This document shows, one piece after another, positions 1-64,000 of a DNA stretch of 64,000 bases. The notes under the pieces were generated by a model that worked only from the letters and a program-made list of their open reading frames with translations, made no database searches and was not told the origin of the DNA. The DNA lies in IMG/VR virus record IMGVR_UViG_2061766007_000583; one strand, given 5' to 3'. Made by a program: the position numbers and the translations under genes. The stretch's first letter is position 1. Every line of letters begins with the position of its first letter. Source of the DNA: an uncultured virus (IMG/VR IMGVR_UViG_2061766007_000583) (taxonomy: Duplodnaviria > Heunggongvirae > Uroviricota > Caudoviricetes).

Positions 1-25
1 TAGTGTCCATAGAAAGGAAAAATAA

Positions 26-652
26 ATGAATGAAATTTTAATGTGTGGAACTGACCCAGTAGGACAGTTATACAAAGATACAAAAGCAGAAGCAACTTCA
101 ATTGCTCCTATTGAAGTTTCTCCAGCAGAATCAGCACATAGCGTTGGTACTCACATTATGGTTGATGGTGTTAGATATAAAGTTACGAGTGCAATAAGTG
201 TTGGTGACACACTTACTATTGGTACTAATATTAGTGCTGAAAATATTGAAGACAACCTTGACGCAACACATATTCCTTATGATAGCAATATAAGTGTGAA
301 AGAGAAGATTGATTCTTTGGAATGGAAATATGCAGGAACTTTGGATATGGCTTCCCCACCTTCGGGGGCATTTGATTGGACAGCGACAGAGAGTGGCACA
401 GACTTTGCAAATGCAAAAGAAATTATGTTGATGATTACACTGCGTGGTAATGCTGGCATTGAATATCCAAGAACAACGACTATTAGCATTGTAAATGGTG
501 CAAATAGTACTTTTGGTGTTGATGTTAATTATTTCGCAGCAGATACAAGAAGAATATATGCACTTGGAATAATAAAGAATACAACTCAACTTACATTTAA
601 TATGATTTCAAATGGTGGACTTGAACCAAAAATAAAAATCTATTGGAAATAA
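26..652 (+). CDS. Tail/tail-fibre-associated protein (putative)
   Basis: 208 aa, Thr/Ser/Gly-rich beta-type composition, AAAGGA RBS, directly upstream of lysis genes. Confidence 0.5.
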   Translation: MNEILMCGTDPVGQLYKDTKAEATSIAPIEVSPAESAHSVGTHIMVDGVRYKVTSAISVGDTLTIGTNISAENIEDNLDATHIPYDSNISVKEKIDSLEWKYAGTLDMASPPSGAFDWTATESGTDFANAKEIMLMITLRGNAGIEYPRTTTISIVNGANSTFGVDVNYFAADTRRIYALGIIKNTTQLTFNMISNGGLEPKIKIYWK

Positions 653-905
653 GGGAGAAAATCAAATGGCAGAATAAAGAAAAATAGGATTCCGTCATAA
701 CGAAACCCTTACAAAAGATAATTCTTTTAAATGTAATTATATTATAGCATAATTAGTTTTCAAAAACTAACAGACTTTCTGCAATAAGGACAGAAAAATA
801 AGACTTATATTTCAATAAGGGAGAAAATATGATTAAAATAAACGGACAAACGGCTGGGATTAGGGTTTTTAACAATGTTGTTGTTTCGGTTGAAGGAGAT
901 AAAAT

Positions 906-1178
906 ATGAAAAAACGTAGTTTTACAGATAAACTTTACGTTTTTAATCTTATTGCATCTTGGTTATTTATTACAATATGTATATTACTTACAGTATTTAG
1001 TGGGTATTTAAACATTACGGATTTATCAATAGTAAATGTTGGAATACCCACAATATTTGCTGAATTAAGCGTACATACGGGCTTTATAATTTGGAAAGCA
1101 AAGGTTGAAAACTGTAGAAAATTTAAAGACGTTAACTTATTACAAGAGTTAGAAAGTGAGGTTAATAATGAATATTGA
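906..1178 (+). CDS. Small two-TM membrane protein of lysis module
   Basis: Two hydrophobic segments, AAGGAG RBS, overlaps holin start. Confidence 0.6.
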   Translation: MKKRSFTDKLYVFNLIASWLFITICILLTVFSGYLNITDLSIVNVGIPTIFAELSVHTGFIIWKAKVENCRKFKDVNLLQELESEVNNEY

Positions 1179-1533
1179 TATTGAAATAATCAAATTAATC
1201 GTTTATTTAGTTTTAGTTGGTGTTGTATTATTGGTAACTGGATTTGTATTACCTTATATAAAAGCAACTATTGGAACAGAGAAGTATAATTTGATAATTA
1301 AATATATTTCTCAAGCAGTTAATTCAGCAGAACAAATTTTTGGTGGAGAAGGAACTGGAGAACAGAAAAAGGCTTATGTTATTTATATTATACAGAATGT
1401 TCTTAATAAAGTAGGTTATAAACTTACTGAAGATGAACTTAATATGTTAATTGAGTCAGCAGTTAAGGCTATGAATGATGCTAAATATATTAATGAAAAA
1501 TTAGATATTAAGGTAGGTGAAGAAAATGAGTAA
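1168..1533 (+). CDS. Phage holin, LL-H family
   Basis: N-terminal TM then AVNSAEQ...GEQKKAYV...LIESAV pattern; ATG 1168 with GAGG RBS; precedes endolysin. Confidence 0.8.
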   Translation: MNIDIEIIKLIVYLVLVGVVLLVTGFVLPYIKATIGTEKYNLIIKYISQAVNSAEQIFGGEGTGEQKKAYVIYIIQNVLNKVGYKLTEDELNMLIESAVKAMNDAKYINEKLDIKVGEENE

Positions 1534-2359
1534 AGGTATTGATGTATCTAATTATCAAGGCAATATTGATTGGAATAAAGTTAAAGCCGATGGAGTTGAA
1601 TTTGTAATTATTCGTGCTGGTTGGGGCAAGAATGGTAGAGATTCTAAATTTAAAACCTATATTGATGGGGCTTTAAAAGTAGGTCTTAATGTTGGTGTAT
1701 ATTGGTTTTTATATGCTAAAAATGAAAAGGATATAATTGCCAATGCTAATTCTTGTGTATCGGTTATCGGTGCTTATAAAGATAAAATCAATATGAAAGT
1801 ATGGGCTGATTGGGAATACGATAGTGATAATTATTGTAAAGGTCTTACTAAAGCAACAAGAACTAAATGGGTTAAATTATTCTGTAGTGAAGTTGCTAAA
1901 AATGGATTTGAAGTAGGTATTTATGCTAATCCTGATTATTTAAATAATAAATTTAATGATGTTTCAGAATATCCTTTATGGTTGGCTTATTATTCAAATT
2001 CTAAAGGAAAATATAAACCTTTAATATGGCAATATACAAGTAAAGGTAAAGTAAATGGAATTAAAGGCAATGTTGATTTAGATGAATTCTATGGAGAAAT
2101 TAAAACTAAACCTATTGAGACAGTTGCTAAAACTAATCCTTATAAAGAACCTACAGTTGTAATTACTTATTCACCTAAAGTGTATAATGAAGGAACTAAA
2201 TGGATTCAGTGGGCTTTAAATGAAAAAGGTAATTATGGATTAAAAGTTGATGGATATTTTGGCGATAAAACTTTAAAAGCAGTTAAGGATTTTCAGAAAA
2301 AGAACGGACTTGTTGTTGATGGAAAGGTCGGTCAGAATACTAGAAAGGCTTTAAGGTGA
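1526..2359 (+). CDS. Endolysin: GH25 muramidase plus C-terminal peptidoglycan-binding domain
   Basis: GIDVSNYQG, WADWEY, WQYTSKG, VDLD motifs; VDGYFGDKT...VDGKVG PG-binding repeats. Confidence 0.93.
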   Translation: MSKGIDVSNYQGNIDWNKVKADGVEFVIIRAGWGKNGRDSKFKTYIDGALKVGLNVGVYWFLYAKNEKDIIANANSCVSVIGAYKDKINMKVWADWEYDSDNYCKGLTKATRTKWVKLFCSEVAKNGFEVGIYANPDYLNNKFNDVSEYPLWLAYYSNSKGKYKPLIWQYTSKGKVNGIKGNVDLDEFYGEIKTKPIETVAKTNPYKEPTVVITYSPKVYNEGTKWIQWALNEKGNYGLKVDGYFGDKTLKAVKDFQKKNGLVVDGKVGQNTRKALR

Positions 2360-2363
2360 TTAT

Positions 2364-2912
2364 ATGGCAATAGAAACTTTAATGCACAATACTAACCCTT
2401 TAGGGGCTTTATTAGGTGATGCAAGTGATATAATTTTTGATAATGGTGGAACTTCTCTTGAAAGTACAGATGTAGAAGGAGCATTGAAAGAAGTTAATAG
2501 TGCTATCCCTAACGTGGTAGACAATTTAACTTCAACAAGTACAACAGATGCGTTAAGTGCTAAACAAGGGAAAGTGTTGAATGAGAAGTTTGAGGGGATT
2601 ACTTTCACAGGATTATTATCAAGTGGAGTTTCATCAACAGGTACAGAGGTTGAGGGAACTTTGTCTGAATCTGTTGATAATTTTGATTTAATTGTGATTG
2701 TTTTCACGGGTTCAGGTGGTACACAATGTTGTTCTATGGTTATTCCTACTCGTTATTCAAATAGAGCATTTTATGGCGATATTGTACAATCCTCAAATGT
2801 ATATTCTTACGGAGAAGTTAAAGTTAATGGAAATAAAATTTATGTAAAAGCAAATAGTTTTTCAGGTTGGTCAGGATTTTTAGTATCACAAGCCTACGGC
2901 ATAAAATTATAA
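2364..2912 (+). CDS. Tail-fibre-like protein
   Basis: VVDNLTSTSTTDALSAKQGKVLNEK fibre-type motif, beta-rich C-terminus. Confidence 0.55.
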   Translation: MAIETLMHNTNPLGALLGDASDIIFDNGGTSLESTDVEGALKEVNSAIPNVVDNLTSTSTTDALSAKQGKVLNEKFEGITFTGLLSSGVSSTGTEVEGTLSESVDNFDLIVIVFTGSGGTQCCSMVIPTRYSNRAFYGDIVQSSNVYSYGEVKVNGNKIYVKANSFSGWSGFLVSQAYGIKL

Positions 2913-3031
2913 ACAGAGAAAAACAAATGAAAGAACAGTAAAGGCGAAAAACAATGGAACGCACAATGATAATACTGAAGCGGTGGCAGAATCTTGTTGA
3001 AATTTTATCACTATGGGAACTATAATAATTA

Positions 3032-3127
3032 CTGAAAGCCGTAAAAGATTTTCAGAAAAAGAATATTAAGATTTGTATTACTGTTGATGGAAAAGTTGGA
3101 GCAAATACTAAAAAGGCTTTAAGATAA
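3032..3127 (+). pseudogene. Remnant of an endolysin 3' end (PG-binding domain)
   Basis: Translates LKAVKDFQKKNIKICITVDGKVGANTKKALR*, versus endolysin LKAVKDFQKKNGLVVDGKVGQNTRKALR*; in-frame stop just upstream and no start. Confidence 0.8.
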
Positions 3128-3136
3128 TGTAATATT

Positions 3137-3172
3137 AAAAAGGGGAAAATATTTAATTTTCCCCTTTTTTTT
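3137..3172. terminator. Bidirectional intrinsic terminator between convergent arms
   Basis: AAAAAGGGGAAAA-tatttaa-TTTTCCCCTTTTT hairpin with A/T tails. Confidence 0.85.
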
Positions 3173-3185
3173 ATTTTATTTTTCT

Positions 3186-3476
3186 TTATTTATTTTTCTT
3201 TAATTCATTTATTTTATCACGCACAATATCAATATCACATTTATGTGCGTTAATACTCAACTGATTTGTATATGGTACATTATCAATTAAATTTTGTATT
3301 TTATCTCTTATATATTTAAGTTCTGTTATTTTAATATTTAAAATAAATTTTTCAAATTTATTATAACAGTCAGGACATAATAATAATCTATGTGAGTCTG
3401 TAATAATAATAGGTATTAAATTATCTTTATTCCATATTTCTTGACATAAATCACAAGAATTAGGTTTTGTCATCAT
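3186..3476 (-). CDS. Hypothetical protein, Cys-pair (zinc-binding) N-terminus
   Basis: CDLC...CPDC; AAGGAG RBS. Confidence 0.65.
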   Translation of the reverse strand: MMTKPNSCDLCQEIWNKDNLIPIIITDSHRLLLCPDCYNKFEKFILNIKITELKYIRDKIQNLIDNVPYTNQLSINAHKCDIDIVRDKINELKKNK

Positions 3477-3690
3477 TCTTTTTCTCCTTATAACGTGCGT
3501 TCCAAAATTTTTTAGGTACTAAATAAGTACTCAAGATGTTTTCGTGTTCAATGGTTACGTCTAAATAATACTTGTTTTCAATAGAAAGAGTAGAATAAGT
3601 AAACTCCTTATGTGGTTTTATTTCAACAACATTAAATAGAGCCTTAACCACATCTCCGTTTGTTGCTTTGTTTGGAATCTCTATTGTCAT
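3460..3690 (-). CDS. Hypothetical phage protein
   Basis: ORF with RBS; ATNGDV...WNARY. Confidence 0.65.
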   Translation of the reverse strand: MTIEIPNKATNGDVVKALFNVVEIKPHKEFTYSTLSIENKYYLDVTIEHENILSTYLVPKKFWNARYKEKKNDDKT

Positions 3691-3761
3691 TCTTTTTTCT
3701 CCTTATCACATTTATCTTCCCATTCCAATACGGCTATTATATCTGCGTAGTTCATTTTATT

Positions 3762-4040
3762 TCACTCACCTTTCAGTTCAGATATAGTTTTTCTTATTCT
3801 GTACATAGCGTTACATACGTCTACTATTGGTATAAAACCATTTTCCGTTTTTATTTTTATAAGTAACTTTTCTTCAAAATCAATTTTATCAATTATCTTT
3901 TCAAATTGTTCTTCAAGTGGAGTTCCGTTTGCAATACTCTTTATAATATGAAAATCAAAGCCTTCATTCTCTTCCGTTAGTTCTGTATTCTTGCATTGTT
4001 CATATAGTTCATCTTCAAGTCTAATTAGAATTTCTTTCAT
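3762..4040 (-). CDS. Hypothetical phage protein (NGTPL family)
   Basis: Shares N-terminus and NGTPL motif with 23342 and 23768 ORFs. Confidence 0.65.
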   Translation of the reverse strand: MKEILIRLEDELYEQCKNTELTEENEGFDFHIIKSIANGTPLEEQFEKIIDKIDFEEKLLIKIKTENGFIPIVDVCNAMYRIRKTISELKGE

Positions 4041-4255
4041 TACTGTTCTCCTTTATCAGTTACAATATATCCGTTTTCTATTCTAATAAGAAAATCTCTT
4101 GTTCCGTCATAATATATAAAATTTCCTTCTTCAATAGAAATACTTTCAACGTGAAACCTTAACATTAGTTCATCAAAAATATCTGTTAATTCTGCCTCTT
4201 TCAATGTTTTTATCCTATTACTATGTGGATTATGTAGATTAATTGTCTCCATCAT
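4040..4255 (-). CDS. Hypothetical protein
   Basis: AGGAGAG RBS, coupled to next gene. Confidence 0.6.
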   Translation of the reverse strand: MMETINLHNPHSNRIKTLKEAELTDIFDELMLRFHVESISIEEGNFIYYDGTRDFLIRIENGYIVTDKGEQ

Positions 4256-4427
4256 TTGTTCTCTCCTTTCAGTTTCTCGCTTTTTGGTCTTTTCAAATCA
4301 TACTCCTCTTTTGGTTCACATTTTCTGCATAAGCATATATTTGGCAATTTATCGTGGTCTATTGGAACCGCTACTTTTATTAGTTTACCGCATATCATGC
4401 ATTTGCCAGCGGTCACAACTTTAATTT

Positions 4428-4661
4428 TCATTGTTGTTCTTCTTCCTCACCTTCACTTAAACTAATAATCCCATCAATCGCCTGCTTTAGATTCTTGTTT
4501 TGAGTAGCGATTTTATTGATGGCTCGAATGGTAGCTTCGCTCTCTCCAATCTTCACCATTTTGTTATATCTATCCTCAATCATCCATTGTGTGAGTAATT
4601 CAAAAACTTCATTCTCAACACCTTGTTTGTGTATGATATTTATGATTTCTGATATTGTCAT
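4428..4661 (-). CDS. Hypothetical protein
   Basis: ORF with RBS in co-directional cluster. Confidence 0.6.
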   Translation of the reverse strand: MTISEIINIIHKQGVENEVFELLTQWMIEDRYNKMVKIGESEATIRAINKIATQNKNLKQAIDGIISLSEGEEEEQQ

Positions 4662-4858
4662 TCTTTATTCTCTCCTTTTATTATTAAAAAGTAATACAAA
4701 ACTATTAACGGCAATCCCCCGATTATAAAAGCACTCATAAAAATACAAAGAGTTGGGAAAATTCCAAACAGTCCTAAACTTATGATAAAACTTATTATTA
4801 AAAAGAATGCCAGTAGGACTAATAGAGCGTACGCAATTATTAAAATACAATTCTCCAT
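4658..4858 (-). CDS. Small membrane protein
   Basis: Two hydrophobic helices. Confidence 0.55.
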   Translation of the reverse strand: MENCILIIAYALLVLLAFFLIISFIISLGLFGIFPTLCIFMSAFIIGGLPLIVLYYFLIIKGENKE

Positions 4859-4868
4859 TCTTTATCCC

Positions 4869-5087
4869 TCAATTTATGTAATATCCACAAGATGTGCATT
4901 TGTAATGTTGCTCTCCACATCTTGGACAACCATACTTAATCCAACGCCCTGTCTTTTGGGTTTTAAGGGCTTCTCTTGCTTTATTAAAAGTCTCTAAAAC
5001 TTCCAAAGGTATATGAGTTCCGTTCCCTAAATATCTTCCGTCTTCAAGCATTGTATTTAATATTTCGATTGCTTCGTTGTTTGTCAT
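4869..5087 (-). CDS. Zinc-ribbon small protein (EAIE...KTGRWI family)
   Basis: CPRC/CTSC; paralog of neighbours. Confidence 0.65.
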   Translation of the reverse strand: MTNNEAIEILNTMLEDGRYLGNGTHIPLEVLETFNKAREALKTQKTGRWIKYGCPRCGEQHYKCTSCGYYIN

Positions 5088-5091
5088 TTCT

Positions 5092-5400
5092 TTATTTTCC
5101 TTCCATTTTTGCACCGCAATAAGGACAAAAGTTTGCGTTACTTATTCCTGTTTCGGCATCATAACTATACTCATATTGGCACTCCGAACATACTTTTGTA
5201 TCAAAAGTTTTATTAGCATATATATTATGACGGTTTATCCAATATCCTACCTTTTGATTTTTAAGTGCTTCTATTGCTTTTTCAAGTGCCGTGTTTACTC
5301 GACAGTCTTCACAAGTAACATCGTACTTATAAAAACAATTAATACAGTTATTATTAGCATTAACATTTTCAATGATACGGATTGCTTCTTTATTTGTCAT
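5092..5400 (-). CDS. Zinc-ribbon small protein
   Basis: VGYWI...CSEC...CPYCGAKMEG. Confidence 0.7.
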   Translation of the reverse strand: MTNKEAIRIIENVNANNNCINCFYKYDVTCEDCRVNTALEKAIEALKNQKVGYWINRHNIYANKTFDTKVCSECQYEYSYDAETGISNANFCPYCGAKMEGK

Positions 5401-5672
5401 TCCGCTTCTCCTTCCATTTTTGCACCGCAATGACAATAGGGATAATCTTTTAAATCATCTTCAATTTCTGCATAAATCGTTCTTCCACAAACCGAACATT
5501 CATAAGTATCTGCAAGTCCATACACTCCTTTTTGTCTTATCCAATAACCTGTCTTCTGATTTTTGAGTGATTCAATTCCTTTTTCGAGTGCTTCAATATC
5601 TTCTTCTTCAATTCTTATTTTATAAGACATTTTCAATGAAATAAGTCTATCTATTGCTTCTTTATTTATCAT
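5397..5672 (-). CDS. Zinc-ribbon small protein
   Basis: TGYWI...CSVC...CHCGAKMEG. Confidence 0.7.
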   Translation of the reverse strand: MINKEAIDRLISLKMSYKIRIEEEDIEALEKGIESLKNQKTGYWIRQKGVYGLADTYECSVCGRTIYAEIEDDLKDYPYCHCGAKMEGEAE

Positions 5673-5893
5673 TGTTTATTCTCCTTATTTTTATTTTTAA
5701 TATATGACATATGCCATTCATTATTTATTTTTAATATATGACATATTCCACATAAGTCTTCATCTCGATAAAAATTATGATTGAGTAAATCTTTTTTTGA
5801 TGGCTTTCCAATTTGATTCCAAAATATTTCGCCACCGCAATTAGAACATCGGCATTTTACAAAATACTCACCAGACGGGAAAATCGTAATCAT
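5669..5893 (-). CDS. Hypothetical protein
   Basis: CSNC and CGIC; coupled ORF. Confidence 0.6.
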   Translation of the reverse strand: MITIFPSGEYFVKCRCSNCGGEIFWNQIGKPSKKDLLNHNFYRDEDLCGICHILKINNEWHMSYIKNKNKENKQ

Positions 5894-6267
5894 TTGTTAT
5901 TTTCCTTTCTATTATATTCACATTCTCCGCAATCTCTTGCTTCACAAAAGGATTCTTCATAAGACTGACAATCAGTTCTACTCTGATAAGTAGAATTTTG
6001 CTGAACAGTTCCAATTACATAAGTAGTACCACAATATTTACAATGAAATATAGGCTTATTAATTTCAACATCAATTTTAGCACCACAATTTCTACATCCG
6101 TGCAACATTGTAATGTTAAGTTTGCGATTCATATTTTCTTTTATTTTTTTTAGTTCATCTTTAATATTATCAATGGTATCATATTCATATCCAATATCTA
6201 CAAGATTGGTAGTTGTAGTATATCTTCCACCGCTATTATAAAAATTTTCATCCATTTTGAATTCCAT
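5890..6267 (-). CDS. Zinc-ribbon hypothetical protein
   Basis: CRNCG...CKYCG; GAAAGG RBS before ATG 6267. Confidence 0.65.
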   Translation of the reverse strand: MEFKMDENFYNSGGRYTTTTNLVDIGYEYDTIDNIKDELKKIKENMNRKLNITMLHGCRNCGAKIDVEINKPIFHCKYCGTTYVIGTVQQNSTYQSRTDCQSYEESFCEARDCGECEYNRKENNK

Positions 6268-6354
6268 AATTATTATTTTCCTTTCTTCATTTGATATACA
6301 TATTATACCAAAAATAAAAAAAGTTGTCAAGTATTTCTTGACAACTTTTTAAAA

Positions 6355-6759
6355 TTAATTTTCTTCTTTAATTTCTGAAACCTTTTCAAAAATATAATCT
6401 ACTAATTCTTTTGTATCTTCTTTTGCTTCATTTACATTTTCTACAGTTATAACAGATGCAACTAACATTTTAGTTATTGTTTTAGATGTAGGAACTGCTA
6501 TTGATAATATTAAAGATACTATAAAAATTATTATTGTTGAGATAAATAATTTTTTAATAAATTTTACACATTGTGGAATTTCTTTTATATCTTTACCAAA
6601 GATATATCCACCAAATTCATCCATATAATCATTCATCCATCCAGCAGTTTCAATTATTAAAGCAACAACAGATATGATTAATATTACAATTGAAATGCCC
6701 TTAAACCAATCACAAATATCCATTAAATAAAACCAAATGGGGTTAATATAATATGTCAT
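6355..6759 (-). CDS. Phage membrane protein
   Basis: INPIWFYL start, two TM segments, PTSKT...M motif. Confidence 0.7.
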   Translation of the reverse strand: MTYYINPIWFYLMDICDWFKGISIVILIISVVALIIETAGWMNDYMDEFGGYIFGKDIKEIPQCVKFIKKLFISTIIIFIVSLILSIAVPTSKTITKMLVASVITVENVNEAKEDTKELVDYIFEKVSEIKEEN

Positions 6760-6788
6760 AATTTTTCTCCTTATCTTTTTTTAATGAA

Positions 6789-6974
6789 TTATTTATTCGT
6801 ACTTCCAAATCCACCAGTCCTTTCATTATCTGAATTACCATTATCGGCAACAAGATAATTAATAAACATTCCTTGTGCGATTCTATCACCTTTATGGATA
6901 TACTGAACTGTATCGGAAATATTTAATAAGAATATTCCAATATTACCATCGTTGTTAGGATTTTCATAATAATC
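6789..6974 (-). CDS. dut: Trimeric dUTPase, exon 2
   Basis: DYY...GNIG, GDRIAQG and RTGGFGST motifs (III second half, IV, V). Confidence 0.9.
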   Translation of the reverse strand, partial: DYYENPNNDGNIGIFLLNISDTVQYIHKGDRIAQGMFINYLVADNGNSDNERTGGFGSTNK

Positions 6975-8189
6975 CATTGTGTTATCTTATAATCATTTAA
7001 ATTATAATTCTTATGCTTTCACATAAGTTCAGACTATATCTTCATTGTTGTTAAAACAATGTTCGGCACTCTTGTTAGGATTATTAGTAGTCTTCCTCAC
7101 CTATTAGTCGTTGAGCCTTCCAAAGTACTTTTATAGACATTCCTTTGGCTTGGTTGCTGATTGCCTAATACTTTTAATTTTTAAAACATTCACACTTGTC
7201 GTTTCCAACTATGTTGTAGTTTAAAAGTCCCTAAAGGTTTTCCAGCAGTTCACCGAATTTATTTAATTGACACCAATTATTTATTATTTAAGTTTCTATA
7301 TGCAGTATAACATTCTCTACAACAGAATATGTGTTTTGTTTTTGATAATCTACTATTTTTTACTTTTATTTCTTTTCCACACTGTTCACAGTTGGTTATA
7401 GTAGTTCCCATTTTATTTTTATATGTATAATTATATAATTTAGAACATTTTATAGAACAACATTTTCTTTCTTCGGGTTTATTTGTATAAAATTCTTTTC
7501 CACAATATTTACATTTTACATAAGCACCTTTTAATATTTTTGATTTTTGTGGTTTAGGTGGCTTTTCTTTTTTACGATGTAATTTAGTATGTTCTGATAA
7601 TAACATCACCTCTAAATTTTCAACATCGTTATTCAATTTATTTCCATCTTTGTGATGTACTATATATTCTTTTTTAAGATATTTTTTACCATCTATTTCT
7701 ATTGAATTTTCATCTGTTAATAAATATTGTTCTGCTACTAATCTATGTTCAAATACAAAATCATCACAATCTCTAAAAGGATGGTCTAATACTCTAATTT
7801 TTCTATATCCATAATGAGTTATCTTTTCATTAGATTTAAAACTAGAATTTAATTCTCCTTTTAATCCGTATTGATGATTATTTTCCCCACAAAAAAGAAT
7901 TTTTCTATGTTCTGCTAAACATTTTTCTGAACAATATACATTTTTTATAGGTTTATTAGTTCTATGGTCTATTAAACTAGTAGGTTTTCTATGAAATTTT
8001 TTACCACAAAAACTACAAACACAATTAAGATTATCTTCGTTGTTCTTTTTATTATTTAAATATATTTGATAACATTCTCTTGAACAAAATAAATGTTTTG
8101 CTTCTAATCTTTTTCTATGTTCTATATTTATTTCTTTACCACATATTTCACAATTTTTTACTGCATATATCATAATATTTTTATCCTCT
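6975..8189 (-). mobile_element. Group I self-splicing intron in dUTPase gene
   Basis: P (AACTGCTGGAAA), Q (AATCAGCA), R (TCAACGACTA), S (AAGATATAGTCT), P9 with GAAA loop, 5' exon ends in U, intron ends in G, IGS GGTGTCAAT at 7266-7274. Confidence 0.92.
7277..8173 (-). CDS. Intron-encoded HNH homing endonuclease with multiple Cys-rich zinc fingers
   Basis: EHRLVAE...VHHKDGNKLNNDVENL...EHTKLH; repeated CxxCGK...CSxxC; AGAGGA RBS before ATG 8173. Confidence 0.9.
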   Translation of the reverse strand: MIYAVKNCEICGKEINIEHRKRLEAKHLFCSRECYQIYLNNKKNNEDNLNCVCSFCGKKFHRKPTSLIDHRTNKPIKNVYCSEKCLAEHRKILFCGENNHQYGLKGELNSSFKSNEKITHYGYRKIRVLDHPFRDCDDFVFEHRLVAEQYLLTDENSIEIDGKKYLKKEYIVHHKDGNKLNNDVENLEVMLLSEHTKLHRKKEKPPKPQKSKILKGAYVKCKYCGKEFYTNKPEERKCCSIKCSKLYNYTYKNKMGTTITNCEQCGKEIKVKNSRLSKTKHIFCCRECYTAYRNLNNK

Positions 8190-8450
8190 AGCGTCAATCC
8201 AACCTTGTGAATTTGCTAACATAAATTTACCGCCCATAGAACTACGAACATTTAAAATTAAACCTTCATTATCTTGCATATAAGCCTTTACATCTGTCCA
8301 AATCTTACATACTTCATTAGGTTTAACTTCATAATCCTTATTTGCATAAAAATCATAAGCCATTGCCTTTTTAGTTGCTCTAGTGGGTAAAATAGGACTA
8401 CCTTCAGTTTTCTTAAATTCTTCTTTTACTTCTTCAAATCCACGAATCAT
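8190..8450 (-). CDS. dut: Trimeric dUTPase, exon 1
   Basis: PTRAT..AMAYDF, RSS, GWIDA; AAGGAG RBS before ATG 8450; splicing restores GWIDADYY. Confidence 0.9.
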
Positions 8451-8770
8451 ATAAACTCCTTTTTCTTTATTCTTTTTATTGTGTGTGGCTAAATAACCTA
8501 AAATACAACTGATTAATACACCAATAGTAGGTATACCTAGCCAAACTAAAATCAATTTAGTAAAATCGTTCATTATATGCCATCTCTATCTTTGAAATAT
8601 ATAAAAACTTTTTCCGACTAATTTCATTAAATTTTCTTTAGTCATTCCGTTCTTCTTCCAGTTCTGTTCTGTGTTCTCTTTCTCTGCGAATTTCAAATAT
8701 AAGATAACAACCTGGATACTCGCAACACAAAGCATCTTCTAAAATATCAAGTTCGTTATCTGAAAAGTCT

Positions 8771-9082
8771 TTAAATCTCATTGTTCTCTCCTTTCAGTTC
8801 AGATATATGTTTGTCTATGATTGCTAAATCTTCAAGCAAATCTATTTTTCTGTGTAACTCGCAATTATATTCTAAAAAGCAAGTTGCACATTTAAAATTA
8901 CAAGTTATATTATGATGTCTATATATTTCTGCCTTTATATTTTCAAGTTCTTCAATTGTCTGTTTCGTTGTATTTTCTGACATATCTGCATTGAATTGCC
9001 TTTCAACACCACATTCAAAGCCTTTAATAAATTCATCAGAATAATACTTCTTGTTGTTGGGCTTAAGTTTCAGTTTTTCCAT
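8771..9082 (-). CDS. Hypothetical protein
   Basis: ORF with AGGAG RBS, ends SELKGE-like. Confidence 0.65.
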   Translation of the reverse strand: MEKLKLKPNNKKYYSDEFIKGFECGVERQFNADMSENTTKQTIEELENIKAEIYRHHNITCNFKCATCFLEYNCELHRKIDLLEDLAIIDKHISELKGENNEI

Positions 9083-9100
9083 ATTATTAATTATTCTCCT

Positions 9101-9490
9101 TTAACAAAACCAACTTTCGTCATATCCATAATCATAATAATCTTCATAAGGTTCTAATTCTATTTTCTTTGCTTCTTCAAAGTATTGTGAAATAAATTGC
9201 CAATAACGCTTTTTTAATCCAATATCATCGTGCAATCTAGCATCTAAACGATTTTCAATAAATTTAACTGTTCTACATTGTTTTTCTGTAGGTTTTAATT
9301 CATTGGGAATTGTCCATTCGTTATTATAATATTTAATTTTACAATCTTTGCATTCTCCTATTGTTACTAAATGGTAAAGACCTTCATAATCTTCTCCCCA
9401 ACCCCAACCACATTCACGAAATTCATCAGTGAGTTTAATATCTTTTCCACAATTGGGACATTTAATAATCTTTTTATTTTTTCTTCCCAT
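9101..9490 (-). CDS. Hypothetical zinc-binding protein
   Basis: CPNCG, CKDC, PTEKQ motif. Confidence 0.65.
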   Translation of the reverse strand: MGRKNKKIIKCPNCGKDIKLTDEFRECGWGWGEDYEGLYHLVTIGECKDCKIKYYNNEWTIPNELKPTEKQCRTVKFIENRLDARLHDDIGLKKRYWQFISQYFEEAKKIELEPYEDYYDYGYDESWFC

Positions 9491-9491
9491 T

Positions 9492-9695
9492 TTATTCAGA
9501 CCTCATTATTTTTATCTTCATAGAACAAAAATATGAATTATCAATTTTTGTATAGCAATTAGGACATACAAAAAATTCATCGTTTAAGTTATCTTTTAAC
9601 ATTACTGCATCATCACAATCAAAAATCTTATGACAATAAGCACATTCAAAATTTTCTTTACCATCTATTAATAATTCACTCATTTCAAACTCCAT
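9492..9695 (-). CDS. Hypothetical zinc-finger protein
   Basis: CAYC...CPNC. Confidence 0.6.
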   Translation of the reverse strand: MEFEMSELLIDGKENFECAYCHKIFDCDDAVMLKDNLNDEFFVCPNCYTKIDNSYFCSMKIKIMRSE

Positions 9696-9781
9696 ATTTC
9701 GCTCATATTTGCATTTTAAATCATTAAACGATAATTTTATCGACTAATTAATTTTCATTCGAATTTGAGCCTTGTAGTGCG

Positions 9782-9979
9782 TTACAGACCCATATCCGAT
9801 AAGAACTTCTCATATAACGACATTAATAGTTCTTTATCAGAAGAATTTACGCTCCACTTCTTTCTATTCTGCGAAAATATAACTTGATTCCAACCTTCGT
9901 CTGTTTCATAACTAAAAAGGATTCTTCCTTCATCTAAAACATTATCAAAGGATTCTACGGATAATGAATTAATTTTCAT
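9782..9979 (-). CDS. Hypothetical protein
   Basis: GGAGG RBS, ATGA coupling. Confidence 0.6.
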   Translation of the reverse strand: MKINSLSVESFDNVLDEGRILFSYETDEGWNQVIFSQNRKKWSVNSSDKELLMSLYEKFLSDMGL

Positions 9980-10191
9980 ACTTTAAATTCCTCCATATCT
10001 CTTTCAAATTTAGTTTTAATATAATCAAAACTTGCCTTTATTTCTACATTAAATTCTTGTGGTAAATTCAAATTCATAAGAGAAAAAAGGCTTTTAGCAT
10101 TATATTTATCATTAAGATATATTGCTTCATCATAACTTAAAGTCTTTAATAAGAAATCATTAATATTTTCTTTTGTTAATTTAACTTTCAT
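9976..10191 (-). CDS. Hypothetical protein
   Basis: AAAGG RBS, own promoter. Confidence 0.6.
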   Translation of the reverse strand: MKVKLTKENINDFLLKTLSYDEAIYLNDKYNAKSLFSLMNLNLPQEFNVEIKASFDYIKTKFERDMEEFKV

Positions 10192-10272
10192 AAATTATTT
10201 CCTTTCTAAAATTAACGCTCCTTAATTTGATATGTGTATTATACCAAATTAAAGAGCGTTTGTCAATAGATA

Positions 10273-10746
10273 TTATGAAATTTTTACTGCATATTGATTA
10301 GGTGATGCTAATTCAACTCCTAATACTTCATCCATATGATGTTCTTGATTAGGAATAAATCTTCCAAATTTAATAATTATATTAGGATATTGTTTTAATT
10401 GTTTTATTTGTTTTGTAATTTCATTAGGATAATATCCAGTATATATAATTATATCATCATCTGTATACAATCTAAAAGCATTTACAAGTAAATATAAATC
10501 TTTTAAACTATCAAATGGTTCAAGTCCACCAAATACGATTGCTTTGATAATATTATTGTTTAAATATTTATTTATGATATTATCATATGAAATTTCTATA
10601 TTGGGTGATTTCGCAAGTTCACTATTTTGGCAAACTTGCGAACCACATTCTTTTTCGCACTTAAATGAACAACTAGGAAATGCTATAAACATAGAAGGTT
10701 TTTTATAATTACTAAAATCTTCTTCTATTATATTTTTTACTATCAT
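10273..10746 (-). CDS. nrdG: Anaerobic RNR activating enzyme (radical SAM)
   Basis: CSFKCEKEC...CQN cluster motif, GGLEPF, YTGY; follows nrdD. Confidence 0.85.
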   Translation of the reverse strand: MIVKNIIEEDFSNYKKPSMFIAFPSCSFKCEKECGSQVCQNSELAKSPNIEISYDNIINKYLNNNIIKAIVFGGLEPFDSLKDLYLLVNAFRLYTDDDIIIYTGYYPNEITKQIKQLKQYPNIIIKFGRFIPNQEHHMDEVLGVELASPNQYAVKIS

Positions 10747-12710
10747 AATTCACCTTTTAAATCTGCGTATTCATACCATTTTCTAGTGGAAAATTCTTTC
10801 TTCCTATCTTTTGAATATGACCTTACAGGTTCAAGGAAGCCGACTATACGTTGATAGGTATCATATACTCCTTCTCCACAAGTAGGACAAATATCCGTTC
10901 CTACAAATCCGTGATGATTTTTACATTCATTAATTCTAGTATTAAACGCAAAATAAATTACATCTTGTAGTGCTATATAATTTAACATATCCCAAGCCAT
11001 ATTCGTATTAGGAAAGTTAGAATCAATATTAATATGTGCAATAGCACCACCACTACATTTATTGTCCAAAATAGAACTTGTTCTTAATTTTTCATTTATT
11101 GTACATTTTTCTGAAAGTGGAATCCATTGATTAGAATAAATAAACTTTTCATTCTTTTCATAAAGTAAATTATCTTTTTGACAAAGAATAATCGCACATC
11201 TTTCAGCAGGTACTGATTCTACATTAAAACTATATTCATCAGTAAAATTATCTTTAATTTCATTTATTACATCAAATATTTCTGAAGAAAATTCAACACC
11301 TTCTTCTGAATAATAAACATTTCCAAATTCATCTTTATTAATTAATCCAAATGATTCAATCACTTCAAACATACCTAAAATACCAACAGTACAATATTGT
11401 TTATCTAATTCTATTCCACCATCACAATAATTAGGTAATAATCCTTTTTCAATGTTTCTTTTAATTATATGTCTAATTATGTCAAGAGTCTTACAACAAA
11501 GAGTGACTCTCTTTTTTAATAATTCAATATATTTTTTCTTATTAAAGTTAGACTCATAAGCAATTCTCATTAAATTAATTGTATTAACTTTAATTGAACC
11601 AATAGATAATGCCGTACCACCAATAGAGTTAATAAAAGCATTAAGTTTTTTAGTGTCTGATAATAATCTACAACAATTTGAAAGAGTTCCTACGTTATCT
11701 GACATAAAGAAATTAGAATCATTCCAATCTACATTATGGTCTGAACACCAACGAGCAAAATCATTATCTTTGAATACATTCCAATTTTTTGTTTTAATCA
11801 TTTCAACTTTTTCTTCTTCACTAATATCATCTCTTTTAAGTAAAGAATAAGTTAAAACAGGAAAAGTAAACATATTATGAGTTCTAATATCGCTTACAAC
11901 TTCCATAAATATTTTTTCATGTTTAATAAAATCATCAACATAATCTATTGCATAAGTGCCATCGGGAAATTGTACTCCACCAAATAAACTTTCATAGTAG
12001 TATTTATCGAATATTGTAATATTAACAAATGCTGATTGGTCTACTCTTAAAAAAGGCTGATTTAATCTAAAGATAAATTTCTGAAAACATTGTCTAATAT
12101 AATAATCTTCATTTTTTAAATAATATCCTTGTTCACAATCCTTTTTCCAAAAATATAATGTCCATAACAAAACATTGGGTAAACCACAAGCACCCGAACT
12201 TCTATTTGACATAAAAGATACAAATTCAATTACATCATCAAGAAAAGTTGTTAAATGATTGGGTTTTTCATTATTATAATCTTCAAGGAAAAACAATCCT
12301 TCATTTGCTAGTCTTGTTAAATCATAAGCATAACAATAAGGTTTATAAGTTGAACTCGGTGCATCGTGTAAATAAAATCCACCTGAATATTCAGTGTCTA
12401 ACCATTCTTTAGCAATTCTTAATCCATACTTCTTTTTTAATTCCATAAAAATTTTATTAAAAGCAAAAAGTTTATCTTCTGATTTTCCTTTTTCTCCTAA
12501 TAAAGAACAAATATCTTTATGGTGAGCATTTGCATTAGCATCTATTGTAATGTCTGCTACATTTTTATCGACAAATCCATCAATGAAATCTGAATAATTT
12601 AATTGAGATTCATGGAATCCATTAAGTATTTCAAAATCTTCACCATATTTTGAAACAACTCCTTGTAAAGCCCTTTCAAAATCTTTATTTACTTTAATGT
12701 TAATATTCAT
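10743..12710 (-). CDS. nrdD: Class III anaerobic ribonucleotide reductase
   Basis: YLHD, YC, SNCCR finger loop, PAE, CKNHH..CPTC, RIVGF glycyl-radical motif. Confidence 0.95.
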   Translation of the reverse strand: MNINIKVNKDFERALQGVVSKYGEDFEILNGFHESQLNYSDFIDGFVDKNVADITIDANANAHHKDICSLLGEKGKSEDKLFAFNKIFMELKKKYGLRIAKEWLDTEYSGGFYLHDAPSSTYKPYCYAYDLTRLANEGLFFLEDYNNEKPNHLTTFLDDVIEFVSFMSNRSSGACGLPNVLLWTLYFWKKDCEQGYYLKNEDYYIRQCFQKFIFRLNQPFLRVDQSAFVNITIFDKYYYESLFGGVQFPDGTYAIDYVDDFIKHEKIFMEVVSDIRTHNMFTFPVLTYSLLKRDDISEEEKVEMIKTKNWNVFKDNDFARWCSDHNVDWNDSNFFMSDNVGTLSNCCRLLSDTKKLNAFINSIGGTALSIGSIKVNTINLMRIAYESNFNKKKYIELLKKRVTLCCKTLDIIRHIIKRNIEKGLLPNYCDGGIELDKQYCTVGILGMFEVIESFGLINKDEFGNVYYSEEGVEFSSEIFDVINEIKDNFTDEYSFNVESVPAERCAIILCQKDNLLYEKNEKFIYSNQWIPLSEKCTINEKLRTSSILDNKCSGGAIAHINIDSNFPNTNMAWDMLNYIALQDVIYFAFNTRINECKNHHGFVGTDICPTCGEGVYDTYQRIVGFLEPVRSYSKDRKKEFSTRKWYEYADLKGEL

Positions 12711-12716
12711 TTTACA

Positions 12717-12923
12717 TTACTCCTTATAGTTGTTTATCCAAGTATTAGCATCTGTAAAATTCATTACTTTATCATCTACTTCTAAAATAGGAACTGACAT
12801 ATAACCTTTTTCTATTATTATATTAGTATCTGTTATTTCAATATAATCAATGTTTTTATTTTTTAGTTTACTTTCTAATACATTACATTTAGGACAGTGT
12901 GTCGTATATAACTTTACTTCCAT
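12717..12923 (-). CDS. Glutaredoxin-like (NrdH-type) protein
   Basis: CPKC active site, SVP motif, adjacent to nrdD. Confidence 0.85.
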   Translation of the reverse strand: MEVKLYTTHCPKCNVLESKLKNKNIDYIEITDTNIIIEKGYMSVPILEVDDKVMNFTDANTWINNYKE

Positions 12924-12924
12924 T

Positions 12925-13113
12925 TTATATTACATAAATATCTATACTGCCGTCTATTTCAGTACAGACATCCATTACACTCCTTTCTAGTTCTTCATTT
13001 GGAATTTCTCTAATATCATAATGTCTCATATCAATAGTTCCATCACGAGCGTATTCCATAATCCAAACATCGTTATTGGTTCTTCGGTCTAGTTTAATGT
13101 CTTTAACTTTCAT
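12925..13113 (-). CDS. Hypothetical protein
   Basis: Short ORF in cluster. Confidence 0.55.
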   Translation of the reverse strand: MKVKDIKLDRRTNNDVWIMEYARDGTIDMRHYDIREIPNEELERSVMDVCTEIDGSIDIYVI

Positions 13114-13138
13114 TTTCTCATTTAAAGCCCCCTTTCAT

Positions 13139-13821
13139 TTATTTATAAAATTTATGACCAACTGAATCTTCAAAGATTATGTTTGCATCTCCAAATTTTT
13201 CACTATAACTTCCACTATGAAAGAATAATGCACCATCTGTAGTATCTTCAAACATAAAAGCGTATTCTACTGCTAATACAGTATCTTCTGTTATATTTGT
13301 TCTAAAATAACTAAATTGATTAGGACTAGTAACTACTTCTTTAGGTGTACTAGAAAATCTTTCATTATTAACACGATTTATAATTACATTAGCCACATTT
13401 ACTTTATTTTCAAACGGACAATCATAACATTCTGTTTCTACACATTTTTGAATATAATAAATATCTTCTTCTGTATATACATCATATATACTTAAAGGTT
13501 TACCAAATTCTTCAGAATATTCTTCTTCTATTTCTTTATATAATAAATAATNNNNNNNNNNNNNNNNNNNNNNNNNNNNNNNNNNNNNNNNNNNNNNNNN
13601 NNNNTTGTAATACAAGTTTCCGAAAGTAATTCATTGTATTTTTCTTGATATTCAAGATTTTGAACTCTTAATTCTTCATTCTCTTGGTTTAAAATTATAA
13701 TATCATTTTTTAGTTCTGAAATATCTTTTTTGTATTCACTTGATTTATTTATCATTACAAATATTAAGAATAATATAGTTATATTTGTTAGTGTATATAC
13801 AAATTTATCTTTATCAATCAT
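13139..13821 (-). CDS. SleB/Hydrolase_2-like cell wall hydrolase with N-terminal TM and coiled coil (spans N gap)
   Basis: CVETE, VANVIINRV, QFS, GALFF, GHKFYK; two ORF halves separated by N gap. Confidence 0.8.
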
Positions 13822-13875
13822 TAAAAATCTCCTTTTTGATGTTGTAATATATAAACATATTATACCACATTTTGT

Positions 13876-16800
13876 TTAATTTGTCAAGTCTTTTTCAAGA
13901 TTTTGTGTTAATAGTTCAAGTAAGAATGTATTTCTTGTATCGTTAATATTGATATTTAATGCAGTTTCATAAGCATCAATACTACCAATATCTACACATT
14001 GCTTTTTATTTCTAGTATCAGCAACATATAATAAGCCTCTAGAAAGTAATCTTTTATGTTTAGAACTAATAATATTGATTGTATATTCTGTTGTAGAACC
14101 TTGAGCCTTAAATGTAGAGATGGAATATCCTAAAAGTAACTGATTAAGTTTTCCTTTATTCATAAAGATTAAATCTTCATCAAACTGAACTAAAAGACCT
14201 TCTTTATCAAGAACTTCACGAATAATTCCAATCTGACCATTAACAATAACCTTATCACAAACATCTTGTTCAGTTAAAATACAATCTTCTTTTAATTTCA
14301 TATATGCTTCATAAGATACTGCTTTATAATCATTTTTAGTATTAATAACTAAATCTCCGACTTTAAATTTAATACTAGTTCCACCAATTCTTCTTGACAT
14401 AATAACTTCATTTGCTTTAGGTGGATTAACTTCTGACTGAATAATATTATTAATAGCATAAGTTCCTATTTCGCCTACATTCTGTGGTGCAAGAATAAGA
14501 ATATCTTTAGGCTTAATTTTTTTATTAAGAAGTTTATAATATTCATTAATTACAACTTCAGCAATATCATCTTCATCTGTTTCAATAAACTTATAATTAT
14601 CACAAACAGTATAAGACTTTCCATTATTTTTAACCATTTCTGTATCTTTAAAAAATGATTTTCCTTGTCTTACATTAGTTGCAACAAACAATGAACCATT
14701 TGATTTATATCTAAATACTTCTGTCAAATTACTTGACGGAACTATTTCAGACTTAATCATATCTTCATAAATCTTTCCTAAACTAATACTAGGAATCTGT
14801 GCAGGGTCGCCTACAAATACAAATCTAGACTTTTCATTGGTACAAGCACTAATAAGCATATTCATTACTTCTAGTCCTACCATACCACTTTCATCTACAA
14901 TAATAACATCTGTAGTAATATCTCCTTCAAAACATTTCTTATGAATTGTATAGGCTTGTCTATTTGTCTGTTCTGCAAGAACTCTAGAGGCTTTACCTGT
15001 AGGTGAGACAAGTGTGTATGTCATATGATAGTCATCAAGCATTTTAATTAACTGCTTAACTGAAAATGTTTTACCACAATTTCCAGTAATAAAAATTTTA
15101 TTATTTCTTCTTAATACAAGATAAGAACTAGGAACTGTAAAACAATATTTACGATTGTTTTTAGGTGTTACCTTTTCAATCTTGGTAGAGTTTTCTTGAT
15201 GATTGTTAAACTTTAATTCGGTTCTATTTGTTATACTTACATTATATTCTATTGTTTTATCAATATAAGTTTTTCCGTTTGTTTTATTTACTTTTTCTCT
15301 ACCCCTTCTATCATTAATATAAATAGTTGCCTTATATCCACACGCACTAAAAGCAAACTGTATAAAATCAGCAGTTTCTTTTACATTTGTACTAAATCTT
15401 TTTCTTGCAATATTATTTTTAGTATAATTAATATTTCCATCCCATTTTAAAATATTATTACAAATAATATTTAACTGATGATTATTACAATTATACCATT
15501 CAGAAGTAAATACTTTTTCTCTTAAAGGTGCTTCTACATAAAAATCTGTATAACCTTCACAAGCACTTTCTACTTCTCTATATTCAAAATTTCCTCTTTT
15601 AAATAAATCTCTTAATTCGTTTTTCTTTCTATCTTTTTTAATATGCAATCTGCAAGTTTTCCAAGATTTTAAATCTGGTCTAGATTTAGAATAAAAACTT
15701 CCATCACATATTATTGCACACATTAATTCAATTTCTTCATCTGTTAAAGAAATTCCTTTACCATTATAGTTAAATGTTGTGATAAAACTATGATAAAATT
15801 TATTATAATTAGTTTCTTCATCATAATATTTATTATAAAGGTCTTCCATAAGAATTTCTTCTATTTTTCTTTTATTATGACCTTTATTGAGATATATTAC
15901 TCTATGGTCTCCACTTAAAGTTTGGTCTAATCCATATCTTGTTTCAAAGTGATACATCATATCACAAGGTTCATTTATGTAATTTAAAGGTTTAACTAAA
16001 TTAGCAGTGCCATCTTCATTCCACTGTAATACTTTTTCACCTTCAGTATATTCAGAAATCTTCTTCCATTCAGTTCCATTGAAATATTCAGTATCTGCAT
16101 CTACACATCCTGAATACCCTTTAACAATACTTAATCCACTCTCACAAAATACCTTTAATACATTTAACTGTGAATCGTTTAATTCAAATCCGTCATCAGT
16201 TACTCTATATTTTTTCCAATCAAAATCTAATTTTTCACTATTATTAACTTTATCTTTAATAAAATTAGCAACTCTAACTTCTCCTAAATATGTTTCCATA
16301 ATTGCAACATCTTTAGTTTCGTTATTATAATATATATGTTTACTGTTTTCGCATACATCTTTTACTAAAGGTAAAAGTCTATTATCATATTCTTGACAAA
16401 ACTTCCATAATTCTGAACCTTTAAGTCTACTAGAACCTTCATTTTCATTATTATGTAAAACATCCATAATCATTGCTTCACAACGCTGATTTGATTCAAT
16501 TAATTCTGGTCTTACTTTGCATAATAATTTATCTGCTTTTTCAAATCCACGACCTAATATTTCAATTAATACAAAATAAGGTTCATTAAATGCTTCTTCA
16601 ATTTTTTCTTCCGTAAGATATTTATCATATAAAGTCTTACAATCAGTAATATTTACTTCATAATCACTATATTTTTTAATTAAATGAACATATTTATATC
16701 TTTCATTTAATTCTCTTACATAAGCCTTTAAATAAACTTTACCAACTCCATAAATCTTCTTAACGTCAATAGATTCTTCTCCTTCGTTTACAACTTTATC

Positions 16801-17154
16801 AATAAAATTAGGATAAGCATCAAGAATATTATTTGCTTGATTTTCTGTAGTAAAAGTCATAAGAATTGCTTTAGATTCTGCTCTGCTTAAACTCTGTAAA
16901 TCTATTTCTGCTAAACTCGGAACTGATAAAACTGTGTAACTTGTACCATATTTATCGGTAGATTTTTCTTCAATTTTAATTTCATAATCTTCATTAACAT
17001 TAAGATAGCCTAATTCTCCAACTAGACTAATATTTCCATACATATTAATTTTAACTTTATTACAATCTGAACTAATAGGTGAAAATCCTAAAATTCTATA
17101 GTTGCCATTCTTATAAACTTCCTTTGTAACTTTTCCTTTAATAATTATACTCAT
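13876..17154 (-). CDS. recD2: RecD2/TraA-like SF1B helicase with intein
   Basis: Walker A GYSG|CGKT after intein removal, PTGKAS, TIH, VDESGM, GDPAQ, KAQGS, YVADTR. Confidence 0.9.
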   Translation of the reverse strand: MSIIIKGKVTKEVYKNGNYRILGFSPISSDCNKVKINMYGNISLVGELGYLNVNEDYEIKIEEKSTDKYGTSYTVLSVPSLAEIDLQSLSRAESKAILMTFTTENQANNILDAYPNFIDKVVNEGEESIDVKKIYGVGKVYLKAYVRELNERYKYVHLIKKYSDYEVNITDCKTLYDKYLTEEKIEEAFNEPYFVLIEILGRGFEKADKLLCKVRPELIESNQRCEAMIMDVLHNNENEGSSRLKGSELWKFCQEYDNRLLPLVKDVCENSKHIYYNNETKDVAIMETYLGEVRVANFIKDKVNNSEKLDFDWKKYRVTDDGFELNDSQLNVLKVFCESGLSIVKGYSGCVDADTEYFNGTEWKKISEYTEGEKVLQWNEDGTANLVKPLNYINEPCDMMYHFETRYGLDQTLSGDHRVIYLNKGHNKRKIEEILMEDLYNKYYDEETNYNKFYHSFITTFNYNGKGISLTDEEIELMCAIICDGSFYSKSRPDLKSWKTCRLHIKKDRKKNELRDLFKRGNFEYREVESACEGYTDFYVEAPLREKVFTSEWYNCNNHQLNIICNNILKWDGNINYTKNNIARKRFSTNVKETADFIQFAFSACGYKATIYINDRRGREKVNKTNGKTYIDKTIEYNVSITNRTELKFNNHQENSTKIEKVTPKNNRKYCFTVPSSYLVLRRNNKIFITGNCGKTFSVKQLIKMLDDYHMTYTLVSPTGKASRVLAEQTNRQAYTIHKKCFEGDITTDVIIVDESGMVGLEVMNMLISACTNEKSRFVFVGDPAQIPSISLGKIYEDMIKSEIVPSSNLTEVFRYKSNGSLFVATNVRQGKSFFKDTEMVKNNGKSYTVCDNYKFIETDEDDIAEVVINEYYKLLNKKIKPKDILILAPQNVGEIGTYAINNIIQSEVNPPKANEVIMSRRIGGTSIKFKVGDLVINTKNDYKAVSYEAYMKLKEDCILTEQDVCDKVIVNGQIGIIREVLDKEGLLVQFDEDLIFMNKGKLNQLLLGYSISTFKAQGSTTEYTINIISSKHKRLLSRGLLYVADTRNKKQCVDIGSIDAYETALNININDTRNTFLLELLTQNLEKDLTN
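15079..16107 (-). mobile_element. Intein (343 aa) with LAGLIDADG-type endonuclease in RecD2 P-loop
   Basis: Starts CVDADTE, block B SGDHRV, AIICDGS and LKWDG, ends YCFTVPSSYLVLRRNNKIFITGN, +1 Cys. Confidence 0.9.
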
Positions 17155-17220
17155 TGTTTTTCTCCTTCATTTGATAGATATATTATAGCAAAATATCATT
17201 TATTTGTCAATAGAAAAATA

Positions 17221-17251
17221 AAAAATCGTAGAAATAAATCTACGATTTTTT
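17221..17251 (-). terminator. Intrinsic terminator
   Basis: AAAAATCGTAGA-aataaa-TCTACGATTTTT hairpin. Confidence 0.75.
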
Positions 17252-17285
17252 ATAAGAAAAGGATGAAAATTATGAGCAGAGATAA

Positions 17286-17678
17286 CTATATCTCTTTCTT
17301 CCAATATCCATATACGCTACAAGAACCACTATTGAAAGTATCATACCAATCTCCGTTTTTAATACAAACATAATGATTAGCGACTATTGGTAGATAAATT
17401 CCTTCTTTATGTTCTTTAGCAAATGATTCTACAGTTGGTCTTTTCTGACCCTTTTTTGGTCTTGCAATACTATGATAAGTATAACCTAATTTCTTAATAA
17501 TATATTCAAAACCTTCTTTACAATTAAAAGGACTCCATACTTGTCTTGCTAAAGCACTCATAATATCATATGCTTCTAACCATTCAATATCTTCTGCACA
17601 ACATAATGCACGAACGGCACAATCACCTATTTCATCTTTTAAATCACGTAAATTTGGCTGAAAATAAACATAAGCCAT
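17286..17678 (-). CDS. Conserved phage protein, possible cysteine-peptidase-like fold
   Basis: GDCAVRA...HYVCI...YDTF Cys/His/Asp pattern. Confidence 0.55.
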   Translation of the reverse strand: MAYVYFQPNLRDLKDEIGDCAVRALCCAEDIEWLEAYDIMSALARQVWSPFNCKEGFEYIIKKLGYTYHSIARPKKGQKRPTVESFAKEHKEGIYLPIVANHYVCIKNGDWYDTFNSGSCSVYGYWKKEI

Positions 17679-17710
17679 AATAAACACTCTCCTAATTTTT
17701 AATATACATA

Positions 17711-17784
17711 GTTTGGAAACTATAGTATTGTGTGTGCAACAATACTATAGTCACACACTCCTACATTGCGTAGGTTTTCCAAAC
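17711..17784 (-). ncRNA. Candidate structured RNA downstream of tRNA-Gln
   Basis: Closing stem GTTTGGAAA/TTTCCAAAC, 13-bp hairpin, CCTAC/GTAGG hairpin, GTGTG/CACAC extra pairing. Confidence 0.5.
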
Positions 17785-17789
17785 CATAA

Positions 17790-17861
17790 CTGGGCTAACT
17801 GGATTCGAACCAGTAATCATCGGGTCAAAGCCGATTGCCTTTACCATTTGGCTATAGCCCA
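17790..17861 (-). tRNA. tRNA-Gln (TTG)
   Basis: Cloverleaf: TGGGCTA acceptor, D arm with TGGTA, ATCGG-CTTTGAC-CCGAT, GGTTCGAATCC; no encoded CCA. Confidence 0.93.
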
Positions 17862-17956
17862 CTGTACGCTTTAAGGTAAGCGTATTAACCACACATCGAA
17901 CTTAATTAGCCTATCTTACGATACTAGGTGTGTCCTATTTTGTTCTCCACCTTACT

Positions 17957-18057
17957 TGCCACAGTAGGATTCGAACCTACATTAACATATATGCTCTTAT
18001 ATGTTGAACCTTTATATCATTGGGTTGATGCAAAACTCTTCCATTGAGTTATGTGGC
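17957..18057 (-). ncRNA. tRNA-like RNA with non-canonical anticodon and variable region
   Basis: GCCACA/TGTGGC acceptor, ACTC/GAGT D arm, GTAGG-TTCGAAT-CCTAC T arm; no 7-nt anticodon loop. Confidence 0.65.
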
Positions 18058-18071
18058 AACTTTATAATCAT

Positions 18072-18100
18072 ATTATATCATATATTAATCAATTTGTCAA
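18072..18100 (-). promoter_or_regulatory. SigA-type promoter for tRNA cluster
   Basis: TTGACA-17-TATAAT with extended TG. Confidence 0.8.
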
Positions 18101-18103
18101 TAA

Positions 18104-18517
18104 TTAATTTTTATTTTCTGTAATTTTATATCCGTTATTTGTTATATTATATTCTGAAATATTATTTATATTACCATTTTTAATAGTATCATCTGTTTTA
18201 AGAATCATCTTTTCTCTTCCAAATATATACTTTTCATAAGTAATATAATCTATATATTCGTCTTTGGGTAAATCTTTTACTATAACTTCTCCATCATATT
18301 TATTAATTATTTTAGAGAGATTATAATCAGTTTCAAGATATACTTTAACTTCATTTGGTGTGAATAGCATAGTCATACACATACCAAAAGTTAATAAACA
18401 AATTACTAAAGAATATCTACTGTCACAAGATTTAGTGCGTATACTAACAATAAATCCTATTATAGATATAACAGTTAATATTATAAATAATATAAACAAC
18501 ATAGTTTGAAATAACAT
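18104..18517 (-). CDS. Membrane protein, paralog of 18572-18952
   Basis: Two TMs; ExxYNL and IDYI..YIF.R shared. Confidence 0.7.
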   Translation of the reverse strand: MLFQTMLFILFIILTVISIIGFIVSIRTKSCDSRYSLVICLLTFGMCMTMLFTPNEVKVYLETDYNLSKIINKYDGEVIVKDLPKDEYIDYITYEKYIFGREKMILKTDDTIKNGNINNISEYNITNNGYKITENKN

Positions 18518-18571
18518 AACTTTCTCCTTTTATGTTTATATTATATCATATAGTATTTTATTTGTCAACAA

Positions 18572-18952
18572 TTATTTTTTATATTTTTCAAAATCATTTT
18601 TATCTTCAATATATTTAGATTTATCATTTGTATGAATTTCAAATGTAACTCTATTAAAAATATAATTATCTATTTCTATATAATCTATTGGTTCTGTTTT
18701 TGTTAATTCTAAAACTATAACTTTGTAATTAGTTTCGTCAATCATATCATTAAGATTATATTCGTTTTCAAAAAATATATTTTTAGAATATGGAGTGAAA
18801 AGACTACCTATTGTCATAGCACTACATATAACAATAAAAATAGTTAAAGCACCACTTCCATCTCCATCGTTTATTATACTTATTATAGTTAATACAACAA
18901 ATAATATTGTTAATATTGCAAAAATAAAAAACATTATTGTTTCAAGTATCAT
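18572..18952 (-). CDS. Membrane protein, paralog of 18104-18517
   Basis: Two TMs; shared motifs. Confidence 0.7.
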   Translation of the reverse strand: MILETIMFFIFAILTILFVVLTIISIINDGDGSGALTIFIVICSAMTIGSLFTPYSKNIFFENEYNLNDMIDETNYKVIVLELTKTEPIDYIEIDNYIFNRVTFEIHTNDKSKYIEDKNDFEKYKK

Positions 18953-18962
18953 ATAAATCTCC

Positions 18963-19697
18963 TTAATTTTTAATTGCTAAAAATAATTCTCTGTCAAATA
19001 ATGGCTGAATCTTTTCTATTTCATCAGCAATCATTTCGCAACACTGCTTTACTTCAGGATTTGCACCACTATTCTTATTTCTTTCTTTATAAACGTGTGC
19101 AAACTCTGTAAGGTTTACTTTGAATATAAAATCACTAGGAAATCCTAAATTATATAATCCACGTTTAACATCTTGATTATTCTCCATACCTTCAACAATA
19201 TAACCATTAAATCCACGAACATATTTCTTTCCGTCGTGTTCAATTTCTTTTGGCATTTTAATATCAAGAATGTCTAATACTGCATCTGTAGTTAATACTT
19301 TATCGGCATAATAATCTGATAAGTTTTGTAATTTACTTTCGTCTTTAATCCCTGCGAATCTAGAACTGTTTCTAATAATTCTATTATTAAATCTACAAGC
19401 GTGAGCATCCCAATCATCTTGACCAGCCCTATGAAGTCCATATACAGTACAAGAAATGTCTATAAATCTTAACATTGTAATATGATTTCTTCCCCACTTT
19501 GTAAGTTTAAGCAACCATTCATTAAATTCGTCGAAATCTTCTGCATCGCAATTAACATATCTTCCACTGCTATCAAGAACCCTATTACAAATTGTTCTAA
19601 TATGTTCTTCTAATTCTTTTGTAAGTGTATGTTTAGATAAAAACATAGTTACAATAGCATCATCAATTCCAGTAATACTATTTACATATACTTTCAT
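18963..19697 (-). CDS. Divergent ThyX-like (flavin-dependent thymidylate synthase fold) protein
   Basis: G..H..MLRF, SSR, L.....ER...A..E.. layout of ThyX; canonical RHR motif absent. Confidence 0.55.
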   Translation of the reverse strand: MKVYVNSITGIDDAIVTMFLSKHTLTKELEEHIRTICNRVLDSSGRYVNCDAEDFDEFNEWLLKLTKWGRNHITMLRFIDISCTVYGLHRAGQDDWDAHACRFNNRIIRNSSRFAGIKDESKLQNLSDYYADKVLTTDAVLDILDIKMPKEIEHDGKKYVRGFNGYIVEGMENNQDVKRGLYNLGFPSDFIFKVNLTEFAHVYKERNKNSGANPEVKQCCEMIADEIEKIQPLFDRELFLAIKN

Positions 19698-19699
19698 AA

Positions 19700-20086
19700 T
19701 TACTCCTTTATGTCATTTTCATATTTAAAATCCGAAATGATATCAGTTATATCGAAAACAATCTGCATATCATCATAATCGGTACAAAGTTCTTCTTCTA
19801 TTTTTCTTAAAGCGTTTAATCCACTGACTGCAATATTAGTTAATTTAGCATTATAATCATTCTTTGCTTTAATCATTCTAATTGTTGCATCAATAGGATT
19901 AGGTTTTTCATCTTCAAATATATTTAACATTCTACTTATTTTTTCTGAATCGTTAATATCTGAATATAAAATATCAATAAGTTTAATAGAATTTTCTACT
20001 GCTTCTTTTGCATTAGGTTTCATAGCATCATTTGCAGTCATTTGATATAAACAATCTAATATAAGTTTTGTGTTTTTAGCCTTCAT
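19700..20086 (-). CDS. Hypothetical protein
   Basis: AAGGAG RBS, own promoter. Confidence 0.65.
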   Translation of the reverse strand: MKAKNTKLILDCLYQMTANDAMKPNAKEAVENSIKLIDILYSDINDSEKISRMLNIFEDEKPNPIDATIRMIKAKNDYNAKLTNIAVSGLNALRKIEEELCTDYDDMQIVFDITDIISDFKYENDIKE

Positions 20087-20150
20087 AATTTTTTCTCCTT
20101 TCGATTATGGTGATATTATATCATATAAAAAAGGCTTTGTCAAGCCTTTT

Positions 20151-23100
20151 TTATTGAATAGAGAAAAGTTTTAAAATTTCTTCTGTTTCTGTAGATTCAA
20201 TCCATTCTCCATCTACAAATGTTCTTTTATTTTTAGTTTCGAAAGAACATTTTATAATATTTCCAACTTCGCATTGATGCTCTTCCCACCAACTTCTTTT
20301 AACTTTAACTTCTTTAGAATATCCGTGCTTAATTTCGTAAAGTTTAAGGAATGTAGTGCCGTATTTGTTAGTTTCAATATTGGCAACACCAAATATATTG
20401 TCATCAATTTTAGAATCAATTATATTAGTATATCCTAAATATTTTAATTCATAATGTATTTTAGTTAAATTAGTAGTAGGTTCAATATTAGTATTGTTAT
20501 AAAGTTCTTTGATTATTGCAATATTATCAAAGTCTTTAAATTGCTTGTCGGTTTCTTTTTGAGCATATTTTTTAATTATTTCAATTTCTTTATTGGTAAG
20601 TTTAGATTTACTTAATGTTTTACTTTTATAAAACTTATCATATAAATCTCTTATTGCAATTAACTGATTAATCTCTCCAAACTCTTTAAAGAAATCAATT
20701 TTGATTAATATATCAAGTTCTTTTTTATTACAACATTTGTTTATTCCAATATCATTTAACAGTTCTACAAATGAATCATAATAATTATCTTTTAAAGAAT
20801 AAAGATTATCACCGCAATCTTTCCCAATATTTTTTATTGAACTAATTGATTTATAGATAAGTTTATTATCTACATCACAACCAAATTCAGAAGTTGAATA
20901 TCTAAATTTAGGATTTTTAATAATACAACCTCTAGACTTTGCAAGTATAGTTCCATTATACAAATCTTCATCATTCTTTGCACAATTTAAAAAACTTGTA
21001 CAATATTCTACGGGATAATAATATCTAAAATATCCACATAAATAAGACATTATAGAATATGCTATAGAATGGTTAAATCCAAATTGATATGAACTTGCAT
21101 CTTCAATAACTTTTAAGAATGCTCTTGCTTCTTCTTCTGCTATTTCTCTAGGTTTATCTGATTTACTGCAATATCCATCTAATATTTTGGGTAAGGCTTT
21201 ATTTAATTCGTCTACCTTTTTTCTACCGATTGCTCTACGAACTTGGTCTGCATCTGAACCACTAAAACCACATATTTGTTGTAAGAAAGCAATCGTATCT
21301 TCTTGATATACTAACCAACCATAATTGTTCTTTAATAATTCATCAATAATTTTTGAAGGATTATGGTTAGGTATTTTTTGTAATAATTTATCACGATATG
21401 ATTCTCCGCTAGGTCTAATACAAGCATTAACTAGACTCATATCAAATACGCTAGTACATTTCATTTTACTTAAACAATCACCAGCAAATTGTGATTCAAA
21501 CTGAAATATACTTGTGTGGTCTTTAGTCATATCTTCATAAACCTTTTGGTCATTAAAATCTATTTCATTAACTCTAGGATAATGTTTACCCAAAAGTTTA
21601 CAAGTTTTATCTATAACACCAACTGTCTTTAAACCTAAAATATCATATTTTACTAATCCAATATCGTGACAACAATCCATATCCAAAGGTAATATTTGTT
21701 GTCCATCTGTACCTAAAAAAGCACCGCAAAAATCTATTAAATTGATTGGACTTGCAATAATTCCCGCAGGGTGTTGTGATTGAGATACAACGCAGTTACA
21801 TAATCCATCATAATAATAAAATAAGTCTGAATATTCTTCTCTAACATTTTCAGGATTTTTTTCATACTCTTTTTTAATTTCTGCTATTTTATCAAGAGTA
21901 TAAATTGTATTATCTTTATATTTAACTCTAAAGGCTTTACCTAACATATCTATAACAGACTTATCTGCCAAAGTACCCATTGCTAAAACATATCCTGTTT
22001 TTTGAGTGCCAAATCTATTTATAATATAATCATAAACCTTTTGTCTATCATCTTCATACCAATCGGTATCAATATCTCCAATTTCAACTCTATGTTCATT
22101 GCAAAATCTTGAAAAGATTGTATGCCATATAATAGGGTCTACATCTGTTATATTAGACATATAAGCGACAGTAGAGCCAGCAACTGAACCTCTTGCTGAA
22201 CCAGTGGCAATATTATTTTCTTTAGCCCAACTCATAAGTTCTGACATAAATAACATAAATCCAATCATATCGGTTTTCTTAAAAACCTCCATTTCTTCTT
22301 TAATGTTATCTATGTATTCTTGTTTTTTATCTTGCAATAATATACCATCTTTAAGTTTCTGCTTAAAATTGGTTCTTAAAATATTCCAAAATACTTCTTC
22401 ATCTTTTTCTCCATAAAGATATGGATATTTATTATGAGTATCAATAATTAACTCTTCACAACTGTCTGCCATAACATTGGTATTCTCAATTGCTTCTAAT
22501 ACTACTTCTATAGGCAAAGAATCTTGAAGTTTAAACATATCTACTAATTCGTCATAAGACTTATAAGTTAAATCACATTTATTTTCTTCATCTTCATCTT
22601 TTCCCCACGTTCCATCTGTTTTACCATATTGTAACATTAAACGGCATTCTGCTTTATAATTATTAATACTATGAGTATCAGTTCCAACAATCAAAGGTTT
22701 ATTAAATCTCTTTGACATTTTATATAGATACTGATTAAATTCAATTTGTTCTTCATTATTATGATATTGAATCTCATAATAATCATAATGTTTTAATAAT
22801 TTTACAAGATTATTTTTCTGTTCTTCTGTATAATTGTTTTGAATCTTTAATCTATATCTATTTAATGGACTCTGTAAACAAGCCGATATTTTAATTACAT
22901 TATCACTTATATTTAAAAATTCTTCAAATGAAATTCTATGTTTATAATATGTATGGTCTTCTTGATAAGATTTACGAAATAAATTATTTATTTCAACAAA
23001 ACCATCATAATTTTTTGCAATAAGAACAGTATGGTAGTTGTCTCTAATCTTTTCATCTAAAGTTTCTGTAATATAACATTCAATTCCGTGTAGATATTTT

Positions 23101-23276
23101 ATTCTATTTTCTTCACAAAGTTTCTTTTTTTCAAACCAATTAAATATGTTTCCGTGTTCTGTAAAACACAAAGCAGTTTGACCTAATTCTTTTGCCTTTT
23201 TAACATATTCTTCAGGTGAAGTGCAAGAATCTAAAAGTGAATAATATGTATGTACGTGATATGGTGTATAATTCAT
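20151..23276 (-). CDS. dnaE: DNA polymerase III alpha subunit (family C)
   Basis: PHP HVHTYYSLLDS, TEHGN, RGSVAGS, DIDTD, HPAG, KYDILGL, YQE, FNHSIAY. Confidence 0.96.
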   Translation of the reverse strand: MNYTPYHVHTYYSLLDSCTSPEEYVKKAKELGQTALCFTEHGNIFNWFEKKKLCEENRIKYLHGIECYITETLDEKIRDNYHTVLIAKNYDGFVEINNLFRKSYQEDHTYYKHRISFEEFLNISDNVIKISACLQSPLNRYRLKIQNNYTEEQKNNLVKLLKHYDYYEIQYHNNEEQIEFNQYLYKMSKRFNKPLIVGTDTHSINNYKAECRLMLQYGKTDGTWGKDEDEENKCDLTYKSYDELVDMFKLQDSLPIEVVLEAIENTNVMADSCEELIIDTHNKYPYLYGEKDEEVFWNILRTNFKQKLKDGILLQDKKQEYIDNIKEEMEVFKKTDMIGFMLFMSELMSWAKENNIATGSARGSVAGSTVAYMSNITDVDPIIWHTIFSRFCNEHRVEIGDIDTDWYEDDRQKVYDYIINRFGTQKTGYVLAMGTLADKSVIDMLGKAFRVKYKDNTIYTLDKIAEIKKEYEKNPENVREEYSDLFYYYDGLCNCVVSQSQHPAGIIASPINLIDFCGAFLGTDGQQILPLDMDCCHDIGLVKYDILGLKTVGVIDKTCKLLGKHYPRVNEIDFNDQKVYEDMTKDHTSIFQFESQFAGDCLSKMKCTSVFDMSLVNACIRPSGESYRDKLLQKIPNHNPSKIIDELLKNNYGWLVYQEDTIAFLQQICGFSGSDADQVRRAIGRKKVDELNKALPKILDGYCSKSDKPREIAEEEARAFLKVIEDASSYQFGFNHSIAYSIMSYLCGYFRYYYPVEYCTSFLNCAKNDEDLYNGTILAKSRGCIIKNPKFRYSTSEFGCDVDNKLIYKSISSIKNIGKDCGDNLYSLKDNYYDSFVELLNDIGINKCCNKKELDILIKIDFFKEFGEINQLIAIRDLYDKFYKSKTLSKSKLTNKEIEIIKKYAQKETDKQFKDFDNIAIIKELYNNTNIEPTTNLTKIHYELKYLGYTNIIDSKIDDNIFGVANIETNKYGTTFLKLYEIKHGYSKEVKVKRSWWEEHQCEVGNIIKCSFETKNKRTFVDGEWIESTETEEILKLFSIQ

Positions 23277-23341
23277 ACTTCTACTCCTTATGATATAATA
23301 CCTATATTATATCATAAAAGACTACTTTTGTCAAGTAGTCT

Positions 23342-23620
23342 TTAATATTTTGATTTTATAATTGTATCTGCATATTTAACAGTATCAAAACAATCGTCCA
23401 TATCGTTAATATGCGGATATTTTTCATAGCCTTCTTCGTAATTGCCTGCTCTTATTCCGCATTCCAACTCAACAAGTAATTTACTTCTGTCTATTAAATC
23501 ACCGTGTTGTTTTGGAAGCGGTATGCCATTTTTGATTACATTAAAATTCATATCGTCACTATTCTTTATACGCTCATAATCTTCTTCAGATATTCTAATA
23601 ATTAATTCTATATCTGCCAT
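23342..23620 (-). CDS. Hypothetical phage protein (PLPKxHGDLIDR family)
   Basis: NGIPLPKQHGDLIDR; paralog of 23768. Confidence 0.7.
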   Translation of the reverse strand: MADIELIIRISEEDYERIKNSDDMNFNVIKNGIPLPKQHGDLIDRSKLLVELECGIRAGNYEEGYEKYPHINDMDDCFDTVKYADTIIKSKY

Positions 23621-23767
23621 TATTTACTCCTTATTTATCTTCAATACAACTTCTCCAAATACTGTCTTGTATCGAATCTTCTAAATTCCATTCATCTTCA
23701 TAGTCTGGATATTCGTCCATTTCTCTATCGTAATCGTCTTTATTCCAATCTGGTATATTTAACATTT

Positions 23768-24067
23768 TCATTCTCCTTTATCTGCTTCCACTACTGTTGG
23801 TTCTTCGGCTACTTTTATTGCGGCTTCTTTCAAGCCTTGCGAAAATCTTTCATCGAAAGCATCTGTATGCTCTCCACCAAAAAATTTACTTGCTGTTTCA
23901 AGTCTCGCAATCATATGGTCTCTGTCAATTAAATCTCCGTGTCCCTTTGGCAAAGGTGTACCATTTTTAAGTGCATTTTCGAGATTGAATCTCACAACCT
24001 TCATACCTTGACCATTGCCAGTAAATAATTTATAAACATCTTCGTCTATATCAATTATAAGTTTCAT
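23768..24067 (-). CDS. Hypothetical phage protein (PLPKxHGDLIDR family)
   Basis: NGTPLPKGHGDLIDR. Confidence 0.7.
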   Translation of the reverse strand: MKLIIDIDEDVYKLFTGNGQGMKVVRFNLENALKNGTPLPKGHGDLIDRDHMIARLETASKFFGGEHTDAFDERFSQGLKEAAIKVAEEPTVVEADKGE

Positions 24068-24135
24068 TGTTTGTTCTCCTTTGGTATAATGTCTTTAATC
24101 ACAATATCTGCATCCATAAGATATACTAAATCATT

Positions 24136-24327
24136 TTAGTCAAATGGACACACATAAAAATTTTTTAGACTTACATATATCGGTTTAGCAGGTACACATC
24201 TTATATCTTTTGCTTTTACAAAATATTTTCCTTCCTTGCTTATAGTATAACCTTGTACTTTAAATATCTGTCCATATTTTATATCTTTCAATGCGATTAA
24301 ATTAGGTTCTTGTATTATTAAAGCCAT
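24136..24327 (-). CDS. Hypothetical protein
   Basis: GGAG RBS. Confidence 0.55.
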   Translation of the reverse strand: MALIIQEPNLIALKDIKYGQIFKVQGYTISKEGKYFVKAKDIRCVPAKPIYVSLKNFYVCPFD

Positions 24328-24719
24328 TATTTATTCTCCTTTTTTTCAAAATATTTACAAGCATCATCGTCTTTATCACAATATGTGATTCTACTGTTTT
24401 CACACCAACAACCTGTATCAACTTCACCTGTTTGACTGTCTACTGATATTCCAAAATATTTACATTCAATACATTTATTGCAAATCAATTTATTATCAAA
24501 TTCTTCATAGGCATCTTCAAACCATTCTTCGTGATTCATTCCTTCTTCACACTGCGGATATCCTTCTTTGCATACTTGTTCATAGCAATTTTTATAACTT
24601 GCACAATCTCTACAAGTGAATCTATCATAAGGGTCGTAATCCATACATTCCCTACGCATATTAGATTTAAATTCGTCATAATCAATTGCACCGCATTTAT
24701 ATTCGCTATATGCACTCAT
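24327..24719 (-). CDS. Cys-rich acidic hypothetical protein
   Basis: Many CxxC pairs; AGGAG RBS. Confidence 0.65.
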   Translation of the reverse strand: MSAYSEYKCGAIDYDEFKSNMRRECMDYDPYDRFTCRDCASYKNCYEQVCKEGYPQCEEGMNHEEWFEDAYEEFDNKLICNKCIECKYFGISVDSQTGEVDTGCWCENSRITYCDKDDDACKYFEKKENK

Positions 24720-24875
24720 TGATTTCTCCTTTATTTAAATAAATCATTAAAGACACCACAATAATACATTGCTAATAAATCTTCTTCATCTTCTTTTTCT
24801 TTGTTTATTGCAATATTATTTTCTTCTTTTTCTTTTATTTCTTTAATTGATTCTTCAAGAAACTCTTTAAAATTT

Positions 24876-25679
24876 TTAAACATTTTTATTTTTCCTAAAT
24901 TCTTCTAATCTATTTCTACTATATTCAACTTGTGCTTCACTTATTTCTGAACCATAGCAATTCATACCTAACTCTTCACAAGCAATAGCAGTAGTACCAG
25001 AACCCATAAAACAGTCATATACAGTGTTTCCTTCTTTAACATACATATTTAATAACTGTTTGCATAAATCGCTTGAATAAGTGGCTTTATTTAATTTACA
25101 AGCCCCATCATTATTCTTTGCTTCTACAAAATTAAAATAATTCTTATAAAATGTCTGTCCATTTTTACCTATAGAAGAAACTTCTTTATTCATATTAAAT
25201 GTTTTAATTTCATCTTTACGGCAAAATACAAATACATCTTCTACGATTCTTGTTAATTTATTAGGTGATACATTATTAGGCATTGCCGAACTTTTCTTCC
25301 AAATAATTCTATCAGCAACTGTAAAATTAGTATTTCTAATAATATCTGCAATAGATAACCACATAGTGCCTAAACTATTTGTATTAACAGTGCAATCATT
25401 TCCATATGATACATTCCAAAGCACAACACCATTTTCAACTAATATCTTATCAAATCTATTAAATAAATCTACACACCAATTGCAATAATCATCTTGAGTG
25501 CCTAAATCAAAATAAACATCATATCGTGCTTCACGATTCTCCATACTTCTTTCACCATTATTTTTTCTAGAAGTATTATAAGGTGGACTTGTGAGAATAA
25601 CATCTACTTTTCTATTCCACTGTACCATTTTATCCATTGTATCTTTACAGTCTTCATTAAAAAATTTAATGTTCATCAT
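24876..25679 (-). CDS. Amino DNA methyltransferase (beta class, SPPY; N4-C or N6-A)
   Basis: ILTSPPYN catalytic motif before DCFMGSGTT SAM motif. Confidence 0.9.
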   Translation of the reverse strand: MMNIKFFNEDCKDTMDKMVQWNRKVDVILTSPPYNTSRKNNGERSMENREARYDVYFDLGTQDDYCNWCVDLFNRFDKILVENGVVLWNVSYGNDCTVNTNSLGTMWLSIADIIRNTNFTVADRIIWKKSSAMPNNVSPNKLTRIVEDVFVFCRKDEIKTFNMNKEVSSIGKNGQTFYKNYFNFVEAKNNDGACKLNKATYSSDLCKQLLNMYVKEGNTVYDCFMGSGTTAIACEELGMNCYGSEISEAQVEYSRNRLEEFRKNKNV

Positions 25680-25857
25680 TTTCTGCTTCTCCACACATCA
25701 TATCACATAATTCTTTGTCTTCTTTATTCTGCCAACAACCAATTTCAAAATCTGACATCAACTGTTCTCCTTCACAAACTCCAAAAGGACAACTAGGTTT
25801 ATTACAATGTACGCAAGTTCTACATTCTTTGATTTCTGTTTCTCCATTCATTAACAT
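25666..25857 (-). CDS. Small Cys-rich hypothetical protein
   Basis: CRTCVHC; GAAAGG RBS; promoter upstream. Confidence 0.55.
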   Translation of the reverse strand: MLMNGETEIKECRTCVHCNKPSCPFGVCEGEQLMSDFEIGCWQNKEDKELCDMMCGEAENDEH

Positions 25858-25931
25858 ATTTATTAATTCCTTTCTTAATTTGATAGCAACATTATAACAT
25901 AAAAAAAGTGGTTTGTCAACCACTTTTATAA

Positions 25932-26355
25932 AATATTTTATAGAATAGTAAAACTTCAAAATAAAATACTAACTAATTTTATTGGTTATTACAATATCAA
26001 AGATATTTAAAAACCAATGTAATAATGCCGAAACATTATTTAACATAAAACACTTAAAGTGTTATAGAATTTAATTAATATCCTCTGCCAAACTAATGCA
26101 TTGTGATACGCATCTTGTATCGTGAATTGAAGAATTTATGAATTAACTAACTGATATATAACATATTTAGTATAGTGATACGAATATCGTATAACGAGCA
26201 TTATAGAACTAATTCTATAATCCAATTTAATCATCATTATACTTGTTTTTATATTCAAAACAGTTTTTAGTAACTGTAAACTATATAATCCATACTTCGT
26301 TATATTGAAGCAGTTACATATTTTAGTTATTCATTTTACTATTCTATAAAATATT
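25932..26355 (-). ncRNA. Candidate large structured ncRNA closed by a 22-bp perfect inverted repeat
   Basis: AATATTTTATAGAATAGTAAAA (25932-25953) and its reverse complement (26334-26355); many internal hairpins; no substantial ORF. Confidence 0.6.
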
Positions 26356-26362
26356 CTATTAT

Positions 26363-26502
26363 CAAGTAGATAGAGATTTGCACTCTATATGATAGGCAAT
26401 GCGTATGCGTGGCTCTTAACCTATCTATATCAACGCTTATAGTGTCTACTTTAGTAATACTTATGTATACTTAAATATTACAATCTATTCCACCACTACT
26501 TA
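26363..26502 (-). ncRNA. tRNA-Leu-like RNA with inserted domains
   Basis: TAAGTAG/CTACTTG acceptor, TGGTGGAATAG...GTAGACAC D-arm with hairpin insert, ATAGAG-TGCAAAT-CTCTAT T arm. Confidence 0.6.
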
Positions 26503-26505
26503 ATA

Positions 26506-27108
26506 TTAAAGATTATTTAAGATGTCTTCGAGACTATCTTTAATGTTGAATTTAGGTTCGAAATCAACATTAACTGTAACATTTAACTTATCAATTAAGT
26601 TAGATGTATCATCAGTCTGTTTTGACAAGGTATTTGCCATACCTTTAGTTTTCTTTCTATCAAAATTGATAGTTTCTACTGTTATAGTAGGAAACTTATA
26701 AGACAACTGTTCTCCGTTTACATTAAATTTATAATCAACGGCAGTTCCCTTTGATTCTGAACTTTTGATAGTGTTCATGTATTCCAAAGCATCAATGAAA
26801 CTTGATTTAAATTTATTAATTTCAAGTTCTGCATCAATATCTTCAGAGATTTCAGATTTAACCTTACTAATTGCACGAGTAATAGACTCTTTTTCTGCAA
26901 TGATAGTATCAATTAAATCTATTACCTTATTAATATCATATTCACTCTTAACGATTTCTGATTCATCAGCCTTATCGTTATTTGCTGATGAATACAAATA
27001 CTTATATTCTTTCTGTGTAATATTATCTCTGCTACGAAGAAACATAACAAGGTCAGTTTTTAATTCTGCTAAATAATTTTGGTATCTAAATGCTTCTTTA
27101 AGAATCAT
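26506..27108 (-). CDS. Helical/coiled-coil protein of unknown function flanked by ncRNAs
   Basis: 200 aa, MILKEAFRYQN start, FNVNGEQ..Y motif, AAGGAG RBS. Confidence 0.8.
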   Translation of the reverse strand: MILKEAFRYQNYLAELKTDLVMFLRSRDNITQKEYKYLYSSANNDKADESEIVKSEYDINKVIDLIDTIIAEKESITRAISKVKSEISEDIDAELEINKFKSSFIDALEYMNTIKSSESKGTAVDYKFNVNGEQLSYKFPTITVETINFDRKKTKGMANTLSKQTDDTSNLIDKLNVTVNVDFEPKFNIKDSLEDILNNL

Positions 27109-27146
27109 AGTCTTAATCTCCTTATAATTAACTCTTAATAACGAAA

Positions 27147-27252
27147 CGGCAGAGGTTGGATTTGAACCAACAAGATTTTTTTACATATGATTATTATAAT
27201 CCTTGCATTAGTCAGCCACACTAATCGCCTTTACCATTTTGGCTACTCTGCC
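27147..27252 (-). tRNA. Atypical tRNA or tRNA-like RNA (apparent GGC anticodon, very long variable arm)
   Basis: GGCAGAG/CTCTGCC acceptor, D arm with TGGTA, TTAGT-GTGGCTG-ACTAA, GTTGG-TTCAAAT-CCAAC. Confidence 0.65.
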
Positions 27253-27264
27253 TTATATAAAAAT

Positions 27265-27412
27265 ATAAAGGTCATTCTCGGCTTTCGCTCAACTTATTTA
27301 ATGGATAGCCATCCCCATCTTTATTCGGTTCTCTTTAGTTTTAGAATTAATGTACACTCTTCTAAACACATTATTCGAAGGTTCTTTACTTAAAAAGAAC
27401 ACGAGCCTTTAT
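27265..27412 (-). ncRNA. Candidate structured RNA at 5' end of RNA operon
   Basis: ATAAAGG/CCTTTAT closing stem; GTTCTTT/AAAGAAC, TTTAGAA/TTCTAAA, ATGG/CCAT stems. Confidence 0.45.
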
Positions 27413-27425
27413 ATTTTATATTTGT

Positions 27426-27454
27426 ATTATATCATATTATATTTTATTTGTCAA
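27426..27454 (-). promoter_or_regulatory. SigA-type promoter for RNA/protein operon
   Basis: TTGACA-17-TATAAT with extended TG. Confidence 0.8.
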
Positions 27455-27469
27455 CAGTTTTTTAAAATT

Positions 27470-27706
27470 TTATTCAAAAAAATCAAATATTGAAGGATAT
27501 GTCCTTGAATAATTATAATCTTTTTCAAAGTTTTTAAGTAGATTATAATAATTATTCCAAGCATCATTTACTTCTTTCCATCTTGCTTCTTTTTCATCCT
27601 TTAATTTTTCTCTCTTTTCTGCATCTTCAGCAAGAATCTTTTCATATCTTTCTGCTTCCTTTTTGTCTGTAAATGTTTTGTTATTAACCTTATAAATAAC
27701 TTCCAT
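27470..27706 (-). CDS. Hypothetical coiled-coil protein
   Basis: AAGGAG RBS. Confidence 0.7.
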   Translation of the reverse strand: MEVIYKVNNKTFTDKKEAERYEKILAEDAEKREKLKDEKEARWKEVNDAWNNYYNLLKNFEKDYNYSRTYPSIFDFFE

Positions 27707-27750
27707 TTATATCATCTCCTTTTTTATTTTGTTTACATATTATATCATAT

Positions 27751-28740
27751 TTATTTCATATTGTCAATATAATCATTTAAAAAAATTACTTTTTTATTTA
27801 TTTTATCATATAAGTAAGTTACTGAACTAGGGTCGGATATACAAAAATCTGCATACATAATAGACCTATGTAAATCTCCACTATCATCATAAATTCCTAT
27901 ATTATTCTTCTTATACCAATTTACTAATTCTAAATATTGATTTAATAAATGTGGTCTTAAATTTTGTATTGTAGCAATCATCAAAGGATGTGGTCTCCAC
28001 CATAAGATATAATTTTCGTTATTGTAATATCTATCTATAATTTTTGCTACTTTATTTAAACTTTCTGTGTCGTTTAAAAATGGTTTAAGACTTGTATTTA
28101 ATACTACAATCTTCTTATTTCCGATTAACTTTTTCCATTTTCTAGGTAGTTTAAAATCTTCTTTTTTACTAGATAATACTTTATCATATTTGGGAGAACC
28201 AAATACAAAAAATTTACCACTAAAATCTAAATTTTTATTATAAACTTTTAAGAAATAATCGTGTAATATTTCACAACAAGCATCTCTACAAAATTCATTC
28301 TCTACTACCACCATATCCGAACAAATAATTCCATTAGTTACTGAAGCGTTTGCATCAATAGTATAAGGAACACTTGCGTATGGAATATATACTAAACAAT
28401 CACATAATTTATTTAAATGACAATTCCAAAATTTAGGGTCTAGTTTAGTTACTAAATTATCATCATCATAAGGATTATTGTTAAACATAATATCATAATG
28501 TTTATCTGTATTTGTTAATACTTTTCTTTTAACTAACTTCCTTAATTGTTTTTTATCAGTTGAAATATCTTCACCTTTTCTATAATAAGGTGCGATAATA
28601 TCTATTTTCCAACCTTTTTCCTTTGCTAATAAATAAATACTTTCTAAACTATCCCACATAGAAGCATTATAACAAATAAATCCTACTCTTTGTTTGTATA
28701 AAGGTTCTATTTTATTTATAATTTGTTCTGCACAAGTCAT
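27751..28740 (-). CDS. GT-B fold, CDP-glycerol glycerophosphotransferase-like protein
   Basis: WDSLESIY, NPYD, YIPY, GSPKYD, WWRPHP, ADFCISDPSSV. Confidence 0.7.
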   Translation of the reverse strand: MTCAEQIINKIEPLYKQRVGFICYNASMWDSLESIYLLAKEKGWKIDIIAPYYRKGEDISTDKKQLRKLVKRKVLTNTDKHYDIMFNNNPYDDDNLVTKLDPKFWNCHLNKLCDCLVYIPYASVPYTIDANASVTNGIICSDMVVVENEFCRDACCEILHDYFLKVYNKNLDFSGKFFVFGSPKYDKVLSSKKEDFKLPRKWKKLIGNKKIVVLNTSLKPFLNDTESLNKVAKIIDRYYNNENYILWWRPHPLMIATIQNLRPHLLNQYLELVNWYKKNNIGIYDDSGDLHRSIMYADFCISDPSSVTYLYDKINKKVIFLNDYIDNMK

Positions 28741-28741
28741 A

Positions 28742-29329
28742 TTAATTCCAATCCTTTAATGTATAAATATATTCTCCAATATGTCCTAAAGTAAATGTTG
28801 AATCACACATAATTTTAAAACCACACTGTCTTGCTTTCCAACAAAAACTTAAATCTTCACCTAATCCACAAATAGGTTGAAAACAATCTCCGTATGTTGC
28901 AATAACAGTTTTTAATACTTCTGTTTTAATTAAACAAAATCCCATTCCACAACCTTCAACTTCAAAAGTATCTCTATCAATCAAATCAAAATACTCTTTA
29001 ATTGCTCCGTGTTCTTTTGTTCTAATATCAATATGTGAATATATTGTTGGATTATGATGTTCTCCACTTCTTTCAACATATAATCCAGTTGCTACATCGG
29101 CATCTAAATCTAATAATTTCTGTAATGCTTCGCTCTCAAATGACATATCAGAATCAACAAAAAGTAAATATTTAGCGTTTCTTTCTATTGCTTCTTTAAC
29201 TAAATCGTTTCTCGCATCATAAACTAAACTGCCTTGAACATACATTGTTGGCAACCATAAATTTTGAATACAACTAGCCGTAGTTACATTAAGTGTGTTA
29301 GCACAAGGACAACCTACTAAAATATCCAT
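28742..29329 (-). CDS. Glycosyltransferase family 2
   Basis: ARN, LLFVDSD (DxD), GCGMGFCLIK, GEDLSFC, GHIG. Confidence 0.88.
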   Translation of the reverse strand: MDILVGCPCANTLNVTTASCIQNLWLPTMYVQGSLVYDARNDLVKEAIERNAKYLLFVDSDMSFESEALQKLLDLDADVATGLYVERSGEHHNPTIYSHIDIRTKEHGAIKEYFDLIDRDTFEVEGCGMGFCLIKTEVLKTVIATYGDCFQPICGLGEDLSFCWKARQCGFKIMCDSTFTLGHIGEYIYTLKDWN

Positions 29330-31017
29330 TAGAATAAATCCTCCCAATTATTATTTTCTTTAACTTCAAACTCCGTTACTAAAATTTGATTTCCATATTG
29401 ATTTACTTGTGGTTCACCAATAATTTCTATCTTATAATTTTTATCTTCTCCAATTTTTAAATATTTCTGTAATTCTGAACTTATAAATTGAAATATTAAA
29501 ATGTGTTCATTAGTATTCAATCTTAACATTGTTTTACTAGGAATTAATGCAGTATAATCTTTTCCATTAACATTAAATGGTTTAATATGAATCTTTGGTG
29601 TTTCTACTGCTTTACCACATATGTTTAACGCATTTAAACGCTCTGTAAGGTCAAATAACTCTTCAGGTATAGAATTTATTGAGTAAGAGTTTAAAACGCT
29701 AATTTGGGGCTTGTAGTGCGTAAAAAAGGTATCTAAATATTCAATAACTTCCTTTTCTCTATTTACATCATAACTAGTACCAAATACTGTATCGTGACCT
29801 TCATTATAATTAAATAATCCACTTTCTGTAAGTTTATCATTTAATCCTATAAAGTTAGACCTAACACTTCCAGCCACTTCTCCGTTATCTCTCTCGTGTA
29901 ATAAGAAAACCGTCTTTCCATATTTTCCCAATAATTTATTTGCGACTAATCCAGTTAGTGCAGTCTTTTGGTCTATTTTCTTTAGAATATATTTTTTATT
30001 AAAATCTATTGTATTTTCTATTTCACCAACTAACTTTTTAGTTTCTTCTAATTGTCTAGAATGAAGAGTAGACATTTTGTCCATTATGATTTTCCAATTT
30101 TCTTCTTTCTCTCCAACTAAAAGTCTAAATAAATTTTCTTTATCTTCAATAGTTCCTAATCTAATTGTAGCATTACATTTAGATATTAATCCAAAAGAAT
30201 AATCTTTATTGGTTTGACCACTTTTATAATTAAATTTATCAACTAAAGCAGTTAATGATTTATGTTCTGAAATTCTTTGCTTTCCCCAATAAGAAAAAGT
30301 ATAATTTTCAGCAGTATTCATGTCCATAGAATCAGATATTAGACTAATCATAACATAAGGAATTAATTTAGATGCTATAGGTTTGTCTATCATATCTAAA
30401 CAGTGCCAAGTTACTAAAGCACCACTTCCATTTCTATTTTGAACATTTCCGTTCTGATTATTAACTATAATAGCGTAATCATCAATATTATATTCTTCTC
30501 CGTCTATTTCTTTTATTTTAGTCTGTTTATGATGGTCTGTAATAAATATTTTATATCCTAATTCATTAAGTTCTTTGCATTCTTTTACATTAGAACTTCC
30601 AGCATCTGGAATCCATAATAATCCTTTTTTAGAATTTCTTAAAAATTCCATAACTTCATCGTCTTCAAGTCCGTGAGCCTTTGGATTATTTTCACTATGA
30701 TGAATAGGAATTAACTTTATTTCAGGAATTAATTCTTTTATAAACAAATATACTTCACTTCCTGACATATAACCATCTAAATCACTATCTAATAAAATAT
30801 ATAACGGCTTTGTTTTTCTTGCAGTTTTTGTTTTATAGAATTTTAAAAACTCTTCTTGTAATCTTACAATATTATCATAATTTCCGTTATTCTCTATTGT
30901 AGTTGCACTTATAAAAGTTTCTACATTATCTATTCCACATTTCTGTAAATAAGTTTTTAAATTAATATCTTCTAAATCATTATAGATATTAACTATATCA
31001 AAATTTTCAAAAATCAT
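29329..31017 (-). CDS. recJ: RecJ-like single-stranded DNA exonuclease (DHH)
   Basis: DSDLDG, HG, PDAG, TDHH, SDSM, GSVR, GH. Confidence 0.9.
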   Translation of the reverse strand: MIFENFDIVNIYNDLEDINLKTYLQKCGIDNVETFISATTIENNGNYDNIVRLQEEFLKFYKTKTARKTKPLYILLDSDLDGYMSGSEVYLFIKELIPEIKLIPIHHSENNPKAHGLEDDEVMEFLRNSKKGLLWIPDAGSSNVKECKELNELGYKIFITDHHKQTKIKEIDGEEYNIDDYAIIVNNQNGNVQNRNGSGALVTWHCLDMIDKPIASKLIPYVMISLISDSMDMNTAENYTFSYWGKQRISEHKSLTALVDKFNYKSGQTNKDYSFGLISKCNATIRLGTIEDKENLFRLLVGEKEENWKIIMDKMSTLHSRQLEETKKLVGEIENTIDFNKKYILKKIDQKTALTGLVANKLLGKYGKTVFLLHERDNGEVAGSVRSNFIGLNDKLTESGLFNYNEGHDTVFGTSYDVNREKEVIEYLDTFFTHYKPQISVLNSYSINSIPEELFDLTERLNALNICGKAVETPKIHIKPFNVNGKDYTALIPSKTMLRLNTNEHILIFQFISSELQKYLKIGEDKNYKIEIIGEPQVNQYGNQILVTEFEVKENNNWEDLF

Positions 31018-31062
31018 TTTTCTTTAACCTCGCAATTATTATATCATATAATAACTTTTATG

Positions 31063-32172
31063 TCAAGTTATTTCTTCTTTATTGTTATATAAAATATCAA
31101 ATTGTTCTCTAGTAAAATCAAATGGACTAAATTTATATCCGTCATATCCTTGATTATTATAACAAACAAATACTTGCATATATGGTTTTAATTGTTGTGC
31201 TATTTTCATAACATTCTTTTCAAATGCTTCATAGTATTCGTCGCCAATTTCATAAAAATCAGAATCTATCATAATTACTGCGACATTTGCACCAGTAGAT
31301 AAAATAGTTTTTAATTTCTGTGGTGTTAAATATAATCCATATAATCCTAAAGCCACATTATTATCTTCAAACCAAACTTCAGATTTTAATACAGATTTTT
31401 CTGCTTCTACTAACCATACTTCTTTACGCTTCTTAATTCGCTCTAGATTGAAGTTTTCTCCGTAAAGGTAATATTCTGTAGGGAAAGCATATAAAGTTCC
31501 GTCTAGGGTCTTTAAAGGCTTATATTTGATGTTAGAATTGGGATTCATATTTCTAATTCTAATACCAATCATATCTCCGATTTTATCATAACAAGGAATA
31601 ACAATTTGTGATTGATAATCATAATATCTAATATTATATTTATCTAACACTTCTTCAGTTAATCCATAATCTAACCAATCAGTATGATATTTTTTAGGAA
31701 ATACTTCTAGGTCGGATTTATTATAAACAATCTTATCAAAAGTTTGAATATCTTTATTATATTTGCTTAAAATCTTTTTCCAATTAGATTTATTGCTTGT
31801 TGAAGGGATGTTATTTGAAGAAAAGTTAAATTCAATTCCCTTAAACCCACAAATATACTTTAATACTTCAATACTTTTGTCGGATTTACCAATTAAACTA
31901 TATCTTTTTTGTAATAATGTATAGATATTATAACTACAACTACAACTACTAAAACAAGTAAATACTCTATTCTCAAGATTAAATCTTAAATTAGGGTGAG
32001 CATCTTTAATATCTATATTATGACAAGCAGTTTTAATTCTCCATTCTTTGTTATTCTTATAACAAATATGAAAATCGTTTTCTTCCAAAATTGCTTCATA
32101 ATCCGATAAAGTTAATTTGTCTTCAACATCTATATAAAATTGTTTTAATGCTTCATAATCTTCGTTATTCAT
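31063..32172 (-). CDS. DNA primase (zinc finger plus TOPRIM)
   Basis: TACH...CFSSC, IVIP, GIRIR, LYG.N, VEAEKS, IDSD. Confidence 0.88.
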   Translation of the reverse strand: MNNEDYEALKQFYIDVEDKLTLSDYEAILEENDFHICYKNNKEWRIKTACHNIDIKDAHPNLRFNLENRVFTCFSSCSCSYNIYTLLQKRYSLIGKSDKSIEVLKYICGFKGIEFNFSSNNIPSTSNKSNWKKILSKYNKDIQTFDKIVYNKSDLEVFPKKYHTDWLDYGLTEEVLDKYNIRYYDYQSQIVIPCYDKIGDMIGIRIRNMNPNSNIKYKPLKTLDGTLYAFPTEYYLYGENFNLERIKKRKEVWLVEAEKSVLKSEVWFEDNNVALGLYGLYLTPQKLKTILSTGANVAVIMIDSDFYEIGDEYYEAFEKNVMKIAQQLKPYMQVFVCYNNQGYDGYKFSPFDFTREQFDILYNNKEEIT

Positions 32173-32238
32173 AACAAAAGTTCCTTTCTATGATATTATA
32201 TCATAAAAAGGAACAAATGTCAATAGTATAATTTATGA

Positions 32239-32472
32239 TTAGAGGCTCTTAACCCACTTTTTTAAAACCTTTACGTCTCTATTATTTTGTTTGTCTCTAT
32301 CTTTAATAGTTCTATCAATAACTTGAATAAGACTATTATCTTTAAATATAAAACCTTTAGGAATGGTATTAAAGTTATATTCTTCTTTAAATTTAATATT
32401 ACAACCACCTAACCATTCGGATAAATATCCTTTTCTTTTTAAATCTAAAATAATATCAATCATCGTAATCAT
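32239..32472 (-). CDS. Hypothetical protein (distant paralog of next two)
   Basis: LKRKGY, IPKGF, LKKWVKSL. Confidence 0.6.
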   Translation of the reverse strand: MITMIDIILDLKRKGYLSEWLGGCNIKFKEEYNFNTIPKGFIFKDNSLIQVIDRTIKDRDKQNNRDVKVLKKWVKSL

Positions 32473-32906
32473 TTGTCATCACCTTCTTTTATGTCCTTCA
32501 AATTTTTAATCCATTCTAAAAGTTCTTTATTATGTTCTCGTTTTTCCTTTGGTGAATTATAATCAAGTCTAGTAGAGTATATTCCACCACGACAAATATT
32601 AAATCCTTTCGGTAATCCTTTTTTGCTGATTTTTACGTTCTTATCTAAATCTTCAAAAGCAACTCCCATTCCTTTATGACCTTTTCCTTCGCAAGAACCA
32701 CTAGTATAATATCCTTTAAGATTTAATAATTGTACTACATTAAAAATGTTTTTATCAATATTAATTGCCGATGCTCTGTGCTTTTCTTTACAATCACATA
32801 ATTTTATATCGTCATTATACTTTAAATATATTACCCCTAATTTATCTTTTATTAGTCCGTAACACTTATCGCACATCATTACTGTCTCGTGTCCTTTAAA
32901 AAACAT
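32469..32906 (-). CDS. Hypothetical protein, LNxKGYYTxxSCEG family
   Basis: IDKNI...LNLKGYYTSGSCEG...W. Confidence 0.7.
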   Translation of the reverse strand: MFFKGHETVMMCDKCYGLIKDKLGVIYLKYNDDIKLCDCKEKHRASAINIDKNIFNVVQLLNLKGYYTSGSCEGKGHKGMGVAFEDLDKNVKISKKGLPKGFNICRGGIYSTRLDYNSPKEKREHNKELLEWIKNLKDIKEGDDK

Positions 32907-33283
32907 TAATTTATACTCCTTAATTTAATACACCATTTATTAATCTCTCGTAAAAAATCTTCCTTTGTTGCATTGCAATCTTCTTTTAATGTTAGCCACA
33001 TTGTATTATTGTAATATTCTAATTTGCAAATATTAGGTATATCAACATTAAAATCATATTCTTTATCAAATCCTATAACTCCATCAAACTTTAAATCTTT
33101 TAATTCTTCTTTATCGTGACCTTCACAACTACAAGTTGTATAATAACCTTTTATATTTAAGGTTTGTATTACAAACAAGATTCCAACATCAACATAAATA
33201 TAACCTTTCCTACATTTGCAAGAACCCTTTAATTGATAACAGTTTCTGCAAATAGGCACTTCGTTATGTTTAGTTAATTGCAT
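32906..33283 (-). CDS. Hypothetical protein, LNxKGYYTxxSCEG family
   Basis: VDVGI...LNIKGYYTTCSCEGH...W. Confidence 0.7.
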   Translation of the reverse strand: MQLTKHNEVPICRNCYQLKGSCKCRKGYIYVDVGILFVIQTLNIKGYYTTCSCEGHDKEELKDLKFDGVIGFDKEYDFNVDIPNICKLEYYNNTMWLTLKEDCNATKEDFLREINKWCIKLRSIN

Positions 33284-35877
33284 TCTTCTGTTTCCTCTTC
33301 TTCAATTATTAATTTATCTACATTAATCGGACAATTATTTTTATCCGTACAATATAAATCATATGTTCTACAAGTTCCTAAATCTATATACTGAAATATT
33401 TTCATATGTTTAGGATATTTACTTGCTCTACCTTTAATAATATGAATTACATTATTGGGTTCTTCTATACCAAAATTTCCCCTTGCTATCTTATCAAATA
33501 TAGGTTTAGTTTGCTCAAGTTCTTTATTTGTAGGCTCAAGCATAATATAAGTTCCATCTGTTTTTCTTATTTGAGATTTACCACCAGCAAGACAAGATTC
33601 ATTAGGATATGCAAGGTTATTTTCATTTCCGTTTGTTTGACAAGAACTTATAAGACCTATTCCATATTTTCTTTGTGTTTGTTTTAATCTATCTGTAAGA
33701 GTTAAAAGCACCATATCTTCTCTTTGTGGTACTTTTGTTTCGTTAGATATTTCTTTTGCTACAAAACCATTATTCTGAACATAATCAAAACAGATATTTT
33801 TAATATTTTTATTTAATACATAATCAGCAATGGTTTCTTGTAAACTTTTTGTAGTAAATTCAGGGTCATCTACAATATATAATTCGCTATCCAATAATAC
33901 TTGAGTAGCATAATCAACTCTTTCTTCTTCTCCTTCTTCATATCTTCCGTCCATAATATGAGAACGTGATACATTAGAAATCCAAGCAATAATCATAGGG
34001 TCAACTTCTCTTCTTAAATCCATTTCAGTATTAATAAATAATCCTGCTCCTACTCTCGATTTGTTTTTAACCCATTGTTTTAATTTAGGGTCATAATATT
34101 CTTTGATTGTTGTTTTACAAAGGTCTCCTATAGATGTAGTAGTATTATGTGTAACAATAAAATCATTTGTTAAATATAAATGTTCTTCATTGTCTACATA
34201 AATACATACCATCTCTTTTTGGTAATCTTCTTTAACAATTTTTCTAATTCCAATTCTATTATAATCTCTTTTTTTATTGAAATTAACTGCTTCTTTGGCT
34301 ATATTTAATTTTCTAGATAATCTAAAGAATTTTTGTTTTTCTGAATTATCAATTGATATATGTAAAATGTAACAAGTTCTTTGTGGTACTTCATTTTTAA
34401 TTCTATCATGTTTTCTAATAGAACAAATATAACCTAAACTTCTTATCACTTCTGCTATATCATTAGCCAAATTTAAACTTGTAGTAGTATATGTAACATT
34501 ATATCTACCACCTTCTACACTTATACTTCCATCGGTGTCAAAAAGACCTTGTAATAAATTAAGTCTTTGTTCTACAGAACCATATTTATATTCATTAGGT
34601 ATTTTCTTTAAATGACTATAAGTGCATATTTCATTTTTGTATTCATTAAATAATTGTTTAGTCTGTAAATATATTCTATTATATTTATTTTCTTCGTTAT
34701 CTTGCTTTTCATCTATAAAATGCCAACTATAATTATAAGGACACTTAATATATTTAGCATTTAATAAATTAGCAACATTTCTAACTTGTTCTTCATCATT
34801 ACTAGATAAAGTTAACATTCTCTCTTTACAACAACCATTACCTATAAAACTACCAATTACATAAGGGTCGATATTGTAATCTTTTTTAGAATATTCTATA
34901 ACTTTATTTGTAGGAATATATACTGTATTAGAAAGTTGCATAATTTCTTTTAATGTATGAGTTATTAATGTGTCTTTATTTTTTCTTTTTTTACTAGTGA
35001 CATCCCAATAACTCCATAAATGTTCATCATTACACTGCGTACTTCTTCCATCTGCTAAAGTTACAGTATAACAATCTAACATTCCTTGTGGAAATACACC
35101 AAGAACTTTAGTGGGTTTTCCAAGTCTATCATATACATAGTCTCCTACTTTAATATCTCCTAGTTTTTTATATCCATTTGGTGTAGGAATTATCGTATCA
35201 ATAGGTTGTGCTTTCCCACCGCCAGATTTTGCAACTCTTAATAAGAAACCATACATACCACGAAATATGCTATTCATATAAGGTGATTGAAAACTTGCCC
35301 CCATTAAAGGTTCTTCCATAAATTCTCTTTTAGTTTCTGCAAAATCGCTCCCAGCCTTATATTCTTCAGCATTATTTTTTACATTAAATTCTCTTTTTAT
35401 TTCTGCTATTTGACCTTCATAATATTCAATGATATCTTTTATTGAATGCTTACTTAATTCTTCAAATGCTTTAGCCGAATCAATATCTTCATTATAAAAC
35501 ATTGAAATATCAAATTTCTTATCTTTATACATAGATAAAAGAGAGAATTTTCTTACTATATCATAATAAACATCATAAGATTCTTCTTTCTTCATTTTTT
35601 TGATGGTTTCAATAAAAGTTATTCCATCATTATCTTCGAATATTGCATACTGTGCTGGGTAATTTTTTAGAAATTCTACAAAATCTTCTTCGTTTAAAGA
35701 CTTTGCTCCACGCTCCTTTAATGTTTTAATTACAACAAATATGATTTTGTCAAATTCTTTACAACGAAAATCATACTTACTTAAAGGGTGCTTTTCATCT
35801 AATAACGATGTATCGTTACATAGTGAGCCTAATACAAATAGTGCTGACGATTCATCATATAACAAATCTAACACCAC
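33274..35877 (-). CDS. dnaB: DnaB-like replicative helicase with intein
   Basis: GTG start; AKSGGGK|TT Walker A after intein removal, FINTEM, FDYVQ, CQ.N, IKGR. Confidence 0.9.
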   Translation of the reverse strand: MVLDLLYDESSALFVLGSLCNDTSLLDEKHPLSKYDFRCKEFDKIIFVVIKTLKERGAKSLNEEDFVEFLKNYPAQYAIFEDNDGITFIETIKKMKKEESYDVYYDIVRKFSLLSMYKDKKFDISMFYNEDIDSAKAFEELSKHSIKDIIEYYEGQIAEIKREFNVKNNAEEYKAGSDFAETKREFMEEPLMGASFQSPYMNSIFRGMYGFLLRVAKSGGGKAQPIDTIIPTPNGYKKLGDIKVGDYVYDRLGKPTKVLGVFPQGMLDCYTVTLADGRSTQCNDEHLWSYWDVTSKKRKNKDTLITHTLKEIMQLSNTVYIPTNKVIEYSKKDYNIDPYVIGSFIGNGCCKERMLTLSSNDEEQVRNVANLLNAKYIKCPYNYSWHFIDEKQDNEENKYNRIYLQTKQLFNEYKNEICTYSHLKKIPNEYKYGSVEQRLNLLQGLFDTDGSISVEGGRYNVTYTTTSLNLANDIAEVIRSLGYICSIRKHDRIKNEVPQRTCYILHISIDNSEKQKFFRLSRKLNIAKEAVNFNKKRDYNRIGIRKIVKEDYQKEMVCIYVDNEEHLYLTNDFIVTHNTTTSIGDLCKTTIKEYYDPKLKQWVKNKSRVGAGLFINTEMDLRREVDPMIIAWISNVSRSHIMDGRYEEGEEERVDYATQVLLDSELYIVDDPEFTTKSLQETIADYVLNKNIKNICFDYVQNNGFVAKEISNETKVPQREDMVLLTLTDRLKQTQRKYGIGLISSCQTNGNENNLAYPNESCLAGGKSQIRKTDGTYIMLEPTNKELEQTKPIFDKIARGNFGIEEPNNVIHIIKGRASKYPKHMKIFQYIDLGTCRTYDLYCTDKNNCPINVDKLIIEEEETEECN
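34144..35211 (-). mobile_element. Class 3 intein (356 aa, Ala-start) with LAGLIDADG endonuclease
   Basis: AQP start, EHLW, MVCIYV, VTHN|T; IGSFIGNG and LQGLFDTDG. Confidence 0.9.
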
Positions 35878-36101
35878 CTTTCTTAATCATATTTTATACT
35901 ATTATAACATAAACTTTATAAAAAGTCAATATTAATCATTATTTAATTCTCTAATATTTTCAAGAATTTCATTAACAGTATTAGTATTGATTGACTTAAT
36001 CTGAACATAAGTTTCTTTATTATTATATGTATTGTTGCTATACATTTCTTTAATTTTTCTATAAGTTTCTTCGTTATCTCTATTTTCCATATTTTACTCC
36101 C

Positions 36102-36632
36102 TTATAAATCATCAAACTTTTTTACCTTACTTTTTTTATGTTGCTTTATTACCACTCTATTTTCATCTAAATTAAATTGTTCTGTTTTAGATTTAAGTTC
36201 TTTTGTTTCTTTCCAATAATTATAGGCTTCAAGATAAACAAATGGAACTAAATTTAATATTGAACCATTAAAGTTTTCATCAAAAAAGTTTTGACTTTTA
36301 ATTACTCTCATATACCACAAACAATATCTTATCCAATTATAAGTTAAATTTGGATTTTCTTTTTGAATATTTTTTATTTGTGCAGTCATAAGAGTCCAAT
36401 TTATATCGTGTTTATCCCAACCACCATCAACAAATATTTCTTGAATATAATCTGTTAATAAACGCCTATCGTTAGGTTCTCCGTCTGCTTTAGTTTTTGG
36501 TGCTTTATATTTAATCTTATTTCTCTGAAGGTCATAATGTTCTTCATTACAATAATATTGACCTTGCTGAACAGAATAAGCACCTTCTTTAGTTATTTCT
36601 TTTTTACAAAACCTACATTTTACTACACTCAT
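36102..36632 (-). CDS. Zinc-binding hypothetical protein of replication module
   Basis: CRFC...YYCNEEH; GGAG RBS. Confidence 0.7.
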   Translation of the reverse strand: MSVVKCRFCKKEITKEGAYSVQQGQYYCNEEHYDLQRNKIKYKAPKTKADGEPNDRRLLTDYIQEIFVDGGWDKHDINWTLMTAQIKNIQKENPNLTYNWIRYCLWYMRVIKSQNFFDENFNGSILNLVPFVYLEAYNYWKETKELKSKTEQFNLDENRVVIKQHKKSKVKKFDDL

Positions 36633-36813
36633 AATTACTCTCCATAGGATAATAATATTCACAAGTATTTTCGTCAAAACTTTCTATCGAATCAAACTGC
36701 GATATAGAATACATACCTTTACCTCTAAAATCGTGTTTACTAATATTTCTCTCACAGTCTCTTTTACAGTTTTTAAAATTGCAATATGTAATATCTTTTG
36801 GTCTATCATTCAT
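36613..36813 (-). CDS. Small Cys-rich hypothetical protein
   Basis: DITYC...C...C.R. Confidence 0.6.
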   Translation of the reverse strand: MNDRPKDITYCNFKNCKRDCERNISKHDFRGKGMYSISQFDSIESFDENTCEYYYPMESNYECSKM

Positions 36814-37564
36814 TACTTAATCTCTCCTTTGCTATATCAAAATATTTCTTATCTAATTCTATTCCGATAAATCTTCTGTTTAGTTCCTTACAAGCAAGTG
36901 CAGTAGTTCCACTTCCACTAAAACAGTCTAATACAATATCGTTTTCATTTGTTAATAATTCTACTAAATATTTAATAATCTTTATATCTTTCATTGTAGG
37001 ATGATATTTAGCACTCTGTACTGTAGTATCTAATACACAACGCTCAAATCCATTCATTCTATTAAATGTCCATTTAGTAGGTTTATTCTTACTGTTATAA
37101 ATTCCCCATAAAGCAAATTCTACATCGTTGACAAACATTCTGTCTCTATTAAATGGAGCAGGATTTGATTTACGTAATACAAGACAACGCTTAACTGTAA
37201 TATTATTTTTAGTACAAGCATCTTTAATTGTTTTTAAGTTTTCCCAAGCATTAAATATTACAACATTAGAATTGTCTTTGAGTATTTTTGGGAACTTATC
37301 AATAAACCCAATTAAATCAAAATTTTTATCCCATTCTCCAAAATCCATTCCGTTACGACTTGCACCTTTTAATGTATCAAAGTTAGTCTCTCTAGAAATA
37401 TTATAAGGTGGGTCGCAAATTATACAATCTACTGTATTTTCTGCAATTTTATCCATTACTTTAATACAATCATTATTAATTAATACTCCACGCTCTTTAT
37501 GATTTTCATCATATTCTTTGTAGAACATTTCTGTATCATACTTAAATAAGTCTTCAAAATTCAT
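36806..37564 (-). CDS. DNA N6-adenine methyltransferase (beta class)
   Basis: CDPPYN, HPTMK, DCFSGSGTT, GIELD. Confidence 0.92.
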   Translation of the reverse strand: MNFEDLFKYDTEMFYKEYDENHKERGVLINNDCIKVMDKIAENTVDCIICDPPYNISRETNFDTLKGASRNGMDFGEWDKNFDLIGFIDKFPKILKDNSNVVIFNAWENLKTIKDACTKNNITVKRCLVLRKSNPAPFNRDRMFVNDVEFALWGIYNSKNKPTKWTFNRMNGFERCVLDTTVQSAKYHPTMKDIKIIKYLVELLTNENDIVLDCFSGSGTTALACKELNRRFIGIELDKKYFDIAKERLSNE

Positions 37565-37696
37565 TTCTAAAACTCCTTATTAATCTTATAAAGATTATAT
37601 CATATTTTATATGTTTTGTCAACATAAAAAAGGAAACTTTTTATAGTCTCCTTTTTTTATGTTTCAATTTTTTACAGATTGTCAAATTGCAATATA

Positions 37697-38716
37697 TTAA
37701 TCTTCGTTAATCTCTACATTAAGAAGAGTAGCCTTTGTAACGAGATTATTATAAATATTGTCAAGTTTAATTAAATCATCATCTGTGGCTTGAGTAACCT
37801 TCTTGCCTACTCCGAGTTCGGATTCAACAATATTAGTAACTTCTTCTCCACAAACATTCATTAACTTCTTAACATAAGGCTTGATTAAATCAAAATAATC
37901 TTCCTTTGTTAACTGCTTTTTAGGTGTAGTTGCACCAATTTCAGCACCTTCATTTTCTGCTGACTTTTTTACTGCTTCTTCAATAGCCTTAATAAGATTT
38001 TCGGCAGTAAAAGGATTTACAATAGTCTGAATTGCAAATCTACTACGAGCGAATACACTCTTTGTTCTCTTACAGATTGCAGTTGAAGGAATTGTTTCGA
38101 AAGTTTCATTATCAATTCCGTTAGGTTTCAAATAAATACAGAAGTCTACTAAATCTCTCAACATTCTCATAGATGACTTCTCATTTGAAGTTCCTTTAGG
38201 TTGAGTAAAATTATACTTTCCATCTCCAACTTCTTCATCTTTTTCTGTGATTTCTTCGTGACAGATGAATACTACAGTATAACCTTTTGCAGTTAATCTG
38301 TTGATTTGAGTCTGAAAATCAGTTCTTGCAAGATTATAACCATTCTGCTTACCAGTAATCTCTGATAAATCACGAACTCCAAATTCATTACAAATTGACC
38401 TTTCAGACAACTTAACAAGGTTTTCAGCAGTATCAATAACAAGTGTTTTAAGAATATCTTTATATTTATCAACATTCTTACATACGTCATCAACAACGTC
38501 CTTAAATTCAGACCACTTATCAGTACAGTCTACTTTAGGACAGTTAACTGCTGAACCACCTGCTTCGGTCATAATCAATAAAGGACTAGGAAAATGACAC
38601 GCTTGATATGTTTTACCAGTATCATTAGTACCATAAAGCATAATCTTCTTTCCAGCAATTCCATCATCGAAAGTGACCTTTTCTTTGAGTAACTCTTCAT
38701 AATTAAATTTTCCCAT
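37697..38716 (-). CDS. Sak4-like AAA ATPase (ssDNA-annealing recombinase)
   Basis: YGTNDTGKT, EAG, LVIDT, FICHE, FARSR. Confidence 0.8.
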   Translation of the reverse strand: MGKFNYEELLKEKVTFDDGIAGKKIMLYGTNDTGKTYQACHFPSPLLIMTEAGGSAVNCPKVDCTDKWSEFKDVVDDVCKNVDKYKDILKTLVIDTAENLVKLSERSICNEFGVRDLSEITGKQNGYNLARTDFQTQINRLTAKGYTVVFICHEEITEKDEEVGDGKYNFTQPKGTSNEKSSMRMLRDLVDFCIYLKPNGIDNETFETIPSTAICKRTKSVFARSRFAIQTIVNPFTAENLIKAIEEAVKKSAENEGAEIGATTPKKQLTKEDYFDLIKPYVKKLMNVCGEEVTNIVESELGVGKKVTQATDDDLIKLDNIYNNLVTKATLLNVEINED

Positions 38717-38806
38717 ATGTTTAATTATTCCTTTCTATAAATTTTTTAACATAATCATATTATACCATACTTAATTATAAAAGTCAAGCATTATTTTTAT
38801 ATTTAT

Positions 38807-39022
38807 TTAAAATTTTCTAAACTGTGAATCATAACCCAAAGCAGGAATAAATATAATTTCTACCATATCTTCTTCTTTGCTTTTGTTCTCATATGCCCCT
38901 ATGTTCCAACCGTGTTTAGTTGCCACTTCTTCAATGTCATTTAGAAAATTAGTAAGGGCAGTTAATTCTTTATCTTCTTCTTTTTTATTCATTTTATTTT
39001 CCTTTCTTAATTCAAATTTCAT
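38807..39022 (-). CDS. Hypothetical protein
   Basis: ORF track; start may be 38992. Confidence 0.55.
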   Translation of the reverse strand: MKFELRKENKMNKKEEDKELTALTNFLNDIEEVATKHGWNIGAYENKSKEEDMVEIIFIPALGYDSQFRKF

Positions 39023-39383
39023 TTAATATTATCTTCTTCATTTTTTCTTCACTTCCTAAAGCATCTTTGAATTTTTCAAACGCTTTAGGTGACATATAAA
39101 TTTTACCATCCATAAGATAATAATTCATATCATAAATTGGTTTACTACCATATTTCTTTATCCATTTTTTATTTATTCTTCTTTTATGATGTTTTCTAGT
39201 TTGAACATAACCTTTAACTAGATTTTTTGAAATTACAATATCTAATCCATTTATTAAATAATCTTTCATTATAGTTATATTTTCACTTTCTCCACTCTTT
39301 ATCAACATTCTAATTGCTATATTATTATAGCAACGAGCAATTAATTCTAATTCTTTATTCTTCGTCATCTTCTTCGTAATCAT
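39012..39383 (-). CDS. Basic hypothetical protein
   Basis: RKHHKRRINKKWIKKYG motif. Confidence 0.65.
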   Translation of the reverse strand: MITKKMTKNKELELIARCYNNIAIRMLIKSGESENITIMKDYLINGLDIVISKNLVKGYVQTRKHHKRRINKKWIKKYGSKPIYDMNYYLMDGKIYMSPKAFEKFKDALGSEEKMKKIILNEI

Positions 39384-39771
39384 CTTTCAGATTTTCAAAT
39401 TCTTTTTGTATTTTTTGTCTATATTTATCAATAGTAATTTCCAATTCTTCTGCTAAATCTATCGGAATATCTCTGCCAAAAATAAAATTTCCGTGCATAC
39501 AATATTCACCTTCTACAACATTTCCATCAGAATTATCTATTCTACTAAATAGAGTATCTGATTTATATATAGAATCTTCAAAAGCACTTTCAGAATTTCT
39601 TTTATACATATAACATAAAATCATATCATCTTTATCAACGTGTTCATTATGTGCTTTATAATATTCATCATCTCTTGATAAAGTAGAATTTGATATAATA
39701 TTTTCCATCATATATATTGATTTTAATTTTTTATCTAATTCTTTTGCTTTTAAAAATGCATCTCTAGTCAT
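39355..39771 (-). CDS. Hypothetical protein
   Basis: GGGAG RBS. Confidence 0.65.
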   Translation of the reverse strand: MTRDAFLKAKELDKKLKSIYMMENIISNSTLSRDDEYYKAHNEHVDKDDMILCYMYKRNSESAFEDSIYKSDTLFSRIDNSDGNVVEGEYCMHGNFIFGRDIPIDLAEELEITIDKYRQKIQKEFENLKDDYEEDDEE

Positions 39772-40008
39772 TTATTTTTCTCCCTTCATTTTAGGTAAAT
39801 AGTAATAACTCCATCCGTATTTTGCCTTTTGAGAAAAACAAAAAGGTAAATATTCACGCAGTTTTTCATCATTTGTCATATTCTTACTATATTCATCCCA
39901 TTCTTTTTGATTCTGCTTTAATCGTTTATCGGTTATTATTTTATCTATTAAACAGAAAATTAAAAATATAAAAATAACACTTAATGTAATAATTATTATT
40001 TTAAGCAT
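39772..40008 (-). CDS. Membrane-anchored hypothetical protein
   Basis: N-terminal TM. Confidence 0.6.
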   Translation of the reverse strand: MLKIIIITLSVIFIFLIFCLIDKIITDKRLKQNQKEWDEYSKNMTNDEKLREYLPFCFSQKAKYGWSYYYLPKMKGEK

Positions 40009-40175
40009 TCTTCTTCTCCTTCTAATTGTTCAATAAAATCTTGTATAATATCACTTGCAATAAAAAGACCATTACCAGTTTGTTCGGAATAAAAAACAGT
40101 TTGTCTTTCTATTTTTTCTTTTAATTCTTTCAATATATAAATAGTAAAGTCCATATTATTTATTCTCCAATATTT

Positions 40176-40436
40176 TTAATTAATATTTCCGTGTTCGAGT
40201 GCCTTACTCCACGCTTTTGTTGTATCTAATAATGTTTTCTGTTCTTCTGCTATTTGTTCAAGCACACCTTTTGAATTTATATCTTCTTTTATTTCTTTCA
40301 ACAAATCTTTTGCTATCATAATATCTTCATGTTTTAACCTATATCCATATTCCCTTGCATATCTTGTTTGTGGAATACAAGACTGTAATACAAGTATTAT
40401 TTTCTCTAATCTTTCAATTCTATCTTCAAGTGTCAT
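40176..40436 (-). CDS. Hypothetical protein
   Basis: GGAG RBS. Confidence 0.6.
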   Translation of the reverse strand: MTLEDRIERLEKIILVLQSCIPQTRYAREYGYRLKHEDIMIAKDLLKEIKEDINSKGVLEQIAEEQKTLLDTTKAWSKALEHGNIN

Positions 40437-40438
40437 TA

Positions 40439-40780
40439 TTATTCTCCTTTTTTATAAACAGTAATATAACCCCTAATAGTTATATCTCCTTCTTTATTTT
40501 TAGTTTCTTTAAATGTAACTAAATTATTTTCATATATAAAATCAGCAAGTGATTCACAAGAGAATTTTTTATTTAATTTTTTTAATTCGTTAACAGATTC
40601 TTCTTTATCAAACATTTCAATTTCTCTATGACTTATAAATCTACAATCTGTAAGGTGATGAAGATTTTCCATTACGTTAATTGCTATATCGAGTGCTTCA
40701 ACAAAAAAATCACAATCATCACCCATTTCATAATGTTCTTTTCTTGCTTTCAGTTCTTCTATTGCTTCTGTAGTAGTCAT
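40439..40780 (-). CDS. Hypothetical protein (EAIE N-terminal family)
   Basis: AAGGAG RBS. Confidence 0.65.
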   Translation of the reverse strand: MTTTEAIEELKARKEHYEMGDDCDFFVEALDIAINVMENLHHLTDCRFISHREIEMFDKEESVNELKKLNKKFSCESLADFIYENNLVTFKETKNKEGDITIRGYITVYKKGE

Positions 40781-40792
40781 TTCTGTATCTCC

Positions 40793-41056
40793 TTATATAC
40801 TATTCCAATAATCAATAAACGCATCTATCTTTTTATTTTCTTCTACATCTGTTTCCATTTCAGAACCACAATTAGGACAATATTTTGGTAATTCAAACAT
40901 CCACCAAACTTCATATCCACCAACAAAATTCAAAGGACTTTTTTTACATTTGCTACATTTACAGTTATATATATTATATCCTTCAATATCTAAATTTATC
41001 CAATATCCTTTGGATTTTTGTACTATATCTTTTAATTCTTTTATTATATTATCCAT
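40793..41056 (-). CDS. Zinc-ribbon small protein
   Basis: GYWI...CSKC...CPNCGSEME. Confidence 0.7.
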   Translation of the reverse strand: MDNIIKELKDIVQKSKGYWINLDIEGYNIYNCKCSKCKKSPLNFVGGYEVWWMFELPKYCPNCGSEMETDVEENKKIDAFIDYWNSI

Positions 41057-41125
41057 TAGTTTCTCCTTTTTAATTGTTAACTAATTATAACATAATATAT
41101 TTTATTTGTCAACTATAAAATTAAA

Positions 41126-41155
41126 AATCGGCAGTAATAAATACTGCCGAATTTT
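41126..41155 (-). terminator. Intrinsic terminator after ssb
   Basis: TCGGCAGTA-ataaa-TACTGCCGA hairpin. Confidence 0.75.
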
Positions 41156-41172
41156 AATTAATTTCCCCATCC

Positions 41173-42063
41173 TTATGCAAAAGGGTCATCAATCTCTTTT
41201 ACTTCAACGTTATCTTTCTTTCCTTCGCTCTTTTTCTCATTCTTAATCTGTTCAATCTTAATATCTCTATCTTCTAACAACTTCTTAACAGTTGCTTTAT
41301 CAAGATAATACTTATTCTCTTCTTCTAATACATCTCCACCACTGAAGATTCTATATTCAGTTACAGTATATCCTGATACTCTATTAGATTCTCTACCGAA
41401 CTTTTTAGGCTGACTTTTTGCTCCTACTGAACGTGTTACGCATTCAATATCAAGAACTACATTATCTCCCTTTGAATAGTTATCTTCAAAGTCGTCTACC
41501 AAATCCTCTTCAAGAATAAGATTAATAGGGAAGATTTCTTCGTTATTATTAACGTAAAGGAACTCTACAATCTTTCTTCCAGTTTCATCTTCCCCTTTAA
41601 TTTCAGGCTTAATTGTCTTAATTACTCCACTTAATGAGCCGTCACAATAGTCTGTATCAGCAGTTACTGAAGATGTTACCTGAAATGCATTAAGGTTTAC
41701 AAGTGACTTAAATTCTCCGTCCTGACCTACATATTCATTATTAGCAAATGAGCCATCAACCTTTACTCTTGTGCCTCTCTCATAAGCCATAATTGTCTCT
41801 AATGCCTTAAATCTAGGGTTGTCTACAACATTTCCCTTATCATCAAGTTTCTTCTCATTTGTAGGATAAAAGTTAAATCCTACGATTGAATCCTTAACTT
41901 TTACTGTAAGATTAGGATTACTCCAATTAGCCTTTGTAATCTGCTTACAATTAACTTTCTTCTTTGTAGAGCCGTTCTTGAGTTCTACTTCCTTTGTTTC
42001 TGTCTTAAAATTGAGTTCTTCAACTGTGCCTACTGCTTGAATTGAATTAATTGATTTTTCCAT
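41173..42063 (-). CDS. Phage single-stranded DNA-binding protein (tandem OB-fold type, putative)
   Basis: Two beta-rich repeats and acidic C-terminal DDPFA tail. Confidence 0.7.
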   Translation of the reverse strand: MEKSINSIQAVGTVEELNFKTETKEVELKNGSTKKKVNCKQITKANWSNPNLTVKVKDSIVGFNFYPTNEKKLDDKGNVVDNPRFKALETIMAYERGTRVKVDGSFANNEYVGQDGEFKSLVNLNAFQVTSSVTADTDYCDGSLSGVIKTIKPEIKGEDETGRKIVEFLYVNNNEEIFPINLILEEDLVDDFEDNYSKGDNVVLDIECVTRSVGAKSQPKKFGRESNRVSGYTVTEYRIFSGGDVLEEENKYYLDKATVKKLLEDRDIKIEQIKNEKKSEGKKDNVEVKEIDDPFA

Positions 42064-42390
42064 ATTTAATTTTTCCTTTCTTAAAAATATATAATTAAGA
42101 ACTCATTTCTTAATCTGCAACTATTATACCACATCAAAATGTAAAAGTCAAGCATTTTTTTATTTTTTATTTGAAATATTTTGTTGTGGATTTGAATATT
42201 GTAATATTAAGTTTTTAATAAATTTTTATTTTTTTGGATATTTGAATATAAAAATTTGAATATTGTAATATAAAATTCAGCCTATGTTTAAAAATTTTTA
42301 AGAGAGAGTAACAGAGAGAATTTTAAAGAGGGTAAAGTGAGTGTCTTCTTTTGCTTGAATACTCAAACCCAAAATCAACCCAACCTAATT

Positions 42391-44874
42391 CTAAATTCTA
42401 TCAATCACCACATCATTCGGCATTTTCAAAATCTTCTCAATAAATCTCTCACTAAAGAACTTATTACCAATTCTGTAGACATTCTCAATAATTCTATCTT
42501 CCTTAATTTCTTTTTCTCTGCCATGATAATCTTCGATAATAAATCTCTCTTTGTTTTCGTCCCAATATTTTAATTCAGCGACTCTGCACTCCATATTATC
42601 TTTGTCAAAATACTTTACATAAGTTTTCATTCAATATCCTCACTGTAGACTAAAGTAACTTCATCGTGGTTTTCATTATCAAAATAAACCATTTTGTTAG
42701 TCTTAATCAAATAAAATAAATTAAAATCATTATCATAGAAGAAGTCTTCAATTTCAAATTCATTTTCATAATCGTCAATATAGACTTCTCTATAACGTAA
42801 AAATGTTTCAACAGAAATTTCATTCTTATTATCGCTTAATATTTTTCTTGCCCCTTTGTGAACGAAATCTCTTCCTTCTCTTAACTTAATTTTGTCGCCT
42901 ATTTTCATCTTTCTTCTACTCTTCTGTCATAACTTCTACTCTTCTACCATAATAAAATTCTTTGTTATCTTTCATCTTAACCTTAATATAATCAGGATAA
43001 GCCCCAGTGCTTAAATATCTAACGCCCACAACACTGTCCATATCAACGTGTAACTTTTCGTGATTTTTGCAATCGTTTTCTGTTTCGAAATCCTTCCCAC
43101 AAAAATCGCACTTAAAAACTGTTAATTCTGTCATTTTATCTCTCCTTTTCAGTTATTAAAACCTTTTTAATAAATTCATAGATATCATAGTCGCCCCCAA
43201 TCTCATTAACTAAATTAGATTCAGATAAATCTTCAATAGTCAACGCCTTACCACTTTGGTTATTTATAATATCAACAGAAAATATTTTGTTGTTTTCTTT
43301 GTTGAAATATAAATATACGTTTTTATATTTGTTATAAAACTTCATAAACGCTTCACAGTCGGCGATTAAATTCCACATATTTTATTCCTTTCTTCCGTGT
43401 CGTCGCACAACTCTACTAATTTTTGAGAATAAGATAAGAGACCTTCATAAGAAACTCCTTCTTTAACTGCGACTTCGTTTTTATATTTTGTAATTGTTTT
43501 TGCATCTTCGTTAATATAAAATTCAATAATATCGCCGTTTTTCTTTTTAAATAATTTAAACACGCTCATTTCTTTCTCCTTCTACAAAAGCAACACAGTC
43601 TTCGAAATTCTTACTAGCAAATAAACGTCTATAAGTATGTGTAACTTCATATTGATTTGCTTCAGAAATAAAATCAATATAATAAGGGAACTCTGAATCC
43701 TTGTTATAGACCCATTGTGTCGGCTCTCCGTCAGCGTTATCCCAAATATGATTTATTTTCCAATTTTCATTTTCAAATTCAATTTTCATTTTAGATTAGT
43801 TCCTTTCTTTGCTGAAAAGTAGTTAACGCACTTGTGTCGTTACTAGTTGAAATTAATCCTCTATCTCCCATTGTTTCATTATACCAATAATAAAACACTC
43901 CATCCATATAGTCGCCGTCACCAAAGATAACTCTTACTTTAAATGAAGCCCCATTCTTATAATTATCTCTGATAAACTTAATTTGGGACTTATCCATTAA
44001 GAATCTGTCTCTACCTTCGTTGTGTGACTGTATTTCATTGTGTAAATAGCACCCATTAAACTCTTCGAGATTTAAGTGTTTGATAAACGCTTCGTAATCA
44101 AAAAGATTAAAATTAATAGCATAAGCAAAGAACATAATTATTCTCCTTCCTTGTCTTTAATTTCTTGTAAAAGGTCGCCCAACTCTAATTCATAGCAGTC
44201 GAACTCTTCTTCGGTCTCTGTATTATAAACGCTCATTCCTTCATTAAAGAAATCAAAACTCGCAATATGCGTGTTGTCAATGTCTTTCTCAAGATAAGGG
44301 AGCGAATCTAACAACTGTTCAAGATTTCCGATTTCTAATGCAAATAAAGTTGTATAGTTGTCCCTTACATCGCCTCTAATATGAACCATAGCAATCATAA
44401 TTTCATTGTTATAGAAGCCAAAAGCAACGTCATTAGAAATGTTTGAACCCCAATTATATGTGTTGTATTCAATTATATCATATAATTCTTCTTCTGTCAA
44501 GCCTTTTGGTAAATCAACTTCTAAATTATTATCTAACCAATATTCAAGGATTTCTAAAGTGTCGGCGACAAAAACATCGCCCCTAATTACCCCATCACTA
44601 TTATAAATCCAAGCCCCAACTCTTCCTAATTTCAGTTCTTCAATTGCACGTTCAAGATTACTCATTAATTTGCCCTCCTTGAAATAAAATATTCATTGTA
44701 ATAATATCTGTTTTCGGTCTTTTTTATTTGCTTATTTATGTCGCATTTTTTGAGACCACCACTATTGTTTTGAAATTGAAATATAAAATTAATCAACGCC
44801 TTTTTAGGGTCGCCACTTGTCACAGTAATAACTTCAACTTTTCCATTATTATCTTTTCCTATAAATCTATTCAT
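42391..44874 (-). CDS. Cluster of nine small, mostly acidic hypothetical proteins (42391-42630, 42627-42908, 42916-43134, 43136-43378, 43366-43569, 43556-43789, 43791-44135, 44138-44665, 44665-44874)
   Basis: Tightly coupled co-directional ORFs with RBSs; 42916 ORF has CDFC..C..HE zinc motif. Confidence 0.65.
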
Positions 44875-45067
44875 TATTCCACGCCCCTATTCTTTTCATT
44901 TCCTTCTGCCAAGTCTTTTGAGAAACAAACTTATGCATAGGTAATGATATTGTTAAATTTTTATCAAAATTCTTAAATATCAAATGGTCGCCAGTTCTTA
45001 CTTTCTCAAAACCTAAACGCTTCAGTTCTCTTTCAGCATCAATTAATCTCATTGTCTTCCCAATCAT
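44867..45067 (-). CDS. HicA-like dsRBD-fold protein
   Basis: LKRLGF...RTGDHLIF...ISLPMH...T...K pattern of HicA. Confidence 0.7.
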   Translation of the reverse strand: MIGKTMRLIDAERELKRLGFEKVRTGDHLIFKNFDKNLTISLPMHKFVSQKTWQKEMKRIGAWNNE

Positions 45068-46369
45068 TTTTTAAACTCTCCCAATATTTAATAAAATAGC
45101 ACCCAAGTTCACATTCTAAAGTTTCGTTTACAATATAATCTTTAAAGCAAGTATCGTGATTATCACATTTAATACAAGGAATACTATCAAACAATGAATC
45201 AGCGTCGCTTACAACATCACTACAATAAGGACATAATAGAAATTCTTCATATACAGTATGACCCCATGCTTCTGACGGCTCTTTATAAACTTCAACTTCG
45301 TCTTCTTCAATTAATTTCTTACAACCCTTGCAATAATACATATTATATCATATCCTTTCTTAATTGTCAATAGTAAAAAATATTCCTAAACCAACGCCTA
45401 TAATAACGCTGATAATTATTGTTAAAATCAATTCAATAATAAATTTAGTTGTTATAAATTCTGTCAAAAACCAATCCATTGACTTCTCCTAAATCTTCCA
45501 ATATTTCAGGCATATGCTCTTTACCAAAGCCCCAAGATTCATAATCAGAGTGGGTTGGGGTCTTGTACCATATATTAAATGTGTGGGCTTTATGACCCTT
45601 ATTACAAACGCAACAAGGAAAATCTGCATCTGTTCCTAAATAATAGCCAATATGAATATCGCCCCTATCATTAAACTTATACCAATGTCCTTCTTTTAAT
45701 TTCATAATAAAATCCTCCTTTATAAATTCATATTAATTCTTCTTTTATTGAGTCAATAAAATTATAGGCTTCGTCAATCCAATAAAATTCTTCGCACCTA
45801 TCATCGACCCAAACACAATAGCACTCTAAACCACCATATTCGTGATAGTGCTTTTCAATTTCCCAACCTTTATAATATAATAATTCATAGTTATCTTCCA
45901 TTTTCGTTTGCCAACCCCTTTAACATTTCAATATAAATTTGTGAATTATTAGTAAATAATATAAAATTTGGGCGACTATGTTTGTCTGTTCCTACAATTA
46001 AATATTCATTAGTGCCTATAACATCATATACATATCCATAATCTGACCCATCAATAATTACATTATTAGATAGCAAATTATATTTACTAGGATTTGCTGA
46101 AATAAGTTCCCAAATATCATTAATCATATTTTTTAATCCTCATAATCTAAATCTATTAAAAGCCCCATTAACTGATTTAACATATACATTCTTAATTGAG
46201 TTGTGCGTTTCCAATTTTCTGCATCTATTATTTCACAATTAAATAAAAAGTTTTTGTATTCATTTACAATTTCATTGCATTCTCTAACACAGTCTTCAAA
46301 TGTGATACAACCATTATACTGTTTTTCAATTAATTTGTCAATACGTTCTTTAAATTCTTTTAAAATCAT
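45039..46369 (-). CDS. Four small hypothetical proteins (45039-45341, 45445-45705, 45891-46127, 46133-46369)
   Basis: Co-directional ORFs with RBSs; first is Cys-rich. Confidence 0.6.
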
Positions 46370-46404
46370 TTTAAATATACGCTCCTTTCGTATTTGATAA
46401 ACGC

Positions 46405-46485
46405 ATTATATCAAAAAACAAAATATTTGTCAATAGGAAAAAATAAAAAAAATCTATTGACAAGAAAATTTCAATATGATATAAT
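46405..46485. promoter_or_regulatory. Divergent pair of consensus SigA promoters
   Basis: - strand TTGACA(46428-46433)-17-TATAAT; + strand TTGACA(46457-46462)-17-TATAAT. Confidence 0.85.
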
Positions 46486-46516
46486 ATAGAAAAATTCAAG
46501 AAAGGAAATAAAATAA

Positions 46517-46849
46517 ATGGTTGATTGGAGTGGGACACCATATAAAGTAAAACAAGTAATTACTATAGAAATGAATATTAGTAATAAAGATAAACATAAA
46601 GTAATTAATTTGGTTAAGAAGAATTATGAAACAGATGTTGTTATCTTTAAAGATTCAAATCTTATAATTACTAATTTTGGTGAAGGGCGTTTATATCAAG
46701 GCGACTATTGGAATCCAGATGAATACGACGACAACTTATATTATGATGAAGTTGACATAATGCAATTATTAGAAGAACATAATTATGAAGTTATTAATAA
46801 GTGGGAAAAATGCGATTATGAAATAAAAGGAGAAGAGTATGAAGATTAG
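46517..46849 (+). CDS. Acidic hypothetical protein
   Basis: GAAAGG RBS, GDYWNPDEY. Confidence 0.7.
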   Translation: MVDWSGTPYKVKQVITIEMNISNKDKHKVINLVKKNYETDVVIFKDSNLIITNFGEGRLYQGDYWNPDEYDDNLYYDEVDIMQLLEEHNYEVINKWEKCDYEIKGEEYED

Positions 46850-47354
46850 ACCTAAAAGAGATATAGGAAATTTTTACAATTTTGATTGGATTGAAAATTA
46901 TTATAAATGTAATGCTATTAAATTAGAAGATATTCTTAATTATAATTCAACTGAAAGTTTAAAAGCCAATAAGCAATATGAACTCATATGTGAAGGTAGT
47001 GGTTTTTATTTTGTTAAAGGTAAAGATAAAAATGGTAATTGGGAAACATATTTAATTAGAAAGTGTGATGCTGAAGCAATTAGAGATATTGAAGTCAACG
47101 ATAAAGTAATCGTTACTAGCGATGAATTTCAGTATTTATATTATGAACACTTTTTTGAATATAACAAAATTGAAAGTGATTATTTAAAGTTACATTGGGT
47201 TTATGGTAAAAATATTGAAGTTGACGACCATGAATATTATATTGTAAGATACATAGGAAAACATTCGGAGTTCTTAAAACCTGTATATTTGATAGAAAAT
47301 AGGGAAGAAGAAATATATATGATTGGTGGCGAAGGAATTGAGAGAGTAGAGTAA
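46839..47354 (+). CDS. Hypothetical protein
   Basis: Coupled ORF followed by terminator at 47341-47369. Confidence 0.7.
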   Translation: MKIRPKRDIGNFYNFDWIENYYKCNAIKLEDILNYNSTESLKANKQYELICEGSGFYFVKGKDKNGNWETYLIRKCDAEAIRDIEVNDKVIVTSDEFQYLYYEHFFEYNKIESDYLKLHWVYGKNIEVDDHEYYIVRYIGKHSEFLKPVYLIENREEEIYMIGGEGIERVE

Positions 47355-47438
47355 TCTACTCTCTTTTTTGTAAGGTGAGTATGGTTGAAATTAATTGTGG
47401 GTGTGTGATTGTTAACGGCTCAACGCAAACTCGCCGAC

Positions 47439-47452
47439 CGAACACGTGTTCG
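47439..47452. promoter_or_regulatory. Firmicute LexA/DinR-like SOS box
   Basis: CGAACACGTGTTCG matches CGAAC-N4-GTTCG; second CGAACATATGTTTG at 48871. Confidence 0.5.
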
Positions 47453-47462
47453 ATTTTGAAAA

Positions 47463-48792
47463 GTTAGCCCCCACTAACTCACATCTCGTAACCACTCCCC
47501 CACGACACGTAGTATTGAATACTACATATAAAATTTTTTATACTACATATTATCATATTATAATATTGTAAAGTAGTTTTTAATAATAAAAAGTTTTTAG
47601 TAAATCGGAAAAAAGAAAAATTTTATAGTTAGCGATAACTAACTATAATAAAATATTAAAATATTTCTATATGCTTTTATATAGAATACCTTTTAAACGC
47701 ACCAGAACGTCCAAAATTGAAAGAAAATATATAAATTGATAAAATATACCTTTAAAGACTTAAAACGCAATACAGACGAAAATAAGCAAGATTTTTTATT
47801 GATTATACAATTTGCACAAAAAAGATAATAAAAAATATACAAAACGTAGAAAATTAAAAAATATGTGATTTAGTTTACATAACATTATTGACAAGTTTTG
47901 TGTAGGCGTTATAATTGACGTAGTCAATTAAACAAATTGACGGCAACGAAAACAATATTTTATAACACTTTAGGAGGGTAAAGTTATGTTAAGAGAATTA
48001 AGTTTAAACAAGGGTTTTACAGGAAAGAAAGCAACTTGTCAAGTATGTGGAAATGTAGAATTTACAAGCGTTATGACTTCAGCCGATAGCCACAATGACC
48101 ACTGTTTTATATGTGGTGATTGCTATCAAAACGGCGTTGTTTCTACTTCAGGAATGTTTGTCCCTAAAGTTTTTATTGAAAGACAAGCAAAGAAAGACGC
48201 AAAGCACGATTGCCGTGTTTGGTGGGAAGTCACCGAAAGCGATATTAAAAAACGTGCCGAACTTATCGCAATGTATCCTACATTTAGGGCGGTAAATACA
48301 TACGTTTCTACTTCAAAAATAGGTACGTGGCAATTATCCAAAGTCGCCGATAACTACAAAAATGTAGTTGCACACGTTACGAAAGATGGATACAATTTAG
48401 ACGGAACACCCACAGAAATAATAAATGCCGTTCGTGAGATATCAAGCAATCACAACAATTTGACACCGTCAATCATTACAAAATATGGATTTAAAAAAAT
48501 GAGATAAAAAAGGGCTTTAAGCCCTTTTTTTATTTTCTGTTTTTGTTTGTTTTAAGTCCTACAATGTAGGATTTTTTAATATACCTTTAAAACGTCATAT
48601 TTTGACGTGTACGGCGTTTTAATTGCTTTATTGATAAAATATACCATAAACGAAAAAACGTACGAAATAAAGCCAAATTTTGCGTCGGTTATGATAGACT
48701 AACTTTATATACTGGTTAGTCATAACTAACCTATATAGTTTGGTTAGTCAACACTAACCAAAATCTGATATCATAAGTTAGTTATAACTAAC
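47463..48792. repeat. GTTAG-N6-CTAAC palindromic motif, six copies
   Basis: 47463, 47628, 48688 (degenerate), 48715, 48743, 48777. Confidence 0.75.
47986..48507 (+). CDS. Zinc-finger hypothetical protein
   Basis: CQVC...CGDC; AGGAGG RBS; promoter 47888-47915; terminator 48506-48531. Confidence 0.75.
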   Translation: MLRELSLNKGFTGKKATCQVCGNVEFTSVMTSADSHNDHCFICGDCYQNGVVSTSGMFVPKVFIERQAKKDAKHDCRVWWEVTESDIKKRAELIAMYPTFRAVNTYVSTSKIGTWQLSKVADNYKNVVAHVTKDGYNLDGTPTEIINAVREISSNHNNLTPSIITKYGFKKMR

Positions 48793-49167
48793 CAAAATCA
48801 GAATTGAAATCCAAAACCACTTTCACAATTTACCGTGCTAAAGTGTTTCTGATATTCAAATATCAGAAAGCGAACATATGTTTGCCCCAATCCCCCATTA
48901 GGGTAATGCCGTAATGCGAAATTTTAACGGCTTGGCGATTCGCCCTTATGCGTGTGCGTATATGTATATAAGTACATAATTATAGATATATACAGTTAAA
49001 TATAACCGATATAATATTAATATTGAATTATAATTCAAATTCATAATTCAAATTCAATTTTGTAATTGATAATTAGAATTTATATGTATATACGTATATA
49101 CATTTCTGATATTTAAATATCATAATCAAACATAAAATAAAAAGGGTTTTTCAACCCTTTTTATTTT

Positions 49168-49395
49168 TTAAATTTCGTCATAATTTTCAAAATAGCCTAT
49201 TAACTTTTCGCCGTTGTAATAAACTTCAAGATAATCGCCGTTATCGTATTCTACAGAACCGATAAACTTATCAAACAAGGGTGATACTTCATCTTTGTCA
49301 ACAACTTCAACGAATAAATCAAACTCATACATATCAGTATTAACATTGTAAAGTGAATTAACTTCAATAACTTCATTACCTAAAAATTTTTTCAT
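49168..49395 (-). CDS. Cassette gene, acidic hypothetical protein
   Basis: Own promoter, RBS, terminator. Confidence 0.7.
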   Translation of the reverse strand: MKKFLGNEVIEVNSLYNVNTDMYEFDLFVEVVDKDEVSPLFDKFIGSVEYDNGDYLEVYYNGEKLIGYFENYDEI

Positions 49396-50231
49396 AACCT
49401 TAAATTCCTTTCTGTATTCGTGAACCATTTCACAATACTAGAATAACAAAACCCTTTTATGTTGTCAATACATTTTTAAAAAAAATTTTAAAAAATTTTA
49501 TCCGACATAGTTACACTCTGATATTTAAATATCAGAAATTCTGTTTTTGTTTTTGATTTCTGTTTCTGTTTTTAAATTCAAAATCAAATTCAAGTTTGAA
49601 ATCAAATTCAAATTCGAAAATAAAATATATATATTTAAGTTTGAAATCAAAAACAGAATTTATATTCATATTCTAAAATCAAAATTAGAATCCAAAACCA
49701 TATTATATTATTATAAATCATTTAACGGCTCTGTATTGAGTTTAAATATATCAGCCGATAAAAACTACAGTAATAATATTAAAATCAAATATAGGTCAAA
49801 ATAAAGCGTTATTGCTGATATTCAAATATCAGATTGAAATACAATATAAAAAAGGCTTTTCAGCCTTTTTTATATTTCAGCATACACTGTTTTGAAGAGG
49901 ACTTGCAAGGTGAAACATATTTCTGTTAAGGAGTTCTCTTTTAATTCTATTCATAAAAACCTTCTTTCCGACCCTTTAGGTCTAAATCTAAACTATTCGC
50001 AACACGTAAGCATTACCTTACAATAATATAATATCAAATTGCTGATATATTGTCAACAATTTTTTAAAAAATTTTTTACGCCCAATTTTTTTAGTCGGCA
50101 TTTCGCTGTACACCGATATTTAAATATGAGAAGTTTGTTATAATTTTAATAATAAATATTTTAATATTCAAATTTGTTTTTACNNNNNNNNNNAATTAAA
50201 TACAAAAATAAAAAAGGGCAGTTGCCCTTTT

Positions 50232-50609
50232 TTATAAACTGTAAAGATAATTCCAAAACTCTTCGGCTTCTTCGTATGATTTGCCATAGAAATACATTTC
50301 GTGTCCTATATAGGTCTCTTTTTCTCCAAATTTCTCTTCTATTTGATTTTTGAATCCACGAATTACATTAGATACTATATTATCACAAGATTTAACGCAT
50401 TCCTTAACTTCTTCTTCAGTAACAAAACCCAAACGAGAAGCACCATATAAATCGCTATAAATATCGTTGACTTTTCTATCTAATTGAGTAGTAACCAAAT
50501 TCTGTAATTTAATAGCCTTTATTACAGTATCGGCTGAATAAAAATGCTTTTCGAATCTTTCAATTGCTTCGTTTGTTGCAGTGAATAATAATGTTTCAAC
50601 TAATTTCAT
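50232..50609 (-). CDS. Cassette gene, hypothetical protein
   Basis: Own promoter, AAGGAG RBS, terminator. Confidence 0.75.
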   Translation of the reverse strand: MKLVETLLFTATNEAIERFEKHFYSADTVIKAIKLQNLVTTQLDRKVNDIYSDLYGASRLGFVTEEEVKECVKSCDNIVSNVIRGFKNQIEEKFGEKETYIGHEMYFYGKSYEEAEEFWNYLYSL

Positions 50610-51201
50610 AACCTTAATCTCCTTATTAAATAAAAATCTGTTAACGTGTGTTCGTCTTTCGACAATACAATCATATCAAACGGCTACAGTATTGTCAATA
50701 AAAAACTGCACAAAATTTTTAAATTTTTTTGTGCATTCTTGACTGCACTATGTTCGTGTCTGATATTTAAATATCAGAAATATCAAAANNNNNNNNNNTT
50801 CCGTCTTTCGACAATACAATCATATCAAACGGCTATAGTATTGTCAATAAAAAACTGCACAAAATTTTTAAAATTTTTTGTGCAGTTTTGACTGCACTAT
50901 GTTCGTGTCTGATATTTAAATATCAGAAATATCAAAACAGATATGTAAATATCGTATTGTAATTATAAAATCGCCCTTGCGAAATCGTGCGTTGGGTAAT
51001 TCGCTAATCGCCAATCGTTTGCCGACTGCCGAGATATAGTAATGATATAATAGTACATAATATTATATATATACAGTTATATATAACTGATACTGATATT
51101 TAAATATATTTATTCATAAAGCGAAAAATAAAAAGGACTTCGAAATTCGTTTTCGAAATCCTTTTTGAAAGAAGGTAGGTTATGAAAGAAAATTTTACTT
51201 G

Positions 51202-51423
51202 TTAGCCGTTGAATTTGTCGATTACATATCCACCGTCGTGACCTTGTTTCCAATAATGATAAACGCCGTTGGTGTCGTCAAATTCGATATAAATTCCACC
51301 GTCGTCACCATAATCTGCTTGAAAGAAAATCTTTGCGACTTCGAAAGTTCTTCCTTGAGCGTGAATCTTGTCACCGACTTCAACTTCGTGAACAGTCTCG
51401 TAACCGATATTTTTAATAATCAT
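51202..51423 (-). CDS. Cassette gene, hypothetical protein
   Basis: Own promoter, RBS, terminator; YHYWKQ..DGG. Confidence 0.75.
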   Translation of the reverse strand: MIIKNIGYETVHEVEVGDKIHAQGRTFEVAKIFFQADYGDDGGIYIEFDDTNGVYHYWKQGHDGGYVIDKFNG

Positions 51424-51827
51424 ATTTTTATTTCCTTCCTAAAATGTTTTGTTCCCTTTGTTTATCTTACAAACTTATTATATAACATAATAATAAATTT
51501 GTCAATAGTTTTTTGAAAAATTTTTTTTGTTTACTAAAATAAACATTTGTTTGCTTTTTGTTTAAAATATTAAACATTTCTGATATTTAAATATGATAAG
51601 CCTGCTGCCACTTTAGTTAATTAAAGCGTTAAAGTTTACATAAATAGTTTACATAATATAAAAATCTAATTTACTAAAAAATTTGTTTTGAGAGTAAAAA
51701 ATAAAATCTAGATTTAATTTATTCAGATTTAAAATTCAATTTCAAAATTAAATCTGATATTTAAATATCAAAATCGAAATCAAAAATAAAAAACCGAAAT
51801 CATAATTGAAATCGGTTTTTATTTTCG

Positions 51828-52199
51828 TTATGAGCAATAATACAAATCGTCTTCTATCTCTGTTAACTCTGTATCAGTAAACATTCTATGAAGTGCCTTT
51901 GAAGTTTTGCCACATTCTTTATAAATGCTTTTCGCTTCTTCTACACTGTAACCAAATTCATTTGCAAAATTTGTTAAATCTAAAGCGTTATCATATGCTT
52001 CCATATCACCAATTAAGCAATTCATAACTTCTTCTAATTTAGGCATTACATAATCAGTATTACACTGATACTCGAATTTATAACTCTTTCTGTTATAAAT
52101 TATCTTTCCTGCAAAAATAGTGTGATTACTTGTAAACTGTTTACTTTTAGGATTCTCTGCTTCTTCATAACTAAATTTAATCTTGTCTAAAATCATCAT
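51828..52199 (-). CDS. Cassette gene, hypothetical protein
   Basis: P.L..V..CL..D...FANEFGY motif; promoter and terminator. Confidence 0.75.
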   Translation of the reverse strand: MMILDKIKFSYEEAENPKSKQFTSNHTIFAGKIIYNRKSYKFEYQCNTDYVMPKLEEVMNCLIGDMEAYDNALDLTNFANEFGYSVEEAKSIYKECGKTSKALHRMFTDTELTEIEDDLYYCS

Positions 52200-52508
52200 A
52201 ACTTTGTACCTTCCTTTTCTGTTTTTGATTATAACTTATTCTAACATATAAATTTTTTATTGTCAATAGTTTTTTTAAAAAAAATTTAAGCAAAAATTTT
52301 TTACGTTTTATCACTCCGATATTCAAATATCATATTGGTTTACATAATATAATTACAGTTCAACCAACATAAACTGTAATCGTAATATACCTTTTAAAGT
52401 CACCAGAAGCCCCAAATTCGAACGAAAACATATTCTTTGATAAAATATACCTTAAAATAGTTTTCGTTCAAATATGAGCCAAATTTTGCGTTTTAAGACT
52501 ATATCGCC

Positions 52509-52658
52509 CTAGCGATACTCTGAAAAGACTTTTTGTTCATACTCGTCCCAATTCTTCTGCACCTTTGATTCAAGGCATACAACACCAAATATAAAGCATA
52601 AAAGCAATGAAAAGCATATTAAACAAAATTTCACATTCTTAATCTGTTCTTGATTCAT
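52509..52658 (-). CDS. Cassette gene, small TM protein
   Basis: AGGAGG RBS before ATG 52658; hydrophobic helix. Confidence 0.65.
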   Translation of the reverse strand: MNQEQIKNVKFCLICFSLLLCFIFGVVCLESKVQKNWDEYEQKVFSEYR

Positions 52659-52774
52659 AACACGTCCTCCTTTATTAACTAATATAATATTAACATAAAT
52701 ATTATATTTTGTCAAGTATAAAATTAATATTGTCTGATATTTAAATATCAGCGTTTAGTAATAAAAAAAGACCT

Positions 52775-52915
52775 TTAATCAAGGTCTTTCTGCAACTCTC
52801 TTTTAAGTCGTTTTCTGTCGTAATCCTTCGGCGATTTATGAGAGCGTGTTCCAGTGTTAAAGGGTACTAACACTCTATGCTTTTTATTCTTTTCTTTTAA
52901 CTGTTTTTTTGTCAT
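52775..52915 (-). CDS. Cassette gene, 46-aa basic peptide (ArfA/BrfA-like candidate)
   Basis: MTKKQLKEKNKKHRVLVPFNTGTRSHKSPKDYDRKRLKRELQKDLD; AAGGAAGG RBS; absent from ORF track. Confidence 0.7.
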   Translation of the reverse strand: MTKKQLKEKNKKHRVLVPFNTGTRSHKSPKDYDRKRLKRELQKDLD

Positions 52916-53246
52916 TTCTTTTAACCTTCCTTTTAATTAATNNNNNNNNNNNNNNNNNNNNNNNNNNNNNNNNNNNNNNNNNNNNNNNNNNNNNNNNNNN
53001 NNNNNNNNNNNNNNNNNNNNNNNNNNNNNNNNNNNNNNNNNNNNNNNNNNNNNNNNNNNNNNNNNNNNNNNNNNNNNNNNNNNNNNNNNNNNNNNNNNNN
53101 NNNNNNNNNNNNNNNNNNNNNNNNNNNNNNNNNNNNNNNNNNNNNNNNNNNNNNNNNNNNNNNNNNNNNNNNNNNNNNNNNNNNNNNNNNNNNNNNNNNN
53201 NNNNNNNNNNNNNNNNNNNNNNNNNNNNNNNGGGGTTAAAGGGGAT

Positions 53247-53552
53247 TTAGCAATCATAATCATAACAACCCATATAAGGATTAAATCCGATTTCATAATC
53301 ATAGTCGTCATAGTCTTCGATTTCTTCGTCTTCGGTCAATCCTTCAAGTTCATATTGTTCGTGAAAATATGTTTCTTCAAGCATTGCTTTTTCTGTTTCG
53401 TCTGCACATTCTACAAGCATTAAAACGAACAAATAAGCGTTTTCAAAAGTGTCGATTAAATATTCTTCTTCATAGTTGTTAACATTGATTTTAACGCCGT
53501 TTTCTACTCTGTAAATCTCATATTTGTTGCCGTTGATATTAAATTCTTTCAT
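53247..53552 (-). CDS. Cassette gene, acidic protein ending GFNPYMGCYDYDC
   Basis: Promoter, AAGGAG RBS. Confidence 0.75.
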   Translation of the reverse strand: MKEFNINGNKYEIYRVENGVKINVNNYEEEYLIDTFENAYLFVLMLVECADETEKAMLEETYFHEQYELEGLTEDEEIEDYDDYDYEIGFNPYMGCYDYDC

Positions 53553-53729
53553 AGGTTTATCTCCTTTCTTGATAATACAATATTAACATAAAAGGCTTTT
53601 CTTGTCAATATAAAAATTGCACAAATTAAAATTTATTTCGTTATGCATATTTTGGTTTACATAATATTAATTTCTGATATTTAAATATCGGATTTTGGTT
53701 TACATAAAAAAAGACCCTATTGGGTCTTT

Positions 53730-54083
53730 TTAGTATAGCGTTTCGTCGTATCTAACGGCGATTGTTTCATCCATTCTAGCGTGTCCACGCTCAATGGCTT
53801 CGTGTCTGTCTTTAGCACTAGCAAGACAACTCAAGCCGTTCTGTATTAAAAACTCGTTTAAATGTTTCGAAGTGGTTTTAGAATAGTTGTAATCCCTTCC
53901 AAAAGTTACAACTTTTCTAAATCCTAATCCACCTTCAGTGGCGATTTCACATACTCTAGAATCGTATGACTGAAATGCTACATAGGGTTTGTTGGTTACA
54001 TTAGAATTATAATGTAATATAAACTGATTTGCGTTAGCGTTGCCGTTGGCGTTGATTAACTGTGATACTAAAATTTCTGACAT
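53730..54083 (-). CDS. Cassette gene, hypothetical protein
   Basis: NQF...FQSYDS...YSKTTSKH motif. Confidence 0.75.
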   Translation of the reverse strand: MSEILVSQLINANGNANANQFILHYNSNVTNKPYVAFQSYDSRVCEIATEGGLGFRKVVTFGRDYNYSKTTSKHLNEFLIQNGLSCLASAKDRHEAIERGHARMDETIAVRYDETLY

Positions 54084-54268
54084 ATTACTTTTACCTTTCG
54101 AACCTATTTTTATCGGTTCGCCTTTCGTATTTGATAATACAATTATAACATATACATTTTTAAAGTCAATAGTTTTGAGTAAAAAAGTTGCATAAAATTT
54201 TTAAAAGTTTTTGTGCATATTTTATAATATATGATATTTAAATATCAGAAATAAATAATAAAAAATGG

Positions 54269-54472
54269 CTATTTCCATAGCCATTCGTATTCGTCCACGA
54301 GACGCATTTCAAGAACACAATAATAATCATAATCGCCCCAATCACGCTCTTCATAGGCAGATTCCTGCCAACGGCGTAATTCTTCCAAACGCTTCTTATA
54401 TTCGCACATAGCGTTATATGTAGCGTTTGTAAGTGTTGCAGTGATACCTTCAGAAATAATGATAGTCTTCAT
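54269..54472 (-). CDS. Cassette gene, hypothetical protein
   Basis: Promoter, AAGGAG RBS. Confidence 0.7.
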   Translation of the reverse strand: MKTIIISEGITATLTNATYNAMCEYKKRLEELRRWQESAYEERDWGDYDYYCVLEMRLVDEYEWLWK

Positions 54473-54631
54473 AAAATTTATCTCCTTTTTAAATACAATG
54501 TTTTCTTAACTTCTATAATTATAATATCACAATATAATAATTGTGTCAACACTTTTTTAAAAAAAATTTTTAATTTATTTTTAAGTATGATATTTAAATA
54601 TCAGAATAACAAATAAAAAAAAGAAAAGGCT

Positions 54632-54781
54632 TTATTCAGCCTTTTCAATCATTCTTGCTTTTGTAACTTCAGCAACTGCTTTCTGTCTTCTTCTGTACTC
54701 TTCAGCCGTCGGTTTGTTAAACGGCTCTATAACCTTTTCAAATCCTACAATTTTTTTGTTCTCAATAATCGCTCTTGTCAT
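54632..54781 (-). CDS. Cassette gene, 49-aa peptide
   Basis: MTRAIIENKKIVGFEKVIEPFNKPTAEEYRRRQKAV...; AAGGAG RBS; terminator overlaps stop. Confidence 0.65.
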   Translation of the reverse strand: MTRAIIENKKIVGFEKVIEPFNKPTAEEYRRRQKAVAEVTKARMIEKAE

Positions 54782-55033
54782 AATTTTAATCTCCTTTTAA
54801 ATGTTTTGTTTACGTTTAATAAGTTCTTCGTGAGTGTTCATAAAGTTTCCGATTGATTCAACCATTCACCCTATTACTTCCGTTCCCTTATCTTGATTAT
54901 ATATTATCATATTATGATATATAAGTCAATACTTTTTTGAAAAAATATTGCACAATTTTTTTAAAATTTTTTGTGCATATTTTTTATTTATGATATTCAA
55001 ATATCAGAATTGAAAACAAAAAAATAAAAGGGT

Positions 55034-55162
55034 TTACACCCTTTTATAATATTCAAGCCACGTCAAAGCGTTTGTTTCGTCGTCAAGGTCATACAATTCA
55101 ATACCTTCTTTAATCATTTCGTCATAAGTTAAAATGTTTCCGTTCTGTAAATTCATAAACAT
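55034..55162 (-). CDS. Cassette gene, 42-aa acidic peptide
   Basis: MFMNLQNGNILTYDEMIKEGIELYDLDDETNALTWLEYYKRV; AGGAGG RBS. Confidence 0.7.
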   Translation of the reverse strand: MFMNLQNGNILTYDEMIKEGIELYDLDDETNALTWLEYYKRV

Positions 55163-55269
55163 AGGCTTTGCCCTCCTTTATTATGTTATAAGTATAACAT
55201 AATATTATAATATTGTCAAGTATTATTTTTATATTGTCTGATATTTAAATATCATATTTTACGCAAACA

Positions 55270-55490
55270 AAAAAAGCAAACCGAATCTTATTACTGACGT
55301 TTGCTTCTTGTGATAGACCTTGAGTGCATTAGGGGTCTATCGTGGTCTGATTTGCTAGGCTCAAAGCCTACACGCCCAAACGATTTAAAAATCGTTACAC
55401 CCGACCTAAAAGCGTGTCCCAACGGATATTGTATGACTAACAGTCAGTTAAGGGGGACTTCTCATAACTCCTTGCTCCTTTTTTTTATTA
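55270..55490 (-). ncRNA. Cassette expressing a structured RNA with a 5-codon minigene
   Basis: Promoter 55498-55526, AGGAG RBS, ATG AGA AGT CCC CCT TAA, then about 7 hairpins ending in a terminator. Confidence 0.55.
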
Positions 55491-55744
55491 TGTATATATA
55501 ATATCACAATATAAAAACATTGTCAATACTTTTTTTAAAAAAATTTTTTAAAAAAATTTAACGCAATATTTGGCTCTGTATTGCGTTTAATTTAATTAGG
55601 TATAGATTTATACCTAAAATAATATAAAATTAAATGTAGGGCATTCTGTGACGTTTAAAAGGTATTGTATGATTTACTGTATATGTTTTTACAATATATA
55701 AATATGATATTTAAATATCAATTACGAAACAAAAAAATAAGGGA

Positions 55745-56131
55745 TTACTCCCTTATTTCAAATTCCTTGTAATGGTCATATTTGAGTTTAAATACATTCA
55801 AGTCAATTTCTGCATTAACTTCTACACCGATATAACCATCTTTTACATAGGTGGATTTAAACTCCTTGTAAATATCAATCGTTGTCAATTCGTTTAAATT
55901 GAATTTTAAAATTTCTTCAACAAGTTTTTCATTTTTAAATTCTCCAAACAACTGATTGATTAAACTGAATTTTGACATTAAGTCTTCTACATAAAATTCT
56001 AAATCAATACCGTCTTCGCTAATCATTTGTTTTGCTCTTCTTACAATATAATCAATAGGGTCTTCGCTACAATTGATTAATTCGTTAACTTCGATTTCAG
56101 GATAAATATTATACTTGAGTTTTAAATTCAT
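55745..56131 (-). CDS. Cassette gene, hypothetical protein
   Basis: Promoter, AAGGAG RBS. Confidence 0.75.
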   Translation of the reverse strand: MNLKLKYNIYPEIEVNELINCSEDPIDYIVRRAKQMISEDGIDLEFYVEDLMSKFSLINQLFGEFKNEKLVEEILKFNLNELTTIDIYKEFKSTYVKDGYIGVEVNAEIDLNVFKLKYDHYKEFEIRE

Positions 56132-56272
56132 ATTTTTGTTCTCCTTTTCTTTTGATACTATAACTATATCATATTATAATATAGTTGTCAATACTTTTTT
56201 TTGAAAAATTTTTATTTTATGATATTTAAATATCATAATTAATCAAAAATAATAAAGGGATTTCTCCCTTTA

Positions 56273-56641
56273 TTATTTTATCAATCTTGATATTATCCAC
56301 ATTAAGCCTTGTATATATTCTTTTTCTAGTGTATCATAAGTTACACTGTCAAGAAAATATTCGTCTACGTCTTCGCTATAAACGTCAAAGTAAATTATTA
56401 CTTCTTTAGGATTATAATAATTAAAATAAATATATCCTAAATTATTCCACGTTTCAACACGGACAATATTTGCCATTTTTGATTCTGTTTCTGCAATAGG
56501 TATTCTGTCAACTTCAATAGTAGTCTTATACTTTTCTTGATACTCTTTAAGTGTTTCTATATCTCTTACATTCATAAAGATTGAAACAACTTCGTGATAA
56601 TCTCTTTTAATTTCTTCAAGTGTTGGTGTTGTAATATTCAT
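56273..56641 (-). CDS. Cassette gene, hypothetical protein
   Basis: Promoter, RBS, terminator. Confidence 0.75.
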   Translation of the reverse strand: MNITTPTLEEIKRDYHEVVSIFMNVRDIETLKEYQEKYKTTIEVDRIPIAETESKMANIVRVETWNNLGYIYFNYYNPKEVIIYFDVYSEDVDEYFLDSVTYDTLEKEYIQGLMWIISRLIK

Positions 56642-56783
56642 TTTTAAATCTCCTTTGTTATTTGATAATAATAATATATCATATTACAACATATTTGTCA
56701 AGTGTTTTATAACATATTTGTTAAATTTCTGATATTTAAATATCATATACCTAGTAAAATAAAAAAGTGGGTTGCCCCACTTT

Positions 56784-57053
56784 TTATGCTTTAGTTACAT
56801 ATTCAAGTAAACCTTCGTATAAATCGTTTACGTTTTTTCCTTCCATTTTAGAATTAATTGTCGGCATATATTTTCCTTCGCCTTTACAGTAAAATAAAAT
56901 AACTCCGTCTTCGTCAAACACCATATAATCGCAAGACTTCGGCACGTTACCTTGAAGTCCCCAAAGTTTTAATAAAGAACTTGCGAGACCTTCCATAATT
57001 GTTTTAACTTCTCCGTTCTTTCTTGTGAATAATACTGAATAATTGTTCTTCAT
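56784..57053 (-). CDS. Cassette gene, hypothetical protein
   Basis: Promoter, RBS, terminator. Confidence 0.75.
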   Translation of the reverse strand: MKNNYSVLFTRKNGEVKTIMEGLASSLLKLWGLQGNVPKSCDYMVFDEDGVILFYCKGEGKYMPTINSKMEGKNVNDLYEGLLEYVTKA

Positions 57054-57286
57054 AATTTTAATCTCCTTTAATGTTTTGTTTTATCTTATGTATACATTAT
57101 ATCATATTACAATAAATTGTCAACACTTTTTTGAAAAAAATTTAAAAAATATTTTTAAAAAACCTATTGACAAAACAATAATAAATGTGTTATAATGGAA
57201 TTGATACCAAATTATACAACAATATTGTACAATATGATATTTAAATATCAGAAAACAGACAAAAAGAAAAAGCCTTTCGGCTTTTC

Positions 57287-57511
57287 CTAGTCAATCTCTT
57301 TCAAGATTGTTTTTGCTTTTAAAATTAAGTCATAATCTTCGCACTCGTCAAGTACCATATAACAATAATCCTTGATTGCTTTAGGGTCATTATCAAGTGT
57401 ATCTTCGATATAAGCAAGTGGCTCGAAATCGAATGAAATATCTTCATATGAGTAAGGGTCAAAGTCTTTCATTAAATTGTCGATTAAAAAAATTAACTGT
57501 TCTTTGTTCAT
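57287..57511 (-). CDS. Cassette gene, acidic protein (DFDPYSYED)
   Basis: Promoter, RBS, terminator. Confidence 0.75.
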   Translation of the reverse strand: MNKEQLIFLIDNLMKDFDPYSYEDISFDFEPLAYIEDTLDNDPKAIKDYCYMVLDECEDYDLILKAKTILKEID

Positions 57512-57666
57512 AATGTTTTCTCCTTTGTTAACAATGTTTTGTTTTATTTGATAATACTATTATAACACCTTGATTTTATATGTCAATACTTTTTTAAAAA
57601 TTTTTTTCAAAAAAATTTTATTTTATGATATTTAAATATCATAAAGTGTTAGAATTAAAAATGGCT

Positions 57667-57846
57667 TTAAGCCATTTCTAATTCATAGATAATTCTTTCA
57701 GCACTTGCTAAATTTGAATAAATTCTAGCATAACTGTAATCTGTAACATATTTAGCAACGCCACGATAATAACTTTTTAAATAAAGTTTTCTTCCTTCTT
57801 CGATTTTAAAAATCTTGTAGCCATTCCAAACTCTTAATGTTTTCAT
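57667..57846 (-). CDS. Cassette gene, 59-aa protein
   Basis: MKTLRVWNGYKIFKIEEGRKLYLKSYYRG...; AAGGAG RBS; absent from ORF track. Confidence 0.7.
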   Translation of the reverse strand: MKTLRVWNGYKIFKIEEGRKLYLKSYYRGVAKYVTDYSYARIYSNLASAERIIYELEMA

Positions 57847-57990
57847 TTGATTGTTGCTCCTTTCCTTTAACTATATATACTATATCATATTATAATATTC
57901 TTGTCAATATGTTTTTGAAAAATATTTTTATTTTCTGATATTCAAATATCAGCGACAATAAAAAAAAGAAAAGGGCTTTTCGCCCTTCTC

Positions 57991-58494
57991 TTAAATCTTT
58001 TCTCCACTCTCGATAGCGTTTACACACTTTTCATATCCTTTATATTTACTGAAAAGTCTTAATCCGTCAAGTGTTTTAAGGTTTAATTCATTACCCCTTA
58101 AATCTCTACATTTAACCACCATTGATTTAGGATTATCAAATCTCTTTTCGTAACTGTTTACAAGTTTTGTAATTGACTGAAAACCTTGTATTTCGTTACC
58201 AATGAATTTAGCATTTCCAAAGTTATCATATTTAGGTGCGTATCCTAAAGATTCAAGCCAAGCAGTAATATCAGCAGTGGGATTTTTAACGCTCAACTCA
58301 AGTGTATAATAAGAACTTGTTGCCTTATCACTTGCAGTGTTTGTTGCAATTCTCTTCATTGCTTTGTGCTTTGCTTCTTCTTCACAGTGGGGACAAACAA
58401 AACCATAATTCTTCTGTCCACGATAAACCTTTTTACATAAACTCTTGTGAATTTCTACTCCACAACCTACACAATTAACCATAACTTTTGACAT
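57991..58494 (-). CDS. Cassette gene, zinc-finger protein (related to 47986-48507)
   Basis: CVGC...CPHC; AGGAGG RBS. Confidence 0.75.
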   Translation of the reverse strand: MSKVMVNCVGCGVEIHKSLCKKVYRGQKNYGFVCPHCEEEAKHKAMKRIATNTASDKATSSYYTLELSVKNPTADITAWLESLGYAPKYDNFGNAKFIGNEIQGFQSITKLVNSYEKRFDNPKSMVVKCRDLRGNELNLKTLDGLRLFSKYKGYEKCVNAIESGEKI

Positions 58495-58670
58495 AATTTT
58501 AATCCTCCTTTTTGGATTTCTTGTTTGTTTTTATCTTACAATACATATTATATACTATTAGTTTTTATTTGTCAATACTTTTTTTAAATTTTTTAAAATT
58601 TTTTTTCTTACAATATTTTCTGATATTCAAATATCAGAATCAAAATCGAAAAAAGAATAGGACTTTCGCC

Positions 58671-58997
58671 CTATTCAAAAATCTCGTATAAAGATTTTTT
58701 ATAATTCCATTCGCCTTTTACTTGCATTTCTGCATAGTATGTAGCCATTTCATAGAGTTTCAAAATACTATCAGTTTCTAAAATCAATTCCCAATCTCTA
58801 GGGCAAAATGCTTGATATTCGGATTTTGCACTCTTATAAACGATTCCAGAGTATAACCAATTTTGACCATAATCGAAATAAATATCTTCAACTGTTAACC
58901 TAAAATCCGACACTACAGTATTTACAAATACACAAAACGATTCAAGTCTTATTCTTTCAACTGTACCCATTGTATAAGTTTTAATTTTATTAGCCAT
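58671..58997 (-). CDS. Cassette gene, hypothetical protein
   Basis: VEDIYFDYGQNW...YQ...PRD motif. Confidence 0.75.
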   Translation of the reverse strand: MANKIKTYTMGTVERIRLESFCVFVNTVVSDFRLTVEDIYFDYGQNWLYSGIVYKSAKSEYQAFCPRDWELILETDSILKLYEMATYYAEMQVKGEWNYKKSLYEIFE

Positions 58998-59168
58998 TTT
59001 CTGACCCTCCTTTATTTTATATACTTATTATATAGGATTAAAATTTATTTGTCAATACTTTTTTTAAAAAATATTTTTATATACATNNNNNNNNNNNNNN
59101 NNNNNNNNNNNNNNNNNNNNNNNNNNNNNNNNNNNNATTAAAAAGGGACTTATAAAGTCCCTTTTATT

Positions 59169-59480
59169 TTACCACAATTCCGATTCAACAACTTCTCTTT
59201 GTACGGCAACTGATTCTTGATTAAGAATTTTTTTAATGTTTTCAACAATCTCTTTTACTGTAGTTTTTTCGATAAACATTAATTCAATTCTTAATGTTTT
59301 TTCGGTTACAAAACTGCCGTCGTCGTGCTTGTAAATTCCGTCGGCTTCAAAAATTGTCGCTCCGTCTGTATAAGATAATAATAATTTCTTAATTATCTTA
59401 TATGCTTCAAGTGTTGATACTTCTTGAATTTTTGTGTCCTTGTCATTAAGTCCTACATAAAGTGTAAATTTTTCAATCAT
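59169..59480 (-). CDS. Cassette gene, putative SAM lyase (PII-like/DUF3574-type)
   Basis: GAT...GIY...EKTLRIE...LNQESV motif pattern. Confidence 0.6.
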   Translation of the reverse strand: MIEKFTLYVGLNDKDTKIQEVSTLEAYKIIKKLLLSYTDGATIFEADGIYKHDDGSFVTEKTLRIELMFIEKTTVKEIVENIKKILNQESVAVQREVVESELW

Positions 59481-59914
59481 TTTGGTTGCCTCCCTTGTTT
59501 TGATTATGGACTAATTATATCATACCATTTCTAACTTGTCAAGAAAAAAATGCACAAATTTTAAAAATTTTTTTGTACAATTTTACCACACTGTATATTA
59601 CATTCTGATATTTAAATATCAGAAAAAATCATACTATACTTATACAACGCAATATTTCGCCCTATATGGCGTTTTATATTTTACCCCTTGCGTAATGCGT
59701 GAAAATAAATTAAGTGCCGAGCCGAGCCGTATAATGCGTTATACATATATATTATACATAATTATAGATAAGTATAGTTATATATAACTGATATTCTAAT
59801 ATCATATATACAATAAAGAAAAAAGGCAATGCATTTTGCAAAGCCTTTTTTCAAACTCAAAACATTGTATAGGAGGGTTTTATGCCAAAGCAACTTTCGT
59901 TGCTTATTGCCATT

Positions 59915-60247
59915 TTATAATTCAGATAAAGGAACATAAATCTTTTCAATTTCAGATTCAGAATCTGAATCGTCTTCTTCATCTTCTTCTTCGTCGTCGT
60001 CCCAATAATCGTCTTCATCTTCTTCTTCAGTATCAAGACCAATTTGTTCAAAAATCCATTCATCTTCGAACCATAAAAGGTCATTTACTTCTGTCATTGT
60101 TGGAATTTCATCGCCATAATATGATTCAAGAAAGTTCATTAATTCATCTTCGTAACCATATTCTTCAACTGTTTTAAGAGTATCTTCTGCACCACTCCAA
60201 CAAGCATTAACTAAATCATTAAAATCATAATAATTCTTAATTTCCAT
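59915..60247 (-). CDS. Cassette gene, highly acidic protein (DNA-mimic candidate)
   Basis: WSGA.DT...T..NDLLWFE plus poly-D/E tract; two tandem promoters. Confidence 0.75.
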   Translation of the reverse strand: MEIKNYYDFNDLVNACWSGAEDTLKTVEEYGYEDELMNFLESYYGDEIPTMTEVNDLLWFEDEWIFEQIGLDTEEEDEDDYWDDDEEEDEEDDSDSESEIEKIYVPLSEL

Positions 60248-60521
60248 TTTGTTATCTCCTTTTGTTCTTTTCCTTACCTTGTAAATACATTATAGCATAT
60301 TACTTTTAATTTGTCAAGCATTTTTTTTATTTTATTTTTGCTTTTTTATATTTACTTTCCGTTCCCTTATTTGTTAAATACATTATAGCATAAGTATAAA
60401 GTTTTGTCAAGAAAAAGTTTTAAATTCAAAATCGAGTTTGGAATCATATATGATATTTAAATATCAGAATTTGATAAATGAAAAACGGATTCAAATTCGA
60501 AAATCAGAATCCGTTTTGTTT

Positions 60522-60926
60522 TTAGTCTTTTAAATTAACATATCCAAGTATATATTCTTCATCAGAATAAATCTTGTTGTTTGACGGATAATCACAACTA
60601 ACATTAAATACTAAACCTTCTTTTTCTGCAAGTTTTAATACTTCACGTACTGCATAATCATAAGGCATTCTTCTTGTTTTGCAAAAACTAAATTCGTCAA
60701 GTTCGTCATTATTAAGAACAAAACTCTCACAATATAATTTTTTATCGCTATTTGCATTGCCATTAAAAGCGATTCTATCAACTGTAATTGTGGGTGCATC
60801 TTGTCCATCCCAGTCTCTAATAGCAATCCCTTTTTTAGCACAATCTTTTAAAATCTCTCTAACACTATTACAAAATTCTTCAGTAATAGGTTTAGTTGTT
60901 CTTGTCCAATATCTTGTAAAACCCAT
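60522..60926 (-). CDS. Cassette gene, conserved phage protein
   Basis: MGFTRYW...FNG...ESF...FCKT.R.PYD.AV. Confidence 0.75.
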   Translation of the reverse strand: MGFTRYWTRTTKPITEEFCNSVREILKDCAKKGIAIRDWDGQDAPTITVDRIAFNGNANSDKKLYCESFVLNNDELDEFSFCKTRRMPYDYAVREVLKLAEKEGLVFNVSCDYPSNNKIYSDEEYILGYVNLKD

Positions 60927-60937
60927 ATCTTTCTCCT

Positions 60938-61153
60938 TTACTCTCCTAATAACATTCTTCTGTCTTCATCATAATAAAAAGTTCTTGTTTTGGTAGTTAT
61001 TTTATACATACCATTGTTATTATTCTTAACGCAATCATAAACTTTAAGTCTATCTGCTACTTCTAATTGATAGCCTACTTCGTTTAAACTGCATTCGGAA
61101 TAAATAATTTCCATATTTGTTTTACCATCAGTGGTTGAGTACCATCTTCTCAT
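60938..61153 (-). CDS. Cassette gene, hypothetical protein
   Basis: GGAGG RBS. Confidence 0.7.
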   Translation of the reverse strand: MRRWYSTTDGKTNMEIIYSECSLNEVGYQLEVADRLKVYDCVKNNNNGMYKITTKTRTFYYDEDRRMLLGE

Positions 61154-61354
61154 ATCTGTTTCCCTCCTTCGATAATACTACTATATCATATTATAATAAA
61201 TTTGTCAATAGTTTTTTTTATTCTTTTTAAAAATTTTTTTATTCGCTTTAAGATAATTTAAAGCGAATAACTGATATTTAAATATCAGAATACAAAATAA
61301 AAAACAGTCGCAAGGCTTTTGACCTCACGACTGCAACAAAGGAAGGTAACAAAA

Positions 61355-61972
61355 TTATGAATAAAAACTTCTCGCTTGATTGAAAAGTTTATTCTGCATA
61401 TTTTCTTTAGTGGGTTTTTCGTTTTCTATTCTAGGTAAACCATAAACCTTGTTAACAAAATTCGGAATTGTAGAATATCTTTTGATAATCTGTTTGTGTA
61501 CTTCGGCTTCTGTTCTTTTATCGTTTGGAATAACCCAATCATTCCAATTTCTATAATAGTCAACGCCTTTATCATTAAGTATTTTAATTTCAAAATTACA
61601 ACTTCCGTCGTGGTGACTGCAATGTACGAACAAGTGTCCGTTTTCGTCATAGATTTTATAATTCCAACAATCTTCAATCATACTGAAAAATGCGTCTTTA
61701 AAATCTCCAAAGATTTTTCCACCACTATAAACGCCGTCCCACCTTCCGATACTACCAAAACAAATTATCTCTTTGTCTTCAAAGAATCTTGATAATTCTT
61801 CAAGTGTGATATCAAAATCCATTGCACAAATATCATAAGCACAATTCTCGATTTCGTCGTCGTCAAATTCTTCTCCACTCTCTTTTAAACATTCTTCTGC
61901 ATCTTTGAAATATACGTCCATATCGTAATTATCAAAGATAATTCTTTCTTTAGCAATAGTGTTCTTTCTCAT
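61355..61972 (-). CDS. Cassette gene, hypothetical protein
   Basis: GRWDG...HHDG motif; GGAGG RBS. Confidence 0.75.
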   Translation of the reverse strand: MRKNTIAKERIIFDNYDMDVYFKDAEECLKESGEEFDDDEIENCAYDICAMDFDITLEELSRFFEDKEIICFGSIGRWDGVYSGGKIFGDFKDAFFSMIEDCWNYKIYDENGHLFVHCSHHDGSCNFEIKILNDKGVDYYRNWNDWVIPNDKRTEAEVHKQIIKRYSTIPNFVNKVYGLPRIENEKPTKENMQNKLFNQARSFYS

Positions 61973-62039
61973 ATAAAAGCCCTCCCTTTTGTTTATATAA
62001 CTATATTACCATACAATGTTTATTTTGTCAAGTACTTTT

Positions 62040-62300
62040 TTAACAATTACACCAAAAATCTTCTTCAACAAAACTTATGTGTCCGTATGCCTTTTCAAGA
62101 ATTGAATAAGGAATATCGTCTGCATAAGATAAATTATTAATAAATTCAACGTCTTCAGCCGATAAATCAAAATCAATATTATCAGAATAAAATAATTCTT
62201 CCTTTAATTGTATTAATTCGTCTTCAGTGCATTCATTTAAACCAAAATAAGTATCTCTCATAATTGTTCTCCCTTCTTGAGTATATACATAGTATATCAT
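62040..62300 (-). CDS. Cassette gene, acidic protein
   Basis: EL..LK...Y....FVEEDF motif; true start may be 62261. Confidence 0.7.
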   Translation of the reverse strand: MIYYVYTQEGRTIMRDTYFGLNECTEDELIQLKEELFYSDNIDFDLSAEDVEFINNLSYADDIPYSILEKAYGHISFVEEDFWCNC

Positions 62301-62419
62301 ATTATGTTTTTCTTGTAAATAGTTTTCAGTAAAATTTTATAAAAAATTTATAATTGTATGATATTTAAATATCAAAATTAATTTCAAAATCTGATATTCA
62401 AATATCATATATTATCCAT

Positions 62420-62985
62420 AAAATAAAAAAGGACTTGTCACCTACCACAAGTCGCTTTTACTTTACATTGTTAACAGTTACAGTTAAAGGGAAAGTATCG
62501 CCACAATACTTTCCCTTTAACTTTTTCTATACCCTATTGTACTTCTAGGCTATAGGTGGCTATGGTTTTATGCTTTTCTTTTACAACCTTGCACGGACAC
62601 CTATCCACTTGGTTGACACGCTTTTTATTCCGTCTAAAAACTCTGTATATCAAAACTGACTCTCTTAACGCAATGTTACGGCACTTTTTATACTAGGTAT
62701 GAAAATATGCGAACAAAATTTCTACCTCTCTTAACGCAATTTTACGATTCGTTTCTCTCGGTCTGTAAACGCAATCAAATCTCTACCTATCTTCACGCAA
62801 TCTTACGCTCATAGGTTTTCACTAGGATATAAAACCTTTAGTAATTAAAATTTCTACCTATCTTTAAGAGTATTATCTATGAGTATTACCATTTTAACAC
62901 TCTAGGCAATATTTACCAACTTTTGGCAGTCAACCTATCTTAACGCAATTTTACGAGAAAAACTATAACGTCTTTTTTATTATGT
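62420..62985 (-). ncRNA. Non-coding cassette with tandem ~33-nt repeats and hairpin spacers
   Basis: Promoter 62990-63018; repeats at 62651, 62714, 62776, 62846 (partial), 62928; 16-bp hairpin 62483-62521; no substantial ORF. Confidence 0.65.
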
Positions 62986-63026
62986 ATTTATTATAACATA
63001 ATCATTTTTATTTGTCAAGTACTTTT

Positions 63027-63386
63027 TTAATAATTTCTTAAATTTATTAAAACTTTTTCGTACTCAACTAAAAACTTATCGTTATCGAAAATATCTTCAA
63101 GGGCAAGTCTTCTCTTATCAGTTAATTTTGTATAGCCGTTTTCTTCCTTGAATTTGTTTTCAAGATATTTTCTACGATTATCAATCAATTCACGTACTGC
63201 ACCACACATAACAGTCTGAAATCTGTAACATTCCCACGTTCTGTTAGAATAGTTACAAGTATGTTTTACCTTTTCAACATTATTAATAAATAATGTTGTA
63301 TCGTGTGCGAATCCGTGTCTAGTGTTTCTGTACTCGTTTACAAATTCATATTCTTTGTCGCCTACAGTAAATTTTTTAATTTCCAT
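63027..63386 (-). CDS. Hypothetical protein (GF.H...NRTWE.Y.FQTV)
   Basis: GGAGG RBS, promoter. Confidence 0.75.
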   Translation of the reverse strand: MEIKKFTVGDKEYEFVNEYRNTRHGFAHDTTLFINNVEKVKHTCNYSNRTWECYRFQTVMCGAVRELIDNRRKYLENKFKEENGYTKLTDKRRLALEDIFDNDKFLVEYEKVLINLRNY

Positions 63387-63420
63387 TTTTGTTCCCTCCT
63401 TTGTTTACTGTAATTATATA

Positions 63421-63648
63421 TTACCACAAATCAAATTCAATGTCAAGATATTTTATTAAATTTGTTAAAATTTCTTTTAAGTCTTCATTATGATAAGGCA
63501 TTGCAGTTTTTATTGCATTATTTGGATTATCTTCTACATAATATATATAGATATATCCGTTATTAATATCAATTTTATCTACAAACTTATATATATCTTT
63601 TAATATATTATTTAAATGATTTAATTCTTTAATAGTAATAATGGTCAT
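63421..63648 (-). CDS. Cassette gene, hypothetical protein
   Basis: Promoter, RBS. Confidence 0.65.
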   Translation of the reverse strand: MTIITIKELNHLNNILKDIYKFVDKIDINNGYIYIYYVEDNPNNAIKTAMPYHNEDLKEILTNLIKYLDIEFDLW

Positions 63649-63838
63649 ATCTTTGTACTTCCTTTCTTTAATCTAAAACTAGAATATCATATAATTTTTA
63701 TTTTGTCAATAAGGAATTTTATATTATCTGATATTCAAATATCAATATAGTTTTGAATATTGTAATATTGAATTTCTGATATTTAAATATCAGAAATTCA
63801 AAACATAAAAAGGAATAGGATTTCCTATTCCCTTTTCA

Positions 63839-64000
63839 TTATCTCCCAGCCTTTGCCTTTAAGTCCAAGAAAGTCTCTTTGTATTTTCGGCACTCTTCGG
63901 CAATATCTTTTATTGTGCTGAAATTGTCCCACTTGCAACCGTCGGCAGTATAGACAGTATATTCGTTTACTACTCTGCCTTTACGAACTGAATAATAGCA
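63839..64000 (-). CDS. 3' part of a cassette gene cut by window edge
   Basis: Open frame CYYSVRKGRVVNEY...AKAGR*, terminator at 63808-63836. Confidence 0.6.
   Translation of the reverse strand, partial: CYYSVRKGRVVNEYTVYTADGCKWDNFSTIKDIAEECRKYKETFLDLKAKAGR

Follow-up and report, generated by a model that had tools for sequence, protein, structure and literature searches.

Apart from those of the ribosome, few bacterial RNAs are, to our knowledge, both large and intricately folded (RNase P RNA, tmRNA, OLE, GOLLD, ROOL, raiA and HEARO), and each of them has either opened new biochemistry or stays a well-known open problem. OLE, a large conserved RNA of anaerobic Bacillota, works with dedicated Oap proteins that are encoded beside it. 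In the smpB-ssrA arrangement, a protein gene is followed by its partner RNA, which is about 360–400 nt long and has paired ends and a pseudoknot near the 5′ part. Type III toxin-antitoxin systems (ToxIN and its relatives) combine a protein with a pseudoknotted RNA and are found on phages, plasmids and chromosomes. ROOL, presumably Rfam entry RF03087, is another point of comparison for the locus considered here. The available part of its description presents it as a large, ornate, pseudoknotted RNA of unknown function, first seen in cow rumen, and places both ROOL and GOLLD in prophages, near tRNA genes and also at non-phage sites (Weinberg et al. 2017, PMC5737381). Both are reported, from cryo-EM, to assemble into multimers that consist of RNA alone (10.1101/2024.12.08.627333).

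The locus lies in a 64,000-nt stretch of DNA (hereafter the window) from the rumen phage IMGVR_UViG_2061766007_000583, and all coordinates of the unit given below refer to its minus strand. We think it reasonably probable that 27454-25904 is one transcription unit carrying a protein of an unnamed family and a new structured RNA at its 3′ end, which would be released and act with the protein as a two-part module. The order along the strand is promoter, tRNA-like RNA, 200-aa ORF, 432-nt ORF-free block and terminator. The promoter is of the sigma-70 type (TTGACA-N17-TATAAT with a TG extension, 27454-27426) and scores 12/12, at the site where an earlier note on this DNA had placed a promoter; sites of this perfect type number 38 across the window (37 on the minus strand), where chance would give 0.19. 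The 173-nt leader that follows (27253..27425) holds no same-strand ORF of at least 40 aa and gives no Rfam match, and the "structured RNA" that the note had placed in it is not supported: the fold z-score over 27400-27256 is −0.29, and 63 of 200 shuffles of that segment fold equally well. At the other end of the unit lies an intrinsic terminator, a hairpin with a T run behind it (25927-25904), which overlaps the −35 box of the promoter that comes next (25919-25891); the gene beyond the block follows the terminator and has its own promoter. Among the homologous loci described below, a terminator-like site lies at most 110 nt past the closing stem of the RNA in 17 of 80, compared with 2 of 240 control windows. 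Sequencing reads matching the window come from bovine gut runs; the sole run recorded as RNA (X19) yielded a 151-nt contig within the ORF and a promoter piece, and left the RNA block uncovered. Two other runs, X18 and X20, are probably DNA, with contigs at 25905-26040 (X18) and at 26248-26370 and 26418-26618 (X20).

The 200-aa ORF that had been claimed is present at 27108-26506, with AAGGAG at 27123-27118, 9 nt before the start, and a TAA stop at 26508-26506. Its product is acidic, and the family as a whole has a median pI of 5.15 (range 4.75-5.99) and a median net charge of −6, which argues against a classic RNA-binding protein. The protein has no match in Pfam, PHROGs, NCBIfam or PADLOC; the Pfam scans gave no known RNA-binding, recombinase or Rep domain, and neither SmpB nor any other Pfam family was recovered. 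An AF2 model reaches a pLDDT of 94.8, and Foldseek searches against PDB and BFVD returned nothing at E≤0.001. The best match of a wide structure search, 3kdq_A (Z 10.3, rmsd 3.7, 145 residues aligned), is itself a protein of unknown function, and the structure searches revealed no nuclease fold or motif. In the ESM Atlas the protein meets unnamed clusters or DUF clusters only, and a sequence profile search of the PDB found nothing below E 0.15. Relatives were recovered by profile search, which collected 1089 representatives of the family (50% identity) at E≤1e-3; the closer ones (P0001-P0022, 47-98% identity) are known as protein records, and a second viral scan with P0016 as query gave no closer relative. 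Metagenome assemblies from rumen and gut contain homologues repeatedly, and 50,697 GenBank phage records contained no match by blastn or tblastn.

Downstream of the ORF lies the whole structured RNA, 432 nt in length (25928..26359), which has a folding energy of −104.6 kcal/mol where its shuffles give −68.8 ± 4.7 (z −7.67), and whose place and architecture are those seen in 80-82 of 88 homologous loci. The earlier note had described a 424-nt non-coding block closed by a perfect 22-bp inverted repeat, and this is confirmed: 26355-26334 pairs with 25932-25953 over a span of 424 nt, while the longest inverted repeat in 300 dinucleotide shuffles was 15 bp and was typically 9-10 bp. In the RNA sense the helix extends to 26 bp and forms P1, of which the 5′ arm (26334..26359) and the 3′ arm (25928..25953) are joined by 25 Watson-Crick pairs and one G-U pair (26356 with 25931). 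The four hairpins and the CGTTAT/CGATAT-like repeats listed in the note are likewise all present, the latter corresponding to two 21-nt repeats (26192-26172 and 26120-26100) set 72 nt apart. A pseudoknot, PK1, occupies 26283..26310, where stem S1 joins CTTC at 26310-26307 with GAAG at 26298-26295, and stem S2 joins 26305-26300 with 26288-26283; a generic pattern for PK1 matches once on both strands of the window together (128 kb), with 0.025 matches expected. It begins at position 50 of the RNA, and in the family it begins at 41-59 under a looser pattern (71 of 80 RNAs) and at 42-60 under the strict, generic one used for the window (51 of 80). A central conserved core, which contains the two 21-nt repeats, falls at 26102..26206, the best nhmmer match in the window to a profile of 17 low-GC relatives (E 0.07), and the 3′ motif AAAATTAGTTA (25970..25980) is, by alignment, the counterpart of an AAAU(U)GG motif of the family. 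A helix P2 could also form in the window copy, by pairing of AGTTA (25974-25970) with TAACT (26316-26312) as read by eye.

Sequence models are less informative about this copy. A covariance model of the 5′ domain, R1, missed it and found its best window matches elsewhere, at E 0.06-0.4; an nhmmer profile of all 80 RNAs found nothing in the window, where the low-GC profile reaches E 0.07 only; and blastn of the downstream region of the window against the fetched loci returned nothing. Since such models miss or barely reach it, its membership rests on position, architecture and motifs, and on these we judge it likely that the window copy is a diverged member of the RNA family.

That family was assembled from candidate stretches, of which 43 of 52 viral, 497 of 593 metagenome and 97 of 209 genome examples were confirmed as relatives. 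The loci kept number 203 (43 viral, 80 from metagenomes and 80 from genome collections), and 172 of these had at least 650 nt downstream and were reduced to 88 non-redundant clusters that range in GC from 21 to 61%. A P1-like stem, defined as at least 19 bp with a span of 280-520 nt, is present in 80 of the 88 loci, or in 82 under neutral scoring, so that the earlier suggestion that homologues of the protein are often trailed by a long non-coding tract is supported. Across the family, P1 measures 19-39 bp (median 27 bp), starts a median of 13 nt after the stop codon and spans a median of 401 nt; the RNAs are 290-494 nt in size (median 401), with one pseudoknot established. Among 44 sequences, 22 of 25 pairs of P1 show compensatory changes and 95.4% of cells are paired, values that none of 500 shuffles reaches. 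The H-type pseudoknot PK1 occurs in 71 of the 80 RNAs, with 97.8% of cells paired, 6 of 11 pairs changed on both sides and a covariation score that was again reached by 0 of 500 shuffles.

The composition of the stem also identifies the nucleic acid in which it forms. Under neutral scoring, the P1 pairs comprise 2006 Watson-Crick, 155 G-U, 42 A-C and 72 other combinations (binomial p 2e-16), with G-U exceeding A-C in 59 loci and the reverse in 11, and this excess indicates that P1 forms in RNA of the protein's strand. These counts bear on the reading that the block is an element acting at the DNA level, whether a small transposon bounded by terminal inverted repeats, a segment that can invert or a replication origin with iterons. 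Such a reading would draw on the inverted repeat of 22-26 bp around some 400 bp beside a gene of 200 aa, close to the length of a DNA invertase, as well as on the internal 21-nt direct repeats and the replication genes nearby in the window. We nevertheless hold it to be highly improbable, because 155 G-U against 42 A-C pairs in the stem is unexpected for a DNA repeat, the pseudoknot stems overlap and covary, the protein carries no recombinase or Rep domain, and the distance of the block from the stop codon is constant in at least 80 loci.

A hidden coding gene, on either strand or in another genetic code, can be weighed against the pattern of substitution. High-GC relatives do have ORFs of 80-250 aa overlapping the block, and BLASTP groups minus-strand ORFs of 27 loci into one set. 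However, variable sites in the downstream region fall evenly over the three positions (336/335/344, p 0.93), in a test that does not depend on strand, while those of the adjoining ORF are strongly periodic (268/161/717, p 1e-99); the lack of codon periodicity indicates that the RNA block is not coding. The sense strand of the window block, moreover, holds just two ORFs of at least 40 aa, both TTG-started: one of 40 aa (26258-26136), and one of 97 aa (25959-25666) that merely continues into the next gene. A coding block is thus scarcely credible.

For most of the interior of the RNA, no common fold emerged. In the relatives, P2a is paired in 82.8% of cases and P2b in 63% only; RNAalifold runs on three sets gave no interior fold consistent across subfamilies, the purine-rich segment that follows P1 showed no covariation with the central CUCC motif as its proposed partner, and no single hypervariable "guide-like" block was seen. 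Overall, we are highly confident that the RNA family is real and is characterised by a long P1, an H-type pseudoknot and conservation of both a central core and a 3′ motif, and the comparison of 88 loci supports the proposal of a large and ornate non-coding RNA and shows it to be conserved.

Whether it is a known RNA in diverged form (ROOL, GOLLD, tmRNA, RNase P RNA, OLE, or a group I or II intron) is a natural question given the rumen and gut setting and the tRNA-gene and prophage context, which it has in common with ROOL and GOLLD as the available part of PMC5737381 describes them. The order of a protein gene and then an RNA is also reminiscent of smpB-ssrA. Against this, scans with Rfam 15 gave no family at its gathering score in 20 loci, and none but tRNA in the window; at E≤1 in 6 loci, and at E≤10 in the window region 25600-27800, nothing apart from tRNA was found. 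ROOL and GOLLD models in particular found no match in these scans (gathering score in the window and in 20 loci, E≤10 over 25600-27800, E≤1 in 6 loci), in agreement with the earlier statement that the block could be assigned to neither; in size, moreover, the family spans 290-494 nt against 581 nt for ROOL. ARAGORN scans of the window and of the 43 viral loci yielded no tmRNA, and neither tmRNA nor a group I or II intron gave an Rfam match in the window or the loci scanned. An intron was also considered and rejected on other grounds, in that the downstream gene of the window follows a terminator and has its own promoter, and neighbours vary among loci. We therefore rate a diverged known RNA as very improbable. 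Searches of the openly accessible literature, including the available parts of PMC10690425 and 10.64898/2026.09.22.753630, found no description of the RNA or the protein. We take the RNA to belong to a previously uncatalogued family.

Two further elements of the window were thought to be related to tRNA. The first, an atypical tRNA upstream of the ORF, is supported at 27252-27147, where Rfam tRNA (RF00005) scores 43.4 bits against a gathering score of 29 (E 2e-7); the acceptor stem has 7 bp and the D stem 3 bp, and the T arm is canonical. About 35 extra nt lie between its anticodon arm and T arm (fold z −3.1), ARAGORN at default settings makes no call, and, with the anticodon loop GUGGCUG, the element departs from the combination of a 7-nt loop, a purine at position 37 and a normal variable arm that marks a decoding tRNA; it is best called tRNA-like. 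The second, proposed as a tRNA-Leu-like RNA between the ORF and the block (26451-26363), fared less well: Rfam finds nothing there at E≤10, the fold z-score is −1.05, and ARAGORN gives another, mismatched cloverleaf at a lowered threshold (-ps80) only. Visual inspection does allow a cloverleaf whose anticodon loop has 21 nt, and we retain 26363..26451 as a lead only, possibly a degenerate tRNA-like spacer. In one locus, L059, a true tRNA stands between ORF and RNA, at the same place as this spacer. The idea that tRNA-processing enzymes release the RNA gains from L059 but loses generality from the rest of the family, in which a tRNA lies within about 3 kb in only 19 of 88 non-redundant loci (38 of 39 such tRNAs being on the same strand), and from the weakness of the window's own element.

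These observations are relevant to the reading that the block is a cis-acting 3′ UTR of the protein's mRNA, concerned with stability, processing or autoregulation and having no function of its own. The block always follows the stop codon by about 13 nt on the same strand, no separate promoter is seen ahead of it in the window, and a long terminal helix would shield a 3′ end from exonucleases. But some 400 nt with a pseudoknot and with cores conserved over 21-61% GC go far beyond known bacterial 3′ stabilisers, and the tRNA or tRNA-like unit that separates ORF from RNA in L059 and in the window should part the two on processing, so we think a mere 3′ UTR unlikely.

The distribution of the RNA and the protein links the two. 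Of 81 genomes from the genus of Faecalibacterium prausnitzii, 19 encode the protein, at 86-100% identity, and R1 scores 74-84 bits in the same 19 genomes, about 27-30 nt downstream of the protein on the same strand; the other 62 genomes have no R1 match that strong. R1 was built from 71 sequences that came partly from the same genome collection, and its strong matches in the 19 genomes are therefore partly by construction, so that the informative part of the scan is the absence of strong matches elsewhere together with the fixed position. Four weak matches (19-25 bits) do fall in genomes without the protein, where the protein profile finds no family member. The RNA travels with the protein wherever examined, in large tRNA-rich phages and in Clostridia chromosomes alike, and it is very likely that the two are functionally linked.

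The genes around the pair differ between loci, the window having replication genes nearby. In F. prausnitzii ATCC 27768, the pair occurs without phage genes within 10 kb, which makes the earlier term "phage RNP" too narrow, although the pair is indeed carried by phages. The suggested association with RNA repair is borne out in part: a cluster of ORFs of about 740 aa lies upstream in 4 of 88 loci, and the one member scanned, in locus L028, is an RNA ligase/polynucleotide kinase fusion, but neither rtcB nor TROVE was seen among the neighbours that were annotated.

The same distribution could suggest an addiction or abortive-infection module resembling type III toxin-antitoxin systems, in which a toxic protein would be held in check by the RNA, or the reverse. 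A two-gene unit that 19 of the 81 genomes share, with proteins 86-100% identical, and that occurs in phages as well as at chromosomal sites without phage genes, would suit such a module, and pseudoknotted antitoxin RNAs are known from type III systems. Here, however, the RNA lies downstream and is not a tandem array, its only repeat being the two-copy 21-nt one, and no PADLOC match and no nuclease fold or motif was found for the protein; this classic form of addiction also seems unlikely.

We thus return to a two-part module made from one transcript, in which the RNA would be produced as the 3′ part of the protein's message and then freed as a stable species. The length of P1 suits an RNase III substrate (a median of 27 bp, with about 20 bp or more required for cleavage), and RNase III may, judging from sequence, be the enzyme that frees the RNA, a possibility to which we give slightly less than even weight; in the window and L059, RNase P and RNase Z could make further cuts at the tRNA or tRNA-like units. 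The RNA and the protein would then act together, either as a complex or with the protein as an assembly or regulatory partner, and direct binding between them is plausible but falls somewhat short of an even chance. The likely arena would be phage-host conflict at the RNA level. More tentatively, the pair may represent a new class of ribonucleoprotein module that moves horizontally between Clostridia chromosomes and their large phages and acts in such conflict, one in which a dedicated acidic protein of about 200 aa accompanies an ornate RNA of some 400 nt that has a pseudoknotted head and is closed by a long rod. Perhaps the module would use its RNA as the scaffold of a decoy or sponge that draws off defences aimed at tRNA, or would constitute a novel type of RNA-protein addiction.

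The RNA family is widespread, as the 1089 representatives of its partner protein attest, and a fixed partner provides an experimental handle that GOLLD and ROOL do not offer. The culturable commensal F. prausnitzii ATCC 27768 carries the pair, so its function is directly testable, and the pair may illuminate why large phage RNAs sit among tRNA genes.

Compared with described systems, the arrangement resembles smpB-ssrA in that the RNA comes directly after a protein gene, is of similar size and has paired ends and a 5′ pseudoknot; unlike tmRNA, it has no tRNA-like acceptor or T arm at its ends. Type III antitoxins are short-repeat arrays upstream of the toxin gene, whereas this is a single RNA of 400 nt downstream. 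GOLLD is about twice the size of the RNA described here, which is accompanied by a dedicated protein gene and lacks a match to any Rfam model. The resemblance to ROOL, so far as the available part of PMC5737381 portrays it, extends to a large, ornate RNA, here with one pseudoknot established, in the rumen, in prophages and at other sites, but the present RNA is tied to one protein gene, and that part of the source describes no partner for ROOL. It is also shorter than ROOL (median 401 against 581 nt) and is closed by a helix of 19-39 bp. Its setting is otherwise that of ROOL and GOLLD, with tRNAs near 19 of 88 loci, viral contigs, and one chromosomal site without phage genes within 10 kb. OLE differs in having an Rfam model that finds no match here and in its partners, the protein of this locus being a soluble, acidic one of 200 aa encoded upstream of the RNA; and whereas OLE is a housekeeping locus, the module described here is patchy and mobile.

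A single promoter and a single terminator enclose the whole unit in the window, all of it on the minus strand. The perfect extended -10 promoter (27454-27426, score 12/12) is directly followed by a 173-nt leader, which the earlier note took to hold a structured RNA; this part of its description is unsupported, as the leader folds no better than shuffles (z -0.29). Next come a tRNA-like RNA (27252-27147) and the 200-aa ORF (27108-26506), which is preceded by AAGGAG. The tRNA-like RNA scores 43.4 bits against the Rfam tRNA model (gathering score 29), with a fold z of -3.1 and about 35 extra nt separating the anticodon arm from the T arm, and receives no call from ARAGORN. An 89-nt spacer (26451-26363) separates the ORF from the RNA block; it had been read as a further tRNA-like RNA, and a cloverleaf can be drawn in it, yet none of the programs used backs that drawing. 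The block itself (26359-25928, 432 nt, fold z -7.67) has ends that pair over 26 bp, made up of 22 perfect pairs, one G-U and three further pairs, and the 22-bp repeat is far above chance, the longest in 300 dinucleotide shuffles being 15 bp. A terminator hairpin (25927-25904) lies immediately 3′ of the block and overlaps the next promoter. The main observation of the earlier note, namely a promoter, an ORF and a block closed by a perfect 22-bp inverted repeat, is real.

The window has 38 sites of the form TTGACA-N14-TGNTATAAT with at most one mismatch where chance predicts 0.19, and 37 of these are on the minus strand (examples are 6330-6302, 18100-18072, 23334-23306 and 62990-63018); because of this excess the region looks like a phage early region of many small units. 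These near-consensus extended -10 promoters are densely arrayed, with one ahead of most small gene groups, and the 40-nt promoter block at 27415-27454 is common to contigs of several sequencing runs that differ on either side of it. A second atypical tRNA-like RNA (18058-17956, minus strand; 43.3 bits against Rfam tRNA, fold z -3.0), whose extra arm has 8 bp and whose anticodon loop is non-canonical, starts 14 nt past its own promoter (18100-18072) and has a normal tRNA-Gln beside it (17861-17790, minus strand). Downstream of the unit lie an N6/N4 DNA methylase (25694-24876) and small cysteine-rich proteins of 66 aa (25866-25666) and 130 aa (24719-24327), both on the minus strand. The window contains 413 N characters.

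Homologues of the 200-aa protein, at 28-41% identity, are encoded in 203 loci that were fetched for comparison, and an ORF map of the first 43 (GC 28% to 59%) showed that the protein gene is followed by about 400-560 nt poor in ORFs. At least 650 nt of downstream sequence was available for 172 of the 203, which were clustered to 88. The best long-range helix, P1, measures 19-39 bp in 80 of these 88 clusters (82 under neutral scoring, in which every mismatch is weighted alike), starting at a median of 13 nt past the stop codon and spanning a median of 401 nt. Eight loci fall outside these bounds, two having long stems elsewhere and six having stems of 10-16 bp only; the long stem of locus L100 overlaps the stop codon and that of L203 spans 604 nt. 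A repeat maintained at the level of DNA is expected to hold G-T and A-C mismatches equally. Under neutral scoring the P1 stems contain 2006 Watson-Crick, 155 G-U, 42 A-C and 72 other oppositions, with G-U exceeding A-C in 59 loci and the reverse in 11; this excess rules against a DNA-level repeat and says that P1 is selected in the RNA of the protein's strand. In an alignment of 44 sequences both sides change in 22 of the 25 P1 pairs while 95.4% of cells are paired, a level of pairing that neither shuffles nor slid registers even nearly match.

The high-GC relatives carry overlapping ORFs in this stretch, which might be taken as a sign of coding. When the variable sites of eight clusters of close relatives are sorted by codon position, they number 268/161/717 in the ORF (p 1e-99) and 336/335/344 in the 515 nt after it (p 0.93), and this flat distribution disposes of the overlapping ORFs: the downstream block is not coding.

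Near its 5′ end the RNA contains a second conserved element. A block 40-80 nt past the stop codon, which a strict pattern detects in 167 of 197 loci, is an H-type pseudoknot, PK1, in which a 5-bp stem S1, (C/G)UUCA with UGAA(G/C), is combined with a 6-bp stem S2 whose 5′ strand lies within the S1 loop, the loops being two one-nt linkers and a third of 7 nt. PK1 is present in 71 of the 80 RNAs at positions 41-59; in these 71 sequences 97.8% of cells pair, both sides change in 6 of 11 pairs, and none of 500 shuffles reached its covariation score. The other nine RNAs (L027, L028, L029, L033, L034, L039, L040, L139 and L145) have a plain hairpin instead, and they make up a second subtype in which P1 is kept and the plain hairpin is followed by a hairpin with the loop CAGCGAUG. 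The 4 nt ahead of PK1 pair with bases following a conserved AAAU near the 3′ end to form a short helix, P2a (82.8% paired, two of four pairs covarying); P2b is weak (63% paired). Many members have GNRA-closed hairpins after PK1, and a central core, CGUUACGG...CACGAUACACG.UUC in mid-GC members, is conserved in sequence; the remaining interior has no consistent fold across subfamilies.

Whether the window block belongs to this family has to be argued from several lines of evidence. The window RNA was matched neither by R1 (a covariance model of the 5′ domain built on 71 sequences), nor by blastn of its region against the loci, nor by an nhmmer-type profile of all 80 RNAs. On the other side, the block agrees with the family in size and in its position relative to a homologous gene, its P1 is 26 bp long and it folds strongly. 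A generic PK1 pattern (S1 as [C/G]TTC...GAA[G/C], S2 with six Watson-Crick pairs, and family loop lengths) matches the 64-kb window just once when both strands are scanned, at 26310 or RNA position 50; the same strict pattern is found in 51 of the 80 family RNAs at positions 42-60, and 40 shuffled windows gave a mean of 0.025 matches. A profile of 17 low-GC RNAs has as its top match in the entire window 26206-26102 on the minus strand (E 0.07), which includes the core motif GUUAUACGAUAUUCGUAUC, and alignment with eight AT-rich relatives brings out common blocks, namely 5′ CUAAAAUGA, PK1, UACUAAA and 3′ AAAUU.GUU..UUUUA. The window block is probably a member of the family, and the CGTTAT/CGATAT-like repeats of the earlier note, which are indeed present, are the conserved core.

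The partner protein falls in no family of Pfam, PHROGs, NCBIfam or PADLOC and has no match among 50,697 GenBank phage records. A profile search nevertheless recovers 1089 representatives at E<=1e-3, of which 841 reach E<=1e-10 and 493 reach E<=1e-30, and the members listed are almost all 200-225 aa, with a few up to 317 aa. The AF2 model (pLDDT 94.8) is a helical bundle with two beta hairpins, whose sole full-length structural neighbour is the functionally uncharacterised 3kdq_A (Z 10.3). Members of the family are acidic: the median pI is 5.15 and the median net charge -6.

Protein and RNA travel together. The protein occurs in 19 of 81 species-level genomes from the genus to which F. prausnitzii belongs (identity 86-100%), and R1 scores 74-84 bits in the same 19, each time about 27-30 nt past the protein match and on the same strand. 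The other 62 gave only four weak R1 matches of 19-25 bits (G019:C2:5332-5411, G044:C1:2970489-2970580, G063:C2:47822-47894 and G078:C14:10246-10337), in genomes from which the protein is absent, and these may be chance or orphan relics. Since R1 was trained in part on loci from this collection, what counts here is that strong orphan copies are missing and that the position is fixed. Near-identical proteins with a patchy presence across species suggest horizontal spread. The comparative evidence, both the long-range helix in 80 of 88 clusters and this co-occurrence, bears out the proposal that a large, ornate RNA is linked to the neighbouring protein.

Neighbouring genes differ among loci. No phage genes occur in the 20 kb that surround the pair in F. 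prausnitzii ATCC 27768; encoded there are TraX, a GntR regulator, a CoA-enzyme activase and an aminoglycoside acetyltransferase. Locus L028 has a 740-aa phosphatase/polynucleotide kinase/RNA ligase fusion (86-2308; phrog_8238, E 9e-218) immediately upstream of its pair, with an HNH endonuclease in between; similar ORFs occur in L031, L034 and L042. Locus L002 has a PhoH/PIN protein downstream and an 899-aa protein upstream (56-2755) that matches the cellular RdRP-type family PF05183 (E 3e-7), and that may be a single-subunit RNA polymerase of YonO type; upstream ORFs of 850-900 aa are also seen in L013, L018, L021 and L022. Of 80 loci, 17 have a terminator-like site within 110 nt after P1, compared with 2 of 240 control windows. 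tRNA genes occur within about 3 kb in 19 of 88 loci, 38 of these 39 tRNAs being on the same strand; they follow the RNA at 86 nt in L014 and 169 nt in L002, and in L059 a tRNA-Thr separates the ORF from P1 while a tRNA-Met lies 78 nt past the RNA. Release by tRNA-processing enzymes, as first proposed, is at most partly supported. About 1 kb downstream of the pair in L027, a drum RNA (4708-4817; Rfam RF02958, 57.3 bits) sits within a tRNA gene run, and a stretch about 0.9 kb downstream of the L044 RNA (4432-4749) has three tRNA genes and then a weak tRNA-Sec-like match (37.2 bits, where the gathering score is 47).

Overall, the RNA folds as a self-contained unit that is selected as sense-strand RNA and inherited with the protein. 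It would be made as the 3′ part of the protein's mRNA and released by cleavage at P1, whose length suits an RNase III substrate; where the transcript holds tRNA or tRNA-like units, further cuts by RNase P and RNase Z are possible, and the freed RNA would then work together with the protein. The two may bind each other, a reading that their strict co-inheritance supports and the protein's acidity opposes. Action in a tRNA/RNA conflict between phage and host, or as an addiction-type module, is a guess from context.

Apart from tRNAs, the only Rfam 15 match was the drum RNA that lies outside the pair in L027 (searches covered the window and 20 loci at gathering thresholds, and six loci at E<=1), ARAGORN found no tmRNA in the window and loci scanned, and the RNA fails the Rfam model test for ROOL, GOLLD, OLE and tmRNA (ssrA). 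The main texts searched, largely from outside the subscription journals, hold no description of the pair. By the logic of an RNA-protein pair, the closest systems are OLE with the Oap proteins, or smpB-ssrA; by genomic setting, the RNA stands closest to ROOL and GOLLD (PMC5737381).

What the first reader, a model, noticed from the sequence alone, without database searches (positions are those of the whole stretch)
48848..63794. Array of ~25 autonomous gene cassettes delimited by a conserved 16-20 bp palindrome
Seen: about 32 copies of (TC)TGATATT[T/C]AAATATCA(GA). The T form is a perfect palindrome. I noticed none before 48.8 kb. The usual unit, read on the - strand, is palindrome, A-tract, TTGACA-17-TATAAT promoter, strong RBS, one or two short ORFs or an RNA, intrinsic terminator, then the next palindrome. 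Cargo genes are unrelated to each other and look like host-takeover or anti-defence genes. The site sits about 20-90 bp upstream of the -35, not on it, and variation is mostly at the centre and outer ends. Inference: either a recombination site for integron-like shuffling of accessory cassettes (comparable in logic to PeSL elements of T4-like phages), or a binding site for one phage protein that silences, condenses or partitions the whole early region (parS-like 16-mer). No recombinase is visible in this window.
Basis: partly seen in the sequence, partly recalled or inferred. Interest (0 to 1): 0.9.

Follow-up and report, generated by a model that had tools for sequence, protein, structure and literature searches.

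The report
Conserved palindrome punctuating phage early-gene units
An uncultured cattle-gut phage separates about thirty small, self-promoted early genes with one nearly invariant 20-base palindrome placed just behind each transcription terminator, most likely the docking site of a still unidentified DNA-binding protein.

Summary
TGATATTYAAATATCA occurs exactly at 26 places and with up to 2 mismatches at 32 places in 48850-63792, against 0 and 1.3 expected. One copy is a scaffold duplicate. The conserved unit is a 20-bp dyad with sharp edges. All copies lie between genes.

The array is a run of host-type promoter, ORFan and terminator units on the minus strand of a large AT-rich phage.

It follows 17 of 18 terminators within 10-24 nt. 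Its distance to the -35 box ranges from 19 to 111 nt, and 6 of 27 strong promoters lack it.

Metagenomic relatives at 73-85% DNA identity keep the dyad invariant while the flanks and cargo change.

Strain-level breakpoints fall in the inter-unit modules. Only about 3 of 8 fall at or between palindromes.

No recombinase or DNA-binding protein was recognised in the window.

Best reading: an operator or boundary site for a dimeric protein, within PeSL-like shuffling modules. An integron-like mechanism is not supported. Earlier notes of this scan describe the same kind of array on other phage DNA.

The parts
48850..63792 (-). Early-gene array: about 25 promoter-ORF(s)/RNA-terminator units, all read on the minus strand, punctuated by 32 (31 real) copies of the dyad
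63777..63792 (.). palindrome, exact T form; 14 nt after terminator 63836-63807
63729..63744 (.). palindrome, exact C form; 19 nt before -35 of promoter 63709-63681
62392..62407 (.). palindrome, exact C form; 24 nt after terminator 62453-62432
62359..62374 (.). palindrome, exact T form; 39 nt before -35 of promoter 62319-62291
61272..61287 (.). palindrome, exact T form; 16 nt after terminator 61334-61304; 63 nt before -35 (61208)
60451..60466 (.). palindrome, exact T form; 40 nt before -35 (60410)
59789..59804 (.). palindrome, 1-2 mismatches; followed by the second conserved element and a non-coding stretch, no consensus promoter
59606..59621 (.). palindrome, exact T form; 63 nt before -35 (59542); orthologous copies in L133, L122, L098
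58621..58636 (.). palindrome, exact C form; 18 nt after terminator 58676-58655; 45 nt before -35 (58575); homology with a contig of run X5 ends at 58638
57936..57951 (.). palindrome, exact C form; 14 nt after terminator 57992-57966; 28 nt before -35 (57907)
57626..57641 (.). palindrome, exact T form; 39 nt before -35 (57586)
57235..57250 (.). palindrome, exact T form; 14 nt after terminator 57288-57265; 111 nt before -35 (57123)
56730..56745 (.). palindrome, exact T form; 16 nt after terminator 56785-56762; 28 nt before -35 (56701)
56220..56235 (.). palindrome, exact T form; 10 nt after terminator 56279-56246; 28 nt before -35 (56191). The 510 bp to site 56730 are absent from a contig of run X9
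55705..55720 (.). palindrome, exact T form; 13 nt after terminator 55759-55734; nearest strong promoter is 178 nt away
55239..55254 (.). palindrome, exact T form; 19 nt before -35 (55219)
54991..55006 (.). palindrome, exact C form; 17 nt after terminator 55047-55024
54588..54603 (.). palindrome, exact T form; 19 nt after terminator 54646-54623; 38 nt before -35 (54549)
54232..54247 (.). palindrome, exact T form; 15 nt after terminator 54286-54263; 62 nt before -35 (54169)
53675..53690 (.). palindrome, 1 mismatch; 17 nt after terminator 53731-53708; 66 nt before -35 (53608)
52735..52750 (.). palindrome, exact T form; 14 nt after terminator 52791-52765; 19 nt before -35 (52715)
52317..52332 (.). 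palindrome, 1 mismatch (C form); 50 nt before -35 (52266)
51755..51770 (.). palindrome, exact T form; no consensus promoter of 10/12 or better within 160 nt
51581..51596 (.). palindrome, 1 mismatch; 75 nt before -35 (51505)
51094..51109 (.). palindrome, 2 mismatches; 20 nt after terminator 51166-51130; followed by the second conserved element
50910..50925 (.). palindrome, exact T form; 62 nt before -35 (50847)
50761..50776 (.). palindrome copy inside a 149-bp scaffold duplicate (run of 10 N); not an independent site
50114..50129 (.). palindrome, 2 mismatches; 57 nt before -35 (50056). The only terminator (50235-50208) not closely followed by a site lies 78 nt upstream
49816..49831 (.). palindrome, exact C form; 11 nt after terminator 49876-49843; no consensus promoter downstream
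49519..49534 (.). palindrome, exact T form; 50 nt before -35 (49468)
49107..49122 (.). palindrome, exact T form; 11 nt after terminator 49167-49134; followed by the second element and a non-coding stretch
48850..48865 (.). last palindrome of the array (C form); no terminator or promoter next to it
42236..42251 (.). weak outlier (2 mismatches) outside the array, upstream of the promoter of ORF 41173-42063
49440..63709 (-). 27 strong sigma-A-type promoters (TTGACA-16/17-TATAAT, 10-12 of 12 matches, most with TG before the -10 box); 21 have the palindrome 19-111 nt upstream.
49134..63836 (-). 18 intrinsic-terminator hairpins on the minus strand; 17 are followed by the palindrome within 10-24 nt. 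Coordinates are listed
57991..58494 (-). cargo gene A, 167 aa, basic, N-terminal four-Cys motif; 82-89% identical in relatives L121, L131 and L132; function unknown
59169..59480 (-). cargo gene C, 103 aa; DUF3574 at 28.8 bits (cut-off 25); 71-89% identical in L098 and L122
58671..58997 (-). cargo gene B, 108 aa; replaced by unrelated genes at the same place in L121 and L132 and in a contig of run X5
49168..63648 (-). about 26 further small cargo ORFs with ribosome-binding sites (42-205 aa); 17 of the 30 listed have pI 5.0 or less; no paralogs.

Best explanation
The 20-bp dyad T[C/A]TGATATTT[A/G]AATATCA[G/T]A is a double-stranded recognition site for one sequence-specific, two-fold symmetric (dimeric) DNA-binding protein. 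That protein is either encoded elsewhere in the phage genome or supplied by the host.

The site marks the non-transcribed gap between successive early transcription units. It lies 10-24 nt behind the terminator of one unit and 19-111 nt ahead of the -35 box of the next.

The promoters are near-consensus sigma-A promoters with an extended -10 box and A/T tracts, so they should fire without help. The bound protein therefore most likely acts negatively or as a boundary. It could silence or insulate the whole early block together, for instance at the early-to-middle switch or in a carrier state. It could also back up each terminator as a roadblock.

As a by-product, the conserved terminator-dyad-A/T-tract-promoter module gives related phages short patches of homology at which units are lost, gained and replaced, as with PeSLs.

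Shown: the site, its extent, its placement, its conservation and the cassette mosaicism. Inferred: that a protein binds it, and what the binding does.
For: 1. Site statistics. There are 26 exact and 32 near-exact copies against 0 and 1.3 expected.
2. Sharp edges. Information content is high over 20 bp and falls to about 0 within 2-3 bp outside. The outer positions vary symmetrically (C/A on the left, G/T on the right).
3. Only full dyads count. Half-sites outside the dyads are no commoner in the array than elsewhere (0.26 against 0.25 per kb for the 8-mer).
4. Placement. All 32 copies lie outside the supported ORFs in a region that is 51% coding.
5. Conservation. In alignments with relatives of 64-73% mean column identity, 21 consecutive columns at the dyad are invariant.
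6. Not a folded single-strand element. As single-stranded DNA it folds at only -2.1 to -2.4 kcal/mol. It also lies downstream of the terminator T-tracts and upstream of the promoters, so it is mostly untranscribed.
7. Partner features. 17 of 18 terminators are followed by it within 10-24 nt, and 21 of 27 strong promoters have it upstream.
8. Promoter strength. Promoters score 10-12 of 12 and most have TG before the -10 box, so an activator is not needed.
9. Precedents for many dispersed copies of one operator read by one regulator. L5-type stoperators: 20-30 sites per genome (PMC6550527, passages read). KorB acting from distal OB sites (PMC11790492, abstract and passages read).
Against: No DNA-binding protein of any recognisable family is present in the 64-kb window. 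This rests on Pfam scans of 86 ORFs, and a PHROGs scan of 33 ORFs. Two basic zinc-motif candidates gave nothing in the Atlas or in PDB sequence searches.

The rest of the genome could not be read.

The site does not overlap the promoters, so simple occlusion of RNA polymerase is excluded.

Helical phasing to the -35 box is not established. R is about 0.5 with naive p about 0.003, but p is 0.62 once paralogous promoter families are collapsed. Orthologous promoters in relatives differ in spacing by 4, 17 and about 35 bp.

Six strong promoters in the array, and the consensus promoters at 46.3-46.5 kb, lack the site. About 7 sites have no consensus promoter behind them.

All 9 central A-to-G variants face the same way relative to transcription. 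A purely symmetric reader does not predict this. Strand composition bias may account for part of it.
Confidence: 0.55

Rival explanations
1. Recombination seam as the primary function. The palindrome is the crossover site of a dedicated site-specific recombinase, so the array would be an integron-like cassette platform. Alternatively it is the abutting 10-bp terminal inverted repeats of small mobile cassettes that insert at its central TA.
For: Cassette-level mosaicism is real. L132 carries an extra unit of about 485 bp between two palindromes that L121 lacks. A contig of run X9 lacks exactly the 510 bp between sites 56220 and 56730. Homology of an X5 contig ends at 58638, two bases past palindrome 58621-58636. 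Cargo between the conserved anchors differs among three relatives. The fixed position just behind each unit's 3' end resembles the placement of attC.
Against: Most breakpoints are not at the palindrome. Examples are 60524|61355 at two ORF stop codons, 49897 and 50194 beside terminators, and 62714|62958 inside a non-coding unit. In the window against L121, homology runs through the palindrome and the next terminator, and only the ORF is replaced.

A symmetric site would allow inversions, yet every unit is on one strand.

No recombinase or transposase was found in the window.

The site folds weakly as single-stranded DNA, unlike attC.

Conservation stops 10 bp from the centre, which is short for terminal inverted repeats.

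Breakpoints come from contigs laid at 85% likeness, so they are approximate.
Confidence: 0.12
2. Passive homology patch only. The dyad is simply the best-conserved part of a PeSL-like terminator/promoter module. It is kept uniform by gene conversion among the copies and has no protein partner of its own.
For: The PeSL precedent: sigma-70 promoter, AT-rich region and stem-loop next to ORFans in hyperplastic regions, with recombination between them (PMC2839356, section 13 and abstract read; PMC4122927, abstract read). Here too, promoters and terminators are shared between units and with many other rumen contigs. Loose ends and joints cluster at promoter cores.
Against: Gene conversion would homogenise flanks as well. 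Here conservation is confined to 20 bp with sharp edges and exact two-fold symmetry. The dyad stays invariant in relatives whose adjacent promoter and terminator sequences have diverged to 64-73%. A patch of 16-20 bp is short for efficient homologous exchange; this last point is established knowledge, not tested here.
Confidence: 0.13
3. Protein-free DNA structure. The AT-rich perfect palindrome extrudes as a cruciform, or alters the downstream duplex, and so strengthens the adjacent intrinsic terminator or acts as a supercoiling boundary.
For: The spacing to the terminator is tight and conserved (10-24 nt in 17 of 18 cases; about 14-16 nt in relatives by reading the sequences printed). The sequence is a perfect dyad with an AT-rich centre.
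Against: The hairpin is weak (-2.1 to -2.4 kcal/mol; in the two folds, 28 and 9 of 200 shuffles fold as well). A structural role would tolerate compensated changes, yet the sequence itself is invariant, not merely the pairing. Fourteen or fifteen sites have no terminator within 80 nt upstream.
Confidence: 0.05

Closest known systems
PeSL (promoter-early stem-loop) regulatory cassettes of T4-type phages (Arbiol et al. 2010, PMC2839356, abstract and section 13 read; Comeau et al. 2014, PMC4122927, abstract read)
   Same: Both have strong host-type early promoters with an AT-rich upstream region and a terminator stem-loop. Both repeat these dozens of times next to ORFans in a plastic region. In both, indels and replacements between close relatives are bounded by these modules.
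   Different: PeSLs are described as promoter plus G/C-rich stem-loop and have no invariant dyad. Here a separate 20-bp AT-rich perfect palindrome sits between terminator and promoter and is far better conserved than either. The phage is not T4-like: it has a PolIII-alpha replication module, and its nearest isolates are Clostridioides phages at 41%. Mini-circles were not testable.
Stoperators of L5-type (Cluster A) mycobacteriophages (PMC6550527, passages read; PMC9283540, abstract in the search listing)
   Same: One short site is repeated 20-30 times, mostly not inside promoters, and is read by a single phage regulator. Site sequence differs between related phages.
   Different: Stoperators are asymmetric, oriented with transcription, spread over the whole genome and bound by a monomeric immunity repressor of a temperate phage. 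Here the site is a perfect dyad confined to the early array. Neither a repressor gene nor a temperate lifestyle is shown.
KorB-OB long-range silencing on plasmid RK2 (PMC11790492, abstract and passages read)
   Same: A palindromic operator present in many copies at variable distances from the promoters it controls. Action at a distance does not need fixed helical phasing.
   Different: KorB is a ParB-family CTPase that works with KorA. No ParB-like protein is seen in this window. There are about 31 sites in 15 kb, each at a unit boundary.
Host-takeover module of Bacillus phage SPO1 (PMC6873191, abstract in the search listing; details recalled)
   Same: A block of about two dozen small early genes in many short sigma-A transcription units with their own promoters and terminators, in a large Firmicute phage.
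   Different: As far as I recall, no repeated palindrome between the SPO1 units has been described. There is no sequence relationship.
Integron cassette arrays (attC/attI with IntI); features recalled from established knowledge
   Same: A row of unrelated accessory genes, each followed at its 3' end by an imperfectly repeated palindromic site.
   Different: attC sites are 57-141 bp, fold as single strands and need a tyrosine recombinase, and the cassettes lack promoters. None of this holds here.
Conserved inverted repeats (CIR operators) of Streptomyces phage phiC31 (recalled; no paper found in the library)
   Same: A 17-bp inverted repeat present many times in the early region and bound by the phage repressor.
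   Different: phiC31 is temperate and has a known repressor gene. This comparison is from memory only.

Membership tests
PeSL-type regulatory cassettes | sigma-70-type early promoter with an AT-rich upstream region | tested here: met
   27 promoters at 10-12 of 12 matches, with A/T tracts upstream
PeSL-type regulatory cassettes | stem-loop terminator within the same intergenic module | tested here: met
   18 hairpins followed by T-runs; 30 terminator-like sites against 4.2 expected
PeSL-type regulatory cassettes | located in a plastic region next to ORFans | tested here: met
   Of 33 ORFs scanned, one is above a Pfam cut-off (DUF3574), and the PHROGs hits are of unknown function. Cargo differs among relatives
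PeSL-type regulatory cassettes | indels and replacements between relatives bounded by the modules | tested here: met
   Breakpoints at 58638, 56164|56675, 60524|61355 and 49897/50194 all lie in or at the edge of inter-unit modules. One (62714|62958) does not
PeSL-type regulatory cassettes | excised mini-circles | not testable with these tools
   Only assembled contigs were available for the runs laid
Integron | adjacent tyrosine recombinase (IntI) | tested here: not met
   No recombinase among the 86 ORFs of the window scanned against Pfam. The rest of the genome was not available
Integron | attC-type site that folds as single-stranded DNA | tested here: not met
   The site is 16-20 bp and folds at -2.1 to -2.4 kcal/mol as single-stranded DNA
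Integron | promoterless cassettes read from a common promoter | tested here: not met
   Each unit has its own consensus promoter
Stoperator arrays (L5-type) | asymmetric site oriented with transcription | tested here: not met
   The site is a perfect dyad in 19 of 32 copies. Only the central variant shows an orientation bias (9 of 9)
Stoperator arrays (L5-type) | cognate immunity repressor gene | tested here: inconclusive
   None recognised in 64 kb. The genome is incomplete
ParB/KorB with parS/OB | ParB-family CTPase encoded by the element | tested here: inconclusive
   No ParB-like hit in the window. The rest of the genome was not seen
ParB/KorB with parS/OB | palindromic sites at variable distance from the controlled promoters | tested here: met
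   A 16-20 bp dyad at 19-111 nt from the -35 box
Class I activator site (CAP-like; positions recalled) | fixed helical face relative to the promoter | tested here: inconclusive
   R is about 0.5 with naive p about 0.003. After collapsing promoter families p is 0.62. Orthologs differ by 4, 17 and about 35 bp

The most novel reading that the evidence does not exclude
The dyad anchors a dedicated boundary system not yet described. One dimeric protein docks 10-24 nt behind every early terminator. From there it insulates or switches off about 30 strong host-type transcription units together. Its sites also serve as the seams at which units are exchanged within a large pool of rumen phages. Earlier notes of this scan report the same layout with other 19-20 bp palindromes in other uncultured gut and rumen phages. 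If those notes hold, this would be a widespread, lineage-specific way of punctuating phage early-gene arrays.
Probability: 0.2. Interest if true: 0.8.

Novelty: new variant of a known kind. Interest (0 to 1): 0.6.

Why it matters
Early or host-takeover regions are where large phages keep their least understood genes, including anti-defence genes. How such arrays of very strong promoters are shut off, insulated and reshuffled is known for only a few model phages.

This array offers a sharply defined 20-bp site. It is conserved across strains from several independent cattle-gut data sets, so the question becomes directly testable: find what binds the 20-mer and what happens when it is mutated.

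If a dedicated regulator exists, it would control the whole early programme of the phage and define immunity-like specificity groups among related phages. The conserved inter-unit modules also explain how these phages exchange accessory genes.

Tried and rejected
- Whole genome: not held, so no genome-wide motif scan or regulator search was possible.
- Isolated phages: no DNA-level relative was found. The nearest PolIII-alpha matches are Clostridioides phages at 41%.
- IMG/VR scan for the 16-mer: 29 contigs, all with a single site, and no array.
- Five IMG/VR relatives by PolIII-alpha (53-66%): 0 of 5 records hold the motif at up to 2 mismatches. They show no repeated palindrome and no dense promoter array in their contigs.
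Most of the 124 stretches belong to an unrelated dispersed repeat with long shared flanks. Only three contigs are relatives.
- More of those contigs could not be fetched.
- Species-genome scan: 24 single hits in scattered taxa and no array. L181 has two copies, but they are terminator stems of an unrelated peptide/regulator locus. There is therefore no sign of a host regulon, though only the exact 18-mer was searched.
- Relatives of cargo genes in IMG/VR: none for gene A. Five were found for gene C, without arrays. The repeat in L196/L197 is a pentapeptide-repeat gene.
- L065, with two clusters of three related dyads: the neighbouring ORFs gave no DNA-binding family.
- Candidate binders: gene A, ORF 47986-48507 and ORF 39012-39383 gave nothing usable in the Atlas or PDB sequence searches.
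- Rfam: only tRNA hits pass the gathering threshold. All permissive hits in the array are below it.
- Helical phasing and class-I-activator geometry: considered but not supported after correcting for promoter families.
- No RNA holder was listed among the sequencing runs, so transcript ends could not be examined.
- Literature searches for a description of such a palindrome found none. Doron et al. 2016, named in earlier notes, was not in the library.
- Structure prediction, complex prediction and the large protein searches were not used, because no candidate justified them.

Full report
**What the window is**

The 64-kb window is 25-31% G+C. Its layout is as follows.
- 26-2912, plus strand: the end of a lysis and tail module with a holin, a GH25 endolysin and a fibre repeat.
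- About 3-46 kb, minus strand: a replication and nucleotide module. It holds PolIII-alpha, a RecD-like helicase, a DnaB-like helicase with a LAGLIDADG insert, NrdD and its activase, a ThyX-like protein, an AAA_24 protein and two N6/N4 methyltransferases.
- 48.85-63.8 kb, minus strand: a dense run of very small genes.

No whole genome is held. No isolated phage is close at the DNA level. The nearest PolIII-alpha proteins of isolates are Clostridioides phages at 41% identity.

Contigs from four further cattle or gut metagenome runs, of four different studies, carry long stretches that are 95-99% identical. This is therefore a recurring, uncultured gut phage of a low-GC bacterium. The sigma-A-type promoters, the GGAGG-type ribosome sites, the anaerobic NrdD and the peptidoglycan hydrolases all fit a Firmicute host. 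The host itself was not identified.

- The 16-mer occurs exactly at 26 places: 19 perfect palindromes and 7 with a central C on the plus strand. No match appeared in 100 shuffles.
- With up to two mismatches there are 32 sites in 48850-63792 and one weak outlier at 42236. About 1.3 are expected.
- A position matrix of the 32 sites shows that the conserved unit is 20 bp and two-fold symmetric out to its outermost positions (C or A on the left mirrored by G or T on the right). Information content drops to about zero within two or three bases outside.
- All nine central A-to-G variants face the same way relative to transcription.
- Half-sites outside the dyads are not enriched in the array.
- All sites lie outside supported ORFs, although half of the region is coding.
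- One site is not independent. The 149 bp around a run of ten N (50651-50799) duplicate the neighbouring sequence, and contigs of two independent runs join 50650 to 50800 directly.

**Anatomy**

On the minus strand the scans find 30 terminator-like hairpins where 4.2 are expected. They also find many 11-12/12 matches to TTGACA-17-TATAAT, mostly with TG before the -10 box.

The unit is: terminator, short T-rich linker, dyad, A/T tracts, promoter, ribosome site, then one or two small ORFs or a non-coding stretch.

- Of 18 terminator hairpins, 17 are followed by the dyad after 10-24 nt, with a median of about 15. The same spacing of about 14-16 nt is seen in the relatives' sequences (read by eye).
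- The distance to the -35 box ranges from 19 to 111 nt.
- Six of 27 strong promoters in the array have no dyad within 120 nt. Most of these are internal promoters with no terminator in front; one is the second of a tandem pair and one lies 178 nt from a dyad.
- About seven dyads have no consensus promoter within 160 nt behind them.
- The consensus promoters at 46.3-46.5 kb, just outside the array, also lack it.

The dyad therefore marks boundaries between transcription units and is not a part of the promoter.

**Helical phasing**

The distances to the -35 box cluster near 19, 28, 39, 50 and 62 nt. A Rayleigh-type test over periods of 10-11.5 bp gives R of about 0.5-0.57 and p of about 0.003 if every promoter is treated as independent.

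Promoters with equal spacing are visibly paralogous. When the distances are collapsed to distinct values, the signal disappears (p = 0.62).

Orthologous promoters also differ in spacing.
- Upstream of gene A: 45 nt in the window, 49 in L121 and 28 in L132.
- Upstream of gene C: 63 nt in the window against 28 in L122.

I therefore do not claim a fixed helical face. Earlier notes of this scan on other phages do claim one, but I could not test those genomes.

**Cargo**

The 33 ORFs scanned in and beside the array gave one Pfam hit above cut-off: DUF3574, for 59169-59480. PHROGs hits, where present, were to families of unknown function. Of the 30 listed ORFs, 17 have pI 5.0 or below. No two are paralogous.

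This fits a host-takeover or anti-defence block, as in SPO1 (PMC6873191, abstract in the search listing), but no function was shown. No recombinase, transposase, ParB or recognisable DNA-binding domain is present anywhere in the window.

The basic, cysteine-motif proteins 57991-58494 and 47986-48507 are the only loose candidates. Atlas and PDB sequence searches gave nothing usable for them.

**Relatives**

The IMG/VR scan with the 16-mer found only single sites. Five IMG/VR relatives at 53-66% PolIII-alpha identity have no such motif and no comparable array in their contigs.

The metagenome scan with the 18-mer was swamped by an unrelated dispersed repeat. It did recover three related contigs:
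- JAEEGL015879353.1 (four fragments, six sites);
- Ga0247609_10391353 (five sites in 1468 bp);
- Ga0247609_10113221.

These are 73-85% identical to window cassettes. In alignments whose mean column identity is 64-73%, the dyad and its two flanking bases form 21 invariant columns. The species-genome scan gave 24 isolated hits in scattered taxa and no array.

**Recombination test**

Gene order around the conserved gene A differs among relatives.
- Window: A, B, C.
- Ga0247609_10113221: A, X, an unread stretch of about 1.1 kb, then C.
- JAEEGL015879353.1: A, Y, X, a short gap, then Z.

B, X, Y and Z are unrelated to each other.

L132 has one whole extra unit of about 485 bp between two dyads that L121 lacks.

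Contigs of other runs, laid on the window, show the following.
- A 510-bp deletion equal to the spacing of dyads 56220 and 56730.
- A replacement that starts at 58638, two bases past a dyad.
- A replacement between the stop codons at 60524 and 61355.
- Divergence at 49897 and 50194, beside terminators.
- A 243-bp deletion, 62715-62957, inside a non-coding unit.

In the window against L121, homology runs through the dyad and the next terminator, and only the ORF is exchanged.

Exchange therefore happens in the inter-unit modules, as described for PeSLs (PMC2839356, section 13). It is not focused on the dyad centre.

Three further points weigh against a site-specific, integron-like mechanism: the uniform orientation of all units despite a symmetric site, the weak single-strand fold, and the absence of a recombinase in the window. 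None of these excludes it. The breakpoints come from contigs laid at 85% likeness and are approximate.

**Most likely mechanism**

A sharp-edged, exactly symmetric 20-bp sequence that works only as a full dyad, stays invariant while its surroundings drift, and sits in untranscribed DNA is what an operator for a dimeric protein looks like.

The promoters are near-consensus and should be constitutively strong, so an activator is unnecessary. The site does not overlap them, so simple occlusion is excluded.

The remaining options are:
- action at a distance, such as silencing by spreading, sliding or looping, as KorB does from distal OB sites (PMC11790492);
- action at the terminator, where a bound protein 10-24 nt behind the hairpin would block polymerases that read through and insulate each unit;
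- a purely architectural role.

I put 0.55 on 'protein-binding boundary/operator site, with PeSL-like shuffling as a by-product'. The rivals are a dedicated recombination or transposition seam at 0.12, a passive homology patch at 0.13 and a protein-free structure at 0.05. The rest is unassigned.

**Novelty**

Literature searches for such a palindrome in phage early regions found no description. The closest published kind is the PeSL, and the logic of many dispersed copies of one operator is known from L5 stoperators and KorB.

Within this scan, AI notes report the same layout with other 19-20 bp palindromes in other uncultured gut, rumen and marine phages. The pattern therefore recurs, and this is not its first sighting.

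I rate it a new variant of a known kind and of moderate to high interest, because the site is defined well enough for a direct binding test.

Noticed in passing
window 50651-50799: A run of ten N sits inside a 149-bp duplicate of the neighbouring palindrome-and-promoter region. Contigs of runs X4 and X5 join 50650 to 50800 directly, so this is a scaffolding artefact.
   Followed up: yes
window 48866-49100, 50926-51090, 59622-59790 (minus strand); also L098, L133, L134: A second conserved element lies directly behind three palindromes: a 12-14 bp AT palindrome, then about 10 nt, then a TATAAT-containing 12-mer. It is followed by a non-coding stretch of about 100 nt, richer in G+C, that ends at the next palindrome. 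It is conserved in relatives. Fold z-scores are only -1.8 to -2.0 and there is no Rfam match. It may be a small RNA unit with an unusual promoter.
   Followed up: partly
window 48714-48793: Three copies of a different 18-bp dyad (GGTTAGT-N4-ACTAACC; 0 expected) lie between the last palindrome and the convergent plus-strand genes. Possibly another operator set or an origin-like region.
   Followed up: no
window 50707-50735, 50856-50884, 54949-54977; partial copies near 53618, 54211, 59551; also L132 and L098: A second inverted repeat of about 29 bp (TGCACAAAA ... TTTTGTGCA) lies between the palindrome and the -35 box in the subset of promoters with about 62-nt spacing. Possibly a sub-regulon operator.
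   Followed up: partly
window 42191-42270 and 63752-63767: A 16-mer (TATTACAATATTCAAA) occurs three times exactly. Two copies flank the weak palindrome at 42236, upstream of the promoter of ORF 41173-42063. One copy lies between the tandem palindromes at 63.75 kb.
   Followed up: no
window 62432-63018 (minus strand): A 12/12 promoter (63018-62990) is followed by about 530 nt without a supported ORF, up to terminator 62453-62432. A contig of run X5 lacks 62715-62957. Possibly a long non-coding RNA unit.
   Followed up: no
window 17956-18058 (minus strand): Rfam calls a second tRNA of 103 nt (43.3 bits) next to tRNA-Gln, but ARAGORN does not report it. It may be a tRNA with an insertion.
   Followed up: no
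window 33274-35877 (minus strand): A DnaB-like helicase ORF carries LAGLIDADG/Hom_end domains in its middle, which suggests an intein or a homing-endonuclease insertion.
   Followed up: no
window 59915-60247 (minus strand): A 110-aa protein with 43 Asp/Glu residues (pI 4.1) matches phrog_5149, of unknown function. It looks like a DNA mimic.
   Followed up: no
loci L040-L162 other than L098, L121, L122, L131-L134: About 110 metagenome contigs from two sample series carry the same 18-mer at the centre of an unrelated dispersed repeat with about 50 bp of shared flanks on each side. It looks like a MITE-like element of some AT-rich organism.
   Followed up: partly
L065 2717-2804 and 12055-12108: A 40% G+C metagenome contig has two clusters of three related dyads sharing the same inner 14-mer. 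They lie 9.3 kb apart and bracket a block of small genes that includes LuxS and a HicA-like ORF. Function unknown.
   Followed up: partly

Follow-up and report, generated by a model that had tools for sequence, protein, structure and literature searches.

Genomic setting of the locus

The window, the whole 64,000-nt stretch of DNA that was analysed, has a G+C content of 27%, and its - strand carries nearly all genes. These encode a DNA polymerase III alpha subunit, a DnaB-like helicase with a LAGLIDADG insert, NrdD, two DNA methylases, a holin and a GH25 lysin, as well as a RecD-like helicase (1092 aa) that is 42% identical to its counterpart in Enterocloster phage PMBT24. Gene content and the PMBT24-like helicase indicate that the source is a large phage of Clostridia-type hosts, of the gut or rumen. 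The DnaB-like helicase ORF (33274-35877) contains a LAGLIDADG homing-endonuclease segment at residues ~426-508, probably an intein. Two ORFs at 6789-8573 weakly match the halves of a dUTPase on either side of an HNH endonuclease ORF (7277-8197), and this dUTPase gene may be split or intron-interrupted. Moreover, Rfam reports a second tRNA at 17956-18058 (43 bits, 103 nt), adjoining tRNA-Gln at 17790-17861 and absent from the ARAGORN output, which may contain an intron or a long insert.

Between ~46 and 64 kb, a succession of small genes without assigned function is found, each preceded by a strong sigma-70-type promoter. At 46300-46490, 12/12 consensus promoters stand back-to-back where the gene strand switches. 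The region 46000-56000 contains 17 terminator-like sites against 2.7 expected, and three stretches of 300-830 nt lacking an ORF of at least 50 aa (47355-47985, 48508-49167 and 54473-55300) may hide small genes or RNAs. The locus described here sits in this early-gene region, amid small early genes. Downstream of it lies a gene (62040-62261) with its own promoter, the product of which is a very acidic protein of 73-86 aa, rich in D and E. This gene is conserved in the two relatives described below, and its product has no match in Pfam or PHROG. Anti-defence loci often include very acidic proteins, and a role in DNA mimicry or anti-restriction is conceivable for this one.

The transcription unit

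The locus is bounded by the following features:

62425-63018, - strand: transcription unit, from promoter to intrinsic terminator
62990-63018, - strand: promoter TTGACA-17-TATAAT with TG extension, 12/12 consensus matches
62425-62453, - strand: intrinsic terminator with a covarying 7-bp stem and conserved loop GUAGGU, followed by a U run
62357-62409, no strand assigned: inverted repeats of type TGATATTTAAATATCA, between the RNA terminator and the next promoter, outside the RNA

The sequence-only reading of this DNA had proposed a non-coding RNA made of repeated units and running from a promoter to a terminator, and this description was borne out and is kept in relatives. The consensus promoter claimed at 62990-63018 is present and of sigma-A type, with TTGACA, a 17-nt spacer and TG-TATAAT matching at 12 of 12 positions, and transcription would start near 62983. 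The terminator-like hairpin was also found, at 62453-62432, with a T run after it. The claim that about 550 nt lack a substantial ORF holds as well, there being no ORF of at least 50 aa in 62301-63026. A 39-aa frame (62653-62534) is not conserved, since gaps of 2 nt and 4 nt in one relative (L014) break it. Short peptides probably do not explain the repeats: mini-frames started by UUG or AUG occur in some modules and are absent from module 1b and from the L008-4 module, and their length differs between orthologous modules (15 codons in module 2 vs 6 in L008-3). The predicted fold of the whole RNA has an energy of -142.8 kcal/mol vs -111.3 +/- 4.9 for shuffled sequences (z = -6.39), a value reached by 0 of 100 shuffles. 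The interval 62425-62983 on the - strand is thus a gene for a non-coding RNA of ~560 nt.

The TGATATTTAAATATCA-type inverted repeats at 62357-62409 are likely operator sites. Paired palindromes of this type stand directly upstream of early promoters both here and at 63718-63803, and are kept in relatives (L008 ~2180-2260; L014 ~1060-1115). They are probably operators through which a phage repressor would silence early genes.

Relatives of the RNA

An exact-pattern scan of metagenome contigs returned 8 loci, 2 of which (L008 and L014) are homologues and 6 chance matches. In both homologues the gene order is the same as in the window, namely a 75-aa gene, a 119-aa gene, the RNA, the small acidic gene and a ~200-aa gene, and each RNA is preceded by its own consensus promoter and ended by its own terminator. 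It can be observed that the 3' half is alignable along its full length among the three loci, that the number of modules in the 5' half varies from 3 to 5, and that orthologous modules are ~82-86% alike, as counted on the alignments. In the window, the modules run 1a-insert-1b, 2, 3 and last repeat. In L008, the order is 3, a unique module (x), then the homologues of 2 and 1b, then the last repeat, while L014 has fewer modules than the window, 1a-insert-1b and a fused remnant. Such shuffling of module order and number fits autonomous, redundant units.

Other collections gave no further homologue. Among INPHARED phages there was no blastn match for the RNA and no tblastn match for the 205-aa neighbour; the 119-aa neighbour matched Flavobacterium phages only (10 records, tblastn), which offered no common gene order to follow. 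In IMG/VR, three of the search patterns had 0 matches and the fourth yielded 32 loci with 0 homologues. The 205-aa protein had no relative there, and two IMG/VR loci found by protein (L001 and L002) are without the RNA. Among genome contigs of 185,579 species, one genome per species, 4 single pattern matches and no array were found, and these 4 were judged to be chance matches; ~17 would be expected by chance (estimate). BLAST of the RNA against 399 genomes of one Clostridia class gave a best E of 2.3e-4, and the top 10 matches were short and lay in unrelated genes.

The comparison with Rfam 15 proposed in the sequence-only reading produced no match at the locus to any antitoxin, CRISPR-DR or other RNA family: at E <=10, 61500-64000 gave only chance rows for microRNAs and small RNAs, and a search of the entire window at gathering score returned just 2 rows, both tRNA. 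Possible likenesses to Cas9 tracrRNA, to Cas12a and Cas13d repeats, and to preQ1-I, PyrR sites, Hfq AG-repeat sites and the 23S GTPase centre are not relied on; those of these families present in Rfam gave no match. The literature found on RNA anti-CRISPRs, an sgRNA-mimicking phage RNA, pseudo-ToxI, ROOL/GOLLD and phage K lncRNAs contains nothing resembling the RNA. Taken together, the locus is a genuine phage gene for a structured non-coding RNA, which is conserved and belongs to a new family.

The conserved 3' domain

The 3' half forms a domain of ~230 nt. It starts with a core of 78 nt that hardly varies, followed by three hairpins, the last of which is the terminator given above. The other parts are:

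62556-62633, - strand: 78-nt core, with an ACGGA...UCCGU helix, an inner hairpin with C[CAA]G apex, an A-rich linker and GCCAC
62527-62555, - strand: hairpin A, covarying 10-bp stem and conserved loop GAAGUACAA
62482-62522, - strand: hairpin B, perfect 17-bp stem and conserved loop UGUGGCG

Between the window, L008 and L014, identity of the core is 99%, 93% and 93%. For the flanking genes the corresponding values are 69-77% (119-aa gene) and 63-68% (downstream gene), and the stems of the 3' hairpins are 57-65% identical. RNAalifold predicted 62 pairs for the domain, 17 of which are changed on both sides with pairing kept. These 17 fall in hairpin A, hairpin B and the terminator, and the loops are identical in all three loci. 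In hairpin A, 8 of the 10 pairs show such a two-sided change in one locus or more. The stem of hairpin B measures 10-12 bp in relatives. The perfect hairpin reported earlier is present, but its length in the window is 17 bp (62482-62498 with 62506-62522) rather than 16. Within the core, L014 carries CAGCC...GGCUG in place of CAACC...GGUUG, a change compatible with either of two mutually exclusive helices. The check for covariation in related phages thus succeeded for the three 3' hairpins (17 pairs) but not for the module hairpins (1 pair), and its statistics are thin because it rests on three full sequences. Furthermore, G-U pairs are held in the - strand reading only, as with the U-G pair in every mini-hairpin of the modules, which favours an RNA of the - strand. 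To judge from these alignments, the 3' domain, which the sequence-only reading had missed, is the best structural evidence for the RNA. The extreme conservation of the core exceeds the need of a simple sponge and hints at a more specific role.

Such exact loops (GAAGUACAA, UGUGGCG and GUAGGU), kept on three covarying stems, are also what would be seen if the RNA were architectural or self-assembling in the manner of ROOL and GOLLD, with the loops acting as tertiary or intermolecular contacts. GUAC in the loop of hairpin A is self-complementary, GCCAC at 62560-62556 is complementary to the loop of hairpin B, and the length of ~560 nt and the phage setting resemble ROOL. We consider this reading unlikely. 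Neither ROOL, GOLLD nor any other Rfam family matched; a variable number and order of modules is poorly compatible with one fixed global fold; and since the loops are invariant, the putative contacts receive no covariation test.

The loops and the repeat motif could instead act through base pairing, the RNA being a regulator or sponge for another RNA. Repeated exposed motifs, the U tail of the terminator and the A-rich conserved linker would suit such a function, and loop A shares 9 identical nt with the leader of the 75-aa gene at 63661. The chance expectation for a 9-mer is, however, ~0.5 in 128 kb (estimate), the rest of the window has no site complementary to the loops or to the repeat motif, and the search of the 399 Clostridia genomes gave short chance matches only. 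A base-pairing role is accordingly rated slightly below the architectural one, as rather improbable.

The repeat modules of the 5' half

In the 5' half, modules of ~60-77 nt follow one another, each made of a 33-nt conserved element and, after it, a differing AU-rich segment. In the direction of transcription these are:

62923-62955, - strand: repeat element of module 1, mini-hairpin CGUA-N4-UGCG at 62944-62955, then UUAAGAUAGGU
62867-62924, - strand: insert inside module 1, which L014 alone shares, with AAAAGUUGGUAAAUAUUGCCUAGAGUGUUAAAA at 62924-62892
62808-62870, - strand: module 1b, partial repeat 62846-62864 and AU-rich hairpin 62837-62813 with CCUAG apex
62747-62807, - strand: module 2, repeat 62775-62807 and hairpin 62771-62750 with apex ACCGAG
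62681-62746, - strand: module 3, repeat 62714-62746 and hairpin 62710-62681 with apex ACCUAG
62634-62680, - strand: last repeat element, repeat 62648-62680, leading into the 3' domain

The 33-nt elements are 81-93% alike, and likeness between modules is limited to these 33 nt, which contain the mini-hairpin CGUA-N4-UGCG and the purine-rich stretch UUAAGAKAGGUAGAAAUUUU. A 27-nt repeat family has 4 copies (62655-62681, 62721-62747, 62782-62808 and 62930-62956; 81-100% identity), and the partial copy at 62847-62864 was found through an 18-nt family. All 5 copies are detected at <=10/33 mismatches, and a 23-nt core pattern has 3 matches at <=3 mismatches vs 0 in 100 shuffles. The four full or near-full copies and one partial copy claimed earlier are therefore confirmed by the two families beyond chance. 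For the spacing, given earlier as 61-82 nt, the lower bound stands but the upper does not, the measured start-to-start distances being 77, 71, 61 and 66 nt. The spacers contain CCTAG or ACCGAG, as claimed.

The structures proposed for the spacers fared less well. The spacer hairpins fold no better than shuffled sequences, with z values of -0.89, +0.79, -1.15, -0.61, -1.70, -1.13 and +0.23 for 7 units, and compensatory change between orthologous units amounts to 1 pair in all, a G-C to U-A change against L008 in the hairpin of module 1b. One orthologous module pair folds better by an alternative pairing of GGUAGAAA with UUU.UACC. The proposed CCTAG/TAGG pseudoknot is likewise weak overall, the fractions of shuffles per unit being 0.29, 0.21, 0.97, 0.86, 0.017, 0.041, 0.126 and 0.24. 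Pairing of UAGGU with ACCUA is possible in most modules and broken in L008-4. In L008-2 it is replaced by AUGUU with AACAU, which looks like covariation. The helix of the module 1 insert (62903-62895 with 62875-62867) keeps its pairing in L014, and a C-G pair in the mini-hairpin of the last repeat is U-A in L014.

The array has also to be considered against CRISPR, as the RNA could be a decoy in the form of a mini-array, an RNA anti-CRISPR or a mimic of tracrRNA or sgRNA. The period of repeat plus spacer, ~61-71 nt, is similar to that of CRISPR arrays; phage RNA anti-CRISPRs have been described (PMC10651486), as has a phage RNA that mimics an sgRNA (preprint 10.64898/2026.06.03.729762). The repeats, however, are diverged (81-93% alike) and not identical as in CRISPR, and the "spacers" are conserved between phages, contrary to CRISPR. 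No CRISPR-DR or tracrRNA match appeared in Rfam at E <=10, the genomes of the 185,579 species hold no array of this repeat, and the 3' domain contains no anti-repeat, since 49, 193, 151 and 101 of 200 shuffles pair equally well. The Pfam scan of 103 ORFs of the window revealed no toxin, cas or reverse-transcriptase gene, although a mimic would not need cas genes nearby. The earlier suggestion of an RNA anti-CRISPR or mini-array thus finds diverged repeats, conserved "spacers", no anti-repeat and no cas gene, and is regarded as very improbable, the least credible of the readings weighed here.

Comparison with type III antitoxins

The sequence-only reading had also suggested a mimic of type III antitoxins. 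In phage PhiTE, a defence ribonuclease is diverted by the decoy pseudo-ToxI (PMC3475682; PMC5086642), and the unit of a type III antitoxin is an H-type pseudoknot with single-stranded tails on either side (PMC5086642). The RNA might in the same way neutralise host endoribonucleases of the ToxN/CptN type, its modules, or the ToxI-like stretches 62924-62892 and 62626-62598, binding the toxin as H-type pseudoknots; as a specific claim, we hold this to be unlikely.

For comparison, ToxI repeats were taken from 42 ToxN loci. Repeats of 33-39 nt lie upstream of ToxN in the sampled Clostridia genomes, and twelve plasmid ToxN loci of many taxa contributed 11 further repeat types, one of which we take to be the 36-nt unit of Pectobacterium ToxI. 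The Clostridia ToxI arrays (L015-L044) have a common frame of A-run, GCGGUG, NNCC, UACC, N2-5, AAGUGG, NNN and A-run, and several loci (e.g. L015, L019 and L027) combine clearly different units within one array.

The architecture of promoter, repeats and terminator is antitoxin-like, ToxN (PF13958) is common in the likely host class, with 31 carriers among 400 genomes sampled from a single class of Clostridia-type MAGs, and the repeat motif and loop of L008-2 change together (AUGUU/AACAU). When local alignment was made lenient, one ToxI unit placed the RNA at rank 1 of 12788 windows and two others placed it at rank 4, and by mean z of ToxI likeness it ranked 1 of 668 window segments, with z > 2 for 9 of 16 queries. 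The module 1 insert shows a weak likeness to one ToxI unit. It should be noted, however, that this likeness is largely one of composition, because 18 of 300 dinucleotide-shuffled versions of the RNA have a mean score as high, and that no single query is significant after correction for 27 queries. Strict local alignment to ToxI repeats stays at shuffle level, nhmmer with a Clostridia ToxI repeat profile found no match in the RNA, and for the eleven plasmid ToxI types the ranks lie between 6 and 2863. In addition, real ToxI arrays consist of head-to-tail units of 31-39 nt without spacers, whereas the units here measure 61-77 nt and have differing inserts; no toxin gene, which a phage mimic would not require, follows the RNA, and Pfam found no ToxN in the 103 ORFs; and the module pseudoknot is not above chance overall and is broken in L008-4. 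With no Rfam match, no profile match and no significant alignment likeness, the antitoxin-mimic idea gains no support from these tests and keeps a low probability.

Presence in an RNA library

Expression data came from one bovine metatranscriptome in the form of contigs, which do not show strand, ends or level and may include DNA carry-over. The region 61300-63700 was searched and 4 contigs were found, all within 62515-63081 (7 of 30 bins); the uncovered parts of this region are not evidence of silence. One contig of 172 nt is identical over 62588-62759. Another joins 62617 to 62787 through 41 other letters and represents another module arrangement, and a third covers 62576-62627 with 4 differences before it diverges, indicating a further relative. 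The RNA family is therefore present in an RNA library, and the confinement of the contigs to the unit hints at abundance of the RNA.

This confinement also bears on the alternative that the locus acts as a DNA-level element, with the 33-bp repeats serving as protein-binding sites, such as origin iterons or regulator sites, and the hairpins forming in single-stranded DNA. The locus is repeat-rich, AT-rich and non-coding and lies next to operator-like palindromes. Two of the 4 genome matches, in two Clostridia MAGs, are a conserved promoter region with direct repeats spaced by ~11 bp before an ABC-transporter gene. The RNA-library contigs, however, are restricted to the unit within the region searched, the consensus promoter and the covarying terminator bound the element exactly, and G-U pairs are kept in the - strand reading only. 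Moreover, the repeat spacing of 61-77 bp is unphased, there is no GC-skew switch at the locus, and the 4 matches among genomes fall below the ~17 expected by chance (estimate). Such a DNA-level role is judged highly improbable, if not quite as remote as a CRISPR-related one. As to the two MAG loci themselves (L005 and L006, ~2440-2560), they have in common the promoter region upstream of an ABC-transporter ATPase gene, in which the direct repeats CGTAAGA / CGTTAAGA / CGTAATG, ~11 bp apart, are like a response-regulator site; the pattern match is due to chance.

Proposed function

Our tentative preference, held at somewhat less than even confidence, is that the RNA is a multi-site decoy that titrates an RNA-binding host factor. 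This is thought the most likely reading from the early consensus promoter, the redundant and variable modules, the constrained 3' domain and the small early neighbours. Among the options named in the sequence-only reading, a sponge for an RNA-binding protein appears to be the most plausible: one RNA carries 4-5 redundant copies of the motif, the number and order of which vary between relatives. According to the proposed mechanism, the RNA would be made in bulk early in infection, and its redundant, order-independent modules would each present the same single-stranded motif to the putative RNA-binding host factor, which would thereby be titrated. The invariant 3' domain may stabilise the RNA or may bind a second, highly conserved partner. 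Defence ribonucleases, for example type III toxins, would be the leading candidates for the titrated factor.

A more elaborate form may be envisaged, in which the RNA is a polyvalent anti-defence cassette. The diverged modules would be decoys, each for a different host RNA-binding defence nuclease (e.g. non-cross-reacting type III toxins), and would be exchanged, reordered and amplified between phages on an invariant 3' domain that anchors or stabilises them, or itself disarms one conserved host machine. This proposal is speculative and stands on a par with the base-pairing role in its low probability.

Large structured phage RNAs are few and mostly without assigned role. A core kept at 93-99% while the neighbours drift to 63-77%, together with modules that shuffle, is as expected of an arms-race element. 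If the RNA is a decoy, phages of Firmicutes from the gut and rumen, a little-known area, would gain an example of counter-defence by RNA, and the RNA would point to its target. If it is not, it represents an orphan RNA with a new fold, of a size suited to structure probing and cryo-EM.

Comparison with known systems

Sponges of the CsrB/RsmZ type carry many copies of a short motif per RNA, variable in number between relatives, with GGA in hairpin loops. The RNA described here is similar in that a single RNA bears a repeated motif with a copy number that varies between relatives. It differs in its motif, which is UAGGUAGAAAUUUU-like and not GGA in hairpin loops, and in its phage origin.

With ToxI and pseudo-ToxI, the RNA has in common that a promoter drives a repeat RNA with a terminator at its end, that its units may form a pseudoknot, and that the motifs ACC-N-AGUG, GGU and A runs occur in both. 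In ToxI, however, near-identical units lie next to a toxin gene, whereas here diverged elements are joined to a conserved domain of 230 nt and no toxin gene is present.

Racr and rAcrIIA1 are phage RNAs that mimic a host guide RNA and soak up the effector (PMC10651486; 10.64898/2026.06.03.729762). Like them, the RNA is intergenic and promoter-driven, as phage small RNAs of this kind are; unlike them, it shows no likeness to the tested CRISPR repeat and tracrRNA families, no anti-repeat and no genomic array.

Among the larger RNAs, ROOL, GOLLD and OLE form homo-oligomers (PMC12286853), and phage K produces abundant early long non-coding RNAs without an assigned role (PMC9241854). The 3' end of phage K lnc001 (L087 333-469; NC_005880.2 ~13632-13768) scores 43.4 bits against Rfam DUF3800-I, for which the gathering score is 44.2. 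The present RNA is like ROOL/GOLLD and phage K lnc001/lnc002 in being large (~0.5-0.8 kb), structured and phage-borne. It departs from ROOL/GOLLD in having no sequence or covariance-model match to them and in not adjoining tRNA genes, and from phage K lnc001, a region unrelated in sequence and without such repeats, in the modular array that it carries.
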